Shown piece by piece: positions 1-64,000 of a stretch of DNA of 64,000 nucleotides. The notes beneath the pieces are model-generated. The model was not told the DNA's origin and did no database searches. It saw only the letters and a list, made by a program, of their open reading frames with translations. The stretch is taken from IMG/VR virus record IMGVR_UViG_2907208306_000002, positions 32,001 through 96,000 of that record. One strand, 5' to 3'. Source of the stretch: a virus. Taxonomy: Duplodnaviria > Caudoviricetes. Positions within the stretch are counted from its first letter, which is position 1. Every line of letters starts with the position of its first letter. The translations under genes and the position numbers were made by a program.

Positions 1-297
1 TCCACGGGGAAAGACTCCATAGGTTGAAATGAACCTGGCAATACACCTTAAAAATACACGCTGATCTAAGTCCAACCTAATACCACCGGTTTCGGGGGTA
101 ATTAAGTCATACCAAAGATCGGGGTTCCACCGACACCAGCTTACCAAATCTTTGTACTTAGATAAGTTTTTCGTAAAGTTATCTACTTGTGCCTCAGTAA
201 CCATCTCAATATTATTATTGAAATTTGGATCATGGACGTCCGTTCTATTTTTAGTATGTTTTGCACTTTTTGATTGAAAGTTTTTATAAGAAGACAT
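1..297 (-). CDS. Terminase large subunit, N-terminal part (runs off the window)
   Basis: Manual translation MSSYKNFQ...WCRWNPDLWYDLI...LDLDQRVFLRCIARFISTYGVFPRG, ending at the start of a Walker A region; overlaps the end of the upstream gene; SPbeta yonF-like position. Confidence 0.75.
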   Translation of the reverse strand, partial: MSSYKNFQSKSAKHTKNRTDVHDPNFNNNIEMVTEAQVDNFTKNLSKYKDLVSWCRWNPDLWYDLITPETGGIRLDLDQRVFLRCIARFISTYGVFPRG

Positions 298-1195
298 TAT
301 CTTCACCGTCTATGTTACTTTCATATTCCTTTTTACGCTGATCGTAAAAGGCAAAAATATCTTTATACTCAGCAGGAGGAAGACCTTTAAGATCTCTGAC
401 ATAATTGACATAGCACCAGATAGTAAAGTCTACCTTGTCTTGAGGTCTTTCTTTGAATTGAGGCAGAATCTCAATCACATCAATTGCCTGTTCAACATTT
501 CGCGTTAATTGTGAGAAACTATCCAATCCATCTGATAAGTCTGACTTTGATAACTGAGACGGATTTATCTTAGCGGCTACAGCAGCGTCTTTGGCTAATT
601 TACCCCAACTTTCAGCCTCTTTAGATTGTCCCTTTTGAGTTGCTAATTCTTCTTTAACTCGATACCGAACATAGATTTGCAATGCTTCAATATGCATTGC
701 TGTTCGTTCAGGATAGTTAACTTTTAGTTGTTGATACTTCTTTTCAAACAATATAATTTCATCAGGTGGGTAATTTCCCCATTTTTCAATTAAATCAGGG
801 GTCACTACAACCGCTGGCTGAGTAGGGGCCGAGACAGATATCTCACTATTTTCAATAGATTTTTTCTCAAATACACTATCTTCCCATGTCATTCCTCTAT
901 AATTTGGTAGTGAGTTGATTTGTCTTAGATAATTCCCAAATGTTTTACCAATTCTATTTGAAGAGTCCTCCCATAAATCAATAAGAAAGGGGAGATCCAT
1001 CGCTCTCAAGGCTGAATGGACGGTTTTAATGTCAGAGTAATCAATCATCTCATTAATACATTTCTTACAGAGAGGAGACTTCCCATCTGACATAGGATTA
1101 TTATTGTTATAAAAATTTATTAAGGACAAAACTCTTTTACATTCAGAACATTTTTTTGTTGGTTTTTCTTTATTTATTTTTGGTGTTTTAGTCAC
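284..1195 (-). CDS. Probable terminase small subunit / Zn-finger packaging protein
   Basis: N-terminal CxxC...CxxC; lies directly upstream of the terminase large gene. Confidence 0.5.
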   Translation of the reverse strand: MTKTPKINKEKPTKKCSECKRVLSLINFYNNNNPMSDGKSPLCKKCINEMIDYSDIKTVHSALRAMDLPFLIDLWEDSSNRIGKTFGNYLRQINSLPNYRGMTWEDSVFEKKSIENSEISVSAPTQPAVVVTPDLIEKWGNYPPDEIILFEKKYQQLKVNYPERTAMHIEALQIYVRYRVKEELATQKGQSKEAESWGKLAKDAAVAAKINPSQLSKSDLSDGLDSFSQLTRNVEQAIDVIEILPQFKERPQDKVDFTIWCYVNYVRDLKGLPPAEYKDIFAFYDQRKKEYESNIDGEDNVFL

Positions 1196-1380
1196 TTTCT
1201 CACCTTCCTTATAACTCCCATAGAGATAATCTTTGATTTAGTCGGCGTGTTGCCAAAGTAAAAAAGAGTAAAAGGGCGGGAGGGAGTGCCCGTTTTAGAT
1301 ATCGATTGATAAATCCCTTTTACTAAAATACAAACAACAAAAAAGACGATCTTACAATCGTCTAAGGAATTCTTTGTATT

Positions 1381-1734
1381 TTATTCTTCGTCTTCATCGA
1401 CAATCTCGATATCATATCCAGCCATCGATAACATATCGAAACGTAGCATTTCAACATCCATTTGTAGTTTATCTAGTCGTTCAGAAATTCTTCCGTGAGA
1501 CGAAGCGTGATCCCAAATGGTCATTAGGGCATCTTTGAGGTGAGATTTGTTTCTAACCTTAATGATTTGCTCAACATAGTTATCTAGAATGAGATCGATA
1601 TTTGGTTTATAGTTTGGAATCATAACTATATTTGTTGAGTCAGCAATGTCTTCTTCAGACAAGAATGAAGAAGGGAGGTCATTCTCCTCTGGTGGTTCGC
1701 CCTGCATGTATTCATCTTCAGTCAAGGATCTCAC
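1381..1734 (-). CDS. Hypothetical acidic protein
   Basis: ORF in the late operon with an upstream RBS. Confidence 0.6.
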   Translation of the reverse strand: MRSLTEDEYMQGEPPEENDLPSSFLSEEDIADSTNIVMIPNYKPNIDLILDNYVEQIIKVRNKSHLKDALMTIWDHASSHGRISERLDKLQMDVEMLRFDMLSMAGYDIEIVDEDEE

Positions 1735-1740
1735 CCACCC

Positions 1741-2916
1741 TTACTTAAATTTAATTTTATAGGTACATTCAATCTCAGAGCCATCTAGTACTATGTATTT
1801 CTGCATGGGAGAGGCAAAATATCGTTTTGATACTGCATAATCATCTGGCCCCATAAGACTTCCAGAAACAATTACTTCAGTCAGACCAAATTCTTTTTCG
1901 TAATTATGGTGAATATGTCCGCTGTAAATATATTTAGGGACAAAACCAAGGATCTGAGGGAGGTTCTTGGCAGAAGTTGCGGCTGGGTCGAGATCTCCGT
2001 GTACAAAGACGTGCTTTTCGCCATTGATGTCTTCAATATACAGACCGTCTTCATCTCGAACGATTTCTATATTAGCGAAGTCTTTTAATCGAGTTTCAAG
2101 AAACCAAGGGATCAGATACTCTAAATTTTCCCTAAAAATAGATTCATTCTTATTGCTAATCAATCTGGAGTGATTTCCAATAATGTTAATGAACTTTATT
2201 TTCTTGTGATACTTTGATAGTTCAGCAAGCGACTCTGCCATTGATTCTGCTGCAATCTGAATTTGATTGATTACGTCTTCACCAGACTGTACTCTGGCTG
2301 AAACGTGAATTGCACCATGTAGTGCGTCTCCCAGGTTTGCAACGATTAACTCGGAAACATTGTTTTTAATACTATATTGAATCGTTTTTTCTACAAGCGT
2401 TTTTAAACGATCTCTAAATACGATGATGTTGTATGTATTAAAGCTATTCTTAAATTCGCTCCCAATATGGAAGTCAGACCACAAAGAAATGGCCTTTTTG
2501 CTATCTGTTGCCTGTACACAAATCTCAGGTTTTAGTGGTTTGAGTTTTGCAAGTTCGGCTATTGCGACCGATACTTCATCTCTAAGGTGTTCAAATCTTG
2601 CTTGTTGTCTAATTAAATTAGTATATTCGCGTTTTTGATCCTGATATTTAAAACGTTCTTTTTGAAGTTGTACAGTTTTGTCTTCAATTTCTTGAATGTA
2701 CTCATTGCTTTCCGATTTTTTTACTCCAATGGAAATTCCGCGATTCAATAAATGATATTCTTTTCGATATTTAGATTCTGAAAAGTCTTCATTAAGAAAT
2801 TCGTTCATGAGAGAGGCGATATCATTCCAGGATAGATTGAGTTCATCTTTGTTAGATCCGATACGCAGAAGGTATTCCTCGTATGTTTCATTCTCTGTAT
2901 TATGTAATGGAGTCAT
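1741..2916 (-). CDS. Calcineurin-like metallophosphoesterase (YonJ-like)
   Basis: Motifs SDFHIG, LGDALHG, IGNHSR, VHGD, GHIHH. Confidence 0.85.
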   Translation of the reverse strand: MTPLHNTENETYEEYLLRIGSNKDELNLSWNDIASLMNEFLNEDFSESKYRKEYHLLNRGISIGVKKSESNEYIQEIEDKTVQLQKERFKYQDQKREYTNLIRQQARFEHLRDEVSVAIAELAKLKPLKPEICVQATDSKKAISLWSDFHIGSEFKNSFNTYNIIVFRDRLKTLVEKTIQYSIKNNVSELIVANLGDALHGAIHVSARVQSGEDVINQIQIAAESMAESLAELSKYHKKIKFINIIGNHSRLISNKNESIFRENLEYLIPWFLETRLKDFANIEIVRDEDGLYIEDINGEKHVFVHGDLDPAATSAKNLPQILGFVPKYIYSGHIHHNYEKEFGLTEVIVSGSLMGPDDYAVSKRYFASPMQKYIVLDGSEIECTYKIKFK

Positions 2917-2927
2917 TTAATCACTCC

Positions 2928-3122
2928 TCAATCTTCCACAATGTGACTCGGATCAAAGTCAGAGCCAATAGTAATAGATACATTCCCGCCATCAAATTCC
3001 TTTAGCAATGACTTCAAATCAAATACTTGAATACCGTTCTTGTCTTCGTGGGTAATCGTCATCGTTTCCATTTCAAAAGAACCGGTTCGATTTACTGTTT
3101 TTGTATCCTTATTTTTAGCCAT
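2928..3122 (-). CDS. yonK: YonK-family protein
   Basis: 64 aa; FDLKSLLKEFDGGNVSITI resembles SPbeta YonK; syntenic. Confidence 0.7.
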   Translation of the reverse strand: MAKNKDTKTVNRTGSFEMETMTITHEDKNGIQVFDLKSLLKEFDGGNVSITIGSDFDPSHIVED

Positions 3123-3152
3123 AATTAAATACTCCCTTAGTATTTTTATTTT

Positions 3153-4469
3153 TTAAAGCATATCTGCACATAGTTGAGAGATTGTGGATCTTTCACCTTT
3201 AGTGAAAGTAATGTGCCCAACCTCTTTTTGTTCTTTCATTGCCTCAGTAAAATGAGTAAGACCATTAGAGTAGATATCAAGATATGGACTATCGATTTGA
3301 AATGGGTCACCTAAAAGTACGAGCTTACTACCTTCCCCTAAGCGAGTCGCAATAGTTTTTACTTCATGGCGGCTCAAATTCTGAGCTTCATCAATAATGA
3401 TCCATTGATTCGGAATGGATCGACCTCGAATATACGTTAATGCCTCAACCTTAATTATGTCTTCATATCCTTGAAGCAACTTGTTAAGTTGGTCTTCGTC
3501 CTTACAATCAAACAAATACTCTAAATTATCATAAATGGGTTGCATCCACGGACGAAGTTTCTCGTCTTTTTCCCCAGGCAGATAACCAATATCTTTTCCC
3601 ATAGGTACAACAGGTCTACCAACAAGAACTTTTCTATACGTTTGCTCATCTAATGTTTTTTGTAGTGAAACCGCCAGTGCAAGTAAAGTCTTACCTGTGC
3701 CTGCTTTGCCTGATAGTGTCACAATAGGAACGTTATCATCAAGCAACAAGTCTAGCGCCATCATTTGCTCAACATTTTTATGTTTAATAGTACCGAAGAT
3801 AGGATTCTCGGTTGAGTATTGATAAAGAGGTACTAGTTTCCCCTTAAGTTTTCTGCAGACTGCACTTTTGCTATCATTTATCTCTGACTTAAGAATGAAA
3901 AAGTGGTTTTCTGGATAGGAATCAAACATTTTATCTCTAAGAGACTTGTTCCTATAAAACCTATTTACCATTTCATCGGGGACGGATACAGTGGAGTAGC
4001 CCTTATATAGTTCGTCTTCGCTTGTGGCAACTTTATCATTCAGATAATCTTCTGAGTTAACCGAAACAGTATCTGCCTTTACACGTACCAATACATCTTT
4101 AGAGATGAGCACAACTTGCGTATCTAGACTTGTCTCTTTTAATTCAAAAGCAACCGCAATAATTGCATTATCATTTTTATCATCAAGAAATCTTTCGAAA
4201 ATGGGGGATTTTGAATCGTGAGTCTTAACTACAAGATTGCCGCCATTTCGTAATAGTACACCATTATGTAGTTTGCCGATTTCACGTAGAGCATCCAGTT
4301 CACGAGCAACATGTCTCGCATTTCGTCCTAATTCATCAGGTAGTTTTTTCTTACTGTCCAATTCCTCTAATACAACGCTTGGGATAACCACATTATTATC
4401 TTCAAATGCGTAAATGGCTAATGGATCTGATAAAAGGACGTTTGTATCTAGAACATAAGTTTTCTTCAT
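3153..4469 (-). CDS. phoH: PhoH-family ATPase with N-terminal PIN domain
   Basis: YVLDTNVLL (PIN), GKAGTGKT, IGYLPG, RGRS, IIDEAQN; start reassigned to MKKTYV after an RBS. Confidence 0.92.
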   Translation of the reverse strand: MKKTYVLDTNVLLSDPLAIYAFEDNNVVIPSVVLEELDSKKKLPDELGRNARHVARELDALREIGKLHNGVLLRNGGNLVVKTHDSKSPIFERFLDDKNDNAIIAVAFELKETSLDTQVVLISKDVLVRVKADTVSVNSEDYLNDKVATSEDELYKGYSTVSVPDEMVNRFYRNKSLRDKMFDSYPENHFFILKSEINDSKSAVCRKLKGKLVPLYQYSTENPIFGTIKHKNVEQMMALDLLLDDNVPIVTLSGKAGTGKTLLALAVSLQKTLDEQTYRKVLVGRPVVPMGKDIGYLPGEKDEKLRPWMQPIYDNLEYLFDCKDEDQLNKLLQGYEDIIKVEALTYIRGRSIPNQWIIIDEAQNLSRHEVKTIATRLGEGSKLVLLGDPFQIDSPYLDIYSNGLTHFTEAMKEQKEVGHITFTKGERSTISQLCADML

Positions 4470-4627
4470 CGGCTTTACCTCTTTGGGTAGAATAGGGGAA
4501 AGAGGCACCACCCAAAGGCCGCACCCCTTAAAATAGTGATTCATCTGCATAATCGCAGTCAAATTAATGGTTCCTGGTGGATAATCCACAATGTTTCTGG
4601 TATATGTATTAAAATGAAATTATAGTT

Positions 4628-4906
4628 TTATTGTACGTTTACAGCATCTTTAAGTGCTTTCTTTGGTTTAAATGCTGGAACTTTTTTGGCAGCAATTTCA
4701 ACTGGTTCTCCAGTTTGAGGATTTCGACCTGTACGAGCATTGCGTTGCCGAGATTCGAATTCTCCGAATCCTGAAATCGACACTTTTTCTCCATTTGCGA
4801 GTGCTTCAATAATTACCTCAAACACTGCATTAGTTGCAGTCTCAACGTCTTTTTTTGTATAATCTGTTTTCTCTACAACTTTATTGTATAGATCTTGTTT
4901 ATTCAT
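4628..4906 (-). CDS. hup: HU-family DNA-binding protein (YonN-like)
   Basis: GFGEFE...[13 protein letters not shown]...VPAFKP signature. Confidence 0.95.
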
Positions 4907-5176
4907 ATTTCATTTCTCCCTTGAAATTTTATATTTTGTTTATGTATTGTAATCGGGTAAGGGCATATAATAGCCTCTTCACTTTGTATATCAGGATAAG
5001 ATACGCTCTCCCTAAAAGACCATCTTGTTTTTTGCTTATTATGATTGAGTTTTTTGAAAAACCCTTATAAACAAAGGGAATTTATGATAAAATATAATTA
5101 TATTTATCTTTAAAAGCCATTACAATAGTGAAAAAAGTCAATGTTTATTAGGGTTTTATGAAATAGTTCCAAAAGG

Positions 5177-7789
5177 TTAGACTTTTCTATGTTTTTCGTA
5201 CCATCTTTTAAATTTTTCTCTATTCTGTTTCTTTTTTACTTCCACCAAACAGTGTTCACAATATTTCTTTTGATTGTTTACCTTTTCAATCCTATCACCA
5301 CAAACTTCACACTGTATATATCCATCATCCAAGCTCATTTCAACATTCTTTTTAATATTTCCTACAATTATATCACCAAAACTCGACCATAGAGTTGTCT
5401 TATAGCTACTCTTCTTTTGCTTATACAGATATTCGACGAGAACATCAACAACATAAGATACATTTGAATTCACTTCTAACAATTTACTGCGAATTTCTTT
5501 ATAAGCAAGAATATCATCTGTGTTTGTCTTATCATCAATTGTGCCCGACATCATAAAGTGCTTTTTAAGGTCTAACTCTGTATATGTATTAATTATTTGT
5601 TGATCTAACTTAATCTCAGCATTCTTGCTACTCATAAGTAACTTATAATCAAACTTACCTAAATTGGCGGCTTTAAAATTAATTTTCGGATTTGGGATCA
5701 ATTTACCAAGTCTATTGACCACGCTATTGTTTTGTTCTGCGACATTTTCCTCAAGTTTGTCTTTAGCATAAATAAAGAAGTGGGGGACTTTGGATTTAGT
5801 GAAATCAGTAATTAGTTTCTTCTTACTTTGCGGTCGAACTGGCTTATATAGAGTTTTAGCATAGTCGATAGTAAAGTTATTCTCCATGCAAAGCAATTTA
5901 ATCACGTCTAAATTGACATTATTACTGTTCCATATTTTTGTGATATCATTACTAATCACTCCGATATTCCCGCCAGTATAGGCAGCGACCAATCCGCCAT
6001 AAATGCTGCTATTCGTAATTTTTTCTGCTTCAGCTTTAGCCATTTTATAATACAGCGGATATACATCCTTCATATTTCTCTCTGCAACTTCTACCAAAGT
6101 CTTATCATTACAGACAAGGGCTTTGTCGCCGTCATTGTCGAACATAAGAATTTTGCTTATTGGGTCTTGGCAGCTTGTATAGACGCTATTAGTTACAAAC
6201 CAGCGCTTCATTTCTTTAGTAATTACATTTTTCCTAACTGCGTGTTCTCGATAAAGATGGGGGCTTCTTAAGCAATTGAGCTTTTCGTTATTGCCATATA
6301 GGGAGCAAAATACTTCTCCGTTGTTTAGTAATCCTTTGGGTTCTTGAACTCCAAGAAATAAATACTCACAGAATGCATATAGGTCTGGACTTATAAATGT
6401 ATACTTACCACTAATATCAATTTTTCCTGCTTTGGCGTTCTTCATCATGCTGCGTTTTACTTGTTTTAAAATTTCTCTGCTATATGTATCATTCAGTAAC
6501 TCAGGATATATCTCTAGTGCCTGTTGCAGGTAATTTTTATTAGTATTAGTGTCTGATACTCCAAGAAGTTTTAGCATAGTATTTCGGTCAGATCCAACAT
6601 TTAAAATCTTATGTATTGTTTTGTTGCTTAACTTTAGCAATTCATCGTTTGAGATTTCCGTCAAGGTTTGAAGCATTTGATAATTTAATTTGGCGTTCCC
6701 AATTAAATCCTCTTCTTCGTTACACTTACCAGCGTGACAATTATATTTGATGAAATTGTCTGTATATTCTCCCCAGCAAGAATAATATTTCCACATCTTA
6801 AACTGGCTCTTAGTGAATATTACTTCAATTTTTTCTTTAATAATATCGTGCTCTACACCGTAGATATCTTTGACAACACCATATTTGCTTTTACCTTTAG
6901 CATTAGCTTCGCGGATAAATTTATCGAAAGGGAAGGGGATAAGTAACCCCTTAATCCAAGGAAGTCTTACCATCATTCCCTTCTTAGATTTTCGAGGGAG
7001 GATCATTCCACATCCATCCGTATGCTCAATCGCTATATTCATGCTTTGTCTTGTAATTTCATATGTTTCATCATCAATGTAATCGACAATACTCTGTACC
7101 GGTGTTTCCATATCGTCTACGACAATTGCTTTGGTGATATCAAACTCTTTCCATTCCTCGGTGGCACTATTGCATAGGGCAAGGTAGGCCAAATACTTAT
7201 TAATGTTGACCCCACCTAATTCATTAATTCTTTCGATTGTGAGACCACACATTAACGCTGCATGATGCTTTGTATATACACTCTCTTTGATAAAAACTGT
7301 TTTTTTGGTTCGAATTTGTCCTGCACTTGCTGTGAAGCATATATACTTTTCGCCATTATGAATAAAGCCGTCATTTACAATATTGTTTAGAATGTCGAAG
7401 AAGTACGTCTGAACTACCATGACATCTTCTGAAAGTTTGTTTTGCTGAATGCCCAACGTCCTTGTTAATGTAGATTCAAATACAGAAATAATGGACTTCT
7501 TACTGAGTAATGCTTCGAGACGAAGATGCCGAACCCCTTGATGCAAGGTAAATTGATGATACAGTTTCTCTTTAATTCGTTTGATTCTCTTGTTTGTATT
7601 TGTAATGAGCTGATCAATCTTTTGGCTTTCTAGCTCGTCCGTCTTTTTCTTTAATTGTTTAAGTTTATTTCTGAACTTATAGTTCTTATTCAACCTTTTA
7701 TGTATTTGCATTTCATTATCATCATAAAAAGAACTAGTATCTAAACTGTAAACATTGACTTGTTTATTCAAATTTATAGTCATTAACAC
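5177..7789 (-). CDS. yonO: YonO-type single-subunit phage RNA polymerase
   Basis: 870 aa; ASAGQIR, HTDGCG, RLPWIKG, LRSPHL, catalytic DNDGD; syntenic with HU as in SPbeta. Confidence 0.88.
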   Translation of the reverse strand: MLMTINLNKQVNVYSLDTSSFYDDNEMQIHKRLNKNYKFRNKLKQLKKKTDELESQKIDQLITNTNKRIKRIKEKLYHQFTLHQGVRHLRLEALLSKKSIISVFESTLTRTLGIQQNKLSEDVMVVQTYFFDILNNIVNDGFIHNGEKYICFTASAGQIRTKKTVFIKESVYTKHHAALMCGLTIERINELGGVNINKYLAYLALCNSATEEWKEFDITKAIVVDDMETPVQSIVDYIDDETYEITRQSMNIAIEHTDGCGMILPRKSKKGMMVRLPWIKGLLIPFPFDKFIREANAKGKSKYGVVKDIYGVEHDIIKEKIEVIFTKSQFKMWKYYSCWGEYTDNFIKYNCHAGKCNEEEDLIGNAKLNYQMLQTLTEISNDELLKLSNKTIHKILNVGSDRNTMLKLLGVSDTNTNKNYLQQALEIYPELLNDTYSREILKQVKRSMMKNAKAGKIDISGKYTFISPDLYAFCEYLFLGVQEPKGLLNNGEVFCSLYGNNEKLNCLRSPHLYREHAVRKNVITKEMKRWFVTNSVYTSCQDPISKILMFDNDGDKALVCNDKTLVEVAERNMKDVYPLYYKMAKAEAEKITNSSIYGGLVAAYTGGNIGVISNDITKIWNSNNVNLDVIKLLCMENNFTIDYAKTLYKPVRPQSKKKLITDFTKSKVPHFFIYAKDKLEENVAEQNNSVVNRLGKLIPNPKINFKAANLGKFDYKLLMSSKNAEIKLDQQIINTYTELDLKKHFMMSGTIDDKTNTDDILAYKEIRSKLLEVNSNVSYVVDVLVEYLYKQKKSSYKTTLWSSFGDIIVGNIKKNVEMSLDDGYIQCEVCGDRIEKVNNQKKYCEHCLVEVKKKQNREKFKRWYEKHRKV

Positions 7790-7809
7790 CCCTTTGTAAA
7801 AAAATATAT

Positions 7810-8043
7810 TTATTTAATCGGTGTAACTTCAGACAGTTTCTCGGACTTATAAGGTTCTCGATAGAATCTACCGCTGTTTGCTTTCATTAACCACACTGCT
7901 TCATTATCAATCACTTCTTCTATGTATTCAACACAATCATTAGTTCCTTGCTTCATTTCTGGTGAAACATATCTTTCATCACAATAATCAACATCTCCAT
8001 CATAATATTGCTCCTGGAAAGTTCTAAAATATTTGTTTGCCAT
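7810..8043 (-). CDS. Hypothetical protein upstream of yonO
   Basis: 77-aa ORF co-oriented with yonO. Confidence 0.55.
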   Translation of the reverse strand: MANKYFRTFQEQYYDGDVDYCDERYVSPEMKQGTNDCVEYIEEVIDNEAVWLMKANSGRFYREPYKSEKLSEVTPIK

Positions 8044-8252
8044 TAAGTATTCATAAATCCTCTCTAATTTTGAATTCAGAGAGCAACATTCATTAGATTA
8101 CTTTTTTACTTGTTATCCAGAGAATGTTAATCTCTGTAATTTCAATATATCAGGACTTCATGATATAGTCAATAATATTTTTATGTTTATTTAATTGACT
8201 TTGATTTCATTATAATGGTAAAATGTAATTAATCGAAGGGAGGCTGCTAAAA

Positions 8253-9293
8253 ATGAATGCCACAAAGAATAATATCGTTGGGTTACATATTGGGTCTGTA
8301 TATGAAGACATTCAGACATTCATTTCTAAGTTTGATAGTAAAAATACACAGACGAATTACGAAAGAAGTATTAGGTCTTTCTTTATGTGGTTTGCAAAAA
8401 AACCACTGGAGTTATTACAAAGAGAGGATTTACATGTTCGCAATGCCGATGTGATTAAATACCAAACTTATTTAAGAAATCATGAAGCCGATTATACGAA
8501 CACAACTATTAACAATATGATGGCTGCTATCCAGAGCTTATATGAGTTCCTGGAGATTAATGAATACGGTGTGAATTCAAAATATGTAAAGGTTGATGTT
8601 CTAACCGATGATTCAGAGAGTGCCGGTGATTTATTTCATCATGAAGCTGAAGCCATGGCCAATCTGGTTAAAGGACATAAGAAAGGTCAAGAGAAGTCGG
8701 CGTTAATTAGATTGGCTTATACAACTAGTTTTCGTAAATCCTCATTGCTGAATCTAGAATGGACAGATATTAAAAGAAACCCAGAAGCAGACCATTATCT
8801 TATTACTACAACTGGTAAGGGAGGAAAGAAGCATACTGTCCCTATCTCTGCAGAGCTTTACAATGAGTTAGAACTTATTAAGGAACAGAAGTATTATCAA
8901 CAGTACAGCGATAATAAGATATTTCACTTAAGCAAGACCACAATTCAAAACATGATGGATACACTTAAAATGGAAATGAGTATCCCAGATGAGCGCAATA
9001 TTGTGTTTCACAGTTTCCGAAATGTAGCAGCGAGTTATGGGTCACTTGAGGAAGTAAAAGCTCATCTAAATCATAGCGATATCAATACAACTAATAAGTA
9101 TTACAGACACAAAATGAAGGATTACTCTCAAAGCATAAGCTTAAGAATGGAGGATAAGCTCGATGATGATGTGTTTGAACTGCTAAGCAAGGAGGAACTA
9201 ATTCGCTTAATTAAGCAGCAAGCAGTGGGAACAGTTATCCAAATGAAAAAAGAAGCAATTGAAATGACTAATAAAAGGGAGATGAATAATTGA
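8253..9293 (+). CDS. Tyrosine recombinase/integrase with an apparently intact active site
   Basis: SAM-like N-terminus; TSFRKSSLL (R), GKGGK (K), HSFR (HxxR), HLNHSDINTTNKYY (H, Y). Confidence 0.88.
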   Translation: MNATKNNIVGLHIGSVYEDIQTFISKFDSKNTQTNYERSIRSFFMWFAKKPLELLQREDLHVRNADVIKYQTYLRNHEADYTNTTINNMMAAIQSLYEFLEINEYGVNSKYVKVDVLTDDSESAGDLFHHEAEAMANLVKGHKKGQEKSALIRLAYTTSFRKSSLLNLEWTDIKRNPEADHYLITTTGKGGKKHTVPISAELYNELELIKEQKYYQQYSDNKIFHLSKTTIQNMMDTLKMEMSIPDERNIVFHSFRNVAASYGSLEEVKAHLNHSDINTTNKYYRHKMKDYSQSISLRMEDKLDDDVFELLSKEELIRLIKQQAVGTVIQMKKEAIEMTNKREMNN

Positions 9294-10336
9294 GTTTGAT
9301 TGAACTAAAATTAACACCTGAACGCATGATGTACCCTAAGAGTGAAGCGCTAAATAAAAATGATTTCCGAATCTATGCCTGTACTTCAGATAGCGCGGAT
9401 GTAGAGAAGAATGGTTTTGGTAACATTTCGATTAAAGGAATCATGCAACGCTTAGAGTTAGGTACAGAGTACACCGCACAAATTACTTTAGATAAGATTG
9501 ATCCCAAGTATGGAGCAAGTTACAATGTCTTGTCAATTTATCAAGACGTGCCAGAAACCCTTGATGGACAGAGGGAGTTTCTGGCTACATTAATGACAGA
9601 AATGCAGTTAGAAGAGGTGTATAAGACATATCCAGATGCAGATGTGATTGATTTAATACTGAACGACAAATTCGATTACAAGCAAGTGAAGTACTTTGGA
9701 GAAAAGACGTACTTAAAAATTAAGCATAGGATCAAAGAGAACATTGTAGGTACGGTTCAAATAAATAAATATATACAAAGTATAGTTAATCCTGAATGTG
9801 AGAATAAAAAGCAGCACGAATATGGTAAAGACAATGATAATGTGATACGTGTCGGTGATTTTGTTCTCAACACAGTAAATATGTACCAGGTCAAAAATCT
9901 AGAAGAAAGCAGCGTAGATATCGTGAATGGCGATGCCGGTAAAGTTCTAGATATAAAGTTTGAAGATGATAAACGAGATGATGATGACGAAGATTTACTC
10001 GAAAGAGAAAAGAAAGGTATTATCATTGGGTTTGATAGCGGAGCGTTTAGAATTGACTTTAATGATGTATTTCAATTATTAGCAGGGTGGTGTAGAACTG
10101 GTCATAAAGCACAGGGAGATAGTGCTCCTGCAGTGTTGAGCATTGTTGACCGGTCTCACAAGTTTCAAGTTTCAGCAAACATGCTATATACGATGCTTAC
10201 ACGGGCGAAGAAGAAAGGAATATTGATTACACAATCAGAGACAATCAACTTTGCAATTCGTAAGGTTGAAAGCAAGAGAAGGAATACTCATCTTTGTGAG
10301 CTGCTAAAACATACTGAGGCGGTAGCGGATGAGTAA
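9290..10336 (+). CDS. RecD2-like helicase remnant with the central motor domain deleted in frame
   Basis: RecD2-like N-terminus fused to C-terminal motifs (RVGDFV, NGDAG, TGHKAQG, LYTMLTRAKK); no Walker A/B. Confidence 0.7.
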   Translation: MSLIELKLTPERMMYPKSEALNKNDFRIYACTSDSADVEKNGFGNISIKGIMQRLELGTEYTAQITLDKIDPKYGASYNVLSIYQDVPETLDGQREFLATLMTEMQLEEVYKTYPDADVIDLILNDKFDYKQVKYFGEKTYLKIKHRIKENIVGTVQINKYIQSIVNPECENKKQHEYGKDNDNVIRVGDFVLNTVNMYQVKNLEESSVDIVNGDAGKVLDIKFEDDKRDDDDEDLLEREKKGIIIGFDSGAFRIDFNDVFQLLAGWCRTGHKAQGDSAPAVLSIVDRSHKFQVSANMLYTMLTRAKKKGILITQSETINFAIRKVESKRRNTHLCELLKHTEAVADE

Positions 10337-10955
10337 TGTAGCATGGATTCAACTACCAAGAAGTATCATCAAGGACCCAAGGCTTAGCAGCTTAGAGTTC
10401 TGCATTTTAGCAAGGTTCAAATTTCTGCAGTTTGCTTCATCTGGAATGGGTAAATTTGAGATTGATCTAAATGAACTAAAACGAAGTCTTGAAGTTAATG
10501 ATAACAGAACCCTTAAAAAAGCATTGGACAACTTATATCAGTATAAATACATAAGCAAACAGGTGACCTTCAACAGAGGGAGACCGGTTGAAGTGATATT
10601 AGATTTAGACAAGATGAATTTGAACAATGACTTTACACAGTTGCCACTGAAACTGTTCTCTAAGGTGGGCGAGATTGGTCACCATGGCTTCAGACTGCTT
10701 TACTACTATGAGAGTTACGTCAATCGGAATAAAGACCATAAGCAATTTTGTTTTGCTGCCTTAGAGACTATAGAGAATGAAACGGGCATATCCAGGAAGA
10801 CCATAGTGAAGTACAACAAGATACTAGTTAAAGCAAAGTTACTACAGATCGACAGACATGAACTTGAAACAGACTATCAGTATGATGAAGCAGGGGAACT
10901 AATTTTCAATAAATATAATAACCACTATGAAGTGAGGCTGGAGAAGTTGCTCTAG
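10329..10955 (+). CDS. Tandem winged-HTH protein, putative replication initiator
   Basis: Two repeats of a Q-L-P...HTH unit; CFAALETIENETGISRKTIVKY; iterons lie immediately downstream. Confidence 0.6.
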   Translation: MSNVAWIQLPRSIIKDPRLSSLEFCILARFKFLQFASSGMGKFEIDLNELKRSLEVNDNRTLKKALDNLYQYKYISKQVTFNRGRPVEVILDLDKMNLNNDFTQLPLKLFSKVGEIGHHGFRLLYYYESYVNRNKDHKQFCFAALETIENETGISRKTIVKYNKILVKAKLLQIDRHELETDYQYDEAGELIFNKYNNHYEVRLEKLL

Positions 10956-10990
10956 CCTCTTTTTAACCCCCCCTGTAGGCCCATTTTTAC

Positions 10991-11077
10991 CTAAGTGTAA
11001 ATTATGCAGGAATCAGTGGAAATCATGCAGCTTCTAAGTGTAAAAAATGCAACTTCTAAGTGTAATTTATGCTGCAT
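10991..11077. repeat. Four iteron-like direct repeats (21-22 bp period), candidate origin
   Basis: CTAAGTGTAAATTATGCAG / ATCAGTGGAAATCATGCAG / CTAAGTGTAAAAAATGCAA / CTAAGTGTAATTTATGCTG, followed by an AT-rich tract at about 11078-11145. Confidence 0.75.
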
Positions 11078-11642
11078 AAAATACACTCTATATATATATT
11101 AAATATAAAGTATAAAATATAAGAAAAGATAACCAGTATTTAAAAGGGGGCCGGGAAAGATTCGCCCCTGTTTTTGTTGCTGTCTTTTTTGCTGGTGGGT
11201 GAGTTTTTGGAATTGGGGGGTAGATGATTTATTGGTTAGTTGTTTTTACCGATAAATTACAATGAAATTTGATGATGATTAGTTGGGGAAGGGTATTTGT
11301 ACCCATGGAGGGGGATATGTTGAAAATTTATGATTAATTAATTGTAATTTGAGGCTTAGAATCGATGTATGAGTGTAGGGTGAAGGTGAACACTCAGGAG
11401 GCAGTTATAGAGTTGTTGAAAATGTTTGAGTTGTTGTGTTGTGTGGGGTATGAGAGAACTTTATGAGGAGACTTGCTTATATTGCAATTAAATAATCAAT
11501 GAAATTGAGCATGGAATGTCTGGGTAGGGTGTTTGTATGGGTAAGGGTAGTAGTGTCCAAGATTCATGATAAATTAATTAGAAATTGGAGCGCAGAATCG
11601 ATGTTTAAAAGTCGAGTGGTCTACACTCCAATTGAAAGAACA

Positions 11643-12326
11643 CTATTTTGAGTTCAATGGGATCTCATCAATTAGTTCCGGATTAACATTCTTCACATTT
11701 CCCACCGATTTTGATACTGGATAAGAAATCATCTCTTCTGCAGGATATGGAGTTAACAAATCCAATAAAAGATCTTTGTCGGATGTCCCCTCATCAATCC
11801 AGATATTTAAATTCTCTTTGGTTAATATTACGGGCATTCTATCATGCACATCTTTAACAAGTGTGTTTGGTGTTGTGGTAATTATGGTACAACTTTGAAT
11901 GATATCCCCGGTTGGTGATTTCCACTGGTCATACAATCCTGCAAAGCCATATACCTTTTTTGTTTCAATCTGAAAACGATAAGGCTGCTTATCAGATCCG
12001 ATTTTCTTCCACTCATAAAAGCCGTCACTGGGAATAACTATTCGTTTATGAGCAATTAAATTTCTATATGCCGGTTTGGTTTGGAGAGTCTCTGCACGAG
12101 CATTAATCATGGAGAACCCAATTTTGATATCCTTTGCCCAAAACGGAACTAATCCCCATCTATACTCACTTAAGATACGCTTACCGTTTTCTTCGGTGAT
12201 TCCAAGGATCTTTTGAGACGGAGCAATATTATATCTTGGCTTATAATCCACATTAATGGATTCATCTATTGCAAACTCATTCATGATATTTTCAATGTCT
12301 GTTGTTAATGTAAATCTCCCGCACAT
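11643..12326 (-). CDS. SOS response-associated peptidase (SRAP/HMCES, YoqW-like)
   Basis: MCGRF N-terminus, RYNIAPSQ, INARAET, GFYEW, HDRMPVIL. Confidence 0.95.
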   Translation of the reverse strand: MCGRFTLTTDIENIMNEFAIDESINVDYKPRYNIAPSQKILGITEENGKRILSEYRWGLVPFWAKDIKIGFSMINARAETLQTKPAYRNLIAHKRIVIPSDGFYEWKKIGSDKQPYRFQIETKKVYGFAGLYDQWKSPTGDIIQSCTIITTTPNTLVKDVHDRMPVILTKENLNIWIDEGTSDKDLLLDLLTPYPAEEMISYPVSKSVGNVKNVNPELIDEIPLNSK

Positions 12327-13372
12327 GCTCATAACCCCCATTTGATAACTGTTTGTTATTATCTGTTTACCCAAATATGAAGAAATTAAGAATGAAAAGT
12401 TAACCAGGTTCAAATGTAAAGGGAGGAGATGTAGTGGGTTAACTAGTTTAGAAAGTATTGATCGCATTACGACAGTGTTACGATAGCATTTTGCGAGTAA
12501 GAGCTGAAAAAGTCAATAAATATAAGGGGAAATTGGGTCAGGGGGTATATGAATCGGGAGGTGAGATCGTAAAAAGTGATATGGGATAAGAGAAAAATGG
12601 TGATTTGGAGGCGAAATAGGGGGAGGATGGAGAGAATACGTAAAAAAGTAAGGTGAAAAAGTGCTTAATTTATAAGGGGAAAATGGAGAAGGAACGATTG
12701 CATTTACGATTGCAGATTAGGTGAAAATGACGGAAATAAGTGGAAATGAAGGAGGGGGAGATGAAAATTTAAGTTGGGTGTGGAGATGGAAGTGCTGCCG
12801 GACTTTTTTGCATTTTTGCCATATTTTGGACTTTTAACTATCCCCCCACTCCCTTTATAGATGGTACATAAGATATATTGTATGCCATTTAGAGATAAGG
12901 AGGAGGTAAACCAATCCAGGACACCGGATTGAAAAGAAATGAAAGAAGTTTGAAAATTTTCACTCAAAAAGGGGATAGAAAAGCTCAATTTGGCTGCTCC
13001 TAGTCATATAGGAGGAGGGGGTATGCATATTCGTATAGTAACAGCGGAATTTTTGGCTTAGACTTATTATAGGTTGTATCTATCACATTATATCTATCCA
13101 TAGATCACATCTATATCATTACACTGACTTACACTATCGTTCCATTCACTCATACTCGCATATTATCGTTTATCTATAGTTTATATCTATATAATAATCC
13201 AACTCTATAGACAACATCTATAATGTAATATTCAATCACACCATACCTAATCTCTAATCTTAATTATAAATAAATATAAATATAGTATTTAAATTTCAAA
13301 TCATCCATGTTATAATTAAATAGTGTATATTCATCTCACATTTCATAATATCCAAATATAAGGAGGAGTTAA

Positions 13373-14299
13373 ATGATAGTTCACCCAGCATTCAATAATG
13401 ACAATCCATTGTATTCATGCAAGGTTACCGAGCTTCTTTCTAACCGAGATAACATACAGGGAGGAGGAGTTTATCAGATTAGAAACGTATCAAACAATAA
13501 AGTATACATAGGTAGCACCAAGAATTTTTATGATCGATTTAAGCAACACTATTATAGTTTAATCAACAACGCTAATGTATCTAAGCTTCAGAATGATTGG
13601 AATAGCCATGGTATTGATAAGCCTTTTACTTTTGATATACTTAAAGTTGTGAGTGACAATACTGATAGGGAAATGCTTTACAACCTGGAACAAGTATATT
13701 TAAATGAACATCGACCATTTGAATGTGGTTATAACACAATTAAGGAATCAGAAAGTACTGTCAAATATAAAAGCAGTAATAAAAGATTGAACAATATTAA
13801 GATGACTAAAGAACTTGAAATAGCCAGATATGAATGTCTTGAATACTTAAAGGATAATGCCAATAAACTTGTTGAAGCTGTATTTCAATATGAAGAAAAG
13901 AAGATGACTCCATTTGTTTATGATAAGTTGATTAAACTATACACCATCTTTCCATGTTTCTATCGTGCTGTATTAGATTATGTTGTACCACAATTCCCAG
14001 ACATGGAATGCAAACTAAAAATTATTGCATGGACAATTTATCTAAGAGATGACAATTGGCCACAGTTTAGAATAAGAGGGCAGGATAATAATCAAGACTT
14101 CATACGCTATGATATATCTTATGATCAATTAATTGAACTCCAACAGACATTAAACTTAGCTTATTATGATATTTTCAAACTCATATTCACGAACCAAGTT
14201 AGTTTCAACAAAATATCTATTGTTGAGAATAAGCGCAAAAGAAAAGGATCTAAACGATCAGCAGCATCAACAAAGAAAAGAATGTTGAAAATAAAATAA
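13373..14299 (+). CDS. GIY-YIG endonuclease
   Basis: GVYQIRN...KVYIGST...RFKQH. Confidence 0.8.
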   Translation: MIVHPAFNNDNPLYSCKVTELLSNRDNIQGGGVYQIRNVSNNKVYIGSTKNFYDRFKQHYYSLINNANVSKLQNDWNSHGIDKPFTFDILKVVSDNTDREMLYNLEQVYLNEHRPFECGYNTIKESESTVKYKSSNKRLNNIKMTKELEIARYECLEYLKDNANKLVEAVFQYEEKKMTPFVYDKLIKLYTIFPCFYRAVLDYVVPQFPDMECKLKIIAWTIYLRDDNWPQFRIRGQDNNQDFIRYDISYDQLIELQQTLNLAYYDIFKLIFTNQVSFNKISIVENKRKRKGSKRSAASTKKRMLKIK

Positions 14300-14329
14300 A
14301 TATATATGTTATATATAAGGAGAAATTAA

Positions 14330-15280
14330 ATGATCGACACATCAAAACTTTATAGTGGTCAACTTTTCAAGAACTATAAAGAATTATGTATGTTTCTTGA
14401 TGAGCCAATCAAGACAGCAGGAACCAAGTTAAAGCAGCTTGATGAGTTATCTAAGCATTGTTTATTTAATATTGCTAACAACAAAGAAATATATATTCAT
14501 CTGGTGTATGATGAGCCATTAGAACTCTCTCATACTAAATTTATTCTGAACAGGTTGGAACGTTATGTAATTGAGCATTACTTTATGTATGATAATGAAG
14601 ATAGAGTATTTATTCCTTTCGATAATATTAAAAGGATTACTCTGGATATAATCGAGGATCTGCAGAATTGTCTTTCTAAGTCTTATGACATTGATATGAA
14701 CATCGTTACACAATGCTTTAATGTTGATGATAATTCATTGCATAAATACATTGAGAAAATACTCAAGAAGCTAAATGGTCAATGTATAATCTATTGGACA
14801 CCCCAAAATAAGACCAGCACAGAGTATAGTATTATAGTTAACACATATTACTTTCAAAAGCAGATAATTAAAGAAGACATACTTAAACTGAACCTTTCGA
14901 AATATAAAATAAATATAGATGAATACAATGAAAATGTGCAAGGTATATACGCTATTTTTAATAAAGCTACAGGTAAAATTTATATCGGAAGTTCAATTAA
15001 TATACATAAGAGGATAGCACAACATATTGTTTTACTAAGCACCAATGGCCACTGTAATTCAGAATTGCAAAAAGATTACGCTAATTGTTCAACGGATTTT
15101 GAATTCATACTTATAGAGGAAGTTAACCACATTCCCGATTTGCCAAGTAACGAATCAAGTTGGATAAATATATTTGGTGGTCGCTTCAGCCAGAATGTCT
15201 ACAATCGATCTAATCCAACGAAGGAAGAAGGAGTAATAAAGGTAAGAAATGAAATTTATAGGAGGAGAACATATCAATAA
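14330..15280 (+). CDS. GIY-YIG endonuclease (C-terminal nuclease domain)
   Basis: GIYAIFN...KIYIGSS...RIAQH. Confidence 0.8.
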   Translation: MIDTSKLYSGQLFKNYKELCMFLDEPIKTAGTKLKQLDELSKHCLFNIANNKEIYIHLVYDEPLELSHTKFILNRLERYVIEHYFMYDNEDRVFIPFDNIKRITLDIIEDLQNCLSKSYDIDMNIVTQCFNVDDNSLHKYIEKILKKLNGQCIIYWTPQNKTSTEYSIIVNTYYFQKQIIKEDILKLNLSKYKINIDEYNENVQGIYAIFNKATGKIYIGSSINIHKRIAQHIVLLSTNGHCNSELQKDYANCSTDFEFILIEEVNHIPDLPSNESSWINIFGGRFSQNVYNRSNPTKEEGVIKVRNEIYRRRTYQ

Positions 15281-15349
15281 AAGTTAAGTGTATAATTGAC
15301 TAAATGATAAACAACATAATACAATCCATCTAAAAAGGAGCAGGAGAAC

Positions 15350-15775
15350 ATGAGCCTTACAAAATGTGTTGAATGTGGATCTAATGAGTTTAAACCAATT
15401 GAATACACAATGGAGCACCAGGAGAACGATAAAACGTTAGTTATCGAAAATATCCCAGCTGTACAATGCAATAACTGTAATGAAATCTATATCACTGCAG
15501 AAGGTAGCAAATACATTGATAAACAATTAGCAATATTCAGAAATGAAGGATTTGAAAATGCTGCCAAAGAGGTAATCAAGAATAAAGGTATTACTCAGGA
15601 ACAATTAGGGAACGCCTTAAACGTCACTAAGCAACGTGCTAATCAAATTTTGTCTGATGGTAATCTAGATGCACAAACAATGATCAAAGTATCTAAAGCA
15701 GTCAATGAACCGGTAGAGGTATTGTTTAAGTTCAGAAGGATTACCCAGAAGAATGATAAATATTACATTGTATAA
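15350..15775 (+). CDS. MqsA-like protein (YgiT-type Zn finger plus Xre HTH)
   Basis: CxxC...IENIPAVQCxxC followed by an HTH (ITQEQLGNALNVTKQRAN). Confidence 0.8.
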   Translation: MSLTKCVECGSNEFKPIEYTMEHQENDKTLVIENIPAVQCNNCNEIYITAEGSKYIDKQLAIFRNEGFENAAKEVIKNKGITQEQLGNALNVTKQRANQILSDGNLDAQTMIKVSKAVNEPVEVLFKFRRITQKNDKYYIV

Positions 15776-15801
15776 CCGCTAAAACAGGCGGTTATTTTTT
15801 T
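15772..15801 (+). terminator. Rho-independent terminator
   Basis: ATAACCGC...GCGGTTAT followed by a T-tract. Confidence 0.8.
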
Positions 15802-15832
15802 ATAAAACATTCGAATAAAGTAAAGTAATTGC

Positions 15833-15860
15833 TTGACTTTATTAATAAAATAATTATAAT
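15833..15860 (+). promoter_or_regulatory. sigA-type early promoter
   Basis: TTGACT-N16-TATAAT with AAAGTAAA upstream. Confidence 0.6.
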
Positions 15861-15898
15861 AATATATATAAGGAATAAACAAAAGGAGATGTTAATAA

Positions 15899-16546
15899 AT
15901 GAACTTCAATCAACTTTCCCAAATGGAACAAATGGATTATCTGTCTGAGCTTCTGGCAAATGAAATCTTTAATCTTGGTGAACTGCCGTACCATAAATTA
16001 TTACTTGGTCAGCAATTGACGGTTAAGAAAGGTTTTCATGAATCCCTGAAAGCTGAAAACATTCAAATTACAGACGTTCTTATCAAAGTAGTAGAGGAGG
16101 AGTTTGCAGGTTCTCCGATGGCTTCATTCCTTCGTGAGTATGGGTATTCCATTACTCAATCCAGTGAATTTACCGAAGTTGTGGAGCAGCTCACACCAGA
16201 ACGTAAAGTTACACTTATCAAGTTTTCGGAGTTTGGTTTCCCTGTGTTTATTAATACAGTTATTAACAGTGTAGAGGTTAAACCTTACGCACAATATAAT
16301 GAGTCTTTGCGTATCATCCACAAACCTAAAAAGAAACGGTCTTTGTGGCAAAATATCATTCTGCCTAAAGATGAACTACTTGTGTATGATGGTTGGTTAA
16401 ATGTTGATCTGGATATCATCACTAAAGAAACCATAAAGGAAAATGAATCAGTAAAAGTGACTCAATCTAAATATTCCAGTTTTGACCGTACTTTTATTGC
16501 TGATATTGTTTCTGCACTTGGTCAACCTATTGCAAAAGTTAATTGA
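15899..16546 (+). CDS. Hypothetical early protein
   Basis: 215-aa ORF, RBS AAAGGAG. Confidence 0.7.
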   Translation: MNFNQLSQMEQMDYLSELLANEIFNLGELPYHKLLLGQQLTVKKGFHESLKAENIQITDVLIKVVEEEFAGSPMASFLREYGYSITQSSEFTEVVEQLTPERKVTLIKFSEFGFPVFINTVINSVEVKPYAQYNESLRIIHKPKKKRSLWQNIILPKDELLVYDGWLNVDLDIITKETIKENESVKVTQSKYSSFDRTFIADIVSALGQPIAKVN

Positions 16547-16638
16547 TTCAATCAATAAAACAACTATATACATAATATGAATTACGTGCTATAATTAAGT
16601 ATATTCAAAAAACGGATAATACATAGGAGGTTGTTAAA

Positions 16639-18960
16639 ATGTGGTACGGTGACAAAAGAGAAGCTAAGGTAAATATCATGGGTAAATTAGTTGATGCAGG
16701 TTGGAAAGTATTTGGTTATTCTCCTGATCAATCAGACAGCATGACTGATTATTATGATCCTGCGTCCTGGTCTGGTGTAGCTACTAAGAATGGCTATGTA
16801 TTGTTGATCGATATTTATAGTTTACATGATTCTGGTCGTGAAGTTCGCAAATACAACTATAACAATAAAACATATGTTTCCAATGCACGTATTGAAAAAC
16901 TGAAAGCCATGATGAATGATCCAGCATCCACAGAAAACGAAAAAGCATCTTGTGCAACTTTGATTGAGAAGGAAATCGAAAAATCTAATGTTGAACCAAC
17001 TTATACGGTAGTGGAAACCTATCCAACATTTATGTACGCTAATCCAAGGGGGACAACTTGGCACATTGAAAAAGACGGTCAAATTATCGCAAAAGGTAAA
17101 GGCGTATTCTCCACAAATACATATGATTGGGAAAACAAAGAGTTAAACAGCACACAGCAAAAGGAAATTAAAATCAATGCATTTGTTGAACGTATCGAAA
17201 AGGTATTGAAGGATTCCGATGCATTGCAAGCTCATGTAATTAAGGTTCCAGTTAAGACAATTAAAGCAGTTGAAAAAGATGTCACTTCTATTACTGATGC
17301 AGATATCAAAGAAGGCTTTACATTTGTAATGAAAGTAGCCTATACACACGGAAATGGTAAGGGCACGAAATATTCTTTAGTTTATAAAGATGAACAATAT
17401 AATAAATATCATACCTTCGCTAAACTTGGAAAAACAAACAAACCTTCTAAAAGTATTGATAAATCTTGGAGTTTGTCCGTAGAGCGCATTAATGAATTAC
17501 TGGGTAAAGGTCATATTGCTATTATCGAATTTGTTGAAGTTACAGAATACCAAGAAAAGACAGTATTTAAAAAAACATCTCGCAAACAAACAGTTTCTAA
17601 TGCTCCAGCAATCGAAACAACGGAAGAAGTAAAAGAAACAGTAAACAACACAGAAGAAAACGAAGTTGCAGAACCGGCGACATCTAGACAGTTATGGGCA
17701 TTACATTGTGCAACTAAACTTGATACTAGAGAATTGAAAATTAGTAAAACAAAAGCCTCCGAACTGATTACTAAATCAAAGGCAGGACATAGCATCATTG
17801 AGGAAGTAAAAGTCTACATGAACACTAATGAAACGGTAGCACCTAACGAAGCAAAATCAAATAACGAAGAAGCTCAAACAGAAGCAAAAGAAGAGCAAAG
17901 CCAAGTGAAGTACATTTCTAAAATTAATAAGCAATTTGAAACAGTACAAAAGAAACTAGATTCTATTTCTGGCGAATATCTAACCAACACTTGGAAACGT
18001 CAAAATGAAGAAGCTTCTAGAGACGAAAAGAGGGAACAATACCGTTTTGATATTTCTTTGTTAAATCTGTTCAAAGAAAAGGCATCTAATAATGAAATGT
18101 CGTCTTTTGAAATAGCTTTACTAAATGGTGCTTTCCGCGAAGATATTAGAAGTAAATACAATTCAAAAATGAAACATAATTATGATATTAAATACCCAGA
18201 AATTGATCCTAAGTTAGACCTAAGTGGATGGTGGAATGTTGAAGTTCCTAAACGTCAAAAGCGATATAATAAAGCTAATATATACAATACAGAACAACTG
18301 ATCGAAGCAGTAAACCAATATGGAGAACTAGTAAAAGCAATCGAAACACCTGTAAATCCTGTTCAGCAGCAAATTAAAAAGCTTGAGAATGATGTTAAAT
18401 TAAGTAAAATACCTGGATACTTCCCAACTCCAAAAACAATTGTTCAATATATGATCGAGATGGCAGATATACAAGACGGTGAGACTATTTTAGAGCCGTC
18501 GGCAGGGAATGGAAACATTTTAGATGGGATAACACAATACACAATGGAAGAGGGTTTAGGCGTAAATCTAGAGGCTTTAGAATGGAATTATAGACTGTCC
18601 GAGATACTGGAACTAAAACAATATAAGATTGTGGGTAATGATTTCACAGAATTCGAACCAAATAATCTTTATGACAAGATTATTATGAATCCACCTTTTG
18701 AGAAAAACCAAGATGTTGAACACGTATTAAAGGCTTATGAGTGTTTGAAAGATGGAGGTAAAATAGTTGCTATCATGTCTCCACATTGGACCTTTGCAAG
18801 CGATTCTAAAAGCGTTCAGTTCCGTGAATGGCTCAGTGATAAGGGGACAACCGAAAAGCTTCCAGAGGGGTCATTTAAAGAGTCTGGGACGGGAGTAAAT
18901 ACTGTTTTAGTGGTCATTGATAAGCCATACAATAATACAAGTGAGCAATTAGCGGGTTAA
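16639..18960 (+). CDS. Multidomain protein with a C-terminal amino (probably N6-adenine) DNA methyltransferase
   Basis: YFPTP, ILEPSAGNG (motif I), IIMNPPF (motif IV), FKESGTGV; about 580-aa unassigned N-terminal region. Confidence 0.85.
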   Translation: MWYGDKREAKVNIMGKLVDAGWKVFGYSPDQSDSMTDYYDPASWSGVATKNGYVLLIDIYSLHDSGREVRKYNYNNKTYVSNARIEKLKAMMNDPASTENEKASCATLIEKEIEKSNVEPTYTVVETYPTFMYANPRGTTWHIEKDGQIIAKGKGVFSTNTYDWENKELNSTQQKEIKINAFVERIEKVLKDSDALQAHVIKVPVKTIKAVEKDVTSITDADIKEGFTFVMKVAYTHGNGKGTKYSLVYKDEQYNKYHTFAKLGKTNKPSKSIDKSWSLSVERINELLGKGHIAIIEFVEVTEYQEKTVFKKTSRKQTVSNAPAIETTEEVKETVNNTEENEVAEPATSRQLWALHCATKLDTRELKISKTKASELITKSKAGHSIIEEVKVYMNTNETVAPNEAKSNNEEAQTEAKEEQSQVKYISKINKQFETVQKKLDSISGEYLTNTWKRQNEEASRDEKREQYRFDISLLNLFKEKASNNEMSSFEIALLNGAFREDIRSKYNSKMKHNYDIKYPEIDPKLDLSGWWNVEVPKRQKRYNKANIYNTEQLIEAVNQYGELVKAIETPVNPVQQQIKKLENDVKLSKIPGYFPTPKTIVQYMIEMADIQDGETILEPSAGNGNILDGITQYTMEEGLGVNLEALEWNYRLSEILELKQYKIVGNDFTEFEPNNLYDKIIMNPPFEKNQDVEHVLKAYECLKDGGKIVAIMSPHWTFASDSKSVQFREWLSDKGTTEKLPEGSFKESGTGVNTVLVVIDKPYNNTSEQLAG

Positions 18961-18980
18961 AATAAAAGTAAAACGAACAC

Positions 18981-19009
18981 TTGACTTTTTCTTATAAAGT
19001 AAATATAAT
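18981..19009 (+). promoter_or_regulatory. sigA-type early promoter
   Basis: TTGACT-N17-TATAAT with AAAAGTAAAA upstream. Confidence 0.7.
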
Positions 19010-19029
19010 GATAATATAAAGTTTATTCA

Positions 19030-22000
19030 TTGGAGGCGGTAGAGATGACGGGTGAAAATTTTAAAGGTTTGAACCGTAAAAACTCAGCAATCGAAAAATT
19101 AAAAGAGGAATTACAAAGTGCAAAAGAATCCTTTACTAAGTATGCAAAAAATGCTGATGAAGAAAGTTGGTCTTTTATTACACTGAATAAACTAGAAAAT
19201 GAAATTATGGAGTTAGAATATGAATTGGATTGTGCTATTTATGAAGACAATCGAAGAAGAAACTGGAAGTGACCGGGTCATTGTTAGATAGATAACATAA
19301 TGAAATGCGAATTTTATAAGGAGTTGAATACCCATGAATTTTAAACCGTTATCTATTTACCTGATCGACTATGGAACGCATACCAAACTTGCTACATTTA
19401 GGATCAAACAAAAGAACTTAAATCATTTCTTTGATGTTGATGGAGAGTTTTCATTATCGGACGAATTCCTTAAAAGAGGAGTTATTGTAGTGACAGAGCT
19501 TGAAGAAGATGAGGAAGGCATATTCTAAAAGTAGGCAGCGAAAATATTTAAAAAGTAAAATAAATACTTGACTTAAACCAATAAAACAAATATAATAATA
19601 ATATAAAGTAAATAAGTAATTGAAATACTCATTTTATAAGGAGTTGAATGAGATGAAAGTTTCTCAATCCAAAGTATTGCACAAAGAAGGCTCTGTAAGA
19701 ACTAGAGTAGTATATCAAAATAAGAAAGGCTACTACTGTACCGTTGAAGCAAAACGAATATATTTAATAAAAGAAGACGGAATAGTTAATGAGGGGATTT
19801 CAAAAGGGATACAATATGAATTCAAGGAAAATAGCTTATAAAAGAGTGATTTTATAGTGATATGAAAAATTAAAAATTGGAGGAATTTAATATGAACACC
19901 GATTCCGTTAAAGCGAGAAGTTTATTAAAAACAGCAAAGCAAGATATCTTAAAAATGTATGGATGGACAGCAAAAGATTATTCTGCACGTATTTCAGAAA
20001 CCAAACAAGGGTTGAAGTTGAATATTAAGTTATTAGTTCCCAGAAAGGGATTTAAAACAATCTGTGATTTTTTGATTGATAAAGTAGGCACAAGACACAG
20101 CCATGTAGATGTTATGCATAAGTCAGTTTTATCACAGGTTGAGTCTATAATTGAACAGGAAGTTGAAAAGGGCATTGATTATGGTTCAATCTCCAGTATG
20201 GACTGGATAGTATATTCAACAGAGGGTTCTAGAAAAGTACAGAACTCGACAATTAGATTTATGAATAGTTTATATGATTACTCAATAGCTTAATTAGTGA
20301 ATAAAATTCTTGTTTCATTAAAATAAAAATAGGCAGGATAAGAATACTTATGATTGATTCAAAAATTATCATGATGATTCACAATGAAAAAGAGAGCATT
20401 AAGCAAAAGCAAAGGCAACTACTCATCAAATATGGATTCGGCAAGCATTCCAGAGATATTGATAAACAAATCACAGTGTCATTCTTTAGAATGGCAGAGG
20501 AGAGTCAAGAGGATTTAAACTCCTTCATTGATTTAGAAAAGGAATATGTTTGCTGTAACAGTAGGTTAGTTAGTTTGAGGATGAGTAAGCGTGAAGTATT
20601 AAATTCAAGGTAAAATGCTTATTTTACCAAACATCATTGCTCAAGCATCTAACGCTAACATATAATCAGAGTGGATAAATTAACTCTGGAGGCTCATAAA
20701 CTCATGGTGTGGACTATATTAGGCATAATCTTAGGTGTTCTTTCAGTGTTATCATTAGTTTTAGGTATGATAAGTTTATTTAATAAAGAGGATTATTCCT
20801 TTACTGGAAGTCGAAGTTATAATAATATGAGTCCATTTATGATGACCATTGTTTATGGAATATTGGCCTATATTATGTTTACGGTGAAATAAGAAGTAAA
20901 TAAATTCTTTAAAAGTAAAAATACATTGGAGGATAAGTAATGAATATCGATCAAAAACAAATTGAAAAGATGTGGCAGGAGCTCAAAGAGGTTTCTTTTG
21001 ATGAAGATTACGAAAATCAAGCCTTATACCTTGCTGAAGATTGGAAGCACTTTAAAGAGGGAACATACCAGGAGGAAATACTGCAATGGTTTGACGAAAA
21101 CTATAGTAAGGGTGCTTCAGTTTTCAACCATTAAACGATATGGGAGGGTTACAAATGAATCCACTCTTTAAAAAGGTAATCAAGATTTTAAAAGCGCACG
21201 ATATTGAGTTTACTGTCGAAGGCAGTACGATCCTAACGGCTCTTTGCTCTATAGAAATCGGTATGAATGAAGTCAAAGTAAATGACAAACCGGTTAATAT
21301 AGACGGTTTATGGATCACTATAGCAGCCATTGAGGGGAGGTAGGCGGAAGGGTAGCAGAGAGGTCAAGGCCTCAAAAAAACGGCCAGAAACAATTCATAC
21401 ATCCACGATTTTTCTGAATGAAGGGTTACTTTTATCATCTCTCAAAAATGCGAAATTACATATAATAGCGAGCATATTTTGTTTGGGGGATATTTTACAT
21501 AACAGCCAGCACTTTTTCTTTGACCGAAAGTTTTAATTGAGAGGCGGGAACGAGATGAACAAATTTATTAAGCGATTCACCTTTGAAAGTGTTGTATTAT
21601 ACTCGCTTTGTGCAGTCCCTTGGATGGTCTCTATTGTTAAAGCAGTTAATTAAATTAACATACATAAAATAGTTAATATGAATAGAGGAGGGCTCATGCA
21701 CAAAGTGACGTTGACCAACGCCGAAATAGCCGAATACACTAAGAACCGCCAGGCAATCCGGGACAGTCGAACGCGGTTTGAGGTACGATATCATACCGAA
21801 ATGTGTCTCGGTATTTTGCAGCGTGGCCGAAACCGGTACATAGATAGTTTGGAACATGAGATTACGGAATCAAGTAGCGATGATATTTAAATAAAGCAAC
21901 GATTTTACAGAGAAATGGGGCGAAGATCCGTGGACAAATATGTGATTAAAACGAATCAAGGTTACGTAAAAAATATATTAAAAAGTAAAATCCTTTATAC

Positions 22001-22169
22001 CGATGACTTGTCACACGCCAAACTTTATCACTCTTCATATAAGTGCATAGTTTCAATGGCGAATTACAAGTCGTTATTTAAACAGACGTGTCCTTCGATA
22101 CTAAAAATTAAAATGAATATCGAAGCATTTGAGTGGGTAGAAAGTCGATATTTAGTTCAATATCAGTAA
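19030..22169 (+). CDS. Array of about 10 small hypothetical early genes (19030-19272, 19334-19528, 19653-19841, 19877-20293, 20350-20613, 20671-20892, 20940-21134, 21140-21343, 21678-21890, 21915-22169)
   Basis: Co-oriented short ORFs, most with a GGAG(G) RBS; no family recognised. Confidence 0.65.
19568..19596 (+). promoter_or_regulatory. sigA-type early promoter
   Basis: TTGACT-N17-TATAAT with AAAAGTAAAA upstream. Confidence 0.7.
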
Positions 22170-22197
22170 TTAATTTTAAATATAAATATAGGGAGAT

Positions 22198-22989
22198 ATG
22201 ATAATGACAAAACAGGTTTCTATGGAGTTCAGCGGAAATGAATTGATTTTAATTGAAAGCAGAACGATGCGCGATGAGTATGTGTTCAAAGACACCGTTA
22301 TGGATAAAGTAAAAATTGTTCCACTAATTCCCCATTCAACGGAACTGACAATTCAAATGGCTGCTTCTTATTATGAAGTTGGTGGAGATGCAGTTGAGTC
22401 TATTATTAGAAGAAATCGTGAAGAATTTAATGAATATGGAGAAGTAAGACTATTAAAAGGGAAAACTCTTAAAGAGTTTCGTGACCGTCAGCCTGACGGA
22501 AGCGAAATTATCAGCTCTAACACAAGAAGCTTAACCCTTATTACTCGTCGTGGTTTGTTGCGTATTGGGATGCTTCTTACTCAATCAGAAGTAGCTAAAT
22601 CAATCCGTAACTATCTGCTGAATGTTGAAGAACTAGCACCAGACGAAGTTAGACAATGGGCTGTTGAACGCGAAATTTCGAAGCGTGAACGTAGGCTGTT
22701 AACAGATTCAATTCAAGAGTTCTATATTGCTACTTCGAGTATGGATGACAAATTTAAATATGCCAACTTCACAAATTTGGTTTATAAAGTTCTATGGGAT
22801 ACAGACGCCAAATCACTCAAAGATATGTATGGTATAGAAAAGAATGAATTACTAAGAGATGCATTTAGTACAGAGGATCTAAGAAAAGTCGTCAGTGTAG
22901 AGAGGGCTATTGCAGGGATGTTAAATGTTGACTTTAAGTATGATGAAATTAAAGATAGATTAATGAGTAATCGTTCAAGATTTCAATAA
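22198..22989 (+). CDS. Phage antirepressor-like DNA-binding protein
   Basis: TIQMAASYYEV...RRGLLRIGMLLTQSEVAKSIRNYLL N-terminal domain; YANFTNLVYK C-terminal domain. Confidence 0.6.
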   Translation: MIMTKQVSMEFSGNELILIESRTMRDEYVFKDTVMDKVKIVPLIPHSTELTIQMAASYYEVGGDAVESIIRRNREEFNEYGEVRLLKGKTLKEFRDRQPDGSEIISSNTRSLTLITRRGLLRIGMLLTQSEVAKSIRNYLLNVEELAPDEVRQWAVEREISKRERRLLTDSIQEFYIATSSMDDKFKYANFTNLVYKVLWDTDAKSLKDMYGIEKNELLRDAFSTEDLRKVVSVERAIAGMLNVDFKYDEIKDRLMSNRSRFQ

Positions 22990-23078
22990 AATGCTTTTAA
23001 ATAAAAATAAGTATTAATTAATTCGCTATTGCATATGTTGTTTTATAACTGCATTGCCTGGGAAAAAGGAGGCTTTTT

Positions 23079-23582
23079 ATGAAGAAGCTCATGTTTCTTA
23101 TCAGTGCCTTTCTGATATTTAGTGTTCTAACGGGCTGTAGCAATACTGATCCGGTAGCAGAGGAATTAATATCTTATATTAACGAACAAATGACTCCTCT
23201 GGGAAAAGAGGAACAAGAGTTGCTTAATGCTTACGAAAGCGTAACAGGAGAAAATTATAAAGATGACGAAACAACTCACAAAGTTTTGGTGGAAGAAGTA
23301 ATACCTGGTTACAACGAGTACATTGGGAAAATAGAAGCGATCAAGATTGAATCAAAAGAGTTAAGAGAGGTACATGAAATTTATATAGATGGATTAAATC
23401 TTCAAATCTCGGCCATAACGTCAATCGCTATCGCCTTAGAACAGCAGGATGGAGAGGCTATTGTTGAAGCGAATGAGAAGCTTTCAGAGGCTAGGAAGAT
23501 GATGAGAGAATTTCAGACTAAATTAAAGGAACTAACTAAAGAACACAAAATAAAAATCGAAAATAACAAAAATAACTCCTAG
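23079..23582 (+). CDS. Lipoprotein (helical)
   Basis: Signal peptide with LTGC lipobox; has its own terminator. Confidence 0.85.
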   Translation: MKKLMFLISAFLIFSVLTGCSNTDPVAEELISYINEQMTPLGKEEQELLNAYESVTGENYKDDETTHKVLVEEVIPGYNEYIGKIEAIKIESKELREVHEIYIDGLNLQISAITSIAIALEQQDGEAIVEANEKLSEARKMMREFQTKLKELTKEHKIKIENNKNNS

Positions 23583-23603
23583 TTCTTCAAGGGGTTATTT
23601 TTT
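23568..23603 (+). terminator. Rho-independent terminator
   Basis: AAAAATAACTCC...GGGGTTATTTTT. Confidence 0.75.
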
Positions 23604-23749
23604 ATACACCTTGTTTTTATAAAAGTTTATTATCAAAGAGTAGTTATAAGCTGCTCTTTTTGTTTCATTGAAAAAATAAATTTCATTTGAATATTTAAAT
23701 TGTATAATTAAAATTGAAATAAATAAATTAACACAAAGGATTTGGTAGC

Positions 23750-24896
23750 TTGAAGACTATTAACTTTTTTCATCCAAGTACAAAAATACCCATGATTGCC
23801 GAATGGGACGAAGACGGAAAAACGGTAATGTTCAATTATGACAACTTTGAACAAGCCAGGAAAGACTTCGACTCAAAGGCGATCGAAGAAACGAGAGAAT
23901 GGTGTATTCAAAGCGCGATAAATTGTTACAGCATTGAACAAGCTAATGACCATCTGGCTCATCTGAAAATCATCTCAACATTTAATTAGACCCAAATAAG
24001 GAACCTTAAATATAGGGGTTCCTTTTTATAAAATAAATATATACATACAATAAATTGTGTGATATAATTTAACTAACAAATCAAAGAGGTGAAGAAAATG
24101 TATAAGGTAAAGGTTATGGAAAAAGTTCTGGGCAAACTTGTTTTGAATACATATACTTTTTCTAGAGAAGATCAGATGCTAATGTTCAAGCAAATGTGTG
24201 AAGAGGACGGAGTATTAGTTTTCATCCAAAAGGCAGCTTAAGGTATATCTAAGGAGATGGAGTTAATGATTACAACTGAGTCAATTTTTTCAAAGTTAAG
24301 TGATGATGATCTTCGTAAAGCTTTTGCGGAATATGAAAACTGGAGAGAAACAGGGGTTCTACAGGAAGGAATAATCCGTAGAGCACATGAAGAACTTCAA
24401 GAAGTAAATGGATATTCGATTATGATTCATTCTCTAACTGAACCACTGTTGTACGTGATTATCAAAAGACTGATAAAATGATCCTTTTATTCAAATAAAT
24501 TAGATAAGGAATGATACTATGTTGAGCAGAATTAATAGATTTGATGAAAAGGTGAAGCTAGAAAACACATATAAAGTAAAAAACGATCATTATATTGTTG
24601 AGATAGAAATTAAAGAATTTGCAAATATCTTTGGTATTGATGTTGTCTATACAGAGCGCAACCTGCAAGAAGACGAAAGTCCACCACAACTTACAGTCAA
24701 TATTAACTTTAACAAAAAGTACACTTCTTATAATCCGTTTATTAAAATGCTTGAGGTCAGTGGAAGTTATTTGTTCGTCGATGGTATTTTGAAATTCGAA
24801 CGGTTTCCACAACTTAAAGAATCCAAAGTGCTGATGTTCATTACTACTATTGATCATTTGGAAGCAGAGAATTTAAAGAAACCAGTAAGAAAATAA
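23750..24896 (+). CDS. Small hypothetical genes (23750-23989, 24098-24241, 24257-24481, 24519-24896)
   Basis: Short co-oriented ORFs with RBS. Confidence 0.6.
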
Positions 24897-24926
24897 AATG
24901 AATATTTCATAAGGAGGAGGATTGTA

Positions 24927-25445
24927 ATGAAATTTAAGGATATCAAACCATACATACAGTGCAATAACTATTCTGTTGATGTTTCTTTGAGATATCTTGA
25001 AAGCACCATAGATGAGTATATTGAAGAGATGGGTTTGGAATTAGATCCAGACTTTCAAAGAGGCCATGTTTGGACGGAACAACAACAAGAGCTTTATATA
25101 GAACATTTGTTGCGCGAGGGTGTCTCAGGGTTAGACATTTACTTCAATCATACTAAATGGCAAGGAACAGAGGGAAAGGGGGATGGATGGTTCGTGTGCG
25201 TTGATGGGCTACAACGTCTTACGGCATGCCTTGGATTCCTTAGAAATCAAATTAAAGCATTTGGTCACTTTTACGAAGACTTTGAAGATAAGATTCCAAT
25301 GATGATACGCTTGAGTTTTCATGTTAATAACCTTCAAACTCGTAAAGAAGTACTTGAATGGTACTTACAGATGAATAGTGGCGGCACTGTTCACAGTCAA
25401 GATGAGTTGGATCGAGTTACGGGATTATTGGCAGCTGAGTCTTGA
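24927..25445 (+). CDS. Stand-alone DUF262 (ParB/GmrS-like) domain protein
   Basis: PDFQRGHVW...VDGLQRLT...MNSGG motifs. Confidence 0.85.
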   Translation: MKFKDIKPYIQCNNYSVDVSLRYLESTIDEYIEEMGLELDPDFQRGHVWTEQQQELYIEHLLREGVSGLDIYFNHTKWQGTEGKGDGWFVCVDGLQRLTACLGFLRNQIKAFGHFYEDFEDKIPMMIRLSFHVNNLQTRKEVLEWYLQMNSGGTVHSQDELDRVTGLLAAES

Positions 25446-25479
25446 TAAAAAGATTATTTTATGAAGAGATGAGAATTAT

Positions 25480-26968
25480 ATGAAACTCATATCTAAGCAA
25501 TTGGTTAAGATCGAGGAATACGCATACGATACACAGGAAGAATGTAATGAACATGCTAAGAAGATGATTCACGATGGCTTTGAGATAAGAATTAAATATC
25601 ATGATGTGTATCAATATTACAGAGAGTACGCTAAGTGCAGCTGATATAAGGTTCTTTCATAAGGAGATGATTATGTGAAGAAAGTGAAAATCAACATTGA
25701 GAACGTGGACTTTGGTGGTATTTCAAAAGATATTGAGAGAAAAATTAGAAAAACTCCAGAGAAGATATATGATGTCGTAAAGGTTGAAACTGCTACATAT
25801 CCAATAACGTTGGAAGGTATTATGTATAGATTTAAACAGAGTGAATTGATCGTAATCGAGTAAAAAACTATTTTATAAGGAGATGAGAAAGATATGGCAT
25901 TTCTGGAGGGTAAGAATGTTGCCCCACGATTAGCAGTTGAGTCAAAAAAGTTGGTTGGTAAGCGCGTAAGATATCTAAGATCTCAAGATATCGATAAATC
26001 AGGTCGAGGCCATTTCTTTCCACGTACAGGTATTGTTGAAAGCATATATGGTAGGAATATAATGCTGGATAATGGCATAGATATCCATTTCAGCGATATT
26101 GTTGAGTTGGTTGTAATAAATGATGAAACAGAATGAAAGGATTCATTTACTGGGAGTTGAATTAGATGATAAAAAAGTATTTACCAGTATTTTTCGGAGT
26201 GTTTATGGGGCTATGCATTCTTGGATTAGCAATATGGTGGAGCGAAGGTATTAAATTGATAGCTAATAAATAAGCTAGTAATAGAAGTAATTTATTCGCT
26301 TAGGAGGTATTATAAATGTTGTACAAACTTCTAACAAGAATGTTGGCCAATAAGTTGAATTTATGGGTATCCACTTCCCATGGAATATTTATTGCTGATG
26401 TTCGTGGACATTCTTTTTCAAAAGAGTTCAGAAACTGGAAAGAGGCTCACCGATTTTTAAAAACAATGTACAAACTCTAAAATAGGCTTCTTTGTAAAAT
26501 AAATATAAATAAAATTATAATAATGGAGGAATTCAAATGGATACATACGATATCGTTGTGAATAAACAAGTGGTGGAAAGCATCCCTCAGCAAGGACGCT
26601 GCAGAGAGGCTATGAGCTTCATTATTATGGACAGGGTGTACAAGCTTACAAGCGAATTCAAAACGTATGTAGAGGTCTACAGCCGCAAAACAGGAGGGGT
26701 TTACCGATATGTTTAGGGGAGGCAAATAGATTAAAGGAAAACTGTATGTTCGAACTCCTGGCTCTAATTGGGTGGAATTAAAATTATTAATTAGGAGGGA
26801 GTGAGGGAGTATTAAAGCCATTAGCGACCTACAAAAACAGCGTGATACCCTAGCAATGTTGTATAATTTAAATTTACAGTCAACAACTGAATTAGAGTTA
26901 GAAGTCATAAAAAATGAAATTAATGATTTAGACAGAATGATCTCAAAATATCTGTTGAAAATGATAGA
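25480..26968 (+). CDS. Array of very small hypothetical genes (e.g. 25480-25644, 25675-25863, 25894-26136, 26316-26480, 26537-26710)
   Basis: Short ORFs each preceded by an RBS; several are below the ORF-track cutoff. Confidence 0.55.
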
Positions 26969-27116
26969 TAATACTGTTCTTGACTTACCTAGTATTGTAA
27001 GATATTAATAACTCGGTTAGATAACGATATGTATTAACACCAATTGAAAATTAAACCGATATAGGCGATCTAAGCTCTTAGGTCGTCTATATTTTACAAC
27101 TTAGGAGGAGCTGCAG

Positions 27117-27368
27117 ATGGTGAAATCAAAGACTCCCAAAAGGCCGACAAGGGACGAATTTGTGTTAGAGGAGTTAGGTAATCAGCTTACAGAGGCTTAT
27201 CAAGAGGAATCGCAAATTCAGCTTACTGTGTGGGCCTGGGAAGAGCCGGTAAGAGGACAGATTGATAAAATGGACTCCCGTACGGGGAAAGTGCACATCA
27301 AGAAGGATGGAATCATTACCAAGGTTCCGTTCATGGACATAATGGAAGTTAACTATCCAAGGGATTGA
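27117..27368 (+). CDS. YolD-like protein
   Basis: DEFVLEELGNQLTEAY...GQIDKMD...VPFMDI. Confidence 0.7.
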   Translation: MVKSKTPKRPTRDEFVLEELGNQLTEAYQEESQIQLTVWAWEEPVRGQIDKMDSRTGKVHIKKDGIITKVPFMDIMEVNYPRD

Positions 27369-27597
27369 TTGTTCAATAAAGGCTGCTATATCCTATATAA
27401 ATGGAGGATGGATTATTAATATGAGCGAGTTTTATAAAAACCTTATGAGGGGACTTGGAGTGGGCTTTTCTATTTTAATAATTTTTATCCTCTTACTCCT
27501 TATTATGGAGTTTGTTTTTAGCAGTTCTTTATTCGATGATTTAACAACCTATTTATATAGATTGGCCTTAAAATAACTATTTATATGGAGGAATACG

Positions 27598-28165
27598 ATG
27601 CTATTTTATAAAATACCAAATGACAGAGAACACGAATTTCATGGGGATGCCAGGTATTATTATGTCGTATCTTTTGACGTGCCTTCAAAGCAATATGAAG
27701 GAAAAATCATGGTTCCATCCGATGAAAAATTGGAAGAAGATGATATTTTTCAAGCGGCTCAGGACTATTTGATGGATCACTTTAAAAATGTCTTTGGAAA
27801 AGTCAAATTTGCCGCAGAAGTTAAAATACTAGAAGCATATGATAGGATGGCGGAGTGATTGCTCAGACTCAATTGTCTAGGCAATTTACTTGTTTTATTT
27901 TTAATATCAAAGGGGGACTAATATGATCTATTCTGAACAGTTAATCAATGAGATCAAAGATGTTCTTAAAAAAGATTTCAACTTGAAACAAGTGATTTTT
28001 AAGGAGCAACTTGGTGAGGATTTATACTTCGAAGCGCTGGGAATGGAACGAGGAAGCGAATACAGTTTTAGATATAAGCCACAGGCCAAAACTCTCTTCC
28101 ATAAGTTAAATAATAATTGGTCTCAAATCAAGGGATATCAAATCGAATTAACCAATCAAATGTAG
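27598..28165 (+). CDS. Two hypothetical genes (27598-27858, 27923-28165)
   Basis: ORFs with RBS. Confidence 0.6.
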
Positions 28166-28218
28166 ATTCCATTCGAAATTTATATATTAACTTTCATCGG
28201 GACGAAAATGAACCTGCC

Positions 28219-28719
28219 TTAAATGGCAGGTTTTTCTTTGTTTGTGAGACCTAATTTTTCAGCTCTTCTGATAATCTCAAGCAAATTTTTCATGTCCTCA
28301 GTAACGTCTGATGGCTTAGAATTAAGCTGCTGTTCGAGTTCAGCATTCCTGTTCTGCAGGTTAGCGATGGTTACTCTCATGCCTTCAAGTTGATCTTTGA
28401 TTGCTTGTAACGAGTTAATTACCTGGTCTATATCGATCTCAGGCGCGTATGGTTTAACTGAGGGGATTGCGGCAGAGAGTTTGGGCTGTTTTATTCCTTG
28501 AGTTTGTTTTCTTTTTAATTTTGCTTCTTTAATCTGCCCTTCATATCGCTTACGTAAATTAGAATTCCATCTAAATCCACATGCTGCCGGTGTTCTGTTT
28601 GTTTTTTCAGCAACCAGATCAAAAGCATATAATTGTGTTTCACCCTTCTCAATACAGTTTAATACTGTTTCAGAGAGACAGATATCGTCTTCATAAGTCC
28701 ATCCGTCTTGTCTTTTCAT
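28219..28719 (-). CDS. rsfA: RsfA-family (Myb-like) transcriptional regulator
   Basis: RQDGWTYEDD...GETQLYAF...RTPAACGFRWNS; start reassigned after a GGAGG RBS. Confidence 0.9.
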   Translation of the reverse strand: MKRQDGWTYEDDICLSETVLNCIEKGETQLYAFDLVAEKTNRTPAACGFRWNSNLRKRYEGQIKEAKLKRKQTQGIKQPKLSAAIPSVKPYAPEIDIDQVINSLQAIKDQLEGMRVTIANLQNRNAELEQQLNSKPSDVTEDMKNLLEIIRRAEKLGLTNKEKPAI

Positions 28720-28750
28720 AAAGATACCTCCAATAAAATGTGCTATTAAC

Positions 28751-28780
28751 ATGTTTATCCAAAATGTCAATAGGTTATGC
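28751..28780 (-). promoter_or_regulatory. sigF-type (forespore) promoter of rsfA
   Basis: Minus strand GCATA-N15-GGATAAACAT matches the sigF consensus. Confidence 0.65.
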
Positions 28781-28815
28781 ATTTATTTTCGTATACTATG
28801 AAAAAGGCTTGACAA

Positions 28816-28827
28816 GAACAAATGTTC
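28816..28827. promoter_or_regulatory. LexA (Cheo/SOS) box
   Basis: GAAC-AAAT-GTTC immediately after TTGACA (28809), upstream of mazF. Confidence 0.7.
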
Positions 28828-28947
28828 CGTATTGTATAGGGGGTGTTTATTGGTTATAATAATAACATAAATATAATAATACAACTTAAAAAGACATATT
28901 ATAGTGTTGAGAATAGTTTGATTAATTACAAAAACTAAATATAGGAG

Positions 28948-29349
28948 TTGTTAAATAAGATGGCTGTAGCAATTAATAATAAAGTACATAATGAAGCAGT
29001 AAAACAATTTGAAATTTGGCTTGCTGACCTTGGTGATGAATCTAAGGGATCTGTGCAAAGAGGTGTAAGACCAGTAATCATTATTTCGAATGACAAAAGT
29101 AATAAATTTGCACCAATAGTGATGGTATCACCGATAACAAGTAGTTCTACAAAAGCTAAGATTCCTACGCATGTTAGTTTAAAAGCAGATGAAGTTGGAT
29201 TTATTCATGACAGTGTTATTTTGTTTGAGCAGCATCTAACAATTGATAAGAGCCAATTAATTCATAAGTTAGTTGACATGCCGGTTCGTTATGAAGATCA
29301 ATTATTGAGAGCATTAGAAATTAGTACTACACGTATGTTCAGTAGATAG
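28948..29349 (+). CDS. mazF: PemK/MazF-family endoribonuclease (no adjacent MazE)
   Basis: IWLADL...GSVQRGVRPVIIISND...PITS...PTHV...SVILFEQHLTIDK. Confidence 0.88.
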   Translation: MLNKMAVAINNKVHNEAVKQFEIWLADLGDESKGSVQRGVRPVIIISNDKSNKFAPIVMVSPITSSSTKAKIPTHVSLKADEVGFIHDSVILFEQHLTIDKSQLIHKLVDMPVRYEDQLLRALEISTTRMFSR

Positions 29350-29455
29350 TTAACAAATATAAAATAAAACAAATAAATGTAAATAAATCGGAGGAATTTA
29401 TCATGAAGATTTATTTATTGTAAGCTCCAGTGGAATCCGTCTGGAGCTTCTTGTC

Positions 29456-29665
29456 TTATTTATTTTTAAGAATCAATAAATCAGAAACATCTATCTCTAA
29501 CTCATCGCAGATTAGTGCAATATTATTAAGTGGCAAATGCCTTGATTTGTTATTGCACATCTCAGATATAGTAGGGTGTCGGATGCCAGTCCTTTTCGCA
29601 AGTTCTCTAGCACTCATTCCCTTTTTGTCTAATATGTATTGAAGATTAATAAAGATATACGACAT
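29456..29665 (-). CDS. Xre/Cro-family HTH regulator
   Basis: KKGMSARELAKRTGIRHPTISEMCNN...ICDELE; start reassigned to MSYIF. Confidence 0.88.
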   Translation of the reverse strand: MSYIFINLQYILDKKGMSARELAKRTGIRHPTISEMCNNKSRHLPLNNIALICDELEIDVSDLLILKNK

Positions 29666-30162
29666 TTTCTTCCCCCAAATGAATACTAAAAACGGTTGAC
29701 AATGTAAATTGAAAAGTCTATATTGATAATAGGTTGTTACGATTTGCGTAACAAAATTAAGGCATGACAAAAAGCTCCCCCTTATATGGTGGGAGCTTAT
29801 TCCAGTTTATTCTAACAGATTCAATAAATCTTTTACAACATCTTTGCGGAGGCAGCTAGAATATGATAAATAATAAAAGGTATGTTCTTCAAAAATTTAT
29901 TTCTTATGATGAAAAAGCTAAGTTAGAGACATGGATGATTACAACTATCAAAAGCGATAACTTGGATGCATTAATGAACTTTCTTTCTAATGGTTATCGT
30001 ATCTTTGATACAGTTTCTAATAAAGAAGTGATAAGAAATTAATTAATTCAAGTGTATTTTATCTTGATTAAAGATCTAGTTTTTTTACTAAAATAACTAG
30101 ATTTAAACACATTACTGTAATATTCTTATAAGTATAAATAAGTAGCAATAATAAGGTGATTT

Positions 30163-30642
30163 ATGGAAAAAGATAGTAAGAATGATAAATTATATATTAT
30201 GAAATACACTTTAAGCAGTGGGATTAGAGGTACAGTACCATTATCGACTAATAGTATTAATGACTGGTTGGAATGCTACAATTTAAATAAAGTCTTTATT
30301 ACTAAGATTGGTACTGAGTACTTTGGACTAGATCCTAAATATGTAGCTGATTTCAAAGTACATAATGAGCAGCATGATAGTTTTAAGAATGATAGTAAAC
30401 ACTTTGATTCATTAAGTGAAGCATATAACATAGAGAAGATAATTATAAAAGTAGATTGTAAGTGTAACACTATATACAACACTGAATTATCGTATTACAC
30501 AAGTAAGTGGTATTGTAGTAAGTGCAAAGAATCTGTATATCATGATAAAAACTATTCAGAAACTAAGAGTGACAAAAGAACTATTTTGTATTTTACAAAC
30601 AAACATCAATCTGAACATGTGTGTAGTCTGAATGAACTGTAG
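30163..30642 (+). CDS. Hypothetical protein with a C-terminal Zn ribbon
   Basis: CxC...CxxC. Confidence 0.6.
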   Translation: MEKDSKNDKLYIMKYTLSSGIRGTVPLSTNSINDWLECYNLNKVFITKIGTEYFGLDPKYVADFKVHNEQHDSFKNDSKHFDSLSEAYNIEKIIIKVDCKCNTIYNTELSYYTSKWYCSKCKESVYHDKNYSETKSDKRTILYFTNKHQSEHVCSLNEL

Positions 30643-30708
30643 AAGTATATTTACATTGTATATTTCGATTGTATTTTGCTATACTTATATATATGTACAT
30701 AATAAGGG

Positions 30709-32019
30709 GTGAGCTATGACTTGAAAAAAGACCGCGAAGAACTTGAGGTTAACTTAAGGAATGTTATTGATGACAATAAACATAAGACAAAAATGCTTGC
30801 GAAAATAAATGACTTTCTTGATGAATATGGAATATTACCAGGCTTTATCAATGACATTGCAAGAAGTACCACATCACTTTCTAATTTAGAAACACACTTA
30901 CTTATAGTGGTAACAGACGCTGTGTATCGAGTTACAGGTGATGGCAGGATTATCAGTCAGGATTACTTTTCTAAGTCTGAATTAGATAAATCTTTAGAGC
31001 TTACCAGACAGAAATCAAATAAAATGAATTTAGAATTACCAATTGAAATATCTAATGTTTTAAATGTAGATCAACTAACATATTTCACTAAAATTGATAT
31101 AAAACTCTTAGTTGATATGTTTCACTCTAAATTGATAATTTACGATTATGAGACTCAAAGAAGTGCAAAATATCGTATGGGTAAAGATGGAGTAGTTCCA
31201 GTTCCTGATGTGAATAAGAAGAGTGTAGATGACATTGCTAAGCACATGTTAGAGGGCACTTATTTACCAGACATGTTGACTTTGAATGTCTATTCTGAAG
31301 AAGTTGAACCATTAAGTTATGACGAAAGAAATAAAATTCTCACAATCAATAAAGGATCAAGCATTTCTATTCTAGATGGATTCCATCGCCTACAGGGTGG
31401 AGTTAAGGCCTTAACTATAAACCCTAATCTGTGCTTAGAATTACTCTTATCGATAAGATCTTATGATACAGAGATAGCTAAGAAATACTTTGGGCAGATA
31501 AATACAATAAACGTTGTAAAGAAGGAGAGACTTAAAGAACTTAAGTCAGAAAACTGGTCTGTTGCTGTCGTAAGAGATCTTCAACAAAAGTCAGAATTAA
31601 AGGGTAATAAGATTGCTTCTGCTGCAAACATAAGTGAAATTGCTGGCCAACTAACGACATTTGATATTATGTCTTATGGAGTTGAACAGATTTTTTCTCC
31701 AGATAATTTCTTAGAATATAAAGAAGTAGCAAATTATCTTACTGAGTTTTTTGGATATTTAACTGGTCACTTCTATGATGAATTCATTTCCAATCCAAGC
31801 GCATATCGTAAAACATATGTTAATCATCCTCTGATGTTCTTAGGATATATTCAGATTGCAAAGAATTTTAAAGATCAGAACAAGGATTTAAGTGAAGTAT
31901 CTCACATTAAATCCTCAATAAATTTTGATGATAAAGAGTTGATAAACATTTTGAATAGTAAGAGCGGAATAAACTCAAATAGAGTAAGAAATCAAATAAT
32001 TAATTATTTTAAAAAGTGA
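30709..32019 (+). CDS. YopQ-like DndB/ParB-fold (DGQHR-type) protein
   Basis: ILDGFHRL motif, FGQINT; directly upstream of the YopR-like gene as in the SPbeta repression operon. Confidence 0.75.
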   Translation: MSYDLKKDREELEVNLRNVIDDNKHKTKMLAKINDFLDEYGILPGFINDIARSTTSLSNLETHLLIVVTDAVYRVTGDGRIISQDYFSKSELDKSLELTRQKSNKMNLELPIEISNVLNVDQLTYFTKIDIKLLVDMFHSKLIIYDYETQRSAKYRMGKDGVVPVPDVNKKSVDDIAKHMLEGTYLPDMLTLNVYSEEVEPLSYDERNKILTINKGSSISILDGFHRLQGGVKALTINPNLCLELLLSIRSYDTEIAKKYFGQINTINVVKKERLKELKSENWSVAVVRDLQQKSELKGNKIASAANISEIAGQLTTFDIMSYGVEQIFSPDNFLEYKEVANYLTEFFGYLTGHFYDEFISNPSAYRKTYVNHPLMFLGYIQIAKNFKDQNKDLSEVSHIKSSINFDDKELINILNSKSGINSNRVRNQIINYFKK

Positions 32020-32020
32020 A

Positions 32021-33052
32021 TTGAAAGTGTGGGTGGGAATAGTGTCTAATGAAGTGTACAATGATTATTTATATAATGAAGAACAAAAGAAGAGATATCT
32101 TAAAGGATTGAATGAAAATACTTACACTACGTATCTAAGAGTATTAAAAAGGGCAAGTAAATTAGAAAAACGATTAGGTAAGGATCTTTATAACTTCAAC
32201 ATACATGAGATAGAAGACTTATTAAGTTATCTTGCTCCAAAGACACTCCAATCTGCACACGGTAGCGGCTCCATTATACAAAGTTATATAAGGTGGGCTA
32301 TTAGTCAAGATTTGAGAGACGATAATTTAAATCCATTAGACGTTCTCGGAGGCTTAGATTTTTACGAACGGTTTGTTGATAAGACAAATAAACTTCTTAT
32401 AACAGATGACGAATTGAAAGATATTGTAGGCGACTTAGATAATTATCAAGACATTGTGATTCCCATGGCTCTGTTTGAAGGAATAATGGGAAGGGAATAC
32501 AGTGAATTATTAAATTTGACCTTAGAAGATATAAATCAAAGGGAACACACAGTGCTGCTTAAGAACGAATTAAAAAACGGTGAAATTGAAACAAGGACAA
32601 TAAAAATAAGGGAAGAACTTACAAGATATTTGGTCAAAGCAGCTGAGCAGCAGATATACAGCCAGGACAATGGAAATAGTCGTGCTAAGAGTCCCAATGT
32701 TGAGCTAGTCGAAAGCCCCTTTATTATACGATCAGTAAAGAGAAGAGCAACTGTAAACGAGAAAGCTGATAAACACTTAGTCCTCAGAAGATTAAAGAAC
32801 ATAGGCATATGGAAAGGGCTTAAGCATCTAAGCGCAATTAATTTGCGAAATTCAGGTATGCTCTATATGGCTAGAAACCTGTTAAATGAAGTTGAGCCGT
32901 ATAATTCGCTGGATCGTGATAAAATTATCACTATTTGCCAGCATTATAATATTGGAAAACAATCAAACGATAGCGAATTTTATGCTTATACAAGGTACAC
33001 ACAGGACTTCTTAAATGAAGAAACCATAAGGAAGGTATATGAGATAGAATAA
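32021..33052 (+). CDS. YopR/MrpR-like master repressor (degenerate tyrosine-recombinase fold)
   Basis: YNEEQKKRYL, EKRLGKDLYNF, LFEGIMGREYSELLNL, NLRNSGM; canonical HxxR is altered. Confidence 0.75.
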   Translation: MKVWVGIVSNEVYNDYLYNEEQKKRYLKGLNENTYTTYLRVLKRASKLEKRLGKDLYNFNIHEIEDLLSYLAPKTLQSAHGSGSIIQSYIRWAISQDLRDDNLNPLDVLGGLDFYERFVDKTNKLLITDDELKDIVGDLDNYQDIVIPMALFEGIMGREYSELLNLTLEDINQREHTVLLKNELKNGEIETRTIKIREELTRYLVKAAEQQIYSQDNGNSRAKSPNVELVESPFIIRSVKRRATVNEKADKHLVLRRLKNIGIWKGLKHLSAINLRNSGMLYMARNLLNEVEPYNSLDRDKIITICQHYNIGKQSNDSEFYAYTRYTQDFLNEETIRKVYEIE

Positions 33053-33088
33053 GTTAAAAACTTATTCTATTTTTTTGTTTGAATGGTG

Positions 33089-33117
33089 TTGACAGTGGAA
33101 CAATCCGATGGTATTAT
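33089..33117 (+). promoter_or_regulatory. sigA promoter of the agr-like cassette
   Basis: TTGACA-N17-TATTAT with extended -10 TG. Confidence 0.65.
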
Positions 33118-33163
33118 CAGTATATAAATTATTAATATATTTACTTTGAAAGGATGATCAAGG

Positions 33164-33814
33164 GTGAATGCATTGGTATACATATTATTTTCAATGTTAG
33201 ATGGAATAGCGATTTTTACATTTTCATTTGGTTTTTTTCGATTGAAGATGATGGATTATTGGAAAGAGATAATAATAACAAATTTAGTAATATCGATTGG
33301 TACATTCTTCTATTCGGAAAACAACTTATTGTCAAACTTATCACCGTTTATTAACTTAATAATTTTTATAGCTGCTCTAATTTTTTTCTTTAGAATTTCA
33401 TTTTTCTCAGCGTTTAGAGTAGCCGGTTGCGGATTCCTGGCCCAAACAGTTATTTTAGGATTAGTTCTATCCATTACTTGCTTGGTATTAAATATAAGCC
33501 TTAATGAAATTAAAGAGCATGATTACATAAAATATCCACTTCAAGTGATTGGTGATATTGGAACTGTATTGTTAAGCCTAGTGTTACGTAAAAAGAAAAT
33601 CTGGATGACTAACTTACCTTATTCGTATTCATTTAAGTTTAAGCCAAGCCGTATAAATGTCTTGATTTTTATAGCAACTATAATAGCAGCATTGGTAATC
33701 AGTCGGGCTTCATCAATAAACAATATTTATCTTGGACTAATTTTTTGGATCATCTGCTTTGTTAATCTTTTATTCATGGAAATAAAGAAAGAAATGAGGG
33801 GAGAAATTGATTGA
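33164..33814 (+). CDS. Polytopic membrane protein, AgrC-sensor-like but with no kinase domain
   Basis: 6-7 hydrophobic segments; ends just after the last TM; overlaps agrB. Confidence 0.65.
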   Translation: MNALVYILFSMLDGIAIFTFSFGFFRLKMMDYWKEIIITNLVISIGTFFYSENNLLSNLSPFINLIIFIAALIFFFRISFFSAFRVAGCGFLAQTVILGLVLSITCLVLNISLNEIKEHDYIKYPLQVIGDIGTVLLSLVLRKKKIWMTNLPYSYSFKFKPSRINVLIFIATIIAALVISRASSINNIYLGLIFWIICFVNLLFMEIKKEMRGEID

Positions 33815-34349
33815 CCTTTTTAGTGATAAACTAAGTAGTTATTTAAAAAATAAATACCCAGAAGAACTACCAGCCCTATCCATCGTCCGGTATTCCATTA
33901 AGTTTTTAATCTCTAATGTTTTACCAATCATAATCATCATCTTAAGTTCAATTCTATTTCAAATGACTAAAGAAGTGGTTATAGGTTTGCTTGGGTTTTG
34001 TATACTCCGAATGTTTTCTGGTGGGTATCATGTTAAATCAGCTGAGTTATGTATTTTGACATCAGTAACAGTAATTTATCTCATTGCGATAGTGGGACAA
34101 CAAATAAATAGTTACATGATTGTTTTGGACCTGATTAGTATTATATTGGTTGGAATATATGCACCATCAAATATTAAAAAACAAACAAGAATTAAGGAAG
34201 AAAATTACCGTTATCTTAAACTGATGTCATTGATTATCGTAACGAGTAACATTTTTATACAAAGCAATATTCTCTCTGTAGCTTTTTTAATTCAATCAAT
34301 AACGCTAATTAGAAATTTAAACTCTATGAAGGAGGTGAAAAGTGAATGA
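33807..34349 (+). CDS. agrB: AgrB-family peptide-processing protein
   Basis: LRMFSGGYHVKSAELC (catalytic His/Cys region), YAPS, multiple TMs. Confidence 0.92.
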   Translation: MIDLFSDKLSSYLKNKYPEELPALSIVRYSIKFLISNVLPIIIIILSSILFQMTKEVVIGLLGFCILRMFSGGYHVKSAELCILTSVTVIYLIAIVGQQINSYMIVLDLISIILVGIYAPSNIKKQTRIKEENYRYLKLMSLIIVTSNIFIQSNILSVAFLIQSITLIRNLNSMKEVKSE

Positions 34350-34471
34350 CGAAGCTAAATAAGGTAGCACTAGTTCTTGGAACAATTTTTACAGCTATTG
34401 CAACAACAGTAGCAAGTACAGCGAGCTGGACAATTCTTGGCACTGAAGAAGTACCTAACGAATTGAAATAA
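34346..34471 (+). CDS. agrD: AgrD-like cyclic lactone autoinducer propeptide (41 aa, not in the ORF track)
   Basis: MTKLNKVALVLGTIFTAIATTVASTASWTILGTEEVPNELK: amphipathic leader, STAS-W core, acidic EEVPNELK tail; RBS AAGGAGG; overlaps the agrB stop. Confidence 0.88.
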   Translation: MTKLNKVALVLGTIFTAIATTVASTASWTILGTEEVPNELK

Positions 34472-34556
34472 ACAAAACATTATAATAATGCTTGCGTCTA
34501 TATATGTAAAATTAGACGCAAGCAAGGTATTATATATATAAGGGGGGGGATTAATA

Positions 34557-34937
34557 GTGTATAAAATTATTGTAGTGGGGAGAGAAGGAAAAAAAGTAAA
34601 CGAAGATGCTGAATGGCTAGATATAGATGATGTTGTAGGAATACACTCAGAGATGGTGAAGTATGGAAAATCAATTGTTATATTTAAGACTATGGATAGC
34701 GAATACATAGGCGCACACGGTATTGAAATGACAATGAAATTATTTGAGGATCTTAAGGAATATAATTTTATTAGAGCAGACAGAGGTGTAATGGTTAATT
34801 TAAATAAGATTGAGTCAATTGATGAAAAGAACAAATTATTATTTTACAATAATAAAAAAGATTCTTTTACAGTGTCTAAAACAAGATGGAACGAAGTTAA
34901 GGATCGTTTCATAAAAATTAATTGTATTGCGGATTAA
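34557..34937 (+). CDS. Stand-alone LytTR DNA-binding protein (no receiver domain)
   Basis: FIRADRGVMVNLNKIESID...TVSK. Confidence 0.85.
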   Translation: MYKIIVVGREGKKVNEDAEWLDIDDVVGIHSEMVKYGKSIVIFKTMDSEYIGAHGIEMTMKLFEDLKEYNFIRADRGVMVNLNKIESIDEKNKLLFYNNKKDSFTVSKTRWNEVKDRFIKINCIAD

Positions 34938-35007
34938 TCATAAAAATCCGTACTTATTATAAATAAACATAATAATATAAAAATTAATCTAATCGGAAAA
35001 ATTTAGA

Positions 35008-35055
35008 TTGATTTTGCCTTTTGGCAATAGTATAATTAGGTACAAACATAAGTTC
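35008..35055 (+). promoter_or_regulatory. sigA promoter with a downstream LexA-like box
   Basis: TTGATT-N17-TATAAT; AAAC-ATAA-GTTC at 35044-35055. Confidence 0.55.
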
Positions 35056-35215
35056 GCATAAATTATAAATTCGACAGAAGACGACAAAAATTTGATAAGA
35101 TTACCAACTAACAAGCGATGTCAAGAAAAATTCATAGGGTACTTAATTTTATTGCCTATTTCTAGTAATATTCTATAATAAAGTTAGGACCCTATCCCCT
35201 AGACAATTTATTGAG

Positions 35216-35641
35216 GTGAGGCTTATCGCCAGGAACACCGCTGCCAAAGGAGAATGCAGGATGCTAGAGAGAGTAAAAAGGGCGTTGTGTATTGATGATG
35301 AAGCAATTAATCTGATGAAAACAATCGCTTTTCTCTGCGTGACAGCTCAGGAACAAGAGCAATTGATTGAAGAGTGCCAGGGCAAAGATTGTCAATACAT
35401 TAATCGGTATCTAATAAAGCTTAGGAAAGAAAAAATCCTTAAGCTTGGCTATGATGATCAGCTTGATTTTTCAGAAGACTTTCAACGAAGCAAGATCTCC
35501 GCAATGGAGCGGTTATGTCAAGAGCCTTTGAACGAGTTTAAGTTGGCGAACCTTAAAAGCAATGATCCCGTGCATATATTTAATATACATAGACAGCGAG
35601 GACGATTCGTAAGATTCAACGAATTAGCTTTATACGCCTAA
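35216..35641 (+). CDS. Hypothetical protein
   Basis: ORF with an RBS before MLERVKR; followed by hairpin GCCGAGC-GAAA-GTTCGGC. Confidence 0.65.
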   Translation: MRLIARNTAAKGECRMLERVKRALCIDDEAINLMKTIAFLCVTAQEQEQLIEECQGKDCQYINRYLIKLRKEKILKLGYDDQLDFSEDFQRSKISAMERLCQEPLNEFKLANLKSNDPVHIFNIHRQRGRFVRFNELALYA

Positions 35642-35701
35642 TACATGCCGAGCGAAAGTTCGGCTCCCTTTTAACCTTAAAAGTAAAAATAAAAATAATA
35701 A

Positions 35702-35730
35702 TTGACAATGTAATATCTGGTTGGTATAGT
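35702..35730 (+). promoter_or_regulatory. sigA promoter for the tRNA/replication operon
   Basis: TTGACA-N17-TATAGT with AAAAGTAAAA upstream. Confidence 0.7.
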
Positions 35731-35812
35731 AAAGAAGTGGTTGATAAAAGAATAATTTCATCAAGAATATAAGCGAGTAAATGAGAGCATTAGCAAGTAT
35801 TCTTGAGAATTA

Positions 35813-35891
35813 GCGAGGTAATCTATCTGGTTGATAGAGGCGTTCTTATACAGCGTTATAGGGTTGGGTTCGATTCCCCCACCTCGTACCA
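35813..35891 (+). tRNA. tRNA-Ile(TAT)-like, with an imperfect T-stem
   Basis: Acceptor GCGAGGT/ACCTCGT plus ACCA; anticodon loop CT-TAT-AC; TTCGATT loop; two T-stem mismatches. Confidence 0.6.
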
Positions 35892-35892
35892 T

Positions 35893-35966
<74 letters not shown>

Positions 35967-36130
35967 TATTAAAATAACGTGCTCAGCACGATAACATATA
36001 GTTTCAGAAGCTTGATTCTGTAAAGGTGGTGATGTGAATCCAGAACCAGATGAGAAGTCCTCCCTTGTATAAAGTTCAGTCTCAGAATTAATATAAAACT
36101 AAAATACATATATAAGGGAGATATTAATTA

Positions 36131-37270
36131 ATGGCAGATTACAAAATCAAAACTAACAAAACACATGGTGGTAAAGAGTTTAAAAGCAATTTTCGATTCA
36201 TCGGTAAAGTAAGCCAGGTTAGCAAGAAAGATCCTGAAACAGATAGTTGGGAAAAACAACCGATCTACAAACAAAGCACAACTAGAACAGGTAAGCCGCG
36301 CCGTGTACTTCAATTTGAAGTTGAGACAGCTCTGAGCAACCGGCTACGGGTTGAGCTGGCGGGAATGGAGCAGCAATTCGCTTATCCATATAGCAGCAAA
36401 CATAAGAAATCTCAGAAGGTTGCCTGGAACGATCGTAACGACAAAACAAAGTTTCCAGACGATACATATCATGCAATCGAAGTCGATTGGGACAAGGCAG
36501 AGCGGCTTGGTAAAGTAATCAAGGAAGATGATTGGGTAGAAGTTCGTGGTCAGTATCAGTTTGATACGTTTACTCCTGATGACAGCAACGAAGAAAAGGT
36601 GTTTGTTAAACGCATTATTAGCTCAGTAAGACCAATTCTAAATGGCGTAATTGTTAATGAGGATGGAACCACTCAAACTGTAAAACATGCTGGAGAAGAA
36701 TTTGACTACATTACAGACTTCAACGATCCAAACTTCCGTGAGGTAAACTACTTTACAATGCAGATCGGTATCCGTAGTACATATCAGGAAGAAAGCGGAG
36801 ATACAAAAGTGAACGGCACTTTCCTGGATTACGGTAAGGAACGCTCTGAGCCAAAAGACGTTGAGTTAATTGTCTATCAAAAAGAAGTTCCAGAAGGCAA
36901 GAAGTCCATGGCTGATGCGTTTGCTTCACTTAATACATATGATTTTATTGAAGTAACGGGACAAGACAATAATAGAGCAACATTCAGCTATGTAGATGTA
37001 GTCGAGGAATTGGCATCCGATGACCCATTTGCCGATGTGGATGAAACAGAAAAGGTAACACGTAAAGAGCGTGTAACAAACGGCGATAAGAAGGGGCTTG
37101 AAGTAATTAGTTATGTACAGGGAAGCTTGATGCGCGAGCTGCTTACAGAAGAAGAGTTTAGAAAAACAGCAGCAGTAACAACGGAAAATCCTTTTGCTTC
37201 AAATGATGATCCATTCAGTAATACAGATAACGATCCATTTGCTGTAGATGAATCTGACCCATTTGCTTGA
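36131..37270 (+). CDS. Probable phage single-stranded DNA-binding protein (YorF-like)
   Basis: OB-like segments and an acidic DDPF-repeat tail ending DPFA; upstream of the AAA gene. Confidence 0.55.
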   Translation: MADYKIKTNKTHGGKEFKSNFRFIGKVSQVSKKDPETDSWEKQPIYKQSTTRTGKPRRVLQFEVETALSNRLRVELAGMEQQFAYPYSSKHKKSQKVAWNDRNDKTKFPDDTYHAIEVDWDKAERLGKVIKEDDWVEVRGQYQFDTFTPDDSNEEKVFVKRIISSVRPILNGVIVNEDGTTQTVKHAGEEFDYITDFNDPNFREVNYFTMQIGIRSTYQEESGDTKVNGTFLDYGKERSEPKDVELIVYQKEVPEGKKSMADAFASLNTYDFIEVTGQDNNRATFSYVDVVEELASDDPFADVDETEKVTRKERVTNGDKKGLEVISYVQGSLMRELLTEEEFRKTAAVTTENPFASNDDPFSNTDNDPFAVDESDPFA

Positions 37271-37354
37271 TAAGGTTTAGGTACTATAACGGTCTGTGCT
37301 TAAACAGAGTACAGACCTTAATATAAATATAATTTAAGGGAGAGATTTATTTAA

Positions 37355-38491
37355 ATGAGTTGGAGAAAAACAACAGTAATCAAGAACGTTCCAAAGGTTG
37401 ACTTGCAGGCTTACAATGTACTGATTGCCGGAGGATTCAAGGCAGGGAAAACAAGATTGTGGAAAGAAGTGATGGAGAAGTTTTATCCCAATGATCCAGA
37501 TGCAGGCATCCTTCTGGCTTTTGAAGATGGGTTTTCTAGCTGGGAGCTTGAATCCGTAATTGATATGTACAATAAAGATTGGAAGTTCTTTAAAGATGTA
37601 GTAGTTAAAAACCTAGTGGAAGAAGCTGCAAATGGCAGAGTTTCAAAAGTGATCGGTATTGATACGGTTGATCGAATGTGGTCGATGGCAGAGGAATATA
37701 TTATCGAAACCTATTCAAAAAAATATGGCAAGAAGTTCGCATCGCTTCAAGACATTACAGAAAGTGTTAAAGAACTGAATGGACACACACTTACAAAACA
37801 AGAAGTGTGGAATCAAATTGATACTCTTAAAAGAAGCGGCTACGGTTTCTTTTGGCTCTGTTGGGTGAAGGAACGCGAGACCGTAACAATCGATGATGTA
37901 AAATTTCAATCAATTGAACTTTCCATTAGTAAGTCTGGACGAGACATTTTCGAATCACAAGCACATCTAATTTGTACGCTCTTTAATGAGGTAACGGTAA
38001 CAGATAAAGAAGGCAATGAACTCGAAGAAAACAAAAAATCAAAGAGCGGTAAAGAAATTGCTTCTAAATTCCATAAGAGTGAAGTGATGATGTACTTCCG
38101 TCCCTCTAACTATATTTCCATTGGTGGTGGTCGATTCACAGATCTCCCCGACAAAGTTGAATATAGTGCGGAAAATTTTATCAAGGTATTCGAAAATGCA
38201 GTTAAAGGCCAATTGAAGAATACAGATAAAACAGTTGAGGAACTTAAAGTATCTCAAACTCAAGAACGAGAAGAAAAAGCAAAAGAATTTGCAGAACAAG
38301 TGGAAGAGCAGCAAACTGTTGAAGATTTGATTGCACAAATTGATACAGAAACTAAACGCTTTGCTTCTAACGATCTGAAGGAACGAGTAGTACCAAAGTT
38401 CACAGAAATTTTCGGTTCTCCAAACTATCGCAAATCTGAAGATACCGAAAAACTCAAAGAAGCTTTGGAATTTATTAAATCAACAGCTTAA
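37355..38491 (+). CDS. AAA/Sak4-like ATPase (YorG-like)
   Basis: GGFKAGKT Walker A, LLAFEDG, IGIDTVD Walker B. Confidence 0.8.
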   Translation: MSWRKTTVIKNVPKVDLQAYNVLIAGGFKAGKTRLWKEVMEKFYPNDPDAGILLAFEDGFSSWELESVIDMYNKDWKFFKDVVVKNLVEEAANGRVSKVIGIDTVDRMWSMAEEYIIETYSKKYGKKFASLQDITESVKELNGHTLTKQEVWNQIDTLKRSGYGFFWLCWVKERETVTIDDVKFQSIELSISKSGRDIFESQAHLICTLFNEVTVTDKEGNELEENKKSKSGKEIASKFHKSEVMMYFRPSNYISIGGGRFTDLPDKVEYSAENFIKVFENAVKGQLKNTDKTVEELKVSQTQEREEKAKEFAEQVEEQQTVEDLIAQIDTETKRFASNDLKERVVPKFTEIFGSPNYRKSEDTEKLKEALEFIKSTA

Positions 38492-38578
38492 TACATAGTT
38501 CTGATGAAAGACACTTTTTTTAAATAGCCTCACTTGCAAGAGTGGGGCTTTAACATAAATATCTAACCAACCAGGAGC

Positions 38579-39121
38579 GTGATTATGGGAAGTTTTATTC
38601 TCTTCTTGCTGCTAACGCTATCAGCAAATAAGTCTGAATTAGAGGGCGTTATGAAGGCACAGGAGGCAGCAAACACTATACATAAGCAAAGTGTTCAAGT
38701 TGAAATGTTGGATAAGTCAGAGAAAGCGATTGTTAAACAGGAGCAAAAGGAAAGAGCGACAACAAGTAAAACAAAAGTTAGTAACTCTAGCAAGGTTGCA
38801 ACAGAATGGAAAACATACACTGTTACCGCCTATGATAACGGATACGAGTCCACGCAAAAGCGTCCAGGTGATAAGGATTACGGCATTACGAAGAGCGGCG
38901 AAAAGACCGTTGAGGGGCGCACAGTAAGCGCAGATCCAAGAGTTTTGCCATTGGGTACGGTTATTTACATAGAGAATGTTGGGGAGCGCGTAGTAACCGA
39001 TACAGGTTGGGCAATTAAAGGCAGACGGCTCGATCTCTATTTTGAAAGTCATAAAAGGGCGCTTCAATTTGGGAAACAGAAACTGAAAGTTAAAATAATT
39101 AAAATGGGTGTGAAAAAATGA
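38579..39121 (+). CDS. 3D-domain cell-wall protein
   Basis: Signal peptide; VTAY...ADPRVLPLGT...DTGWAIKGRRLDLY. Confidence 0.9.
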   Translation: MIMGSFILFLLLTLSANKSELEGVMKAQEAANTIHKQSVQVEMLDKSEKAIVKQEQKERATTSKTKVSNSSKVATEWKTYTVTAYDNGYESTQKRPGDKDYGITKSGEKTVEGRTVSADPRVLPLGTVIYIENVGERVVTDTGWAIKGRRLDLYFESHKRALQFGKQKLKVKIIKMGVKK

Positions 39122-39405
39122 AATCTCAAACGGATTTAATTAAAGAAGTGTGTGCGGATGTAGAGGATTTACTGATTAGAAAAAACAATGATTATGGTAA
39201 TTCATTTAGCCTCCAGTTTGAGAAGTATGGAATTCTCAGCGCAATAATTCGAATGGATGATAAAATGAGACGTCTTGAGAACCTGATTAAAGGTCATGAC
39301 CCTCAGGTTGATGAATCACTTGAGGATACACTTAAAGATTTAGTTGGATATGGGACACTCGCTTTGGTGGAGTTACAAAAAAAGAAAGAGGGATTGAATG
39401 ACTAA
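39118..39405 (+). CDS. Nucleotide-modification-associated (DUF1599-like) protein
   Basis: KNNDYGNSF...RMDDKMRRL...DTLKDLVGY. Confidence 0.8.
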   Translation: MKSQTDLIKEVCADVEDLLIRKNNDYGNSFSLQFEKYGILSAIIRMDDKMRRLENLIKGHDPQVDESLEDTLKDLVGYGTLALVELQKKKEGLND

Positions 39406-39934
39406 AAAGCGTTTAGCGGTAGACCAGGATAATGTCATTGCCGATCTACTTTCCTACTGGGTAGACAGATATAACAAGGACTATAATGACAACTTAAAAC
39501 CTGAGCAGGTAAATGCTTGGAATTGGCATCATTTATGCAAGCCAGAATGTGGAGAAAAGATATATACATATATGGATGAACCAGATTTCTTCTTAAACCT
39601 TCCTGTCATGGAAGGTAGCCAAGAAGTTCTAAAGGAGATGAATCTAATATATGACATCTACATTGTGACTGCTCCTTTTAACATGAGAAATGTTCTTCCT
39701 AAATACGAATGGCTTAAAAGTCACTTCCCGTTTTTGGATTCTGGTAAATTTGTGTTCACCAGAGATAAATCGATCATTAATGCAGATTATTTAATCGATG
39801 ATAAGCCGTCTAACCTTGAACATTTCAGTGGCAGCAAAATATTGTTTGATGCGCCTCATAATCAGAATGAGGATAAATATTATCGGGTGAAAACTTGGAA
39901 TGAAGTAAGAGAAATTCTGCTGGATTGGAAGTGA
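39398..39934 (+). CDS. 5'(3')-deoxyribonucleotidase (NT5C, YorS-like)
   Basis: HAD motifs AVDQDNVIAD, KYEWL, DYLIDDK. Confidence 0.9.
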   Translation: MTKKRLAVDQDNVIADLLSYWVDRYNKDYNDNLKPEQVNAWNWHHLCKPECGEKIYTYMDEPDFFLNLPVMEGSQEVLKEMNLIYDIYIVTAPFNMRNVLPKYEWLKSHFPFLDSGKFVFTRDKSIINADYLIDDKPSNLEHFSGSKILFDAPHNQNEDKYYRVKTWNEVREILLDWK

Positions 39935-41406
39935 AAAACTTGTTACCGATTAACTTTGAGCGCTTCGCAGAACTTTACAGATACCTGGAAGATGGAGAAT
40001 GCAGTTATAGTGAGCTGCAGGAACTCAGAGACAAGTTGGAGGATATCAAAGAAATCGTTGAAGATGCAATGGAGAAGTTTTAATGAAGCGTTTGAAAACA
40101 ATTAAATACATATCTGAAACGCTGGTAGAAGATCTGGTTAACGATGTTCTTAAAAACAATCGAGACCCTAACCATATGATACAGGCAGCGCTTGAATCTA
40201 GAAAGGAATATGGTTTAAAGGTTCAGGAGTTTATAGATAGATTAAAGAGTTAAGTTGGGAGGTGGTGATATTTTCCCTGAATTATTCTTTCTTAGTGAAA
40301 CAGATAGATATTTTATAAAATATAAATTGATAACTGATTATGGATTTAAGCTCTATGAACTGGCTTCGTTGTGTGATGTCGATCTTGTAGAATTATTGGA
40401 AAATCAAAAAACAGTGACTATTGATAAGGAGAGATGATTGATCAAATGGTAAGCGAAAATCAAATGCGTAAATTTGTCGACAGTAATTTACCCAATATAA
40501 AAGTAAATCATTTTAGTACAGAAAAGAATCAATGGATTTGTGTTTTTCAAGAGGATTTCAAATATCCCTATATATCATTAACAACGAAGCAAATTGAGGA
40601 ATCGACAGAACTAATAAAGAGTAAATAAAACATGTATTTTAAAATTAGGAGGATTGTTAATAGTGGCATTGGGCGAATGTTCAGAAAAAATTCAAGCTTT
40701 TTGGTTTGGTGCAAATGGATGCGAATATGTTGCTTGGAAAGGATCTCATCAAATTTATGTATATCCGACAGATGAATACCCAAGTCCACCTTCATACATT
40801 ATTCAGCATAAAAAACGAATTGAAACATTAGAAGAATTTGATAATGCATTAATTCATGGAATTAGAATGAGAGCAACCTATTCGGAGATTGGAACGGGCG
40901 TTTTTGGAGATTAAATAAAACTAGGATTTTATGAGGAGATGTTATTTTGGATTTAAATGTAAATGAACTGAAGTTACTTCTTTTCCAGTTGGAACGTGAA
41001 AAGATATCATATGGTCTAACCGATGAAGAATCGGACTTGATGATTAAGTTAGAGAAAAGATATAAAGAATTGGGGGGCTATGTTAAAGAAATCCAACAAG
41101 CCGAGAGCAGCAACTTAGCTCCATGGGAGGGTTGAGACTTTGTTTGATGAATTAACGATTAAGAAAAATGATGATAATACATATTCACTTGAAGTAAAAA
41201 ATGGAGTTGATCAAGCAACAGGAAGAGTAATTGATATTAAAGTAGATAAAATCGAAAATATTTCTATATATTCTAACAAAGAGACTCCACAGCAATTTGA
41301 CTTCTTTGCTTCTAAAGACTGGAAAATTAATATTGAAGGAAATATTATACCAAGTAAAGACGGAGAATTGTGGAGATATGAGGATAAAGGATTTCTAATA
41401 AAATAA
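39931..41406 (+). CDS. Array of small hypothetical genes (e.g. 40255-40437, 40434-40628, 40654-40914, 40947-41135, 41140-41406)
   Basis: Short co-oriented ORFs. Confidence 0.6.
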
Positions 41407-41447
41407 AGATTTGATAGGAAAGGAGAGTATAATAAACTCTCCACATC

Positions 41448-41777
41448 TCAGTAAACTAGATCAAGGCCAAAGAATGAATCAATAATATTCTTTAATTCCC
41501 GTCGTTTGTTTTCGTCTTCTTCTAAAATATATTGAATATCTAAGCCGTTGTTATGAGCTCGAACCTTAAGGATGTCTGCATCAATATACCTTTTGAGATT
41601 ACCAGTCTGAGCAGCTTGTAATGGCACTAAAACCCCTTCTTCGGTTTTAGTGATAACGAATACACAGGCAACTTCAGGAATTTCATTACTAGGATGCAGA
41701 CCAACTCTTTGCCAATCCAGTTTTGCCAATTCTTCAGGCAGAGAGGATCTATTAACCTTAAACACTGATTTATTCAT
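41448..41777 (-). CDS. Hypothetical protein in inverted orientation within the array
   Basis: 109-aa ORF with its own RBS; bracketed by junction palindromes at 41398 and 41833. Confidence 0.7.
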   Translation of the reverse strand: MNKSVFKVNRSSLPEELAKLDWQRVGLHPSNEIPEVACVFVITKTEEGVLVPLQAAQTGNLKRYIDADILKVRAHNNGLDIQYILEEDENKRRELKNIIDSFFGLDLVY

Positions 41778-41869
41778 ACATTAAGCCCCTTTATTATTTT
41801 ATATAACTATTATCGGATTTGGTTTACTGTTTATGAAACTGATAATTCATCAAGAAAGGAGGGTTCCCA

Positions 41870-42505
41870 TCGAAAATCTGTTCAACTTGTAACCGGTCAA
41901 AGGAAGAAAGTGAATTTTATTCAAGAACACAGTCTACTAAAAAACGTGGAGAGTTTATTTATATTTATCCAGAATGCAAAGAATGCACTAAGAAACGAAG
42001 TAGGAAATGGTCAATTAATAATAGAGACAGAGTCCGTAAAAGTGGAAATAAGCACAATACAAAATTGGACAGAAAACTAGATATGAGAAAGAACAATCAA
42101 AAATACAGAGAAAGCGGAGGCTATCGTTCTTGGTTAAACAGCAACAAAGATAAGATTCAAAAGTATCATGATGCAAAGTTAATGCACCGTACTCATAACA
42201 TTACTGATGAAGAATGGAAGAAGTGCAAGGAATACTTTAATAATTCATGTGCCTATTGCGGACTACATATTGATGACCACTATAGAAAAATAAGAGGTAT
42301 CAACAAGAAGATTGATCTTCACAAGGAACACGTTGATCATAGTGGGGCGAATGACATAACTAATTGTATTCCTTCGTGCTTAAACTGCAATAGTCAAAAA
42401 TGGGTTTTCGAACTAGAAGATTGGTATAACGTATCAAATGAAAATTATACATATGAAAGACTTAATAAAATTTATAAATGGTTAAGGAAAGTAAGTTCTT
42501 GTTGA
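41870..42505 (+). CDS. HNH endonuclease (N-terminal Zn finger); canonical start apparently lost
   Basis: The frame extends upstream of 42065 as KICSTCNRSK...YPECKEC; CAYCG...KEHVD...NCIPSCLNCNSQK; the codon after the RBS is TCG. Confidence 0.75.
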   Translation, partial: SKICSTCNRSKEESEFYSRTQSTKKRGEFIYIYPECKECTKKRSRKWSINNRDRVRKSGNKHNTKLDRKLDMRKNNQKYRESGGYRSWLNSNKDKIQKYHDAKLMHRTHNITDEEWKKCKEYFNNSCAYCGLHIDDHYRKIRGINKKIDLHKEHVDHSGANDITNCIPSCLNCNSQKWVFELEDWYNVSNENYTYERLNKIYKWLRKVSSC

Positions 42506-43049
42506 AATCAGCATTTCATGAAAAGGGGGTGTCGGAAGGCTATGACGACTAAGAAAAGTAATCACAAGCATGAGTATGAAATGATTGAAATCAAAGAGGA
42601 TGGTTGGTTTACTCATGAAATGACATGTAAGATTTGTGGTCATGTAGGCAATCGTTACAGGATTGGACTGGATAAAGTGATGAAATGAAACTTTTATAAG
42701 GAGGTATAATTTGAAAAAGTGTGATGATTACTGTATTGCTATTTGTGATTATTGTACTCATTTTAAATGGTTCAACAGGGAGTCAGATGATGAGTTTGAT
42801 GGCAAATGTGAAATTGATAATCTAAAAAAGTATGCGATGGATTCTTGTAATGTCTGATTAGAGCATACAGAATGCAACTACTATAAGGAAGTGATAAATA
42901 TAGATGAATGTTAAATGCTCCAAGTGCAGCGAAGAGGTATTTGAATCTGGATCAATCAGCAGATGCTTGAGATGTGGTAAGCCAACGGAAAGAGAAGTTC
43001 CAGGTATAGAGTATTATGAAAATAAATATAAAGTAAAGGATGATGAAAA

Positions 43050-44185
43050 ATGAGTCTGACAGCAGCTGAACGCGAAGCAGTCCTTACATACGATGAAGAA
43101 ACTGATATGTACCATATTTTCTGTAGTTCCAGTAAAGAGCAGACACGTATGAGAAAAGCCGGATTTGAGCCCTATAAGACAGATAGTGACGGATCGAGCT
43201 ATTATAAAGTTGAACGTAAACAGATTTCATTTAAATCTAAAGGCAAGAAACGCGAGTGGACAGAGGAGCAACGCAGAGCGGCCGCTGAACGATTGGCAAA
43301 GGCAAGACAAAGTAAGTAAAAATACATAGGAGTGATTCAATGGATTTGTTTTTTGCACGTTTGAAAGAATATATGATTAACAATGATTCGTTTGAGGAAA
43401 TTGATCGTGTGGGATATTATCATACGCTTGAGCAACAGAAAGAAAATCTGCATGAATTACTTAGTGATTGTAATACATATGATTTCTCGTTTGAGTTTGA
43501 TAGAACCGGTGATGTCGACAGTTATTACTCTCCAGGTAAAATAATCATTAACCTGTATGACAAAAGTAAAATCGACGATTCGTACGCAGATTGGGAAAGA
43601 CAATTAAATCACTTTTATACCGTTGATTTTGGTATTGAAGAGCGTTATTGGGGATATTGCACGTGCCAAGACACAGATGAAGGATTTAACTATGTTCATC
43701 GATGCTGCGGAAACGGATGTGATTGGGTCGCGCCAAAATTAAGCGTTACAAAGCATCAAGTATTAACCCATGGAAGTTTTAATGGCATAGAAAGAGATTT
43801 ATGGAAGCTACAAGAGCAATGGACTGATAACCAAGAGGAAAGCGATAAGAGAGAGAAGGAAGCACAAATTAAATATATTCAAGATCAGATTGATACATTA
43901 AACAAGAAGAAAGAAGCTTTATTGTAAATACATATACATAAGTTTGCATGAAATGAGAATTTGATTTGAAAGGATTGTCGAGTGAACATTCAAAGCAAAG
44001 TTAATGAAATTGCACTAAAACAAATGAAGGATGGATGGTCAAAACTTGAGGATAAAGACAAAGAGTACCTAATTAATCTAATCATGAGTATCGAGAACGA
44101 GAATGTGAAGGCTTTTGTTCGGCAAGTTCATGTACTGATGAGTATAGTTGAGACAGAATGGAATGTGGGAGGCGGTCTCCAATAG
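43050..44185 (+). CDS. Three hypothetical genes (43050-43319, 43340-43927, 43982-44185)
   Basis: ORFs with RBS. Confidence 0.65.
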
Positions 44186-44733
44186 CAAAAACAGAGCTCA
44201 CCCAAAAGATTGAGAAGAATTTATATGAATATACAAATAAACAAGGGACATTTGGCTGTTTTGAAGTGACAATAGGTTGGTTTGGATCAGAACGAGTTGA
44301 CTACATTACTTATGACACCAAGGGGACTTGGCGCTGCTACGAAATTAAGGTGTCCAAGTCGGATTTCTACAGCTCCGCTAAAAAAACATTCATTGGACAC
44401 TTTAATTACTTCGTGATGCCGAAGGAATTATATGAACAAGTAAAAGATGACATACCCTCTCATGTAGGCGTAATTACAGACGGGAAATATTCTATAAAGA
44501 AAGCAAAACGACAAGAATTAAGCATTGACGAAAAGATACTTAAAGACTCACTTATTCGCTCCTTATCGAGAGATGCAGACAAACTTTATAAAAGCAATGA
44601 TCCAGAAAAGTTAAATCGAATGAATAGACGTATTACTAAAGCAGAAAACGAGCGTAATGAATGGAGAGACAAGTATCACAAGCTAATGAATATTGGCTAT
44701 GCAAAGTATGGTGTTGGCTGGCATAGGGAGTAA
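44158..44733 (+). CDS. PD-(D/E)xK nuclease-like protein (MmcB-like)
   Basis: EVTIG...ERVDYI...CYEIKVSKSDF...NYFVMP. Confidence 0.7.
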   Translation: MECGRRSPIAKTELTQKIEKNLYEYTNKQGTFGCFEVTIGWFGSERVDYITYDTKGTWRCYEIKVSKSDFYSSAKKTFIGHFNYFVMPKELYEQVKDDIPSHVGVITDGKYSIKKAKRQELSIDEKILKDSLIRSLSRDADKLYKSNDPEKLNRMNRRITKAENERNEWRDKYHKLMNIGYAKYGVGWHRE

Positions 44734-44767
44734 ATAATATCGTGATTTTATAAAGAAAGGGGTATCA

Positions 44768-45760
44768 ATGGCAAATTTACAAGATGAGAGAGTTACCTTT
44801 TGTTCTGCTTGTTTCGCTACTAATGAAAATGGATCAAGCACTCCAAATGGATGGTCAGTTAGGGACGTAGAGGATTTTGGAGTCAACTGCTATTGCATGA
44901 ACTGTTCTGGCCATGGTGAGATTGTGATTATGTCACGTAGAGCCGCAGATGCTATACGACATAACGCATCCTGGGTAGGGAAGAGGTTTTATCCTTGTGA
45001 TGAAGATAGAGACTAAGAAAATAAATTAATAATTTTGAAGAGGAGGTTGTTAGGTGGAACGACTGAAGACAATGCCATTTGATTCTCTTGAATGCTTAGA
45101 GGGCATTATAAGCCGCCTTGAAGGATTGATTAAGGCCTGTGATGGACGGAAAATGGATGAACGATTAGCAAGAGAATTTAGTGGGATGATACATGAACTC
45201 AAGCTTGTAAAAATGTACTTAACCATAGAGACTTGTGAACGTGATGAACCAGATTGGTATTAATGGGAGGGAGAGAGGGAGTGATTCATTTTTTACTAGA
45301 TGTAATTGGTGTTGTTGTTCTTTACTTAGTTATTAGTCTTATTTGGATGGCTGCCGAGAAATTGATTTATGGCCAAATTACCCCGAGATTTATTGATGAT
45401 GTTGTAGCTTTGGTTTTAGCTGTATCACTGTACTTTAATTTTAAGTAAAAATAAGAATGTATTAATGAAATAGAAATTTGATCAAGAAAGGATGAACATA
45501 TGTACGCTACTTATGAGCAAGAAAAAGCAAAAATTGATTTTCGGTTGATCTTCAATGATGAGCCAAACAACTATAGATTCACTAATACAGAACATTTGAA
45601 ACTTGTTAATAAGTATGGCTTATATTGCGGAGATGTTAGCAAAGCAATTCGGTTGTCTGAACTACACACCCAAATTCAATTAGAAGCTGCTACTTGTGGA
45701 ATTGATTTAGACGACAATTCATTAATCAAGTTGATTGGCGACAATTATTACGGTGGTTAA
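44768..45760 (+). CDS. Small hypothetical genes (44768-45016, 45054-45263, 45254-45448, 45500-45760)
   Basis: Short ORFs with RBS. Confidence 0.6.
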
Positions 45761-46448
45761 CCCAAGTCTGAGGAAGGAGGATGATGTGTTATTGAAACAA
45801 TGTTCAACCTGTGGTTTAGAAAAAGAATTGAGTGAGTTCTATTCACGAATAGCCTACAGTAAAAAACGAGGTGAGTATCTATATTATTACCCTGAGTGTA
45901 AAAAGTGTACTTCCAAAAGAGCAGATACCTGGCAAAAGAATAATCCAGAAAGACACAAGAAAAGTAGAATGCGTTATGACAACAAAGAACATCGGAAGAA
46001 ACTTCACTATCAGTATAACAAAAAAAGAATCAATAACGGAAAGCATAGAGAATACATGAGAAAAAATCCTGATAAAGTGAAGATGTATTGGAATAAACAT
46101 AGAAAACATAATATTAGCGATTTGCAGTGGATTGAATGTAAGAATTATTTTGCAAATGAAAAGAAAGAATGGTGTTGTGCATATTGCGGTTTGTTACACA
46201 AAGCGCACTTTAAAAGGAGATTAGATAAGAATATTCCACAAGATCTTCACAAAGAACATGTTGACGATAGGGGTGCGAATGATCTAAGTAATTGTATCCC
46301 AGCCTGTCAGAGCTGCAATTCGAGTAAAAAACAAAGTAATATGCTTGATTGGTATAAAAAAAGACCTTACTTTAGTGTTGATAGATTGAGAAAAATTGAA
46401 GGATGGCTTGCAAAGGATTATAAAAAATACATAGAGGACAAAGATTAG
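45735..46448 (+). CDS. HNH endonuclease, paralog of 41870-42505 (true start probably about 45786-45792)
   Basis: KQCSTCG...YPECKKC; CAYCG...KEHVDD...NCIPACQSCNSSK. Confidence 0.85.
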   Translation: MATIITVVNPSLRKEDDVLLKQCSTCGLEKELSEFYSRIAYSKKRGEYLYYYPECKKCTSKRADTWQKNNPERHKKSRMRYDNKEHRKKLHYQYNKKRINNGKHREYMRKNPDKVKMYWNKHRKHNISDLQWIECKNYFANEKKEWCCAYCGLLHKAHFKRRLDKNIPQDLHKEHVDDRGANDLSNCIPACQSCNSSKKQSNMLDWYKKRPYFSVDRLRKIEGWLAKDYKKYIEDKD

Positions 46449-46459
46449 GAGGATGATGA

Positions 46460-47815
46460 GTGAATTGTAACAATACGCACTGTTTATGGAACGCATTTGA
46501 CCAGTGTTGTCCGGAGAGCGAAGAACTATATAATGCAGCTACACCAGACCGATTAGATTGCCCTTCATCCATGAGGAAAGATCACCAAGAATCCATGTAT
46601 CAAATTATGGATGAAGTTGATGAAATGATGATGAAGAGAAATTTTAGAGAGTTGATTCAAATACATAAATTCGTTAAAGAGCAGAGGAAATAAGTATGGG
46701 GCAGAACTGGCTAGAAGATTACATGAAGTTTAAGGGCATTACGCCTTTTGGTATTGTTATGTATCCATTCGTAGCAGCAATTGTAGGAGTTCTATTAACG
46801 TTCATGTACATACTAAAAATAACTTATTGGATTCAGAAGAAATTTTAAAAAAAGAAGTTAAAATGTAAATTTTATCGGAAAGGATTTGAGGAGTATCGAG
46901 AAATTATTTAAGGTCGAACTGCCGCTCAACGATCTGTTAAAGTTGGATGGGAATGTGCCCGAGACAATCCAGAAAGTCATTGATGAAGCAAAAAAGGAGT
47001 CATCGTATGGCTTTGAGTTGCCGGTTATGAATGAGATTCTTAAGCAGTCTGAGAATAATGGAAAATTAACTTGGACAAATAAACAAATAACTTCATGCGA
47101 ATTTTGCGATAAAAAGCGCGACTATTACAGATACCCACGCAGCAGCAGGTATCACAGCAAAGGCAACAAGAACTTTGATAAGCCGATTTATTACTCAGGA
47201 ATCAAGTTCAACGAAGGCTTTGTAACCTTAAAAGGCTATGGAGATATGTGTTCTGAATGCTGCAGTAAGCATAAAGTTAAAGAACGTCTTATCGATTACA
47301 TAATTGAGCACGATCTTAAAATCCAAGTCATGAAGAATGACTATAAGCCAGGAAGATATCTCAGAGACGATATTCGTATTTGCTATGATTGTGGCGAGGA
47401 AATGCTTGAATCTCAAATGAGTAAAGAGATGACATTGATGGGGAACGGATATTATCCTTCGGGCTGTCCTAAGTGTGGAGCCAAGTCTTTACCATTCGGT
47501 AAGAGTCATAAAACAACTAGCAAATTCGGATATATTCATAATCCTGAGTCGCTTGAAGAAGTGGTGGAAATGAAGAAGTTGGTTGATGAATATAATAAAG
47601 GTAAACAGGAAGAAGAGAAGTTTTGGTTTAATCAAAGTTCGAATTCAATAAGTTCTTTCTTTGTAAAAGAGAAGAAATGGTCAAACGGTAATAGAGAGGT
47701 TATTCAGTTTGGGACTAGTAGCAAAAAGTTTACAGTGGGGTATTTTTATAAAGACAAATGTGATGAATTTACGGAAGTTCTATTAAAACACGGATATATA
47801 GAAAATCAGAATTAA
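46460..47815 (+). CDS. Hypothetical genes (46460-46693; Cys-rich 46886-47815)
   Basis: ORFs with multiple CxxC motifs. Confidence 0.65.
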
Positions 47816-47860
47816 GGTGAAACATAACTTTTATTAAAATATATGGGAGAGATTAATTAA

Positions 47861-48367
47861 ATGAAACTGTATGAACTTACAGGCATGTATAAGAAATTCA
47901 ATGATTTCGCCAATGATGAACTCGAAAATGATGTAACCGAAGACGAGATTCAGGCACTAATTGATAACCTGGAGGCCATTGACGATCTAATTGAAAACAA
48001 ATGCGAGAACACTGCTAAACTAATGAAGAATATTGAATCAGATATCAAAGCTCTAAAGGAAGAGGAAGAACGGTTATCTAAGAGACGAAAAGCCCTGCAG
48101 AACAGATACGATGGTATTAAAGGGTACATGAAAGTAATGCTGGAATCTAGCGGTAAACAAAAAGTAAATGCTGGATTATTTAAGATTAGAATTCAAAAGA
48201 GCAATCCTTCTCTAGAAGTAATCGACCCAAAACTGATTCCTAATGCATATAAAATTCCTCAAGATCCTAAAATCGACTCAAAGAGTATTTTAGCTGCCGT
48301 GAAAAATGGAGAAAAAATCGATGGAGTTCGACTCGTAGAAGATAAACAGCATTTAGTTATTTCTTAA
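47861..48367 (+). CDS. Siphovirus Gp157-family protein
   Basis: MKLYELT...KALKEEEERLSKRRK...KIDSKSILAAVKNGEKIDGVRL. Confidence 0.85.
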   Translation: MKLYELTGMYKKFNDFANDELENDVTEDEIQALIDNLEAIDDLIENKCENTAKLMKNIESDIKALKEEEERLSKRRKALQNRYDGIKGYMKVMLESSGKQKVNAGLFKIRIQKSNPSLEVIDPKLIPNAYKIPQDPKIDSKSILAAVKNGEKIDGVRLVEDKQHLVIS

Positions 48368-48623
48368 TAAAATAAATATATACATATAATTATTTTGGTG
48401 GTATAATGACTTCAGTGGGGTTGTATACCACCATTTTTAATAAGGAGGGTTAAATACTGGAGAAAGTTGATTACACGGATGCAGAGAAGGAAGCGTTAGT
48501 GGATGCCATGCTTACAATGGTAAAAGGCAACCTAATGAAGTGTGATATCAATGACATATCGATTAATAGAAACGGTAATACATATAGTATTAATTTTAAA
48601 CATAGGGAAGGAGGTTGCCTTAA

Positions 48624-51600
48624 TTGAATCAGTTCAAGACATATATTCGTTTGATTCAAAATGATCAGTTTGACAATAAAACAGATATCCTTTTTACATA
48701 TCCAAGACACATGCCAACTCCAATGATTGGTGAGACGATTAATTATAAAGATGTCGATTATACGGTGACTCATAAGCGTAGTTTACCAGAATACAGTACC
48801 ATTGTAGTGTTTGTGCAGGAAGACGATATCCAATCGTGTTAAAAGAGTTCTTTTATTTAGAAATGGAGGATAAGATTAATGAATTTATTACAGGTTATTG
48901 AAGAAATGAATGTTGGAGATATTGCTTTCGCAAGTTTCGATTTCTTTGACTATTGGCATATTCTAAAAAGAGAAGATGGTGCAATAGTATATTGTGAAGC
49001 AGATGGTAAGCATCAGAATGAAATAGTTGGGCTCACGTACAGCAATCTTAACTCAAGTTATAGAATTCTGTAAGACAGGTTTATCTTACTGGAAGGAGAA
49101 TGGCATATGCTTAAACAGTTACACTCTTTAAGAGAAGGAGTATCGAATCTTATAAGATGGTTCCCAATAATCTGGCGCGATAGGGATTGGGACCAAGAGA
49201 ACTTATACAAAATCGTACATAAGAAATTGGAACACATGGAGGACTTCTTCAGAAGCGAAAACACTCATATTAAAGCAGCTAAAGAGGTTGCTGATGAAAT
49301 CAGAGAAGCAAAGGTTTTATTGGCTAACAAAATTAATACCGCTCATACGAATAAAGTTGATTATGATACTGATGAATTTATCAGCCTGAAGAATAATGAG
49401 TTCAACGTAGATAGAGAAAATAAAAACTATAAAGCATGGATGAAAGAAATGAGTGCAGCAGAAGAACAAGAAAGTAAAGATATGAAGGCAGCGTTTGAAA
49501 TCATCGGGAATAAATCTGAAAGCTGGTGGGACTGAAAACCCATAACTCAATTAGATGAAAGTTCTACTTAATTCAAAGGAGTTGTTATAGATTTTTCATA
49601 AATGGAAGCTAGTGTCTGATACTGGTAAGCATAGATATTATGAATGCTCTTCATGCAACGCTCGAAAGGTCTTGATTGCTCCTGAAGGTTATCAACCACT
49701 CGACAAACAATGGCTTAAAGGGAGAGAAGCGAAGATATTTTGCAGAAAATAATACGATGAAAGGCGCGTTTCATGGGGAATGGAGAGGAAAAATGATTAT
49801 TGAAGTAGGAAAATTACCTGATAGCGTTAAATCAATCATTCGGCAACAAACAACGGATTCTGAAGTGGATGTGTATTGGTCTAATGGTTGTAATGAAGAA
49901 GGAGAAGATTTTTATGAGCTTCAAGTAGAAAGTACTGATAATCAAATAACATATTTTTATAAGGAAGGTTGGGGAGAGATAAACGGTATTGAGGAAGCAT
50001 TGGAGGAATTGGAATGAGTTTAGACACATTCTACATAAGCAGCGTTCAACAAAAGAAAAAAGGACATATGACGGAATACGAAACTGTGCTTAATGAGGTA
50101 TTTGGTCGAGTAATTTCTTGGGAAGAGTTTAAAAACTCTGACCGCAAACTTCAAGCACGAGTAATGCTTAAACTTGATGAGGTAATTAAATTAAATGAAT
50201 CGCCCATTGACATCAAAAAGCTTGCATATGCCATTCAGCATTCCAGAAGTGGAGTGGGTGGATGCGCCATGACAGAGTTTGAGTGCAAGTTTTGCGGTAA
50301 AGAGGAACTATGGGGTAATACAAATACACCTGGAATCTGTAAAGACTGCGCTACTAATATGGCGAAAAATATTGCTAAATATAATTATAACATCTATAAG
50401 GAGGATATATGTTAAAAGAGTGGATACAAGCTAATTTAACAATATTTTCAGCTATTTTAATAATTAAGTTAATCTGTTGGGCAAACCCTGATTTGGATGA
50501 GCCATTTAATTATTGGTGGGGTATGTTAATACCCAATGTAGCATTTATATTAGTGTTAATTTTGAAACGATTCTTTAAGGAGGAATTTCACTGAATCAAA
50601 CAAATCCATATAAACTTGAAAAACTAGGTTTAATGCTAAAACTTAAATCACTGAATGGAGATCAATCACTTCTCAATGGGTTTATTGCTCGCGGAGGAGT
50701 TACAATAGGGGATTTAGAAAAGGCTTATGAAAGATTGGAATCAATAGATGATGACATTAAAAAATGGGATGCAATACATAAAGTAAACGAAATAAAAAAA
50801 CTATTCAACCAGGCCGACGAGGAAACGAAGAAGATAATGAAAATTGAACTTATGGAATTATGGAGGGTAGTTTACGATGGCCAAAATTGAGTATACTGGA
50901 CAACTTCCCATCCACAACAAAATACCTGAAAATCGCATTAAGCAAGGGGATTTTGTTTACTGCAGTGGTAGTAATGGCGTTTATGATTTTTGGGGATTGT
51001 ACAACGCAAGTAATAAAGCTGTGGTCGCATTGGATGGTGGAAGTACTGAATATGTTAGAGGTGAGGAATTGTATCTGTATGGTACATATAGTTATTGGAC
51101 TATTATCAAGCGTATTCCGTGCAATAAAGCTAACTTGGTTATTTCTGAGATTGAATGAAATGCGTGTTTGATAAAAATAATGGAGGAGATTAAATAAATG
51201 ATACATAGATATAGAGCGACAGTAATCAGAGAAGATGAATATATTATTGAGATCGATGACGAACAAATTGATAGGGAGTTTATGAAAGAGTACAAAGAGC
51301 ACATTGGAAATATTGAAACATTGGAAGGTCATGCAGAGAATTTAGCTTGGTATCGAATGATTCACGGAGAAGATTTCTATGAGGGATATGGTAATGTTCT
51401 ACACAATGGAAAATTATATGATTATTTACCTGGAGTCAAAGAGACTGGGATTAACATCAAAGTTGTTTCAGATGAAAATGTCGATGTCTTGGTAACTAAG
51501 ATGTAAGAGAGGAGGAATATAGCAGGTGACACAAGAAGAATTTAATGAACTTTACAAAGAACCAGTTGATTTATTTGAGGCACAAGCAGCGTTAAATAGA

Positions 51601-53169
51601 TTTATTAACGGGAAAGGTGTACTTAGAATCCCTGCAAGACCAGATGATGATGACATGTTGATCAGTAGAGCATTGAGTGAATTGAAAAAATTGAGAAACA
51701 GTACTATACAAGAAGAATAGGGGGATATTTTGGCTCGATTAAGCGCAGAAAGATTAAGATTACATATCAATAATATCATTACATGGACAGTTAATGAGAA
51801 TCCTATGTATGAGAATTTTACTATAAAGTTGACTATTCTTGGTCGCGAGACAGTTCCAGGTTTAAATGGGAGTCATGAGTTGGTTGATGGGAATATCGAA
51901 TACTTAATGGATACCATAAAAAAATCGCTTGAAGGATTTGAATATACAGAGTGTGAGTTCTTAGAGCCAGATTTCAAATTTGAAATTAAACGACATGAAG
52001 CATGGTATGATAACGGCTTTAAAATCCATCATCCTGTCAGTTTTGAGTTTATTGTTTGGGTGAATAGCGGTAGATGGAACGGTATATATTCGTGCACTGA
52101 ATTGGGACATAAATTTTGCATTGAAGAAAATTCTTTAATTAAGTTCTATGATGATTTGAAAAGCGAATGGGAGAATAGAAAGATTTTAGAATATTAAAAT
52201 ACATATTTTAAGGAGAGTTGTGGGAGACAAATGAATAAAATTATCGAGATTAGCAAAGAAACTTTCACGGAAATAGAAAGAGTCATTGACGAGTTTGAGT
52301 GTAATAAGCCACCAAGAAATTGGACATGGGGATTTACTATTGAAGGTGATGAAGAGACTGGATACGAACTATATGAAACACATTTAGAAAGTATCGTATA
52401 TCCAAATTATGATGTAGAAACCCATAAAGATATTATAGGTCGATTTATCGACAAAGGCAGCGCAGAGCTTTATGTTAAAGCATATAACTTACTCAAGGCT
52501 GTGATTGGTCAAGAGGATGAGATTGAATAATTGAGAATGAACACTTTAAGGAGAGAGAGTCAAGTGTTGAATAGTTGCGAGATACTTAAGAATGTAGAGT
52601 TTTTGAATGGAAAATTAATGATGAAATGGGTTTTTATGATGACGCAGTAGACACAAAATGCGAAGCGAGGAGGGAATAGCGTGAAGTACAAAGCAATTGT
52701 ATCAGCTCATATATGGCTAAACGGGGGTCATGAAGAAATCGAAATACTCTCCATGACACACAATGACGAAAAAGCAACTGGTATATTCGACGATATCGAC
52801 CACGCTCTACTTCATGAAATTGAAATCGGTGGCAGTCAGGACTATTACTTTATCGCCATTATAGAATCCAGATTTGTCGAGCATAGAACGTGGGAGGGCT
52901 CAGAGTGGGAGGTCGAACACGAAGTTCGAGAGATCAAATCCATTCAAGACATTGCTTCACAGTTCGAACAAAAAGCGAAATAAGGAGGAATTAAGTTGAA
53001 AATCCCATTCGGTAAACGCCCTATGTGTTCATGTGGAGTTAAAATGAAGCTTGTCGAGTACAAAGGATATTACGATGGATTTAAATATTGGTGTTGCGAA
53101 AACTGCAATTTAGAGAATGAACTAGATAAATATGAATCAGACGATAAGAAGTTTGGAGCATATGCTTAA
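48624..53169 (+). CDS. Array of about 14 small hypothetical genes (48624-48842, 48879-49073, 49107-49535, 49793-50017, 50014-50415, 50409-50594, 50633-50890, 50877-51158, 51198-51506, 51526-51720, 51730-52197, 52231-52530, 52681-52983, 52996-53169)
   Basis: Co-oriented ORFs with RBS, many separated by junction palindromes. Confidence 0.6.
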
Positions 53170-53286
53170 TATGTATTCCAAGCAAATTAGATAAAAGGAA
53201 TCTTTCATAAAAAACCTGATCGATAGTTTTTCGACATATTGATACAATTTCCCTCCTTAACAGTAATTAAATACCTCTTGCATAAA

Positions 53287-53326
53287 GAACGTCTGTTCGG
53301 TATATAATATATACAAACGGATGTTC
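53287..53326. promoter_or_regulatory. Two LexA boxes overlapping the promoter of the Y-family polymerase
   Basis: GAAC-GTCT-GTTC (53287) and AAAC-GGAT-GTTC (53315) around TTGCAT...TATAAT. Confidence 0.85.
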
Positions 53327-53333
53327 TTATTTT

Positions 53334-54596
53334 TTGGAGGAGATGAATAACATGGTAAAGAAACAGCGAACAGTTATGCTTATTGACATGCAGAGTTTCT
53401 ATGCCAGCGTTGAGAAGGCAAAAGTACCTGAATATAAAAATGAACCTTTGGTTGTTGCGGGAGATCCGTCAAGAAGATCTGGAATAATATTGGCTGCTTG
53501 TCCGATTGCAAAATCTTATGGGGTGGAAACGGGAGAAGTGCTGTGGCAAGCCTTACAGAAATGTCCAAATGCAATAGTGGTCAAACCACACATGCAGGAG
53601 TACATTGATGTTTCCTCTCAGATCACACAGATTGTGGAGACATTTACTGACCTAGTGGAATGTTATTCAATTGATGAAATGTTTGCTGATGTTACTGGAT
53701 CATTACATCTGTTTGGAAACAATCCAATTGAACTGGCAAAACAAATTCAGCAGAAAATTTTAAATGAAACCGGCATTTACGCGAGGGCTGGAGTGGCAGA
53801 AAATAAGATTCTAAGTAAATTATGCTGTGACATGATCGCAAAGAAGATAGATGGTGGAATTTATTATCTGCACAAGGATGAATTACATAATTACATATGG
53901 AAGCAGCCTGTCCGTAAAATGTGGGGTATTGGCTCCAGGATGGAGAAGCATCTTTATAAGATGGGCATTTTAACGATTGGCGATTTAGCGAATTACTCTC
54001 TGCCAAGACTTAGAAAAAAATGGGGAGTTAACGGTGAGGTTATATGGCGCGTAGCAAATGGTCTTGACGACTCTCCTGTAACTTTGACTACACATAACCG
54101 TCAGAGGGAAATTGGTAACGGAATGACCTTACCCCGAGACTATTCACAAGCCTGGGAAATTGAAGTTGTATTACTGGACATTAGTACTGAAGTCTGTCGT
54201 AGGGCAAGACAAAAAGGATACAACGGATCTGTTGTTTCAGTGAGTATTTCTGGTGCTGACTTTGACATTAGAACAGGTTTTCACAGACAAAAGAAATTGA
54301 CTGATCCAACCAATATCACTCAGGAAGTTTTCAATGCAGCCAAACAGATATTTCATCAACACTGGAATGGATTACCTATAAGAAGAGTAGGCGTTTCATT
54401 GTCTGATTTAAGCGATGCTAACACATATCAAATGTCTTTGTTTGACTACAATAAGGATCAATTAAGGGCAATAGATAAAGTTATGGATGACATTAAAGAC
54501 CGTTTCGGTGAAGTATCAATCCTTAGAGCAAGCTCATTAACCACAGCGGGTCAGGCAGTAGACAGAGCTGCTAAAATTGGAGGGCATTACAAATGA
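53334..54596 (+). CDS. uvrX: Y-family DNA polymerase (UvrX/YqjW-like)
   Basis: IDMQSFYASVE, YSIDE, MWGIG, C-terminal IGGHYK. Confidence 0.93.
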   Translation: MEEMNNMVKKQRTVMLIDMQSFYASVEKAKVPEYKNEPLVVAGDPSRRSGIILAACPIAKSYGVETGEVLWQALQKCPNAIVVKPHMQEYIDVSSQITQIVETFTDLVECYSIDEMFADVTGSLHLFGNNPIELAKQIQQKILNETGIYARAGVAENKILSKLCCDMIAKKIDGGIYYLHKDELHNYIWKQPVRKMWGIGSRMEKHLYKMGILTIGDLANYSLPRLRKKWGVNGEVIWRVANGLDDSPVTLTTHNRQREIGNGMTLPRDYSQAWEIEVVLLDISTEVCRRARQKGYNGSVVSVSISGADFDIRTGFHRQKKLTDPTNITQEVFNAAKQIFHQHWNGLPIRRVGVSLSDLSDANTYQMSLFDYNKDQLRAIDKVMDDIKDRFGEVSILRASSLTTAGQAVDRAAKIGGHYK

Positions 54597-54928
54597 GTAA
54601 AAAGTTATCAGGAAATGGAATCTGGGAATCAAGCCGAATGATGCTTCCACAGCACAGGGAACGTATTATAGATAATCAAAAAATACCTCTCCAAAAAACG
54701 AAACCAATCATCCATGCAGACGAGTGGGAAATCATAACTCAAAACATCAACCTGTCTCTAAGTGAACAGGAGCCTGTTGTCGTAACTATTTTTGGTGAGT
54801 ATGAGAACTCAGAAGTTAGTGGGGTAATAAAGAATGTTAGTCCAATTCAAAAGAAACTTAAACTAGAAAATGATGAAGGTTTTGAATGGATCGATTTTAA
54901 TGAAATTGTATCAGTAACACTCGAATGA
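54593..54928 (+). CDS. yolD: YolD-family protein
   Basis: WESSRMMLPQH; translationally coupled to uvrX. Confidence 0.88.
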   Translation: MSKKLSGNGIWESSRMMLPQHRERIIDNQKIPLQKTKPIIHADEWEIITQNINLSLSEQEPVVVTIFGEYENSEVSGVIKNVSPIQKKLKLENDEGFEWIDFNEIVSVTLE

Positions 54929-55311
54929 TCATGAGACAATCCGAAGGTGATTTAGAAATTGTTAAACGTTATTTAGAACTTCCTATTTTACTTGATGTCT
55001 TGGAGTATGATAAGAAGAGAATAGGAAGTTCTAAACTTAATAATCAAAGTATCATGGTGTCATATTTAGAGTCAATTCAAGACAAAGTTACAACGGATAT
55101 ATATGAAGTTAAAAAGGAAATGAGAAAAAGATCAATCAAAATTATCGAGCAAAGAAGGTTGGAGGATAGACTTGTTGCAGATTATTTGTGCAGGAATTAT
55201 AAGCATCAAATTTCATTGCTCTGGAGTAAGGTGAAGTTTGATTCTGAGGTTACATTAGCAAGATATATGGGAATTGATATTTATAAATTAGATAAACCGC
55301 CTATTCGTTAG
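54925..55311 (+). CDS. Hypothetical protein
   Basis: 128-aa ORF coupled to yolD. Confidence 0.7.
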   Translation: MIMRQSEGDLEIVKRYLELPILLDVLEYDKKRIGSSKLNNQSIMVSYLESIQDKVTTDIYEVKKEMRKRSIKIIEQRRLEDRLVADYLCRNYKHQISLLWSKVKFDSEVTLARYMGIDIYKLDKPPIR

Positions 55312-57685
55312 ACGGTTTACTTTTTGTGTTTATGCGTTTTTCAACCTTACCAGGAAGAGCGGTAATAAACCTAGAATATCCTTGATCACACTTAACATAA
55401 TTCATTGAATGATAACGCTTAAGATTCTTTAAGTCCTCATCAGTAAAAGGGTAAAGTTCACTCTTTAATTCATCAAAGTTCTTCTTATCGCATCCAGCCA
55501 AGAGCATGTAGGAAGTGTTTGCACTACGCAGCTCATCACGCATATACTTCAATTGGTTAATGTAGTGGCAACTTATAATTGGTTTCATGATGAACTTGGC
55601 GATTTGAGATAGTTTAGAGGTTAGGAAACGTTCAGTGTTTTCGACTTGATACAACTCATCAACAATTAAATTAACCTTAGTCCTTTTGCTTTTGTCCCTT
55701 ATTCGGTCAGCTCTAATCTGAAGTGCAAGCCAGATTTTAGTTATCCAATAAGTCGTACAGATGTCCTTTTCTGAATCAGTGGTAAACATTGATTGAGGCA
55801 TTTTGATTACGATTAGTTGATTCTTTTGCATCTCAGCACTCAAATCAATGTTCTTGCTGGTATCCTTTTTGAGCATTAACTCCATGTATGTGTTTCGTTT
55901 GAGAATGTTTAGGCGGTCAATTATACCTGTAATTAAGTGTGTTTTGGTTCCAATAATCGTGCCTTCTTTATCGGTCTCATCCAGCTCACTTAAATTTTCG
56001 ATATATTCCTCCAGGTTGTTGAGTTGATTTCTAGGCACCTTACTTAGAAATTTCATTCGTGCATTATGGTTTTGGAGTACATTAAAGACATCTTTGATAC
56101 TTCCAGTATTAATAAATACAACAAGGCTGGCACTCTCTAGATATCGTTCCATTTTGGGACTTAATGAACTGTCGCTTGCGTTTATCGAGTTGATTAGAGT
56201 GAGCATGTTGGCTGTCTGACGTTTAGCATTTTCATATTGTTTAAATACATCTTTGCTAACTCCTACTTCGTTAAAGCCCAGACCTTGCATTGTGTCGAAG
56301 TCATCGCAGCGGATCTCAAGTACTTTGTCTTTGGGGAATAGCTTTGAGACATTTTCGCTTAATTCACAATTCTCGATAAAATCGAAAATTATTACACATT
56401 CACCGGCCTCAATGGCATCAATTGAAAGGTTGGCGATTAGGTTTGATTTACCAGCTCTCGTTGGGCCTATGAGAAGCAGAAGGAGATTCCTAAATTCAAT
56501 GTCATTACTTAAGAATGCTTTCTGCTTCTTGCCTTTATAAATATTCTCACCAATACACATTGTACCTGAACAAAGATCCTCTGGAACCTCGGTTTCAAAC
56601 GTCTCAACTTTCTCAATAAAGTTATACTGTTCTAAGATGTCTCTTCCCGCCAATGACAAGAAGTTCTGTGCTTCACCGTCCCCAACAAGTAATTTATCTG
56701 CTCGGATATTGTAATCAGTGTATTCAAAATCCTTCCTAAAAGGCTTATAAATCAGTTCATTGTCTTCACTTATCGTGTCAAAACTCTGAGCTAAACTTTT
56801 AACGGTATTTCTTTGCCTTAAAGCGTCAGAGCTGCTGCCCATGACTACAATTTGGGTAGAGAGAATGGAGGCAACGCCTTTTTTCAATGTGCTATCGCTT
56901 ATTCTGAGTTTTTCTGTACCAGAAAGGGCGTTTAATAGACCTGATAAAAACCCACTTTCATCCGATTTTTTATCCGATAAACTGGATACAGATAGCGCAT
57001 CAGATAAGGTATTTATCACGGAGTCAATGACGGAGATACCCCATTTAAGCAAGTATCTCCATCCAGTCTTATTGCGGTCAATAGGTTTCCCCGATTTAAG
57101 TTTCTCGATGGTTGCTTTATGTTTATACCTCCAACCATGCTGAGAAGTTGGAATGAAATTATAGAAGATGCCTAACTTATCGCCCTCCTTGAGCATCTCT
57201 ACAACGTTTAAATTAGAATGGAGGAGATCATTGTTACGCCGGTCAATGGAAAGGCTCATACCGTCTTCGTTTTTATAGACAATTTGATACTTTGTGGGAC
57301 TGTCATTAAAAGTGGGGAGGGTGTTTACTTCTTCGATTGTTAATTGAGTCCACACATCGCTTATCTTTTCTTTAATGTACATAAGTTGATGATGAGGAAT
57401 GATGAAATAAAACTCGATTTTTTTATTCTCCATATAAATGAAGTAACTTACTTTGGAGTTGATTTGAATCGAGATTTTTGTTGGAAATACTATATCTTTA
57501 CCAAGGATTTTTATCATCTTTTCTTCCTGTTTGCTAATGTTCTCGATAACATTTTTATATAGACCAGATATTGCTCGTGCGAGTTTATGAGTTGAATTGT
57601 TACGTATTGAATTATTGGGCTTTAGCTTAAGGAATACATAGTTAGGTCGAGCAACCTCGATTACATCGCGGAGTTTAAGAGCCAT
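55301..57685 (-). CDS. VirB4/TraG/HerA-like P-loop ATPase
   Basis: GPTRAGKS Walker A, IIFD, LIVDE Walker B; 794 aa. Confidence 0.75.
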   Translation of the reverse strand: MALKLRDVIEVARPNYVFLKLKPNNSIRNNSTHKLARAISGLYKNVIENISKQEEKMIKILGKDIVFPTKISIQINSKVSYFIYMENKKIEFYFIIPHHQLMYIKEKISDVWTQLTIEEVNTLPTFNDSPTKYQIVYKNEDGMSLSIDRRNNDLLHSNLNVVEMLKEGDKLGIFYNFIPTSQHGWRYKHKATIEKLKSGKPIDRNKTGWRYLLKWGISVIDSVINTLSDALSVSSLSDKKSDESGFLSGLLNALSGTEKLRISDSTLKKGVASILSTQIVVMGSSSDALRQRNTVKSLAQSFDTISEDNELIYKPFRKDFEYTDYNIRADKLLVGDGEAQNFLSLAGRDILEQYNFIEKVETFETEVPEDLCSGTMCIGENIYKGKKQKAFLSNDIEFRNLLLLLIGPTRAGKSNLIANLSIDAIEAGECVIIFDFIENCELSENVSKLFPKDKVLEIRCDDFDTMQGLGFNEVGVSKDVFKQYENAKRQTANMLTLINSINASDSSLSPKMERYLESASLVVFINTGSIKDVFNVLQNHNARMKFLSKVPRNQLNNLEEYIENLSELDETDKEGTIIGTKTHLITGIIDRLNILKRNTYMELMLKKDTSKNIDLSAEMQKNQLIVIKMPQSMFTTDSEKDICTTYWITKIWLALQIRADRIRDKSKRTKVNLIVDELYQVENTERFLTSKLSQIAKFIMKPIISCHYINQLKYMRDELRSANTSYMLLAGCDKKNFDELKSELYPFTDEDLKNLKRYHSMNYVKCDQGYSRFITALPGKVEKRINTKSKPSNE

Positions 57686-57983
57686 GAATCATCCCTCCCA
57701 TAAGAAGGAATTTAATTAGAACGTTCGCCAGGTAAAGAATCCCAGCCCATTTTTTCCCTTTATTCCATCCAACAACCCAAAACAAGATACATAATCCGCA
57801 GCCAACTAAGGCAACCGAATAGCTGAAATCTATGAATACGTTTCTGATAGAGTCTAAGACTCCAAGCAATATATCGGTTGTTTGTTCTTGTGCCCAGTGT
57901 CTGATTCCGTGTGTCAGTGGATTACCTTCTGACGGAACCTGAGGGAAAGGTATATTGTTGATTTTAACAAGCATAGATGTCAC
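57675..57983 (-). CDS. Small two-TM membrane protein
   Basis: Two hydrophobic helices; overlaps the ATPase start. Confidence 0.7.
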   Translation of the reverse strand: MTSMLVKINNIPFPQVPSEGNPLTHGIRHWAQEQTTDILLGVLDSIRNVFIDFSYSVALVGCGLCILFWVVGWNKGKKWAGILYLANVLIKFLLMGGMIHGS

Positions 57984-57988
57984 ATCCC

Positions 57989-58390
57989 TTAGATGTCTTT
58001 GAATACTGAATCAATCTGATCTAAGCTCCAAGGAAGGGCGAGAAGTATTACGTAAACGATAAGGTATTGAAGGAAAGACTTTTTAGCGTAGTCAAAATCA
58101 CCTTTTATAGTGTGTTGAATGGTATCCCATCCTCCTTTGATAATTACGACCCATTTACCAAGGTTAACTAGTTTGCGATATATTCTTAGCCCACCTGCAT
58201 CAATTCCTGTTCCAGCAGCGTAAAGAGTGGGATCTAAAATACCAGATGCGAAAATAATAATCGTGACTCCAATAATTCGATATGCTATTTTATGGCGTTT
58301 TAAGTGTGAGATAATAGTATCTTTTATTTTTGAGACATTGTAATCCTTGTTGATAAACTGGCTAAACGATATAGTTTCAACTCTAGTCAT
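57989..58390 (-). CDS. VirB2/TrbC pilin-like membrane protein
   Basis: Signal-like segment ending YAA, then two hydrophobic helices separated by GD...AKK; start reassigned to MTRVE. Confidence 0.5.
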   Translation of the reverse strand: MTRVETISFSQFINKDYNVSKIKDTIISHLKRHKIAYRIIGVTIIIFASGILDPTLYAAGTGIDAGGLRIYRKLVNLGKWVVIIKGGWDTIQHTIKGDFDYAKKSFLQYLIVYVILLALPWSLDQIDSVFKDI

Positions 58391-58556
58391 GATGCACCAA
58401 CTCCTAAAATTTTTATAAAGACAAATACGAACAGGCATAAATGAGAGAATGCTAACATAAAATTAGAAGCAAAGCGTTTCTAATTTACATAGGCATAGTC
58501 TACCCTACGGAAAAGAGGGGAAGGGACATCTTATGACAACCCTTCCTGGGTCATAA

Positions 58557-58733
58557 TCAGCCTGCCAATTCATTAGTAGAAGCAATCTCTTTAATCTCTT
58601 CATAAAACGAATCTTCAAGGCTCATAAGTCCGACAAACACGCTCCAACCTTCCTCCGTTAACAAGATAGATACTCCACGTTTTTGCAGATCAACCAAAGC
58701 ATTTAACATATCATTTTTAAACATTATAACCAT
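58557..58733 (-). CDS. 58-aa hypothetical protein (not in the ORF track)
   Basis: MVIMFKNDMLNALVDLQKRG...NELAG with RBS AGAGGAG directly after tubZ. Confidence 0.6.
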   Translation of the reverse strand: MVIMFKNDMLNALVDLQKRGVSILLTEEGWSVFVGLMSLEDSFYEEIKEIASTNELAG

Positions 58734-58739
58734 CTCCTC

Positions 58740-59819
58740 TTAATGTTTATATTTACTTAAAATGTCCAGCACAGATTTTCTTTCTGTGCTTTTTTGTTGT
58801 GGAACAAGTGTTGACACATTTGCCTGAAACCGTGAATTATGAATAGGTTCAACTTGCTCTTTACATATACTTATGGATTTTTCAATATCATGTAGGCGTT
58901 TAAGAGACCAGGGAAGACCGGTAATGATTGAGATGATTTTCCCGTTGTGTTCATGATAATTACCTTCAAACAACTCATATGGCATTTGCTTAAAGATTAG
59001 ATCATGTCGGACATACTCAAGTAACGATTCTTGGCCATCAAAGATAAGCGCAGCCTTTGAGATACGATCTGATTCAATTGGTGCGAATATTGATTGTGAC
59101 CAAGATGTTCTCACTTTTTCAGCTACGCTTTCAGAAGACAGGGTGAGTCCCTGATTCAGATTGGTGATGTTAGTCTCACTAATTAGGGCAATACCAGGAT
59201 TGTTAAGGATTGTTATAAGATCTTCTTTATCAAAGTTGCCGTTCTTGGAGTGCTTTTCCGTATAAGAATAGATGGTGTTCAGCATCGATACCGCAGATTT
59301 GTTAGTCATATCCAGTAATAAATTTTTACCTATATTAGGGTAGTTATTTCTTGTTTGCTGGTTATCGATGGGGAATACGGCTACATTTAATTGAGACAAC
59401 TCTTCAAATGCTTTTAATGTATTCACCTGAGCCGAGTATGACTCAGATGTTTCAGGAATAATTGGCATCGCTATGAATGTGGTATCTGGCAATGTATTAA
59501 TGGTAACTTCGAGAAGAATTGGGCCGATCCCACTACCAGAACCACCGGCTAAAGAGAAGGTAAATACGATGACTTTAGCATTCGCAAAATTGTCTTTAAT
59601 GAAGTTTAAAGCATCTTCCCACTGATCCTGAAAAAGCTGTATTGCTTCGTTTCTCTTCTTACCAACCCCTTCTGAACCAAGCAAGCGTAATTTGTGTCTG
59701 ACTGTAACTGAGTCTAAGTCCTTTTGTGAGTAGTTTATAGCTCCCGAGAGGTAGCCCTGTTTGTGGGCTTCTTCAGCAATATTTGAACCCGCCTGACCCA
59801 AACCAATCACAGCAAACAT
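58740..59819 (-). CDS. tubZ: TubZ/RepX-like tubulin/FtsZ GTPase
   Basis: GLGQAGSNIA, GVGK, AGGSGSG tubulin signature, IDN, NFDKED. Confidence 0.85.
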   Translation of the reverse strand: MFAVIGLGQAGSNIAEEAHKQGYLSGAINYSQKDLDSVTVRHKLRLLGSEGVGKKRNEAIQLFQDQWEDALNFIKDNFANAKVIVFTFSLAGGSGSGIGPILLEVTINTLPDTTFIAMPIIPETSESYSAQVNTLKAFEELSQLNVAVFPIDNQQTRNNYPNIGKNLLLDMTNKSAVSMLNTIYSYTEKHSKNGNFDKEDLITILNNPGIALISETNITNLNQGLTLSSESVAEKVRTSWSQSIFAPIESDRISKAALIFDGQESLLEYVRHDLIFKQMPYELFEGNYHEHNGKIISIITGLPWSLKRLHDIEKSISICKEQVEPIHNSRFQANVSTLVPQQKSTERKSVLDILSKYKH

Positions 59820-60103
59820 TAAGCACCAGCCCTCTCTAATGATTTAGTTACAGCAGCTACTCCATACTCTGTTAGGTACAACAGATTTTGTTTCTTTACA
59901 TTTATTGTTTCGATTAATTTATTAGCGCACAAACGATTAATGGTTCTACGATATGTTGCTTCAGTAAATGAAACTGTTTTTTGAAGTTCGGAATTGCTAA
60001 CTGCTTTAAAGCCCGTTGTTGCCTCGGCTTCATGGAGTGCCCCAAGAACATAAACGTCATCGATAGTTAGGCTACTTAGAACGTACTCGAAATATCTTTC
60101 CAT
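59819..60103 (-). CDS. Winged-helix protein, TubR-like adaptor
   Basis: 94 aa after RBS GGGAGG; wHTH ending YLTEYG; coupled to tubZ. Confidence 0.6.
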   Translation of the reverse strand: MERYFEYVLSSLTIDDVYVLGALHEAEATTGFKAVSNSELQKTVSFTEATYRRTINRLCANKLIETINVKKQNLLYLTEYGVAAVTKSLERAGA

Positions 60104-60188
60104 ATGACTAACACCTCCCCAATGATGTTCAAGCATCTTGCACTGTCTTAGATGAGTTTGAAAGACGTTGTTTGATGTTTGATGATAT

Positions 60189-60269
60189 AGCATATTGCGA
60201 CAGGCTTGACCAATATAACCCAGAAAATTGAAAATTCGTGTATTTATTTTCGAAGATTTGTCCATCCTA
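60189..60269. promoter_or_regulatory. Divergent sporulation-type promoters (sigE-like on minus, sigG-like on plus)
   Basis: Minus: TTATATT-N15-AATATGCT (60189-60218); plus: GTATT-N18-CATCCTA (60240-60269). Confidence 0.45.
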
Positions 60270-60290
60270 GTCATTAAAGGGGTGGATATA

Positions 60291-60512
60291 GTGGGAGCTT
60301 TTGAATTTAAGAAGAGGACTAAATTTGGTAAGTGGATAGATCAGAACCGAATTAGCCAGGAGTGGCTAATTAAGAATATAGGATTAAACAGAAAGACAGT
60401 TTACTCGATATGTAATGACACAGAACACAACCCTCAAGAGGTGACGCAGCTTAAGATTGTAAGTAAGCTGAGAAGAGAAGGATACGATGTTTCGGTAAGT
60501 GATTTTTGGTAA
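60291..60512 (+). CDS. Small HTH (Cro/Xre-like) regulator
   Basis: RTKFGKWIDQNRISQEWL...LNRKTVYSICND...DFW. Confidence 0.75.
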   Translation: MGAFEFKKRTKFGKWIDQNRISQEWLIKNIGLNRKTVYSICNDTEHNPQEVTQLKIVSKLRREGYDVSVSDFW

Positions 60513-60514
60513 AC

Positions 60515-60552
60515 AAAAAAACCGACTTCCTATTATAGAGGTCGGTTTTTTT
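60515..60552 (+). terminator. Bidirectional Rho-independent terminator
   Basis: A7-CCGACTTC...GAGGTCGG-T7. Confidence 0.8.
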
Positions 60553-60714
60553 AATGGAAGAAAATGCTTGACTTTATAAAATGAATATAATAATATAAGG
60601 TTATAAATTATTCGGAAGGTAAATACATAAATAATGTCGAATAATAGAAGTGAGCCCGAGTTGCTTATTCCTTGTTAAAGGAATTAAAAACGTTGTGGAA
60701 GGAGGTCGATACTT

Positions 60715-63700
60715 ATGATTCAAGAGATTTGGGATTACTTTAATAAAGAACAAGTAAGAGCTATTGATGTTGTATTCCTATCGTTGCTAACTTCTTTTTT
60801 CTTATGGATTATCAACTTTATATTTAAGAAATTAGTGAAATTAATGTCCCCAAGAATTGGGAAATTAAAGAAAATCATTGAACTGTATTATAAACTTATA
60901 TTTAAGAATGTTATGAATGGACGCTATCTTGTGGCTTTGGAGAGGAGATTGGCAGCAGGTGGCAAACTAAAGTGGTATGAAACCAAAGCATATAATAAAT
61001 TTAAAGAAGAGATTAGAACATATAATGAAGAACACAAAGAGGAAATTTCAAAATTGGAAACAAACCTAACTAATCAAGTGAATCACTTAAATAATGAGTT
61101 TAAAAATTTTCGTTGAAATTAGCCTTTAATTAAGAAGTAGGAGCATATAGTTATGGGAAGTAATCAAGTATTAAAAGGATTCTTCTTAATTTGTATTCTG
61201 GCAGCTCTAATAAATAAATGGTTGCTGCTTGGAGTCTCTGTTGCCGGTTTGATCATTTTCATTATATCCAAAGTAGAGTTGTGGGAAATAATAAGAGCGT
61301 ACAGAAATAAAAGGAATAGAGAATAAATCGAATCTTTTGTATAGAGGAGACGAATGCTTTATGAGAGACAAAACATATTTATTAACATATCAGAATAATA
61401 AAAATTCACTAACGTTTGCTTGGTTTGACACTGAAAGTGAAATGAGCGAGTTCGTAGAGAACGAAGATATTAACGTAATAGAGGCCTTATATGTTAAAGA
61501 AGCCGAAGTATTGCTATAAAGATGTGAGTTTTTAGAGAAGGGAGTGTTAAACATGACTAAAAAATTTATCATTAAAGAAGCATGGCTACTAGACGAAAAC
61601 GGCAATAAGTCACTAAAATTGAAACAGCAACTTGACCCAAACGAAGTGTTTGAAGTTCGTGTAGACCATGAAAGTGTTAGAGGTGGTCCAGGAAAAGTAA
61701 GCAATGAAGCAGAACGCATAGAGGATTGAATAAAATATGAGTGGAATTAAGGGCAATAGTTATAACTACATAGAACAAATATTTCATTGAGAATGGGAGA
61801 TAGTTAAATGGATATTTATAATACATTTAAAGTCGCAATGGAAATTACTGAGTTAGCTAAAAAATACGATTTAGAAGAAACTGGGAACAGTTCACCGGAA
61901 GAAATACAATCTCGAAATTTTGCTAAAGAGTTGGATGTTATTCATGACAAGTTGCTATATCTAGGTAAATTCTCTAAGGAGGACGTTTTAGAGAAAGAGG
62001 CTGTTAATACTGTAAGTGTTACTGGACTTCCATCATACTCAAAATTGATCGTTTATTATGTTTATGAGGATGAGCAAATGGCACTTGTAGAGGATACTGC
62101 CATGAATTTGCATCTTATCCCATTGGAAATTGTGAAGTTTAATGAATAATTGTTTATAAAATTTTCCTTTTATAAAGAAAGAGGGAATTACAGATGAAAA
62201 AATCAGAATTAGTTAATTCTTGTAATCAATTAATAAATAAAATTAGAGATCCAAGAGTTGAGATATATGGTGCTGGAGAATTTTTAGAAGGTACAGTAGA
62301 AGAATTAATCCCGTATTTGAGTAAAGAAGGATTAATTTTTCTTAGAGATGAGTTGGATAGATTATTAGCAAAAGACTGAATAAAATCTTTCTTTTATGAA
62401 GAAATGGAGGAAGAGCAATGAAGATCAATAAAAAATATAATTACTGGGAGTTTTATTATGATGAAGAAATGCCTGATACTACATACCCAACTCCGGAAGA
62501 TCGCCAGTGTATCGGTTCGATTTGGTCAGATGAGTGGAGCGGACTAGAGTTATTTGAAATTACAGATGAGGAATTGAAGCAACATCTATTACAGGATATA
62601 GATAATTGGTATGAGAAAGTTGATAAACGCAAAATCAAATCTGCAATCAAGGAACTTAGACAAATTCAGAAAGAAGTTAGCATTTCAGTATTAACTCAAT
62701 AAAAGTTTACTTTTACTAAGATAAAGGAGGGTGTGGGAATTGATCGAAGCGAGCCAATGTCAATTAGGAGACATGTACGAAGAAATAGCAACAGGACAGT
62801 TATTTATAGTTAAGAATTACGATGAAATCAGAGTTTTTGAAGTTTATGGTCAACCAGGCAACTATACTACAGCCCTTAATGAAAAATACCACCGTAAAGT
62901 AAAAACTCATAGTTAAAATCCCTTATAAAATAAGGTATTTTTGAAGAGTAAAACTTGATAAAAGGTTGATTTCATGGAGAATCTGTAATAAAATAAAAAT
63001 AAGAATAATAAATATAATATACTGGGAGGTGGGCTGTGAGGAAACCAACATATATGCAGCCAAGACACTACAGATACTTCAATAAAAATAGGTTTCATAT
63101 TGAAGGAGTATCCAGGAAGACTAAGAAGTTTCTTCAGAAAGCAATTTCGGAAGGATATTTGCCCACTGCAGAAGAACTCAGGTGGTCAAATCTTCCTGAC
63201 TGCCGATGGTGTAACGGAAGTGGTACATATAGAGAGCATCCAAGTGACAGTGGCTACGGGTGCAGCGATTGTGCAGGAACCGGAAAGGTGGGATGGAAAT
63301 ACGCTAAAGATAATCGGAAAATCAGCATAGAGACTGGTAAGACAGTTGTAGAATATTAATAAATCATACATATTAGGAGTGAAGAAAAATGGATAAAGTA
63401 TATTGGGCAGGTTGCAATTACTGGGTGAATCAAGGGGCTACCGAGTATGAACCAATTGGGACAGCAACATCAATGCATGATTGCGTTGGTTGTGAGAAGA
63501 CTTTATATTGCACCATGAAGCAAGTATCAGATGTTTGGGAATGGAATGAAGAAATTGCAAAGAACTTAAAACATAAATCCAATGAAATGCACAAGATCAG
63601 TAAAACTCAATAAAGGTTCAGAAGGGAGGGAAAAATATGAACGTAGTATATAACCTACATATGCAAGAAGTAAAAGCAATCATCATAAAACATCTCAATG

Positions 63701-63748
63701 AGACTAAAGGAATTTACATTTCAGAGAAAGACTCGGACATTTTAGTTC
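60715..63748 (+). CDS. Array of small hypothetical genes (60715-61116, 61337-61519, 61544-61729, 61808-62149, 62194-62379, 62418-62702, 62731-62916, 63036-63359 with a DnaJ-like CxxCxGxG repeat, 63389-63613, 63638-63748)
   Basis: Co-oriented short ORFs separated by junction palindromes. Confidence 0.6.
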
Positions 63749-63889
63749 TAGACAAAGAAGATAAATTCATTAATGGCGAGATTATTCAAGTGTTTCATGA
63801 GATTTAATGAAACCTCACTGAGCATACATAACTTACCTGTAAACAGCATCATTTGCCTTTGATACACTTATCTTAGGTAGGTGATAAAA

Positions 63890-64000
63890 ATGTTCGTTTC
63901 CCCGATGCTGTTAGAATACGCAGCAGACAACAAGCCTTTTGATGACGACAACTACATAACCGAACTAAAACTAGACGGTATAAGATTGATCGTTAGCAAT
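63890..64000 (+). CDS. ATP-dependent DNA ligase, N-terminus (partial)
   Basis: MFVSPMLL...PFDDDNYITELKLDGIRLI, containing the KxDG adenylation motif. Confidence 0.85.
   Translation, partial: MFVSPMLLEYAADNKPFDDDNYITELKLDGIRLIVSN

Follow-up and report, generated by a model that had tools for sequence, protein, structure and literature searches.

Heterospecific lox and FRT sites, used with engineered Cre and Flp, consist of identical inverted arms around a short center, and only sites with the same center recombine; two different centers flanking a cassette therefore permit its ordered exchange without deletion. These systems are man-made; their sites follow a 13-8-13 layout, and two or three variants of the spacer are in use. 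In mycobacteriophage L5, the stoperators are asymmetric and oriented, with no position-specific center. Integrons encode a tyrosine recombinase and string together single-gene units that lack promoters, with imperfect palindromes between them; attC is 57–141 bp long, recombines as a folded single strand and travels with its cassette, and IntI forms a distinct subfamily. On Acinetobacter plasmids, many Xer-type pdif/dif sites (inverted arms, 6-bp center) are dispersed per replicon and bound small accessory modules found in varying combinations among related replicons; at 28 bp, these sites are asymmetric, having an XerC arm and an XerD arm; their orientation alternates, the host XerCD acts on them, and the modules change position (PMC6449649, PMC13141974). 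In the hyperplastic regions of T4-type phages, small novel ORFs are flanked by repeated intergenic elements, the promoter-early stem-loops (PeSLs), at which lie the boundaries of insertions, deletions and replacements among close relatives; each PeSL is a promoter-plus-terminator unit of ~50–70 bp that acts by homology and lacks both a variable address and a recombinase dedicated to it (PMC2839356, PMC4122927). SPBRE, to which MrpR/YopR, the master repressor of SPbeta, binds, is an asymmetric 15-mer, A[CT]AAA[AT]AATATGTAT, at ten SPbeta promoters, again with no position-specific center (PMC10516654).

Here, we describe a palindrome of 18 bp, whose arms are fixed and whose 6-bp center is specific to its position, that lies between many small genes of an SPbeta-like prophage, of which a 64,000-nt stretch (the window) was analyzed. 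The same sites in relatives lie where genes have been swapped, which makes crossover points for gene-cassette exchange the most likely reading. We put at roughly one half the probability that they are recombinase core sites, spread across gene junctions both in this prophage and in large Bacillales siphophages related to it, in which the center serves as an address and cassettes are exchanged between phages rather than excised as in integrons.

Motif and Placement

The pattern proposed in the initial annotation, scanned with a 6-nt spacer, gave 26 matches in the window, 25 of them within 19300–62975, compared with 0–4 matches for each spacer of N0–N5 or N7–N20. Arm controls at N6 gave 7 (left-left), 3 (right-right) and 2 (right-left) matches, and the stricter WTRAAA-N6-TTTYAW gave 22 versus 0–3 at other spacings. 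Allowing one mismatch added ~11 further copies directly 5′ of an RBS, for a window total of ~33, so that the earlier estimate of about 30 (22–26 exact matches plus these copies) was right. All 12 sites it quoted as examples were recovered where it had placed them, and 19301–19329 and 19621–19649 do differ in the center only. The arms can be extended in this phage (cTTGATAAAA). The excess is limited to the 131-kb, 35% GC prophage, with none at N6 in the rest of the host genome, and the recurrence first described is borne out. A P. dendrobii relative carries 67 copies at N6 versus 3–17 in spacing controls, and five SPbeta-like genomes carry 34–38 versus 0–5. The sites, in window coordinates and listed without strand, are as follows.

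4614–4631, ATGAAA-TTATAG-TTTTAT, junction between late genes on the minus strand
19300–19317, ATGAAA-TGCGAA-TTTTAT, followed by RBS AAGGAG
19620–19637, TTGAAA-TACTCA-TTTTAT, 3′ of promoter TTGACT-N17-TATAAT
19838–19855, ATAAAA-GAGTGA-TTTTAT, left arm contains the upstream stop TAA
20301–20318, ATAAAA-TTCTTG-TTTCAT, center identical in the P. dendrobii prophage, flank homology absent
20610–20627, GTAAAA-TGCTTA-TTTTAC, weak site, mismatches at two outer positions
24473–24490, ATAAAA-TGATCC-TTTTAT, center identical in the P. dendrobii relative
24893–24910, ATAAAA-TGAATA-TTTCAT
25445–25462, ATAAAA-AGATTA-TTTTAT, center identical in the P. dendrobii relative, homology block ends inside the site
35744–35761, ATAAAA-GAATAA-TTTCAT, closes the regulatory block, homology block of 5 kb stops here
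40625–40642, ATAAAA-CATGTA-TTTTAA
40915–40932, ATAAAA-CTAGGA-TTTTAT, homology to a relative begins at the first base of the site, only the downstream gene in common
41398–41415, ATAAAA-TAAAGA-TTTGAT
41833–41850, ATGAAA-CTGATA-ATTCAT, one mismatch, followed by CAAGAAAGGAG
42502–42519, TTGAAA-TCAGCA-TTTCAT
42680–42697, ATGAAA-TGAAAC-TTTTAT
43948–43965, ATGAAA-TGAGAA-TTTGAT
44734–44751, ATAATA-TCGTGA-TTTTAT, one mismatch, followed by AAAGAAAGGGG
45465–45482, ATGAAA-TAGAAA-TTTGAT, center identical in the P. dendrobii relative, flanks unrelated
46858–46875, TTAAAA-TGTAAA-TTTTAT, center identical in IMG/VR relative L068
47817–47834, GTGAAA-CATAAC-TTTTAT, one mismatch
48839–48856, TTAAAA-GAGTTC-TTTTAT
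49757–49774, ATGAAA-GGCGCG-TTTCAT
51155–51172, ATGAAA-TGCGTG-TTTGAT, center identical in two relatives, L067 and L071
52194–52211, TTAAAA-TACATA-TTTTAA, center identical in four relatives, flanks mostly unrelated
53191–53208, ATAAAA-GGAATC-TTTCAT, upstream of a Y-family polymerase, center identical in the P. dendrobii relative
56944–56961, ATAAAA-ACCCAC-TTTCAT, intragenic, in a minus-strand 794-aa gene, kept in a relative with both flanks
61113–61130, TTGAAA-TTAGCC-TTTAAT, center identical in the P. dendrobii relative
61770–61787, ATAGAA-CAAATA-TTTCAT, one mismatch
62156–62173, ATAAAA-TTTTCC-TTTTAT, center identical in L071 and L072
62380–62397, ATAAAA-TCTTTC-TTTTAT, homology block to a relative begins 8 nt upstream
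62699–62716, ATAAAA-GTTTAC-TTTTAC, center identical in a relative, the block begun near the 62380 site ends 20 nt past this one
62958–62975, ATAAAA-GGTTGA-TTTCAT

Across the whole prophage, 40 of 50 copies are intergenic, though intergenic DNA makes up only ~18%. As first described, the left arm tends to supply or abut the upstream stop codon (inside the arm or at most 10 nt from it in ~60% of copies), and the right arm runs into the RBS, with the consensus nAAGAAaGGAG. Sites occupy 23 of 75 junctions in the small-gene arrays versus 2 of 41 elsewhere in the window. The earlier statement that none lie outside the arrays was thus nearly right, the exceptions being 4614, 35744, 53191 and the intragenic 56944; more copies are present in the late region in the remainder of the prophage. 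Some copies lie far from any start.

Conservation of the Centers

Is the center free to vary? It differs in nearly every copy inside one genome, as had been noted, and the within-genome uniqueness of centers is no better than chance, but between related phages it is kept at a given position. Among near-diagonal pairs of the window phage and the P. dendrobii prophage, 16 had identical centers compared with 0.09 expected and 5 had one-mismatch centers compared with 0.46 expected, with no excess at two or more mismatches; all 18 identical-center pairs were collinear. When pairs were chosen by flank homology alone, mismatches numbered 7/108 in the center, 16/72 at degenerate arm positions (p = 0.003) and 129/288 in the outer flanks. 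The centers are therefore the best-conserved part between phages and not the freely variable, non-homologous spacers first supposed, a pattern that fits recombination requiring identical centers, the opposite of the Tn916/IntI tolerance then invoked.

Within 43334–64000, 9 of 15 sites were found again in at least one of seven relatives with their order unchanged, and the order of sites is retained in eight relatives. While the center stays, the flanks and the degenerate arm positions change, as do, in many cases, both adjoining genes; same-center pairs had no tblastx similarity within 450–600 nt on either side in 11 of 18 cases in one comparison and 26 of 37 in another. The site thus belongs to the genomic position and not to the cassette, the same allele keeping its place and order while both neighbors change. 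The conserved tract, in which arm positions may differ around an exact center, is often only 12–19 bp, a short stretch by the standards of general homologous recombination.

Homology Breakpoints

Sites bound single small genes, and the small-gene arrays are hypervariable between relatives. In three lineages (the Paenibacillus phages of the window; SPbeta/phi3T/Goe/SPR; FADO/PJN02/PK-3), one site allele is joined to different upstream and downstream genes, with homology ending at the arm edge. In the SPbeta group, breakpoints fell at 20 of 24 junctions with a site versus 9 of 26 site-less junctions of equal gap, so that gene-replacement boundaries do coincide with the sites. Mismatch there climbs abruptly to 40–52% within 8 nt beyond the arm, and one allele joins two upstream and three downstream sequences across four phages. 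Same-center pairs in this group comprised 120 with both flanks homologous, 95 with one and 85 with neither. An independent replicate is the TTTAAT site of the third lineage, where the left side of PK-3 matches PJN02 and its right side matches FADO. The sites fill short intergenic gaps, and the stopping of homology exactly at the arm is therefore partly forced by genome compaction. In laboratory phi3Ts × SPbeta hybrids, crossovers were located within long blocks common to both phages and within coding DNA, which indicates that general homologous recombination operates and that sites are unneeded there.

Candidate Recombinase

8253–9293, plus strand, Xer-like tyrosine recombinase and candidate enzyme, homologue of SPbeta YopP (Pfam PF00589 plus a SAM-like N-terminal domain)

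This protein shares 27% identity with YopP (E 7e-29), the product of a conserved SPbeta core gene (PMC8612738; 10.1101/2021.11.22.469490). All six catalytic residues (R, K, HxxR, H, Y) are present, and the enzyme is apparently catalytically complete. The NCBIfam models that fit it best, XerA and XerC, both score below cut-off, and integron-integrase models gave no match. In YopP and most homologues in virulent-type phages, Lys replaces the second catalytic Arg, a change that weakens Cre-type enzymes.

The motif is present in seven of eight phages or phage groups that have a YopP-like enzyme, a small sample whose members are mutually related. Counts against the reversed control were 33/2 in FADO, 36/2 in Geobacillus E3, 25/1 in Kirov and 17/6 in BcoS-136, all of which encode the enzyme; Lactococcus phiL47 encodes it with no motif excess (5 versus 3). 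The Bacillus controls SPO1, SPP1, phi105 and phage G had neither motif excess nor a YopP homologue. We provisionally assign the 8253–9293 enzyme to the sites.

Discussion

How might such sites work? The inverted arms WTRAAA and TTTYAW would bind a dimer of the phage-encoded Xer-like recombinase, for which the YopP homologue is the candidate, and the 6 bp between them would be the region of strand exchange. Enzymes of this type require identical centers in both partners, and since each position has its own center, a site would recombine only with the same-position site of another, related phage genome, one brought in by co-infection or one already resident as a prophage when a superinfecting phage arrives. 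A single exchange would swap everything on one side, and two would replace whatever gene or genes lie between a pair of addresses; gene order would be preserved, and the small accessory genes lying between joints would turn over. We infer the action of a recombinase on the sites, its identity and its chemistry. Because selection for exchangeability is second-order, a direct function may be needed as well to maintain the sites.

Could general recombination suffice? Under this alternative, which we consider unlikely, the sites are short-homology hot spots with no dedicated recombinase, their arms kept for another reason, and the homologous-recombination machinery of phage or host (e.g., a Sak4/RecT-type annealase) crosses at the conserved site plus RBS between diverged genomes. 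Something similar has been proposed for lambdoid boundary sequences and the PeSLs of T4, the breakpoints are located at the sites, SPbeta is annotated with a Sak4-like annealing protein, and the hybrids demonstrate active recombination; moreover, an identical center extends the identical tract, so homologous recombination likewise predicts conserved centers. However, the strict 6-N6-6 palindrome is left without a reason, the tracts are short and differ in arm positions around an exact center, and the co-occurrence with an Xer-like enzyme, even in phages that have no obvious use for an integrase, is unexplained. It is more doubtful still that the sites are operators or roadblocks by which a dimeric DNA-binding regulator silences or tunes the early arrays, as L5 stoperators do, with mosaic boundaries at the sites only because these fill intergenic gaps. 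Symmetric half-sites that vary independently, placement beside the RBS and higher density in the accessory arrays would suit a regulator, and functional operators such as SPBRE also survive as conserved islands between replaced genes. Yet if a regulator reads the arms, there is no reason for a center that is specific to its position and better conserved than the degenerate arm positions, and the same motif occurs in distant Bacillus, Geobacillus and Paenibacillus phages with differing regulators. The YopR/MrpR-type repressor suggested initially binds a different, non-palindromic 15-mer in SPbeta, at exactly the ten promoters of the published ChAP-seq peaks, none of which is assigned to the sites (PMC10516654). 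SPBRE is ruled out as the identity of the motif; it was recovered separately in SPbeta, and its 15-mer is absent from the window.

The integron-like system proposed at the outset, in which stop-site-RBS-ORF units are promoterless mobile cassettes excised as circles and reinserted or shuffled between differing centers, is improbable. Single small genes between sites, hypervariable arrays and an encoded tyrosine recombinase agree with it, but the 18-bp site has no attC-like structure, folding or covariation, no attI or Pc equivalent was found, the enzyme matches no integron-integrase model, centers are conserved instead of tolerated as variable, and the site is tied to position, not gene, with its order kept across eight relatives. 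Nothing indicated excision or shuffling inside a genome. What stands of that proposal is the tyrosine-recombinase core site, with inverted arms around a 6-bp center, real phage-specific sites and an apparently complete Xer-like enzyme; the integron analogy is not supported. Least probable of all is an element acting in RNA, as a hairpin or protein-binding signal directly 5′ of the Shine-Dalgarno for processing, stability or translational control, or the antitermination signal also suggested earlier. The fixed place 5′ of the RBS, the conserved right flank and the stop codon overlapped by the left arm would fit. However, pairing at variable positions was 70 observed versus 67 expected, with no covariation between arms and likewise none in the flanks, and many copies set A opposite C or G opposite G; the motif is thus not an RNA hairpin, and arms that vary independently suit a duplex-DNA element with two protein half-sites. 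In addition, a stem of six A-U pairs is marginal, position-specific loops have no RNA rationale, no Rfam family matched the element, and one copy is intragenic and others are far from any start.

If address-coded exchange is correct, these sites would do in nature what heterospecific lox/FRT sites do in recombinase-mediated cassette exchange, the behavior that their conservation pattern suggests. Unlike lox/FRT, these phages carry 40–70 natural addresses per genome, in a 6-N6-6 (up to 10-N6-10) format, and the enzyme is only a candidate. Like SPBRE and the L5 stoperators, they are short elements repeated intergenically in a temperate phage. With integrons they share promoterless single-gene units, imperfect palindromes and an encoded tyrosine recombinase, but not the attC length, folding, travel with the cassette or IntI subfamily. 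Like PeSLs, they flank small novel ORFs and mark replacement boundaries, but the phage element is 18 bp, with no promoter and no terminator. As with pdif modules, many sites with inverted arms and a 6-bp center bound small accessory modules in varying combinations; the phage sites differ in being symmetric, tied to a single phage-encoded candidate recombinase, and retained in position and order.

The Palindrome and Its Placement in the Prophage

The palindrome WTRAAA-N6-TTTYAW, in which two inverted 6-bp arms flank a 6-bp center, occurs 22 times in the window. All of the examples quoted in the initial annotation were found in the sequence, and its looser pattern, (A/T)TRAAA-N6-TTTNA(T/C), gave 26 copies at a spacer of 6 compared with 0–4 copies at each of the other spacers from 0 to 20; non-inverted arrangements of the arms at N6 gave 2–7 copies. 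Approximately 11 one-mismatch copies lie immediately 5′ of a ribosome-binding site. The element measures 18 bp, or 26 bp at most, with arms that reach ~10 bp in the window phage, and its 18 bp contain no −35/−10 pair, no G+C-rich stem, and no T-run.

The window is part of a ~131-kb prophage with 35% G+C (contig C11, ~467–598 kb, or window coordinates ~−33,000 to +98,000) within a host genome of 7.9 Mb and 52–55% G+C, a compositional gap that is unusually large for a resident prophage. The seven 20-kb bins of the prophage hold 45 of the 76 copies found in the whole genome, and the N6 excess is restricted to them; outside the prophage, N6 is no more common in the host genome than other spacings. 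A site for a host factor was ruled out on this absence of a motif excess from the host chromosome. The same excess at N6 was observed in the prophage of Paenibacillus dendrobii (67 copies compared with 3–17 at other spacings) and in SPbeta, which carries 20 copies by the looser pattern and 34 by WTRAAA-N6-TTTYAW compared with 0–5 at other spacings.

Most prophage copies (40 of 50) are intergenic. The stop codon of the upstream gene often falls in or adjoins the left arm, T[AG]A-AA, and the right arm is followed 3′ by nAAGAAaGGAG and then, ~17–26 nt on, by a start codon. A site is present at 23 of the 75 gene junctions in the small-gene arrays, the regions of short ORFs, compared with 2 of the 41 in the rest of the window. 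One intragenic palindrome (56944–56961), within a 794-aa minus-strand gene (55301–57685), is kept together with both of its flanks in the P. dendrobii prophage.

The Window Phage and Its Relatives

The window phage is of the SPbeta type. The following features bear on the analysis:

5177–7789, minus strand: 870-aa protein without a Pfam family, matching PHROG 8308 (unknown function) at E = 7e-296
8253–9293: Xer-like tyrosine recombinase sharing 27% full-length identity with SPbeta YopP (E = 7e-29)
30709–32019: DndB/ParB-like protein, occupying the place of YopQ
32021–33052: homolog of the MrpR/YopR master repressor (Pfam PF22822 and PF22823)
35893–35966: tRNA gene (Rfam), directly past the site at 35744, between the regulatory and replication blocks

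The 870-aa protein agrees in size and position with the SPbeta single-chain RNA polymerase YonO, a likeness of size and place alone. Within the arrays, a 78-nt repeat (77% identity; 42314–42391 and 46242–46319) lies inside the ORFs 42065–42505 and 45735–46448, which therefore have a paralogous segment in common. Furthermore, a sigma-A-type promoter, TTGACT-N17-TATAAT, is present in two copies 587 bp apart (18964–19022 and 19551–19609), each followed by a small gene, and the site at 19620 is directly 3′ of the second copy.

Relatives were found through protein searches instead of DNA searches, the nearest being the P. dendrobii prophage. When the array was compared with the phage collection by megablast, no match was obtained, and a DNA search over 61 related genomes gave no close relative. 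When sequencing runs were searched for words sampled from the window, only one DNA run contained 5% of the words, and no RNA run was listed.

Conservation of the 6-bp Center

Could the center serve as an address that is specific to the position of the site? Between the window phage and the P. dendrobii prophage, 18 sites have a partner with an identical center and are collinear without exception. With the diagonal set by BLAST anchors alone, near-diagonal site pairs had identical centers in 16 cases (0.09 expected) and one mismatch in 5 (0.46 expected); pairs with two or more center mismatches showed no excess. Homologous DNA of the two phages is 68–85% identical, at which neutral centers would be expected mostly to carry one or two changes, contrary to what was observed. 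For 11 of the 18 same-centered pairs, there was no tblastx similarity within 600 nt to either side.

The same result, identical centers in the same order, holds in six more relatives from IMG/VR. Among the window sites from 43334 to 64000, 9 of 15 recur in relatives with the center identical and the order kept, and 26 of the 37 same-centered pairs lack any common flank. The center TACATA, for example, is shared by five phages, in which the arms are TTAAAA, ATGAAA, or TTGAAA and the neighbors are mostly unrelated.

When sites were paired blind to the center, by flank homology at the same offset, 25 pairs were obtained, which differed at 0 (13 pairs), 1 (3 pairs), 2 (2 pairs), or 4–6 (7 pairs) center positions. 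Across the 18 allelic pairs among these, 7 of 108 center positions differed, compared with 16 of 72 at the four degenerate arm positions (p = 0.003) and 129 of 288 in the outer flanks. These comparisons show that no other part of the element is as constrained as the center and that the constraint is tied to position. The uniqueness of centers inside one genome was indistinguishable from chance and was therefore left out of the evidence.

Homology Boundaries at the Palindromes

We compared SPbeta, phi3T, Goe11, Goe14, and SPR at right-arm junctions with gaps of 25–60 bp. Homology breakpoints fell at 20 of 24 junctions with a site, compared with 9 of 26 siteless junctions of equal gap, a contrast whose p-value is indicative only because the five genomes are kin. 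The allele TCTAAATAAAAGTTTTATTTTAA, present in four of the phages, joins upstream X1 or X2 to downstream Y1, Y2, or Y3. The whole genomes of the five phages hold 229 sites with 83 centers, and the same-centered pairs of the SPbeta group are homologous on both flanks (120), on one (95), or on neither (85). On a non-homologous side, the mismatch is already 40–52% within the 8 nt adjoining the arm. Short exact matches lay at homology boundaries in 140 of 157 cases with the motif and in 673 of 4152 without it; this island control (16–18-nt exact matches) is noisy, as it also took in diverged coding DNA, a second repeat, and matches due to chance, and only the contrast was retained.

Phages FADO, PJN02, and PK-3, which are ~95% identical, form an independent lineage, and their same-centered pairs (61 with both, 26 with one, and 13 with neither flank homologous) show the same pattern of joints. 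At the site TTTAAT, PK-3 is identical to PJN02 on the left and to FADO on the right.

The second repeat, AGAATAAAAATAAAAT(TA), lies directly 3′ of some palindromes in the SPbeta-like phages (e.g., SPbeta NC_001884, 113681–113698 and 132763–132781), and the window has two copies of a similar A-rich repeat (35686–35716 and 62990–63020).

A YopP-Like Recombinase

The window enzyme (8253–9293) retains the residues R, K, HxxR, H, and Y. Among NCBIfam models, it scored best with XerA (79 bits) and XerC (67 bits), in each case far below the curated cut-off; by these scores, the enzyme is Xer-like but is not an equivalog of any Xer family. A phmmer search of the PDB sequences gave no relative at E ≤ 0.001, and the literature searched gives no function for YopP. 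In SPbeta YopP and in the homologs of FADO, Kirov, BcoS-136, and phiL47, Lys replaces the second catalytic Arg (HxxK); the Geobacillus E3 homolog keeps HxxR.

In distant phages with a YopP-like enzyme, the motif outnumbered its reversed control 33 to 2 (FADO), 36 to 2 (Geobacillus E3), 25 to 1 (Kirov), and 17 to 6 (BcoS-136). Lactococcus phiL47, which encodes such an enzyme, showed no excess (5 compared with 3), and SPO1, SPP1, phi105, and phage G have neither a motif excess nor the enzyme. This co-occurrence suggests that the YopP-like enzyme may act on the sites.

Proposed Mechanism and Alternative Explanations

We propose, with a probability of about 0.45, that SPbeta-like and related large Bacillales phages carry out a natural cassette exchange: dozens of Xer-type core sites would bear position-specific 6-bp addresses, and a phage-encoded tyrosine recombinase of the YopP family would join only same-address sites of two phage genomes, so that accessory genes are traded and gene order is undisturbed. 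The arms would bind the recombinase, and the center would be the overlap region, in which the two partners have to agree. Two related genomes would recombine at sites with the same address, and two such events would exchange a cassette. The traded genes would probably be defence and counter-defence cargo. The near-invariant center, the degenerate arms, and a conserved tract that is often only 12–19 bp match the requirements of a tyrosine recombinase.

Exchange driven by short homology alone is an unlikely account, as a tract of 12–19 bp is short for RecA-type recombination. In laboratory phi3Ts × SPbeta hybrids, the crossovers are in long shared blocks or form small conversion patches in coding DNA, and 4 of 6 long-block ends fall at a site; the hybrids do not separate site-specific from general recombination and favor none of the readings. 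It is still less probable that the sites are operators of a regulator and that the boundaries there are incidental. Because the sites occupy intergenic gaps, the placement of a boundary at the arm is imposed in part; the survival of the same 18 bp through repeated replacement of both neighbors is not imposed by gap filling. An operator of the YopR-like repressor had been considered in the initial annotation. The published description of the MrpR operator goes no further than a 15-bp motif found at ten promoters (PMC10516654), and we derived from SPbeta the 15-mer A[CT]AAA[AT]AATATGTAT (SPBRE), which occurs there only at yonP, yonT, yonX, aimR, yopM, yopV, yorE, yorM, yorZ, and yosX. All ten MrpR ChAP-seq promoters carry this 15-mer and not the palindrome, which is a separate element of SPbeta. 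As SPBRE differs from the palindrome and sits at exactly the ten published MrpR peaks, that reading was rejected. With up to two mismatches, SPBRE has no match in the window beyond one at chance level.

An RNA signal, the other alternative once considered, has hardly any probability left. Among 104 oriented copies from three phages, tested for covariation at the variable arm positions and eight flank positions, arm-to-arm pairing was not above chance (70 observed and 67.2 expected at positions 3/16), and the arms often set A against C or G against G. At the gathering score, Rfam matched none of the palindromes, the tRNA gene being its sole match in the window. An RNA or single-strand hairpin was thus ruled out. 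A YonO promoter was likewise ruled out: YonO transcription starts at one promoter, upstream of yonK (PMC5467207).

A 44-nt repeat (16552–16595, 24025–24068, and 48364–48407) ends 3′ in an extended −10 (TGnTATAAT) and includes AAATATATACATA, which is similar to the reverse complement of SPBRE. Two of its three copies mark the start of homology blocks shared with the P. dendrobii prophage. The repeat is a candidate promoter that includes the operator of the MrpR homolog (32021–33052), at the head of each small-gene array.

Phage mosaicism is generally attributed to random illegitimate recombination and subsequent selection, together with homologous recombination between relatives. If the proposed exchange is true, mosaicism would have a programmed mechanism in a set of dedicated, addressed crossover sites, which would account for the turnover of hypervariable small-gene arrays in SPbeta-type phages with gene order preserved. 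The exchange would also give a role to the conserved SPbeta core gene YopP and to the “integrases,” so far puzzling, of the large phages of this group, and would provide a natural library of orthogonal recombination sites that is possibly useful for genome engineering. The proposal lends itself to direct testing with SPbeta and phi3T in Bacillus subtilis.

Comparison with Known Systems

No description of the palindromic motif was found in the literature searched. The element has the architecture of a tyrosine-recombinase core site of the lox/dif type, with inverted arms around a center of 6–8 bp, here strictly 6-N6-6, and its near-invariant allelic centers and drifting arms are consistent with the identical centers on which such sites depend.

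The integron-like system proposed in the initial annotation is very unlikely. An integron attC is an imperfect palindrome of 57–141 bp that folds as a single strand and has paired R″/L″-L′/R′ boxes, whereas the variable arm and flank positions of this much shorter element pair at chance level. An integron site moves with its cassette gene and cassettes reorder; here, the site allele holds its position and order and both neighbors change. Moreover, no integron-integrase model was among the NCBIfam matches listed for the window enzyme at E ≤ 0.01. Xer/dif proper (XerCD, XerA, XerS, and XerH) differs in that the window enzyme falls below the equivalog cut-offs.

The promoter-early stem-loops (PeSLs) of T4-type phages are alike in evolutionary role; they combine an early promoter and a stem-loop terminator in ~50–70 bp, and the palindrome has neither. 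In its working, the element comes closest to cassette exchange with heterospecific lox/FRT sites and to the pdif modules found on Acinetobacter plasmids. The element belongs to none of these three systems.

Follow-up and report, generated by a model that had tools for sequence, protein, structure and literature searches.

The four-gene operon at positions 33,089–34,937 (+ strand) of the 64,000-nucleotide stretch of viral DNA analysed here (the window) is a cut-down agr cyclic-peptide system, in which the sensor lacks its kinase and the DNA-binding domain lacks its receiver. We put the probability at roughly 0.55, slightly above even, that the locus works as a self-contained, agr-derived cyclic-peptide signalling operon, which has lost both phosphorelay domains and passes its signal by direct contact. 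The cassette comprises a strong promoter and four coupled genes within 1.8 kb, in the order membrane protein–AgrB–AgrD–LytTR; the membrane-protein and agrB genes overlap by 8 nt, and agrB and agrD overlap by 4 nt. The original prediction had placed the promoter and the four genes, including an unannotated agrD, at the coordinates where we found them, and the absence of kinase and receiver domains that it reported was borne out by Pfam searches and by the predicted folds.

The prophage and its repression operon

The cassette is carried by an integrated SPbeta-like prophage, which forms a ~131-kb island of low GC content (35%, against 52% in the host); the GC content of the cassette itself is 31%. 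The prophage shows the features of the SPbeta type, including a genome of ~130 kb, the YopQ/MrpR gene pair, a YonO-like polymerase, and a large serine recombinase (549 aa) at its right end. The polymerase is an 870-aa protein matching phrog_8308 (E 6.6e-296), whose size and position suggest that it is equivalent to YonO. A DNA search of the region against a phage collection gave matches confined to tRNA genes.

The cassette lies directly 3' of the YopQ-like and MrpR/YopR-like genes (30,709–33,052), the adjacency that had been claimed for it. The YopQ-like gene (30,709–32,019, +; PF14072, E 9.9e-8) encodes a protein with a DndB fold and belongs to an SPbeta-type repression operon; the protein is syntenic in four related prophages, with 49–73% identity. 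The following gene (32,021–33,052, +; PF22822, E 1.3e-28, and PF22823, E 5.8e-15) encodes the MrpR/YopR-like master repressor, which has a tyrosine-recombinase fold and is only ~30% identical to its counterparts in known phages. MrpR homologues are located immediately 5' of the cassette in nine other prophages. The repressor operon ends in an intrinsic terminator with an AT-rich 15-bp stem and a U7 run (33,044–33,076, +; -13.6 kcal/mol, z -4.4), which abuts the -35 element of the cassette and keeps this position in 10 prophages.

The cassette promoter (33,089–33,117, +), TTGACA-17-TG-n-TATTAT, is a near-consensus sigma-A promoter with an extended -10 element (11/12 matches), and its architecture is common to 10 prophages, with no space before it for an upstream activator site. 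Since the promoter looks constitutive, classic autoinduction is not evident. The paired LytTR repeats through which agr operons autoinduce were not found upstream of it, and no LytTR-type paired direct repeats were detected within 40 bp in the interval 32,950–35,300, a search that degenerate sites may escape. Between the -10 element and the ribosome-binding site, a 5'-leader element, TATTAATATATTTACTTT (33,130–33,147, +; consensus ATAnATATnTTnAnT), forms a block kept in 10 prophages and is a possible operator.

The membrane protein

The first gene (33,164–33,814, +) encodes a 216-aa protein with seven transmembrane helices, which its AlphaFold2 model, hhalign comparisons, and gene position mark as an AgrC-sensor-only protein and putative peptide receptor. 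The original prediction described a protein of six or seven helices without HisKA/HATPase domains and proposed profile and structure prediction as a check. The model (pLDDT 90.7) is a confident seven-helix fold, for which an external N-terminus and an internal C-terminus are predicted, and the absence of a kinase domain stands; the identity can be refined, as the protein is better described from its homology as an AgrC sensor module without a kinase. In AgrC, the sensor is fused to DHp and HATPase_c_5 domains, whereas the cassette protein ends after helix 7. The hhalign comparisons gave probabilities of 97.2–99.3% throughout, including 97.2% (E 3.8e-11) with the N-terminal domains of true AgrC kinases and 99.1% with pseudokinase forms. 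The family profile matches the N-terminal ~205 aa of 413–453-aa proteins encoded upstream of agrB-agrD in other Bacilli (E 1e-19 to 2e-9); three of these carry SPOB_a and/or HATPase_c_5 domains and are true kinases. In other Bacilli, the agrC-agrB-agrD-agrA loci are colinear and encode either true kinases or degenerate pseudokinases, and the membrane-protein gene of the cassette holds the agrC position, 5' of agrB and overlapping it.

This homology surfaced only in a class-wide genome search. The protein has no Pfam match, a sequence profile search of the PDB and a tblastn search of phages returned nothing, and a search for related loci with the single protein as query found no relatives. Foldseek gave no meaningful match to the model (best E 0.26), VIA-align scores stayed at the helical-bundle background, and the ESM Atlas returned unnamed clusters only. 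The hhalign comparison with the AgrC of phiCDHM1, alone or with close relatives, was not significant, the profile being too shallow. Hundreds of family members stand alone at a fixed 205–230 aa; there were no kinase fusions in the best 150 of 540 representative clusters, and a search limited to longer proteins found no fused form of the family.

AgrB and AgrD

The second gene (33,807–34,349, +; PF04647, E 1.8e-24) encodes AgrB, the membrane endopeptidase/cyclase that processes AgrD. Its GGYH-x6-C motif (His75/Cys82) is intact, as in 36 of 37 homologues; we take these residues to be the catalytic pair, presumably corresponding to H77/C84 of S. aureus AgrB. The AgrD precursor (34,346–34,471, +; TIGR04223, 25.3 bits against a cut-off of 19) has 41 aa, contains no cysteine, and ends in ...STASWTILGTEEVPNELK. 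It has the layout of an AgrD, with a putative five-residue ring and an acidic C-terminal recognition tail: the candidate ring SWTIL, assigned by its distance to the (E/D)VP motif, is followed by GTEEVPNELK in the canonical AgrD spacing. Because the precursor lacks cysteine, the ring is probably a Ser lactone, S-W-T-I-L, and the SWTIL ring of the original prediction fits this spacing. In the four relatives that we read, the predicted ring is SWTIL, SWTFL, or SALWL. Judged from their sequences, AgrB and AgrD look functional.

The LytTR protein and the downstream unit

The last gene (34,557–34,937, +; PF04397, E 4.4e-9) encodes a 126-aa LytTR-only transcription factor, which is an AgrA-type DNA-binding domain by both sequence and fold. 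Its family profile matches the AgrA LytTR structures 3BS1/4XQQ (E 3e-6), and its AlphaFold2 model (pLDDT 93) matches 3BS1/4G4K in Foldseek with a probability of 1.0 and TM scores of 0.74–0.80. AgrA combines a receiver with the LytTR domain, while this protein consists only of the LytTR domain and a C-terminal helix.

Both signalling proteins look like truncated forms of canonical partners and degenerate pseudokinases exist elsewhere, as would be expected if the cassette were a functionless, decaying agrCBDA remnant in which C and A have been truncated. However, the ORFs are intact and translationally coupled, the catalytic and structural motifs are conserved, both stand-alone proteins are predicted to fold with high confidence, the hundreds of stand-alone sensor proteins keep a fixed length, and the cassette persists across 30–78% phage sequence divergence; we consider decay highly improbable.

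A hairpin with an 11-bp GC-rich stem and no U-run is located between agrD and the LytTR gene (34,490–34,523, +; -22.5 kcal/mol, z -6.0). It has equivalents in three of five close relatives and is possibly an attenuator, an RNA-stability element, or a palindromic operator. Downstream of the cassette (34,938–35,641, +), an alignment of 10 prophages delineates a control region followed by a conserved 141-aa ORF. In this conserved control region, a LexA box and a pair of CGACA boxes accompany a second promoter; the alignment shows GTATAAT, GAACAnAnGTTC, TTCGACA-N5-CGACA, and a TGTCAAG repeat. The ORF product is 28–59% identical across related prophages and has no Pfam or PHROG match. The cassette is flanked by the master-repressor operon upstream and by an SOS-controlled early unit downstream.

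Distribution and conservation of the cassette

We found that the YopQ–MrpR–cassette synteny is kept in ten prophages of two genera, among which MrpR identity to the protein of the window falls to 37% (tblastn), and that the phage cassettes are kept across 30–78% sequence divergence. The phage membrane proteins form one clade, apart from the chromosomal ones. Members of the family itself are present in 240 of the 401 host-family genomes, and the same architecture is frequent on Paenibacillaceae chromosomes, including that of this host, which carries its own diverged copy of the cassette. Hence, the cassette is neither phage-specific nor a phage invention. It is not a recent capture either, as the synteny in ten prophages and the single membrane-protein clade demonstrate. 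The original prediction proposed a synteny survey with yopR homologues and would have been overturned had the cassette been copied recently from a host locus and lacked any conserved link to the repressor; the survey instead recovered a conserved link to the repressor gene.

The site itself is variable. Of 29 further MrpR loci that we sampled, 18 showed no agr or LytTR gene in the 1.5 kb downstream, and the site 3' of MrpR elsewhere holds other cargo, a reordered AgrB–TM–AgrD set, a lone LytTR gene, or nothing. This variability, together with an independent transcription unit that has its own strong promoter and is bracketed by a terminator, would fit a moron or lysogenic-conversion module at the insertion-tolerant end of a lysogeny-expressed operon. 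The outputs of such a module would be host genes (secondary metabolism, sporulation, biofilm, competition) or phage exclusion, and not the lysis–lysogeny switch of the phage itself. PHROGs places the membrane-protein family in the category 'moron', chromosomal homologues are common, and the AIP of P. polymyxa controls antibiotic gene clusters (PMC12180512). On the other hand, the exact junction is kept in ten prophages of two genera, agr-type modules recur at the post-MrpR site in two different gene orders, the cassette has the repressor operon on one side and an SOS-boxed early unit on the other, and that of phage Abouo lies between the integrase and CI/Cro-like repressors. We consider such a cargo role somewhat unlikely.

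About one-third of the chromosomal loci examined contain membrane protein–AgrB–AgrD without an adjacent LytTR gene, which means that the membrane protein is linked more tightly to AgrB/AgrD than to LytTR. This linkage would also be compatible with a role in biosynthesis or export. In that case, the membrane protein, whose gene always overlaps or adjoins agrB, would not be the receptor and would aid the making or export of, or the immunity to, the peptide; the LytTR protein would be an unrelated factor, constitutive or otherwise responsive, or an unlinked host kinase would sense the peptide. Against this, the homology to AgrC sensor domains extends along the whole length of the protein, and its gene occupies the agrC position. 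One chromosomal locus (L034) comprises the membrane protein and LytTR only, with AgrB and AgrD absent, which is what an orphan sensor–regulator pair would look like. Both agr loci of the host are kinase-less, with no AgrC-type kinase beside either AgrB gene, and the host genome yielded no strong AgrC-type kinase. In addition, agrBD alone sufficed for AIP production in the P. polymyxa study (PMC12180512), which counts here if that locus has the same layout. We regard a non-receptor role as doubtful, with only a small chance of being correct.

Proposed mechanism and its meaning

The sequence analyses show the gene content, the homologies, the missing kinase and receiver, and the conserved synteny; for the direct-contact signalling operon that we favor, we infer from them how the ring is closed, which protein is the receptor, how sequestration would work, and any effect on lysis–lysogeny. 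AgrB would cut AgrD and cyclise it, and the product, a small autoinducing peptide made of cyclo(SWTIL) and a short tail, would then be exported. The seven-helix protein, as an AgrC sensor module without DHp and ATPase domains, is the likely peptide receptor, and the LytTR-only protein would act as the DNA-binding half of AgrA. With neither a kinase nor a receiver present, direct contact between the proteins is the most likely route for the signal: either the cytoplasmic loop of the receptor (residues 144–162) or its conserved K/R-K-E tail may hold or release LytTR depending on peptide occupancy. The operon forms its own transcription unit, placed right after the MrpR-operon terminator and kept through the deep divergence of the phage lineage. 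Since the peptide and receptor differ from those of the host copy, the channel would be private to the phage, and it would most plausibly inform phage (or host) promoters of how dense lysogens or infected cells are. We suggest only tentatively, and think it unlikely on present grounds, that the seven-helix sensor-only receptor, on detecting a phage-made Ser-lactone peptide, directly gates the bare LytTR protein without phosphorylation, as a cell-density channel that sets lysogeny or induction in arbitrium-less SPbeta-like Paenibacillus phages.

If true, this would be agr-type peptide sensing without a two-component phosphorelay, a new mode of signal transduction for a well-studied Gram-positive quorum-sensing family. 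It would also provide a concrete, first known ligand for the LytTR/membrane-inhibitor class of switch and a second phage–phage communication system, mechanistically unrelated to arbitrium, through which SPbeta-type phages that lack arbitrium could signal density privately. The series from true kinase through pseudokinase to sensor-only protein is a natural set for asking how the kinase became dispensable.

Comparison with arbitrium

The original prediction reported no visible AimR/TPR receptor, and our searches agree with it. SPbeta YopK as a query against the whole genome had no match, and no TPR or AimR-like signature was found in the scanned prophage ORFs of at least 280 aa, a scan that covered all but a few large structural/replication ORFs outside the window; a very divergent AimR could escape both searches. 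A 391-aa ORF (1,741–2,916) was considered as AimR and rejected, as it encodes a phage exonuclease (phrog_284, E 7e-69).

Arbitrium (aimR-aimP-aimX of SPbeta/phi3T) is likewise a phage secreted-peptide system beside the yopM-R/MrpR repression genes. However, it combines a cytoplasmic TPR receptor, AimR, with a linear hexapeptide that is imported, and its genes precede the repression operon; here the peptide is of the AgrD type. The arbitrium-like place beside the repressor that had been claimed for the cassette therefore stands insofar as the cassette adjoins the repression operon, but the cassette is downstream of yopR, whereas the SPbeta arbitrium genes are upstream of yopM-R. The candidate role of an arbitrium substitute is suggested by this position. 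The post-MrpR site is variable in related phages, and position by itself cannot establish a role in lysogeny.

Comparison with agr and LytTR systems

Compared with S. aureus agrBDCA and the agrC-agrB-agrD genes of phiCDHM1, the cassette shares AgrB and AgrD, its putative receptor is homologous to the AgrC sensor domain, and its regulator to the LytTR domain of AgrA; it is also colinear with agrC-agrB-agrD(-agrA) loci. Unlike canonical agr, it has no DHp, ATPase, or receiver domains, so that phosphotransfer is impossible, and it has Ser for Cys at the ring position and no detected AgrA-type direct repeats or autoinducible promoter.

In the host's own bacterial family, Paenibacillus polymyxa produces Pp-AIP (Sci Adv 2025, PMC12180512), a cyclic AIP that is likewise made by agrBD. 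Expression of agrBD alone in B. subtilis yielded the AIP, indicating that AgrB and AgrD suffice for biosynthesis in that system, and the AIP is active on its target promoters at nanomolar concentrations (PMC12180512). Pp-AIP differs in being chromosomal and in having a Cys thiolactone ring (ICFGLF), and its receptor lay outside that study. In a search for the Pp-AIP/paenibacillin agr locus, a back-translated ICFGLF pattern hit sequences only by chance, and two published primers matched nothing. We also considered whether AgrE of P. polymyxa might be this membrane protein and rejected the idea as unsupported, the paper calling AgrE a putative acetyltransferase (PMC12180512).

Streptococcus mutans has two LytTR regulatory systems, HdrRM and BrsRM, each made up of a bare LytTR factor and a membrane protein that inhibits it (Zou et al. 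2018, PMC6193735). They share with the cassette a receiver-less LytTR regulator and a co-encoded polytopic membrane protein without a phosphorelay, and offer, by analogy, the best functional parallel to a regulator controlled through sequestration at the membrane. The pairing with HdrRM/BrsRM drawn in the original prediction holds as a functional analogy but does not extend to gene order or promoters: in these systems the regulator gene comes first and the inhibitor second, and the promoters carry ACCNNTTAN-12 bp direct repeats (PMC6193735), whereas the cassette has the membrane protein first and LytTR last, and no ACCNNTTAN-type repeats were found. Their inhibitors are unrelated to AgrC sensors and they have no known signal peptide, both unlike the cassette.

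The closest published counterparts are in phages. The original prediction cited phiCDHM1, whose cassette has a kinase, as the phage agr case, but it is not the only one: according to the available passages of Hargreaves et al. (2014, PMC3901668), the Brevibacillus phages Davies, Emery, and Abouo carry kinase-less agr cassettes, which are noted there in passing. We found no experimental work on a kinase-less cassette in the literature. The Abouo LytTR gene appears as 'peptidase' in the phage record and is not named as part of the cassette in those passages, and the relation of gp44 was recognised only via AgrB and pairwise comparison. Abouo is a phage of another type, 45 kb long and with a switch of the CI/Cro kind, whereas the present prophage is SPbeta-like, ~131 kb long, and encodes MrpR; the Abouo membrane protein also belongs to a different clade. 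Nevertheless, Abouo gp44–47 match the cassette gene for gene and in order, with a membrane protein of 222 aa, AgrB, AgrD, and a LytTR protein of 122 aa, and are located in the lysogeny region; full-length comparison of the two membrane proteins gives 25% identity (E 8e-9).

Organization of the cassette

The feature at 33089-34937 of the window is real, intact, and conserved, and it holds every part listed in the original prediction, namely a promoter, a membrane protein, AgrB, AgrD, and a LytTR protein. Upstream lie a gene for a DndB-fold, YopQ-like protein and then the gene of the MrpR/YopR-like master repressor (PF22822 and PF22823), which is closed by a hairpin-plus-U7 terminator. The cassette promoter (33089-33117, plus strand) begins directly after this terminator and is a near-consensus sigma-A promoter with TTGACA, a 17 bp spacer, and TG-n-TATTAT (11/12 matches). 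The same succession is seen in 10/10 phages; an upstream activator site is impossible there. The leader holds a conserved element with the consensus ATAnATATnTTnAnT in ten phages. In the cassette region, paired direct repeats, whether of the AgrA type or of the type of the LytTR regulatory systems (LRS), were not found.

The first gene (33164-33814, plus strand) encodes a hydrophobic membrane protein of 216 aa without a match in Pfam. The agrB gene (33807-34349, plus strand; Pfam E 1.8e-24) overlaps it by 8 nt and is joined by an ATGA overlap to agrD (34346-34471, plus strand), whose 41-aa product scores 25.3 bits with the NCBIfam AgrD family (curated cut-off 19). A hairpin at 34490-34523, strong at -22.5 kcal/mol (z -6.0), separates agrD from the gene of the 126-aa LytTR protein (34557-34937, plus strand; Pfam E 4.4e-9). 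AgrB and 36/37 homologues examined keep the GGxH-x6-C motif. AgrD contains no Cys. If the five-residue ring has the same spacing to the (E/D)VP motif as in the staphylococcal precursors, it is predicted to be S-W-T-I-L. Such a ring would be closed as a lactone, like that of the AIP of Staphylococcus intermedius, which PMC12180512 cites.

A profile of 21 members of the family of this LytTR protein matches nearly the whole LytTR domain of AgrA (3BS1, 4XQQ) with an E of 3e-6. In Foldseek, the model of the LytTR protein (pLDDT 93.3) is closest to 3BS1 and 4G4K (probability 1.0, TM 0.74-0.80), followed by ComE. The protein comprises the complete LytTR fold and one C-terminal helix, leaving no space for a receiver domain.

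The membrane protein and the AgrC sensor domain

Homologues of the membrane protein are numerous and stand alone: at an E cut-off of 0.001, the family comprises 540 representative clusters. Nearly all of the best 150 are 190-231 aa long, with a few shorter fragments, and no fusion was found in a search limited to longer proteins. The confident AlphaFold2 model (pLDDT 90.7, pTM 0.85) contains seven helices, and the positive-inside rule predicts an outer N-terminus, with the K-rich loop (144-162) and the conserved tail (K/R-K-E) inside. No relatives were found among solved structures, and the comparison with AgrC of the C. difficile phage phiCDHM1 was not significant.

We searched genomes across the class Bacilli with the family profile and examined eight of the loci. 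Positions ~4-205 of the 214 in the profile match the N-terminal halves of 413-453-aa proteins from other Bacilli families, each of which adjoins agrB and is directly upstream of it in 7/8 loci, with agrD detected in three of them. Of the eight long homologues, three carry HATPase_c_5 and count as true kinases of the AgrC type; SPOB_a is present as well in two of these three. In the other five (413-450 aa; loci L103-L107, that is, G567:C12, G467:C6, G645:C24, G533:C11, and G572:C93), the C-terminal half is homologous to the kinase core, but it has no His in the H box and neither an N nor a G box. These proteins in the agrC position thus look like pseudokinases and seem to stand midway from canonical AgrC to the sensor-only form. 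In L103 and L105, a complete regulator is also encoded, with LytTR and a receiver that has the acceptor Asp motif. In hhalign, the membrane-protein family matches the N-terminal domains of the true kinases at 97.2% (E 3.8e-11), those of the pseudokinases at 99.1% (E 1.4e-18), and all eight together at 99.3%. These matches identify the membrane protein as an AgrC sensor module without the kinase.

The prophage and the repressor junction

The window sits in contig C11 of the 7.87 Mb host genome, where the GC profile reveals a low-GC island of ~131 kb (~467-598 kb; 35% GC vs 52.3% in the genome) with host-like DNA at both ends. It contains tail-fibre and lysin genes, an exonuclease, a set of large ORFs on the minus strand of the left arm, for which only sizes were obtained, and, at its right end, a large serine recombinase of 549 aa (G000:C11 596545-598194). 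An 870-aa protein (window 5177-7789, minus strand) matches phrog_8308 (E 6.6e-296) and corresponds in size and position to SPbeta YonO, a single-subunit RNA polymerase. This gene content and GC profile mark the island as an SPbeta-like prophage integrated in the host genome. The GC gap is unusually large for a resident prophage, and genes for tRNA-Ile (anticodon UAU) and tRNA-Arg (anticodon CCU) lie side by side within it (window 35813-35967). Its MrpR is only ~30% identical to that of known phages, and the relatives of the membrane protein in public records bear Paenibacillus names.

In four further genomes from this genus, prophages of low GC have one gene order in common: MazF-like, 159-aa ORF, YopQ, MrpR, membrane protein, AgrB, AgrD, LytTR, 141-aa ORF, and onward. 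Identities to the copies in the window are 78, 39, 42, and 30% for the membrane protein and 79, 41, 39, and 45% for MrpR. The MazF/PemK-like toxin gene syntenic in these four relatives lies in the window at 28948-29349 (PF02452, E 1e-22), where an obvious antitoxin is absent. Five more prophages (31-32% GC) in a second genus have the YopQ-MrpR-cassette junction. In the membrane-protein tree, the ten phages form one clade, the Brevibacillus phage Abouo and three other MrpR phages a second, and the chromosomal copies a third. Given this shared junction and separate clade, the outcome that the original prediction named as refuting it, a host locus copied recently and lacking a conserved link to the repressor, does not apply. 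Among the five phages read, the predicted AgrD ring is SWTIL in three, while SWTFL and SALWL occur once each; some of these phages would share one signal.

We also surveyed a further 29 MrpR loci from the sampled genomes of the family. The full cassette follows MrpR in four (L073-L076); a fifth case, the second MrpR copy in G289, lies outside the 29 and is the same place as locus L009. AgrB and then the membrane protein follow in three (L087, L088, and L093; the AgrB of L088 was recognised by eye, not by search), with AgrD seen 3' of the pair only in L093, and a lone LytTR gene of 159-164 aa follows in another three (L089, L090, and L095). In 18/29, neither an agr gene nor a LytTR gene was detected in the 1.5 kb downstream of MrpR; in one of these, the cassette-free L071, MrpR is followed by a 54-aa ORF and then a homologue of the 141-aa ORF. 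The recurrence of agr/LytTR modules after MrpR argues for a functional tie, but the variability of the site equally fits an insertion-tolerant site. In Abouo, the same four genes (gp44-47) lie between the integrase and CI/Cro-like repressors; gp47 is annotated as a 'peptidase', yet is a LytTR domain.

A control region 3' of the LytTR gene (window 34938-35215) is common to 10/10 prophages. Its elements are a -10, a LexA box (GAACAnAnGTTC) after it, a pair of CGACA boxes 10 bp apart, of which the first reads as Spo0A-type TTCGACA, and a TGTCAAG repeat with copies 34 bp apart, the second overlapping the -35 of a second promoter. On the minus strand, the first TGTCAA and a conserved CCA also resemble a TTGACA/TGnTAAT promoter that points leftward, towards the first promoter. 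The 141-aa ORF that comes next (window 35216-35641) contains a conserved motif, ...ERLxQEPL..., and keeps its syntenic place in every related prophage, but it has no match in Pfam or PHROG. The cassette thus has the repression operon on its 5' side and an SOS-controlled unit on its 3' side, a suggestive position that is not in itself evidence of function. From this position, a part in the lysis-lysogeny choice of the phage is plausible, although we consider it rather unlikely; its main rival is a role in lysogenic conversion.

Distribution on bacterial chromosomes

The membrane-protein family is present, often in multiple copies, in 240/401 sampled genomes of the host's family. AgrB is directly 3' of the membrane protein in 28 of the best 29 loci, with AgrD recognised in 26 of those; a LytTR-only gene comes next in 18 of the 29, and eleven have no adjacent LytTR gene. 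In L034 (G129:C9:74547-78155), the membrane protein is followed directly by a LytTR-only gene, with AgrB and AgrD absent, possibly an orphan sensor-regulator pair. The kinase-less four-gene architecture, common on chromosomes of the host family, was thus not invented by phages.

The host's own chromosomal cassette (L004:5124-6806 = G000:C24:361123-362805), in an ordinary high-GC setting at the level of the host and with ABC-transporter and TetR genes either side, encodes a 209-aa membrane protein (22% identical to the phage copy), AgrB, a 46-aa Cys-free AgrD (...SVASPVYVYSGETPEELLK) with a predicted SPVYV ring, and a 131-aa LytTR protein. Neither agr locus of the host genome has a kinase gene beside it, and no strong candidate for an AgrC-type kinase was found in the genome.

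Comparison with known signalling systems

In SPbeta, the arbitrium genes aimR-aimP are upstream of yopM-R, whereas this side of the window has small ORFs and the MazF-like gene. As originally noted, an AimR/TPR receptor was not seen: SPbeta AimR had no match in the whole genome, and the scanned prophage ORFs of at least 280 aa, several large structural/replication ORFs outside the window excluded, included no TPR-like or AimR-like protein. AimR is likely absent from the prophage, which falls short of proof because AimR proteins diverge fast.

Hargreaves et al. 2014 (PMC3901668) describe agrC-agrB-agrD with a kinase in phiCDHM1, and one paragraph of that paper mentions AgrB, AgrD, and membrane proteins in the Brevibacillus phages Davies, Emery, and Abouo, the membrane proteins being possible AgrC homologues without an ATPase domain. 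In P. polymyxa, agrBD is enough for AIP, which is active at nanomolar levels (PMC12180512; the receptor was outside its scope), and a 2026 paper names four genes of this species agrABCD by analogy only. In the accessible part of an LRS paper (PMC6193735), agr is named only when citing the AlgR/AgrA/LytR domain family. No published description of the four-gene kinase-less unit, the AgrC-sensor homology, or the MrpR link was found in the literature.

The most likely mechanism, to which we give a probability of about 0.55, is that the AgrC-sensor-only receptor would sequester the LytTR factor under the control of the peptide. The description that suits the feature best is that of an agr operon without its phosphorelay: it is colinear, gene for gene, with agrC-agrB-agrD-agrA loci, with C and A each cut to one domain.
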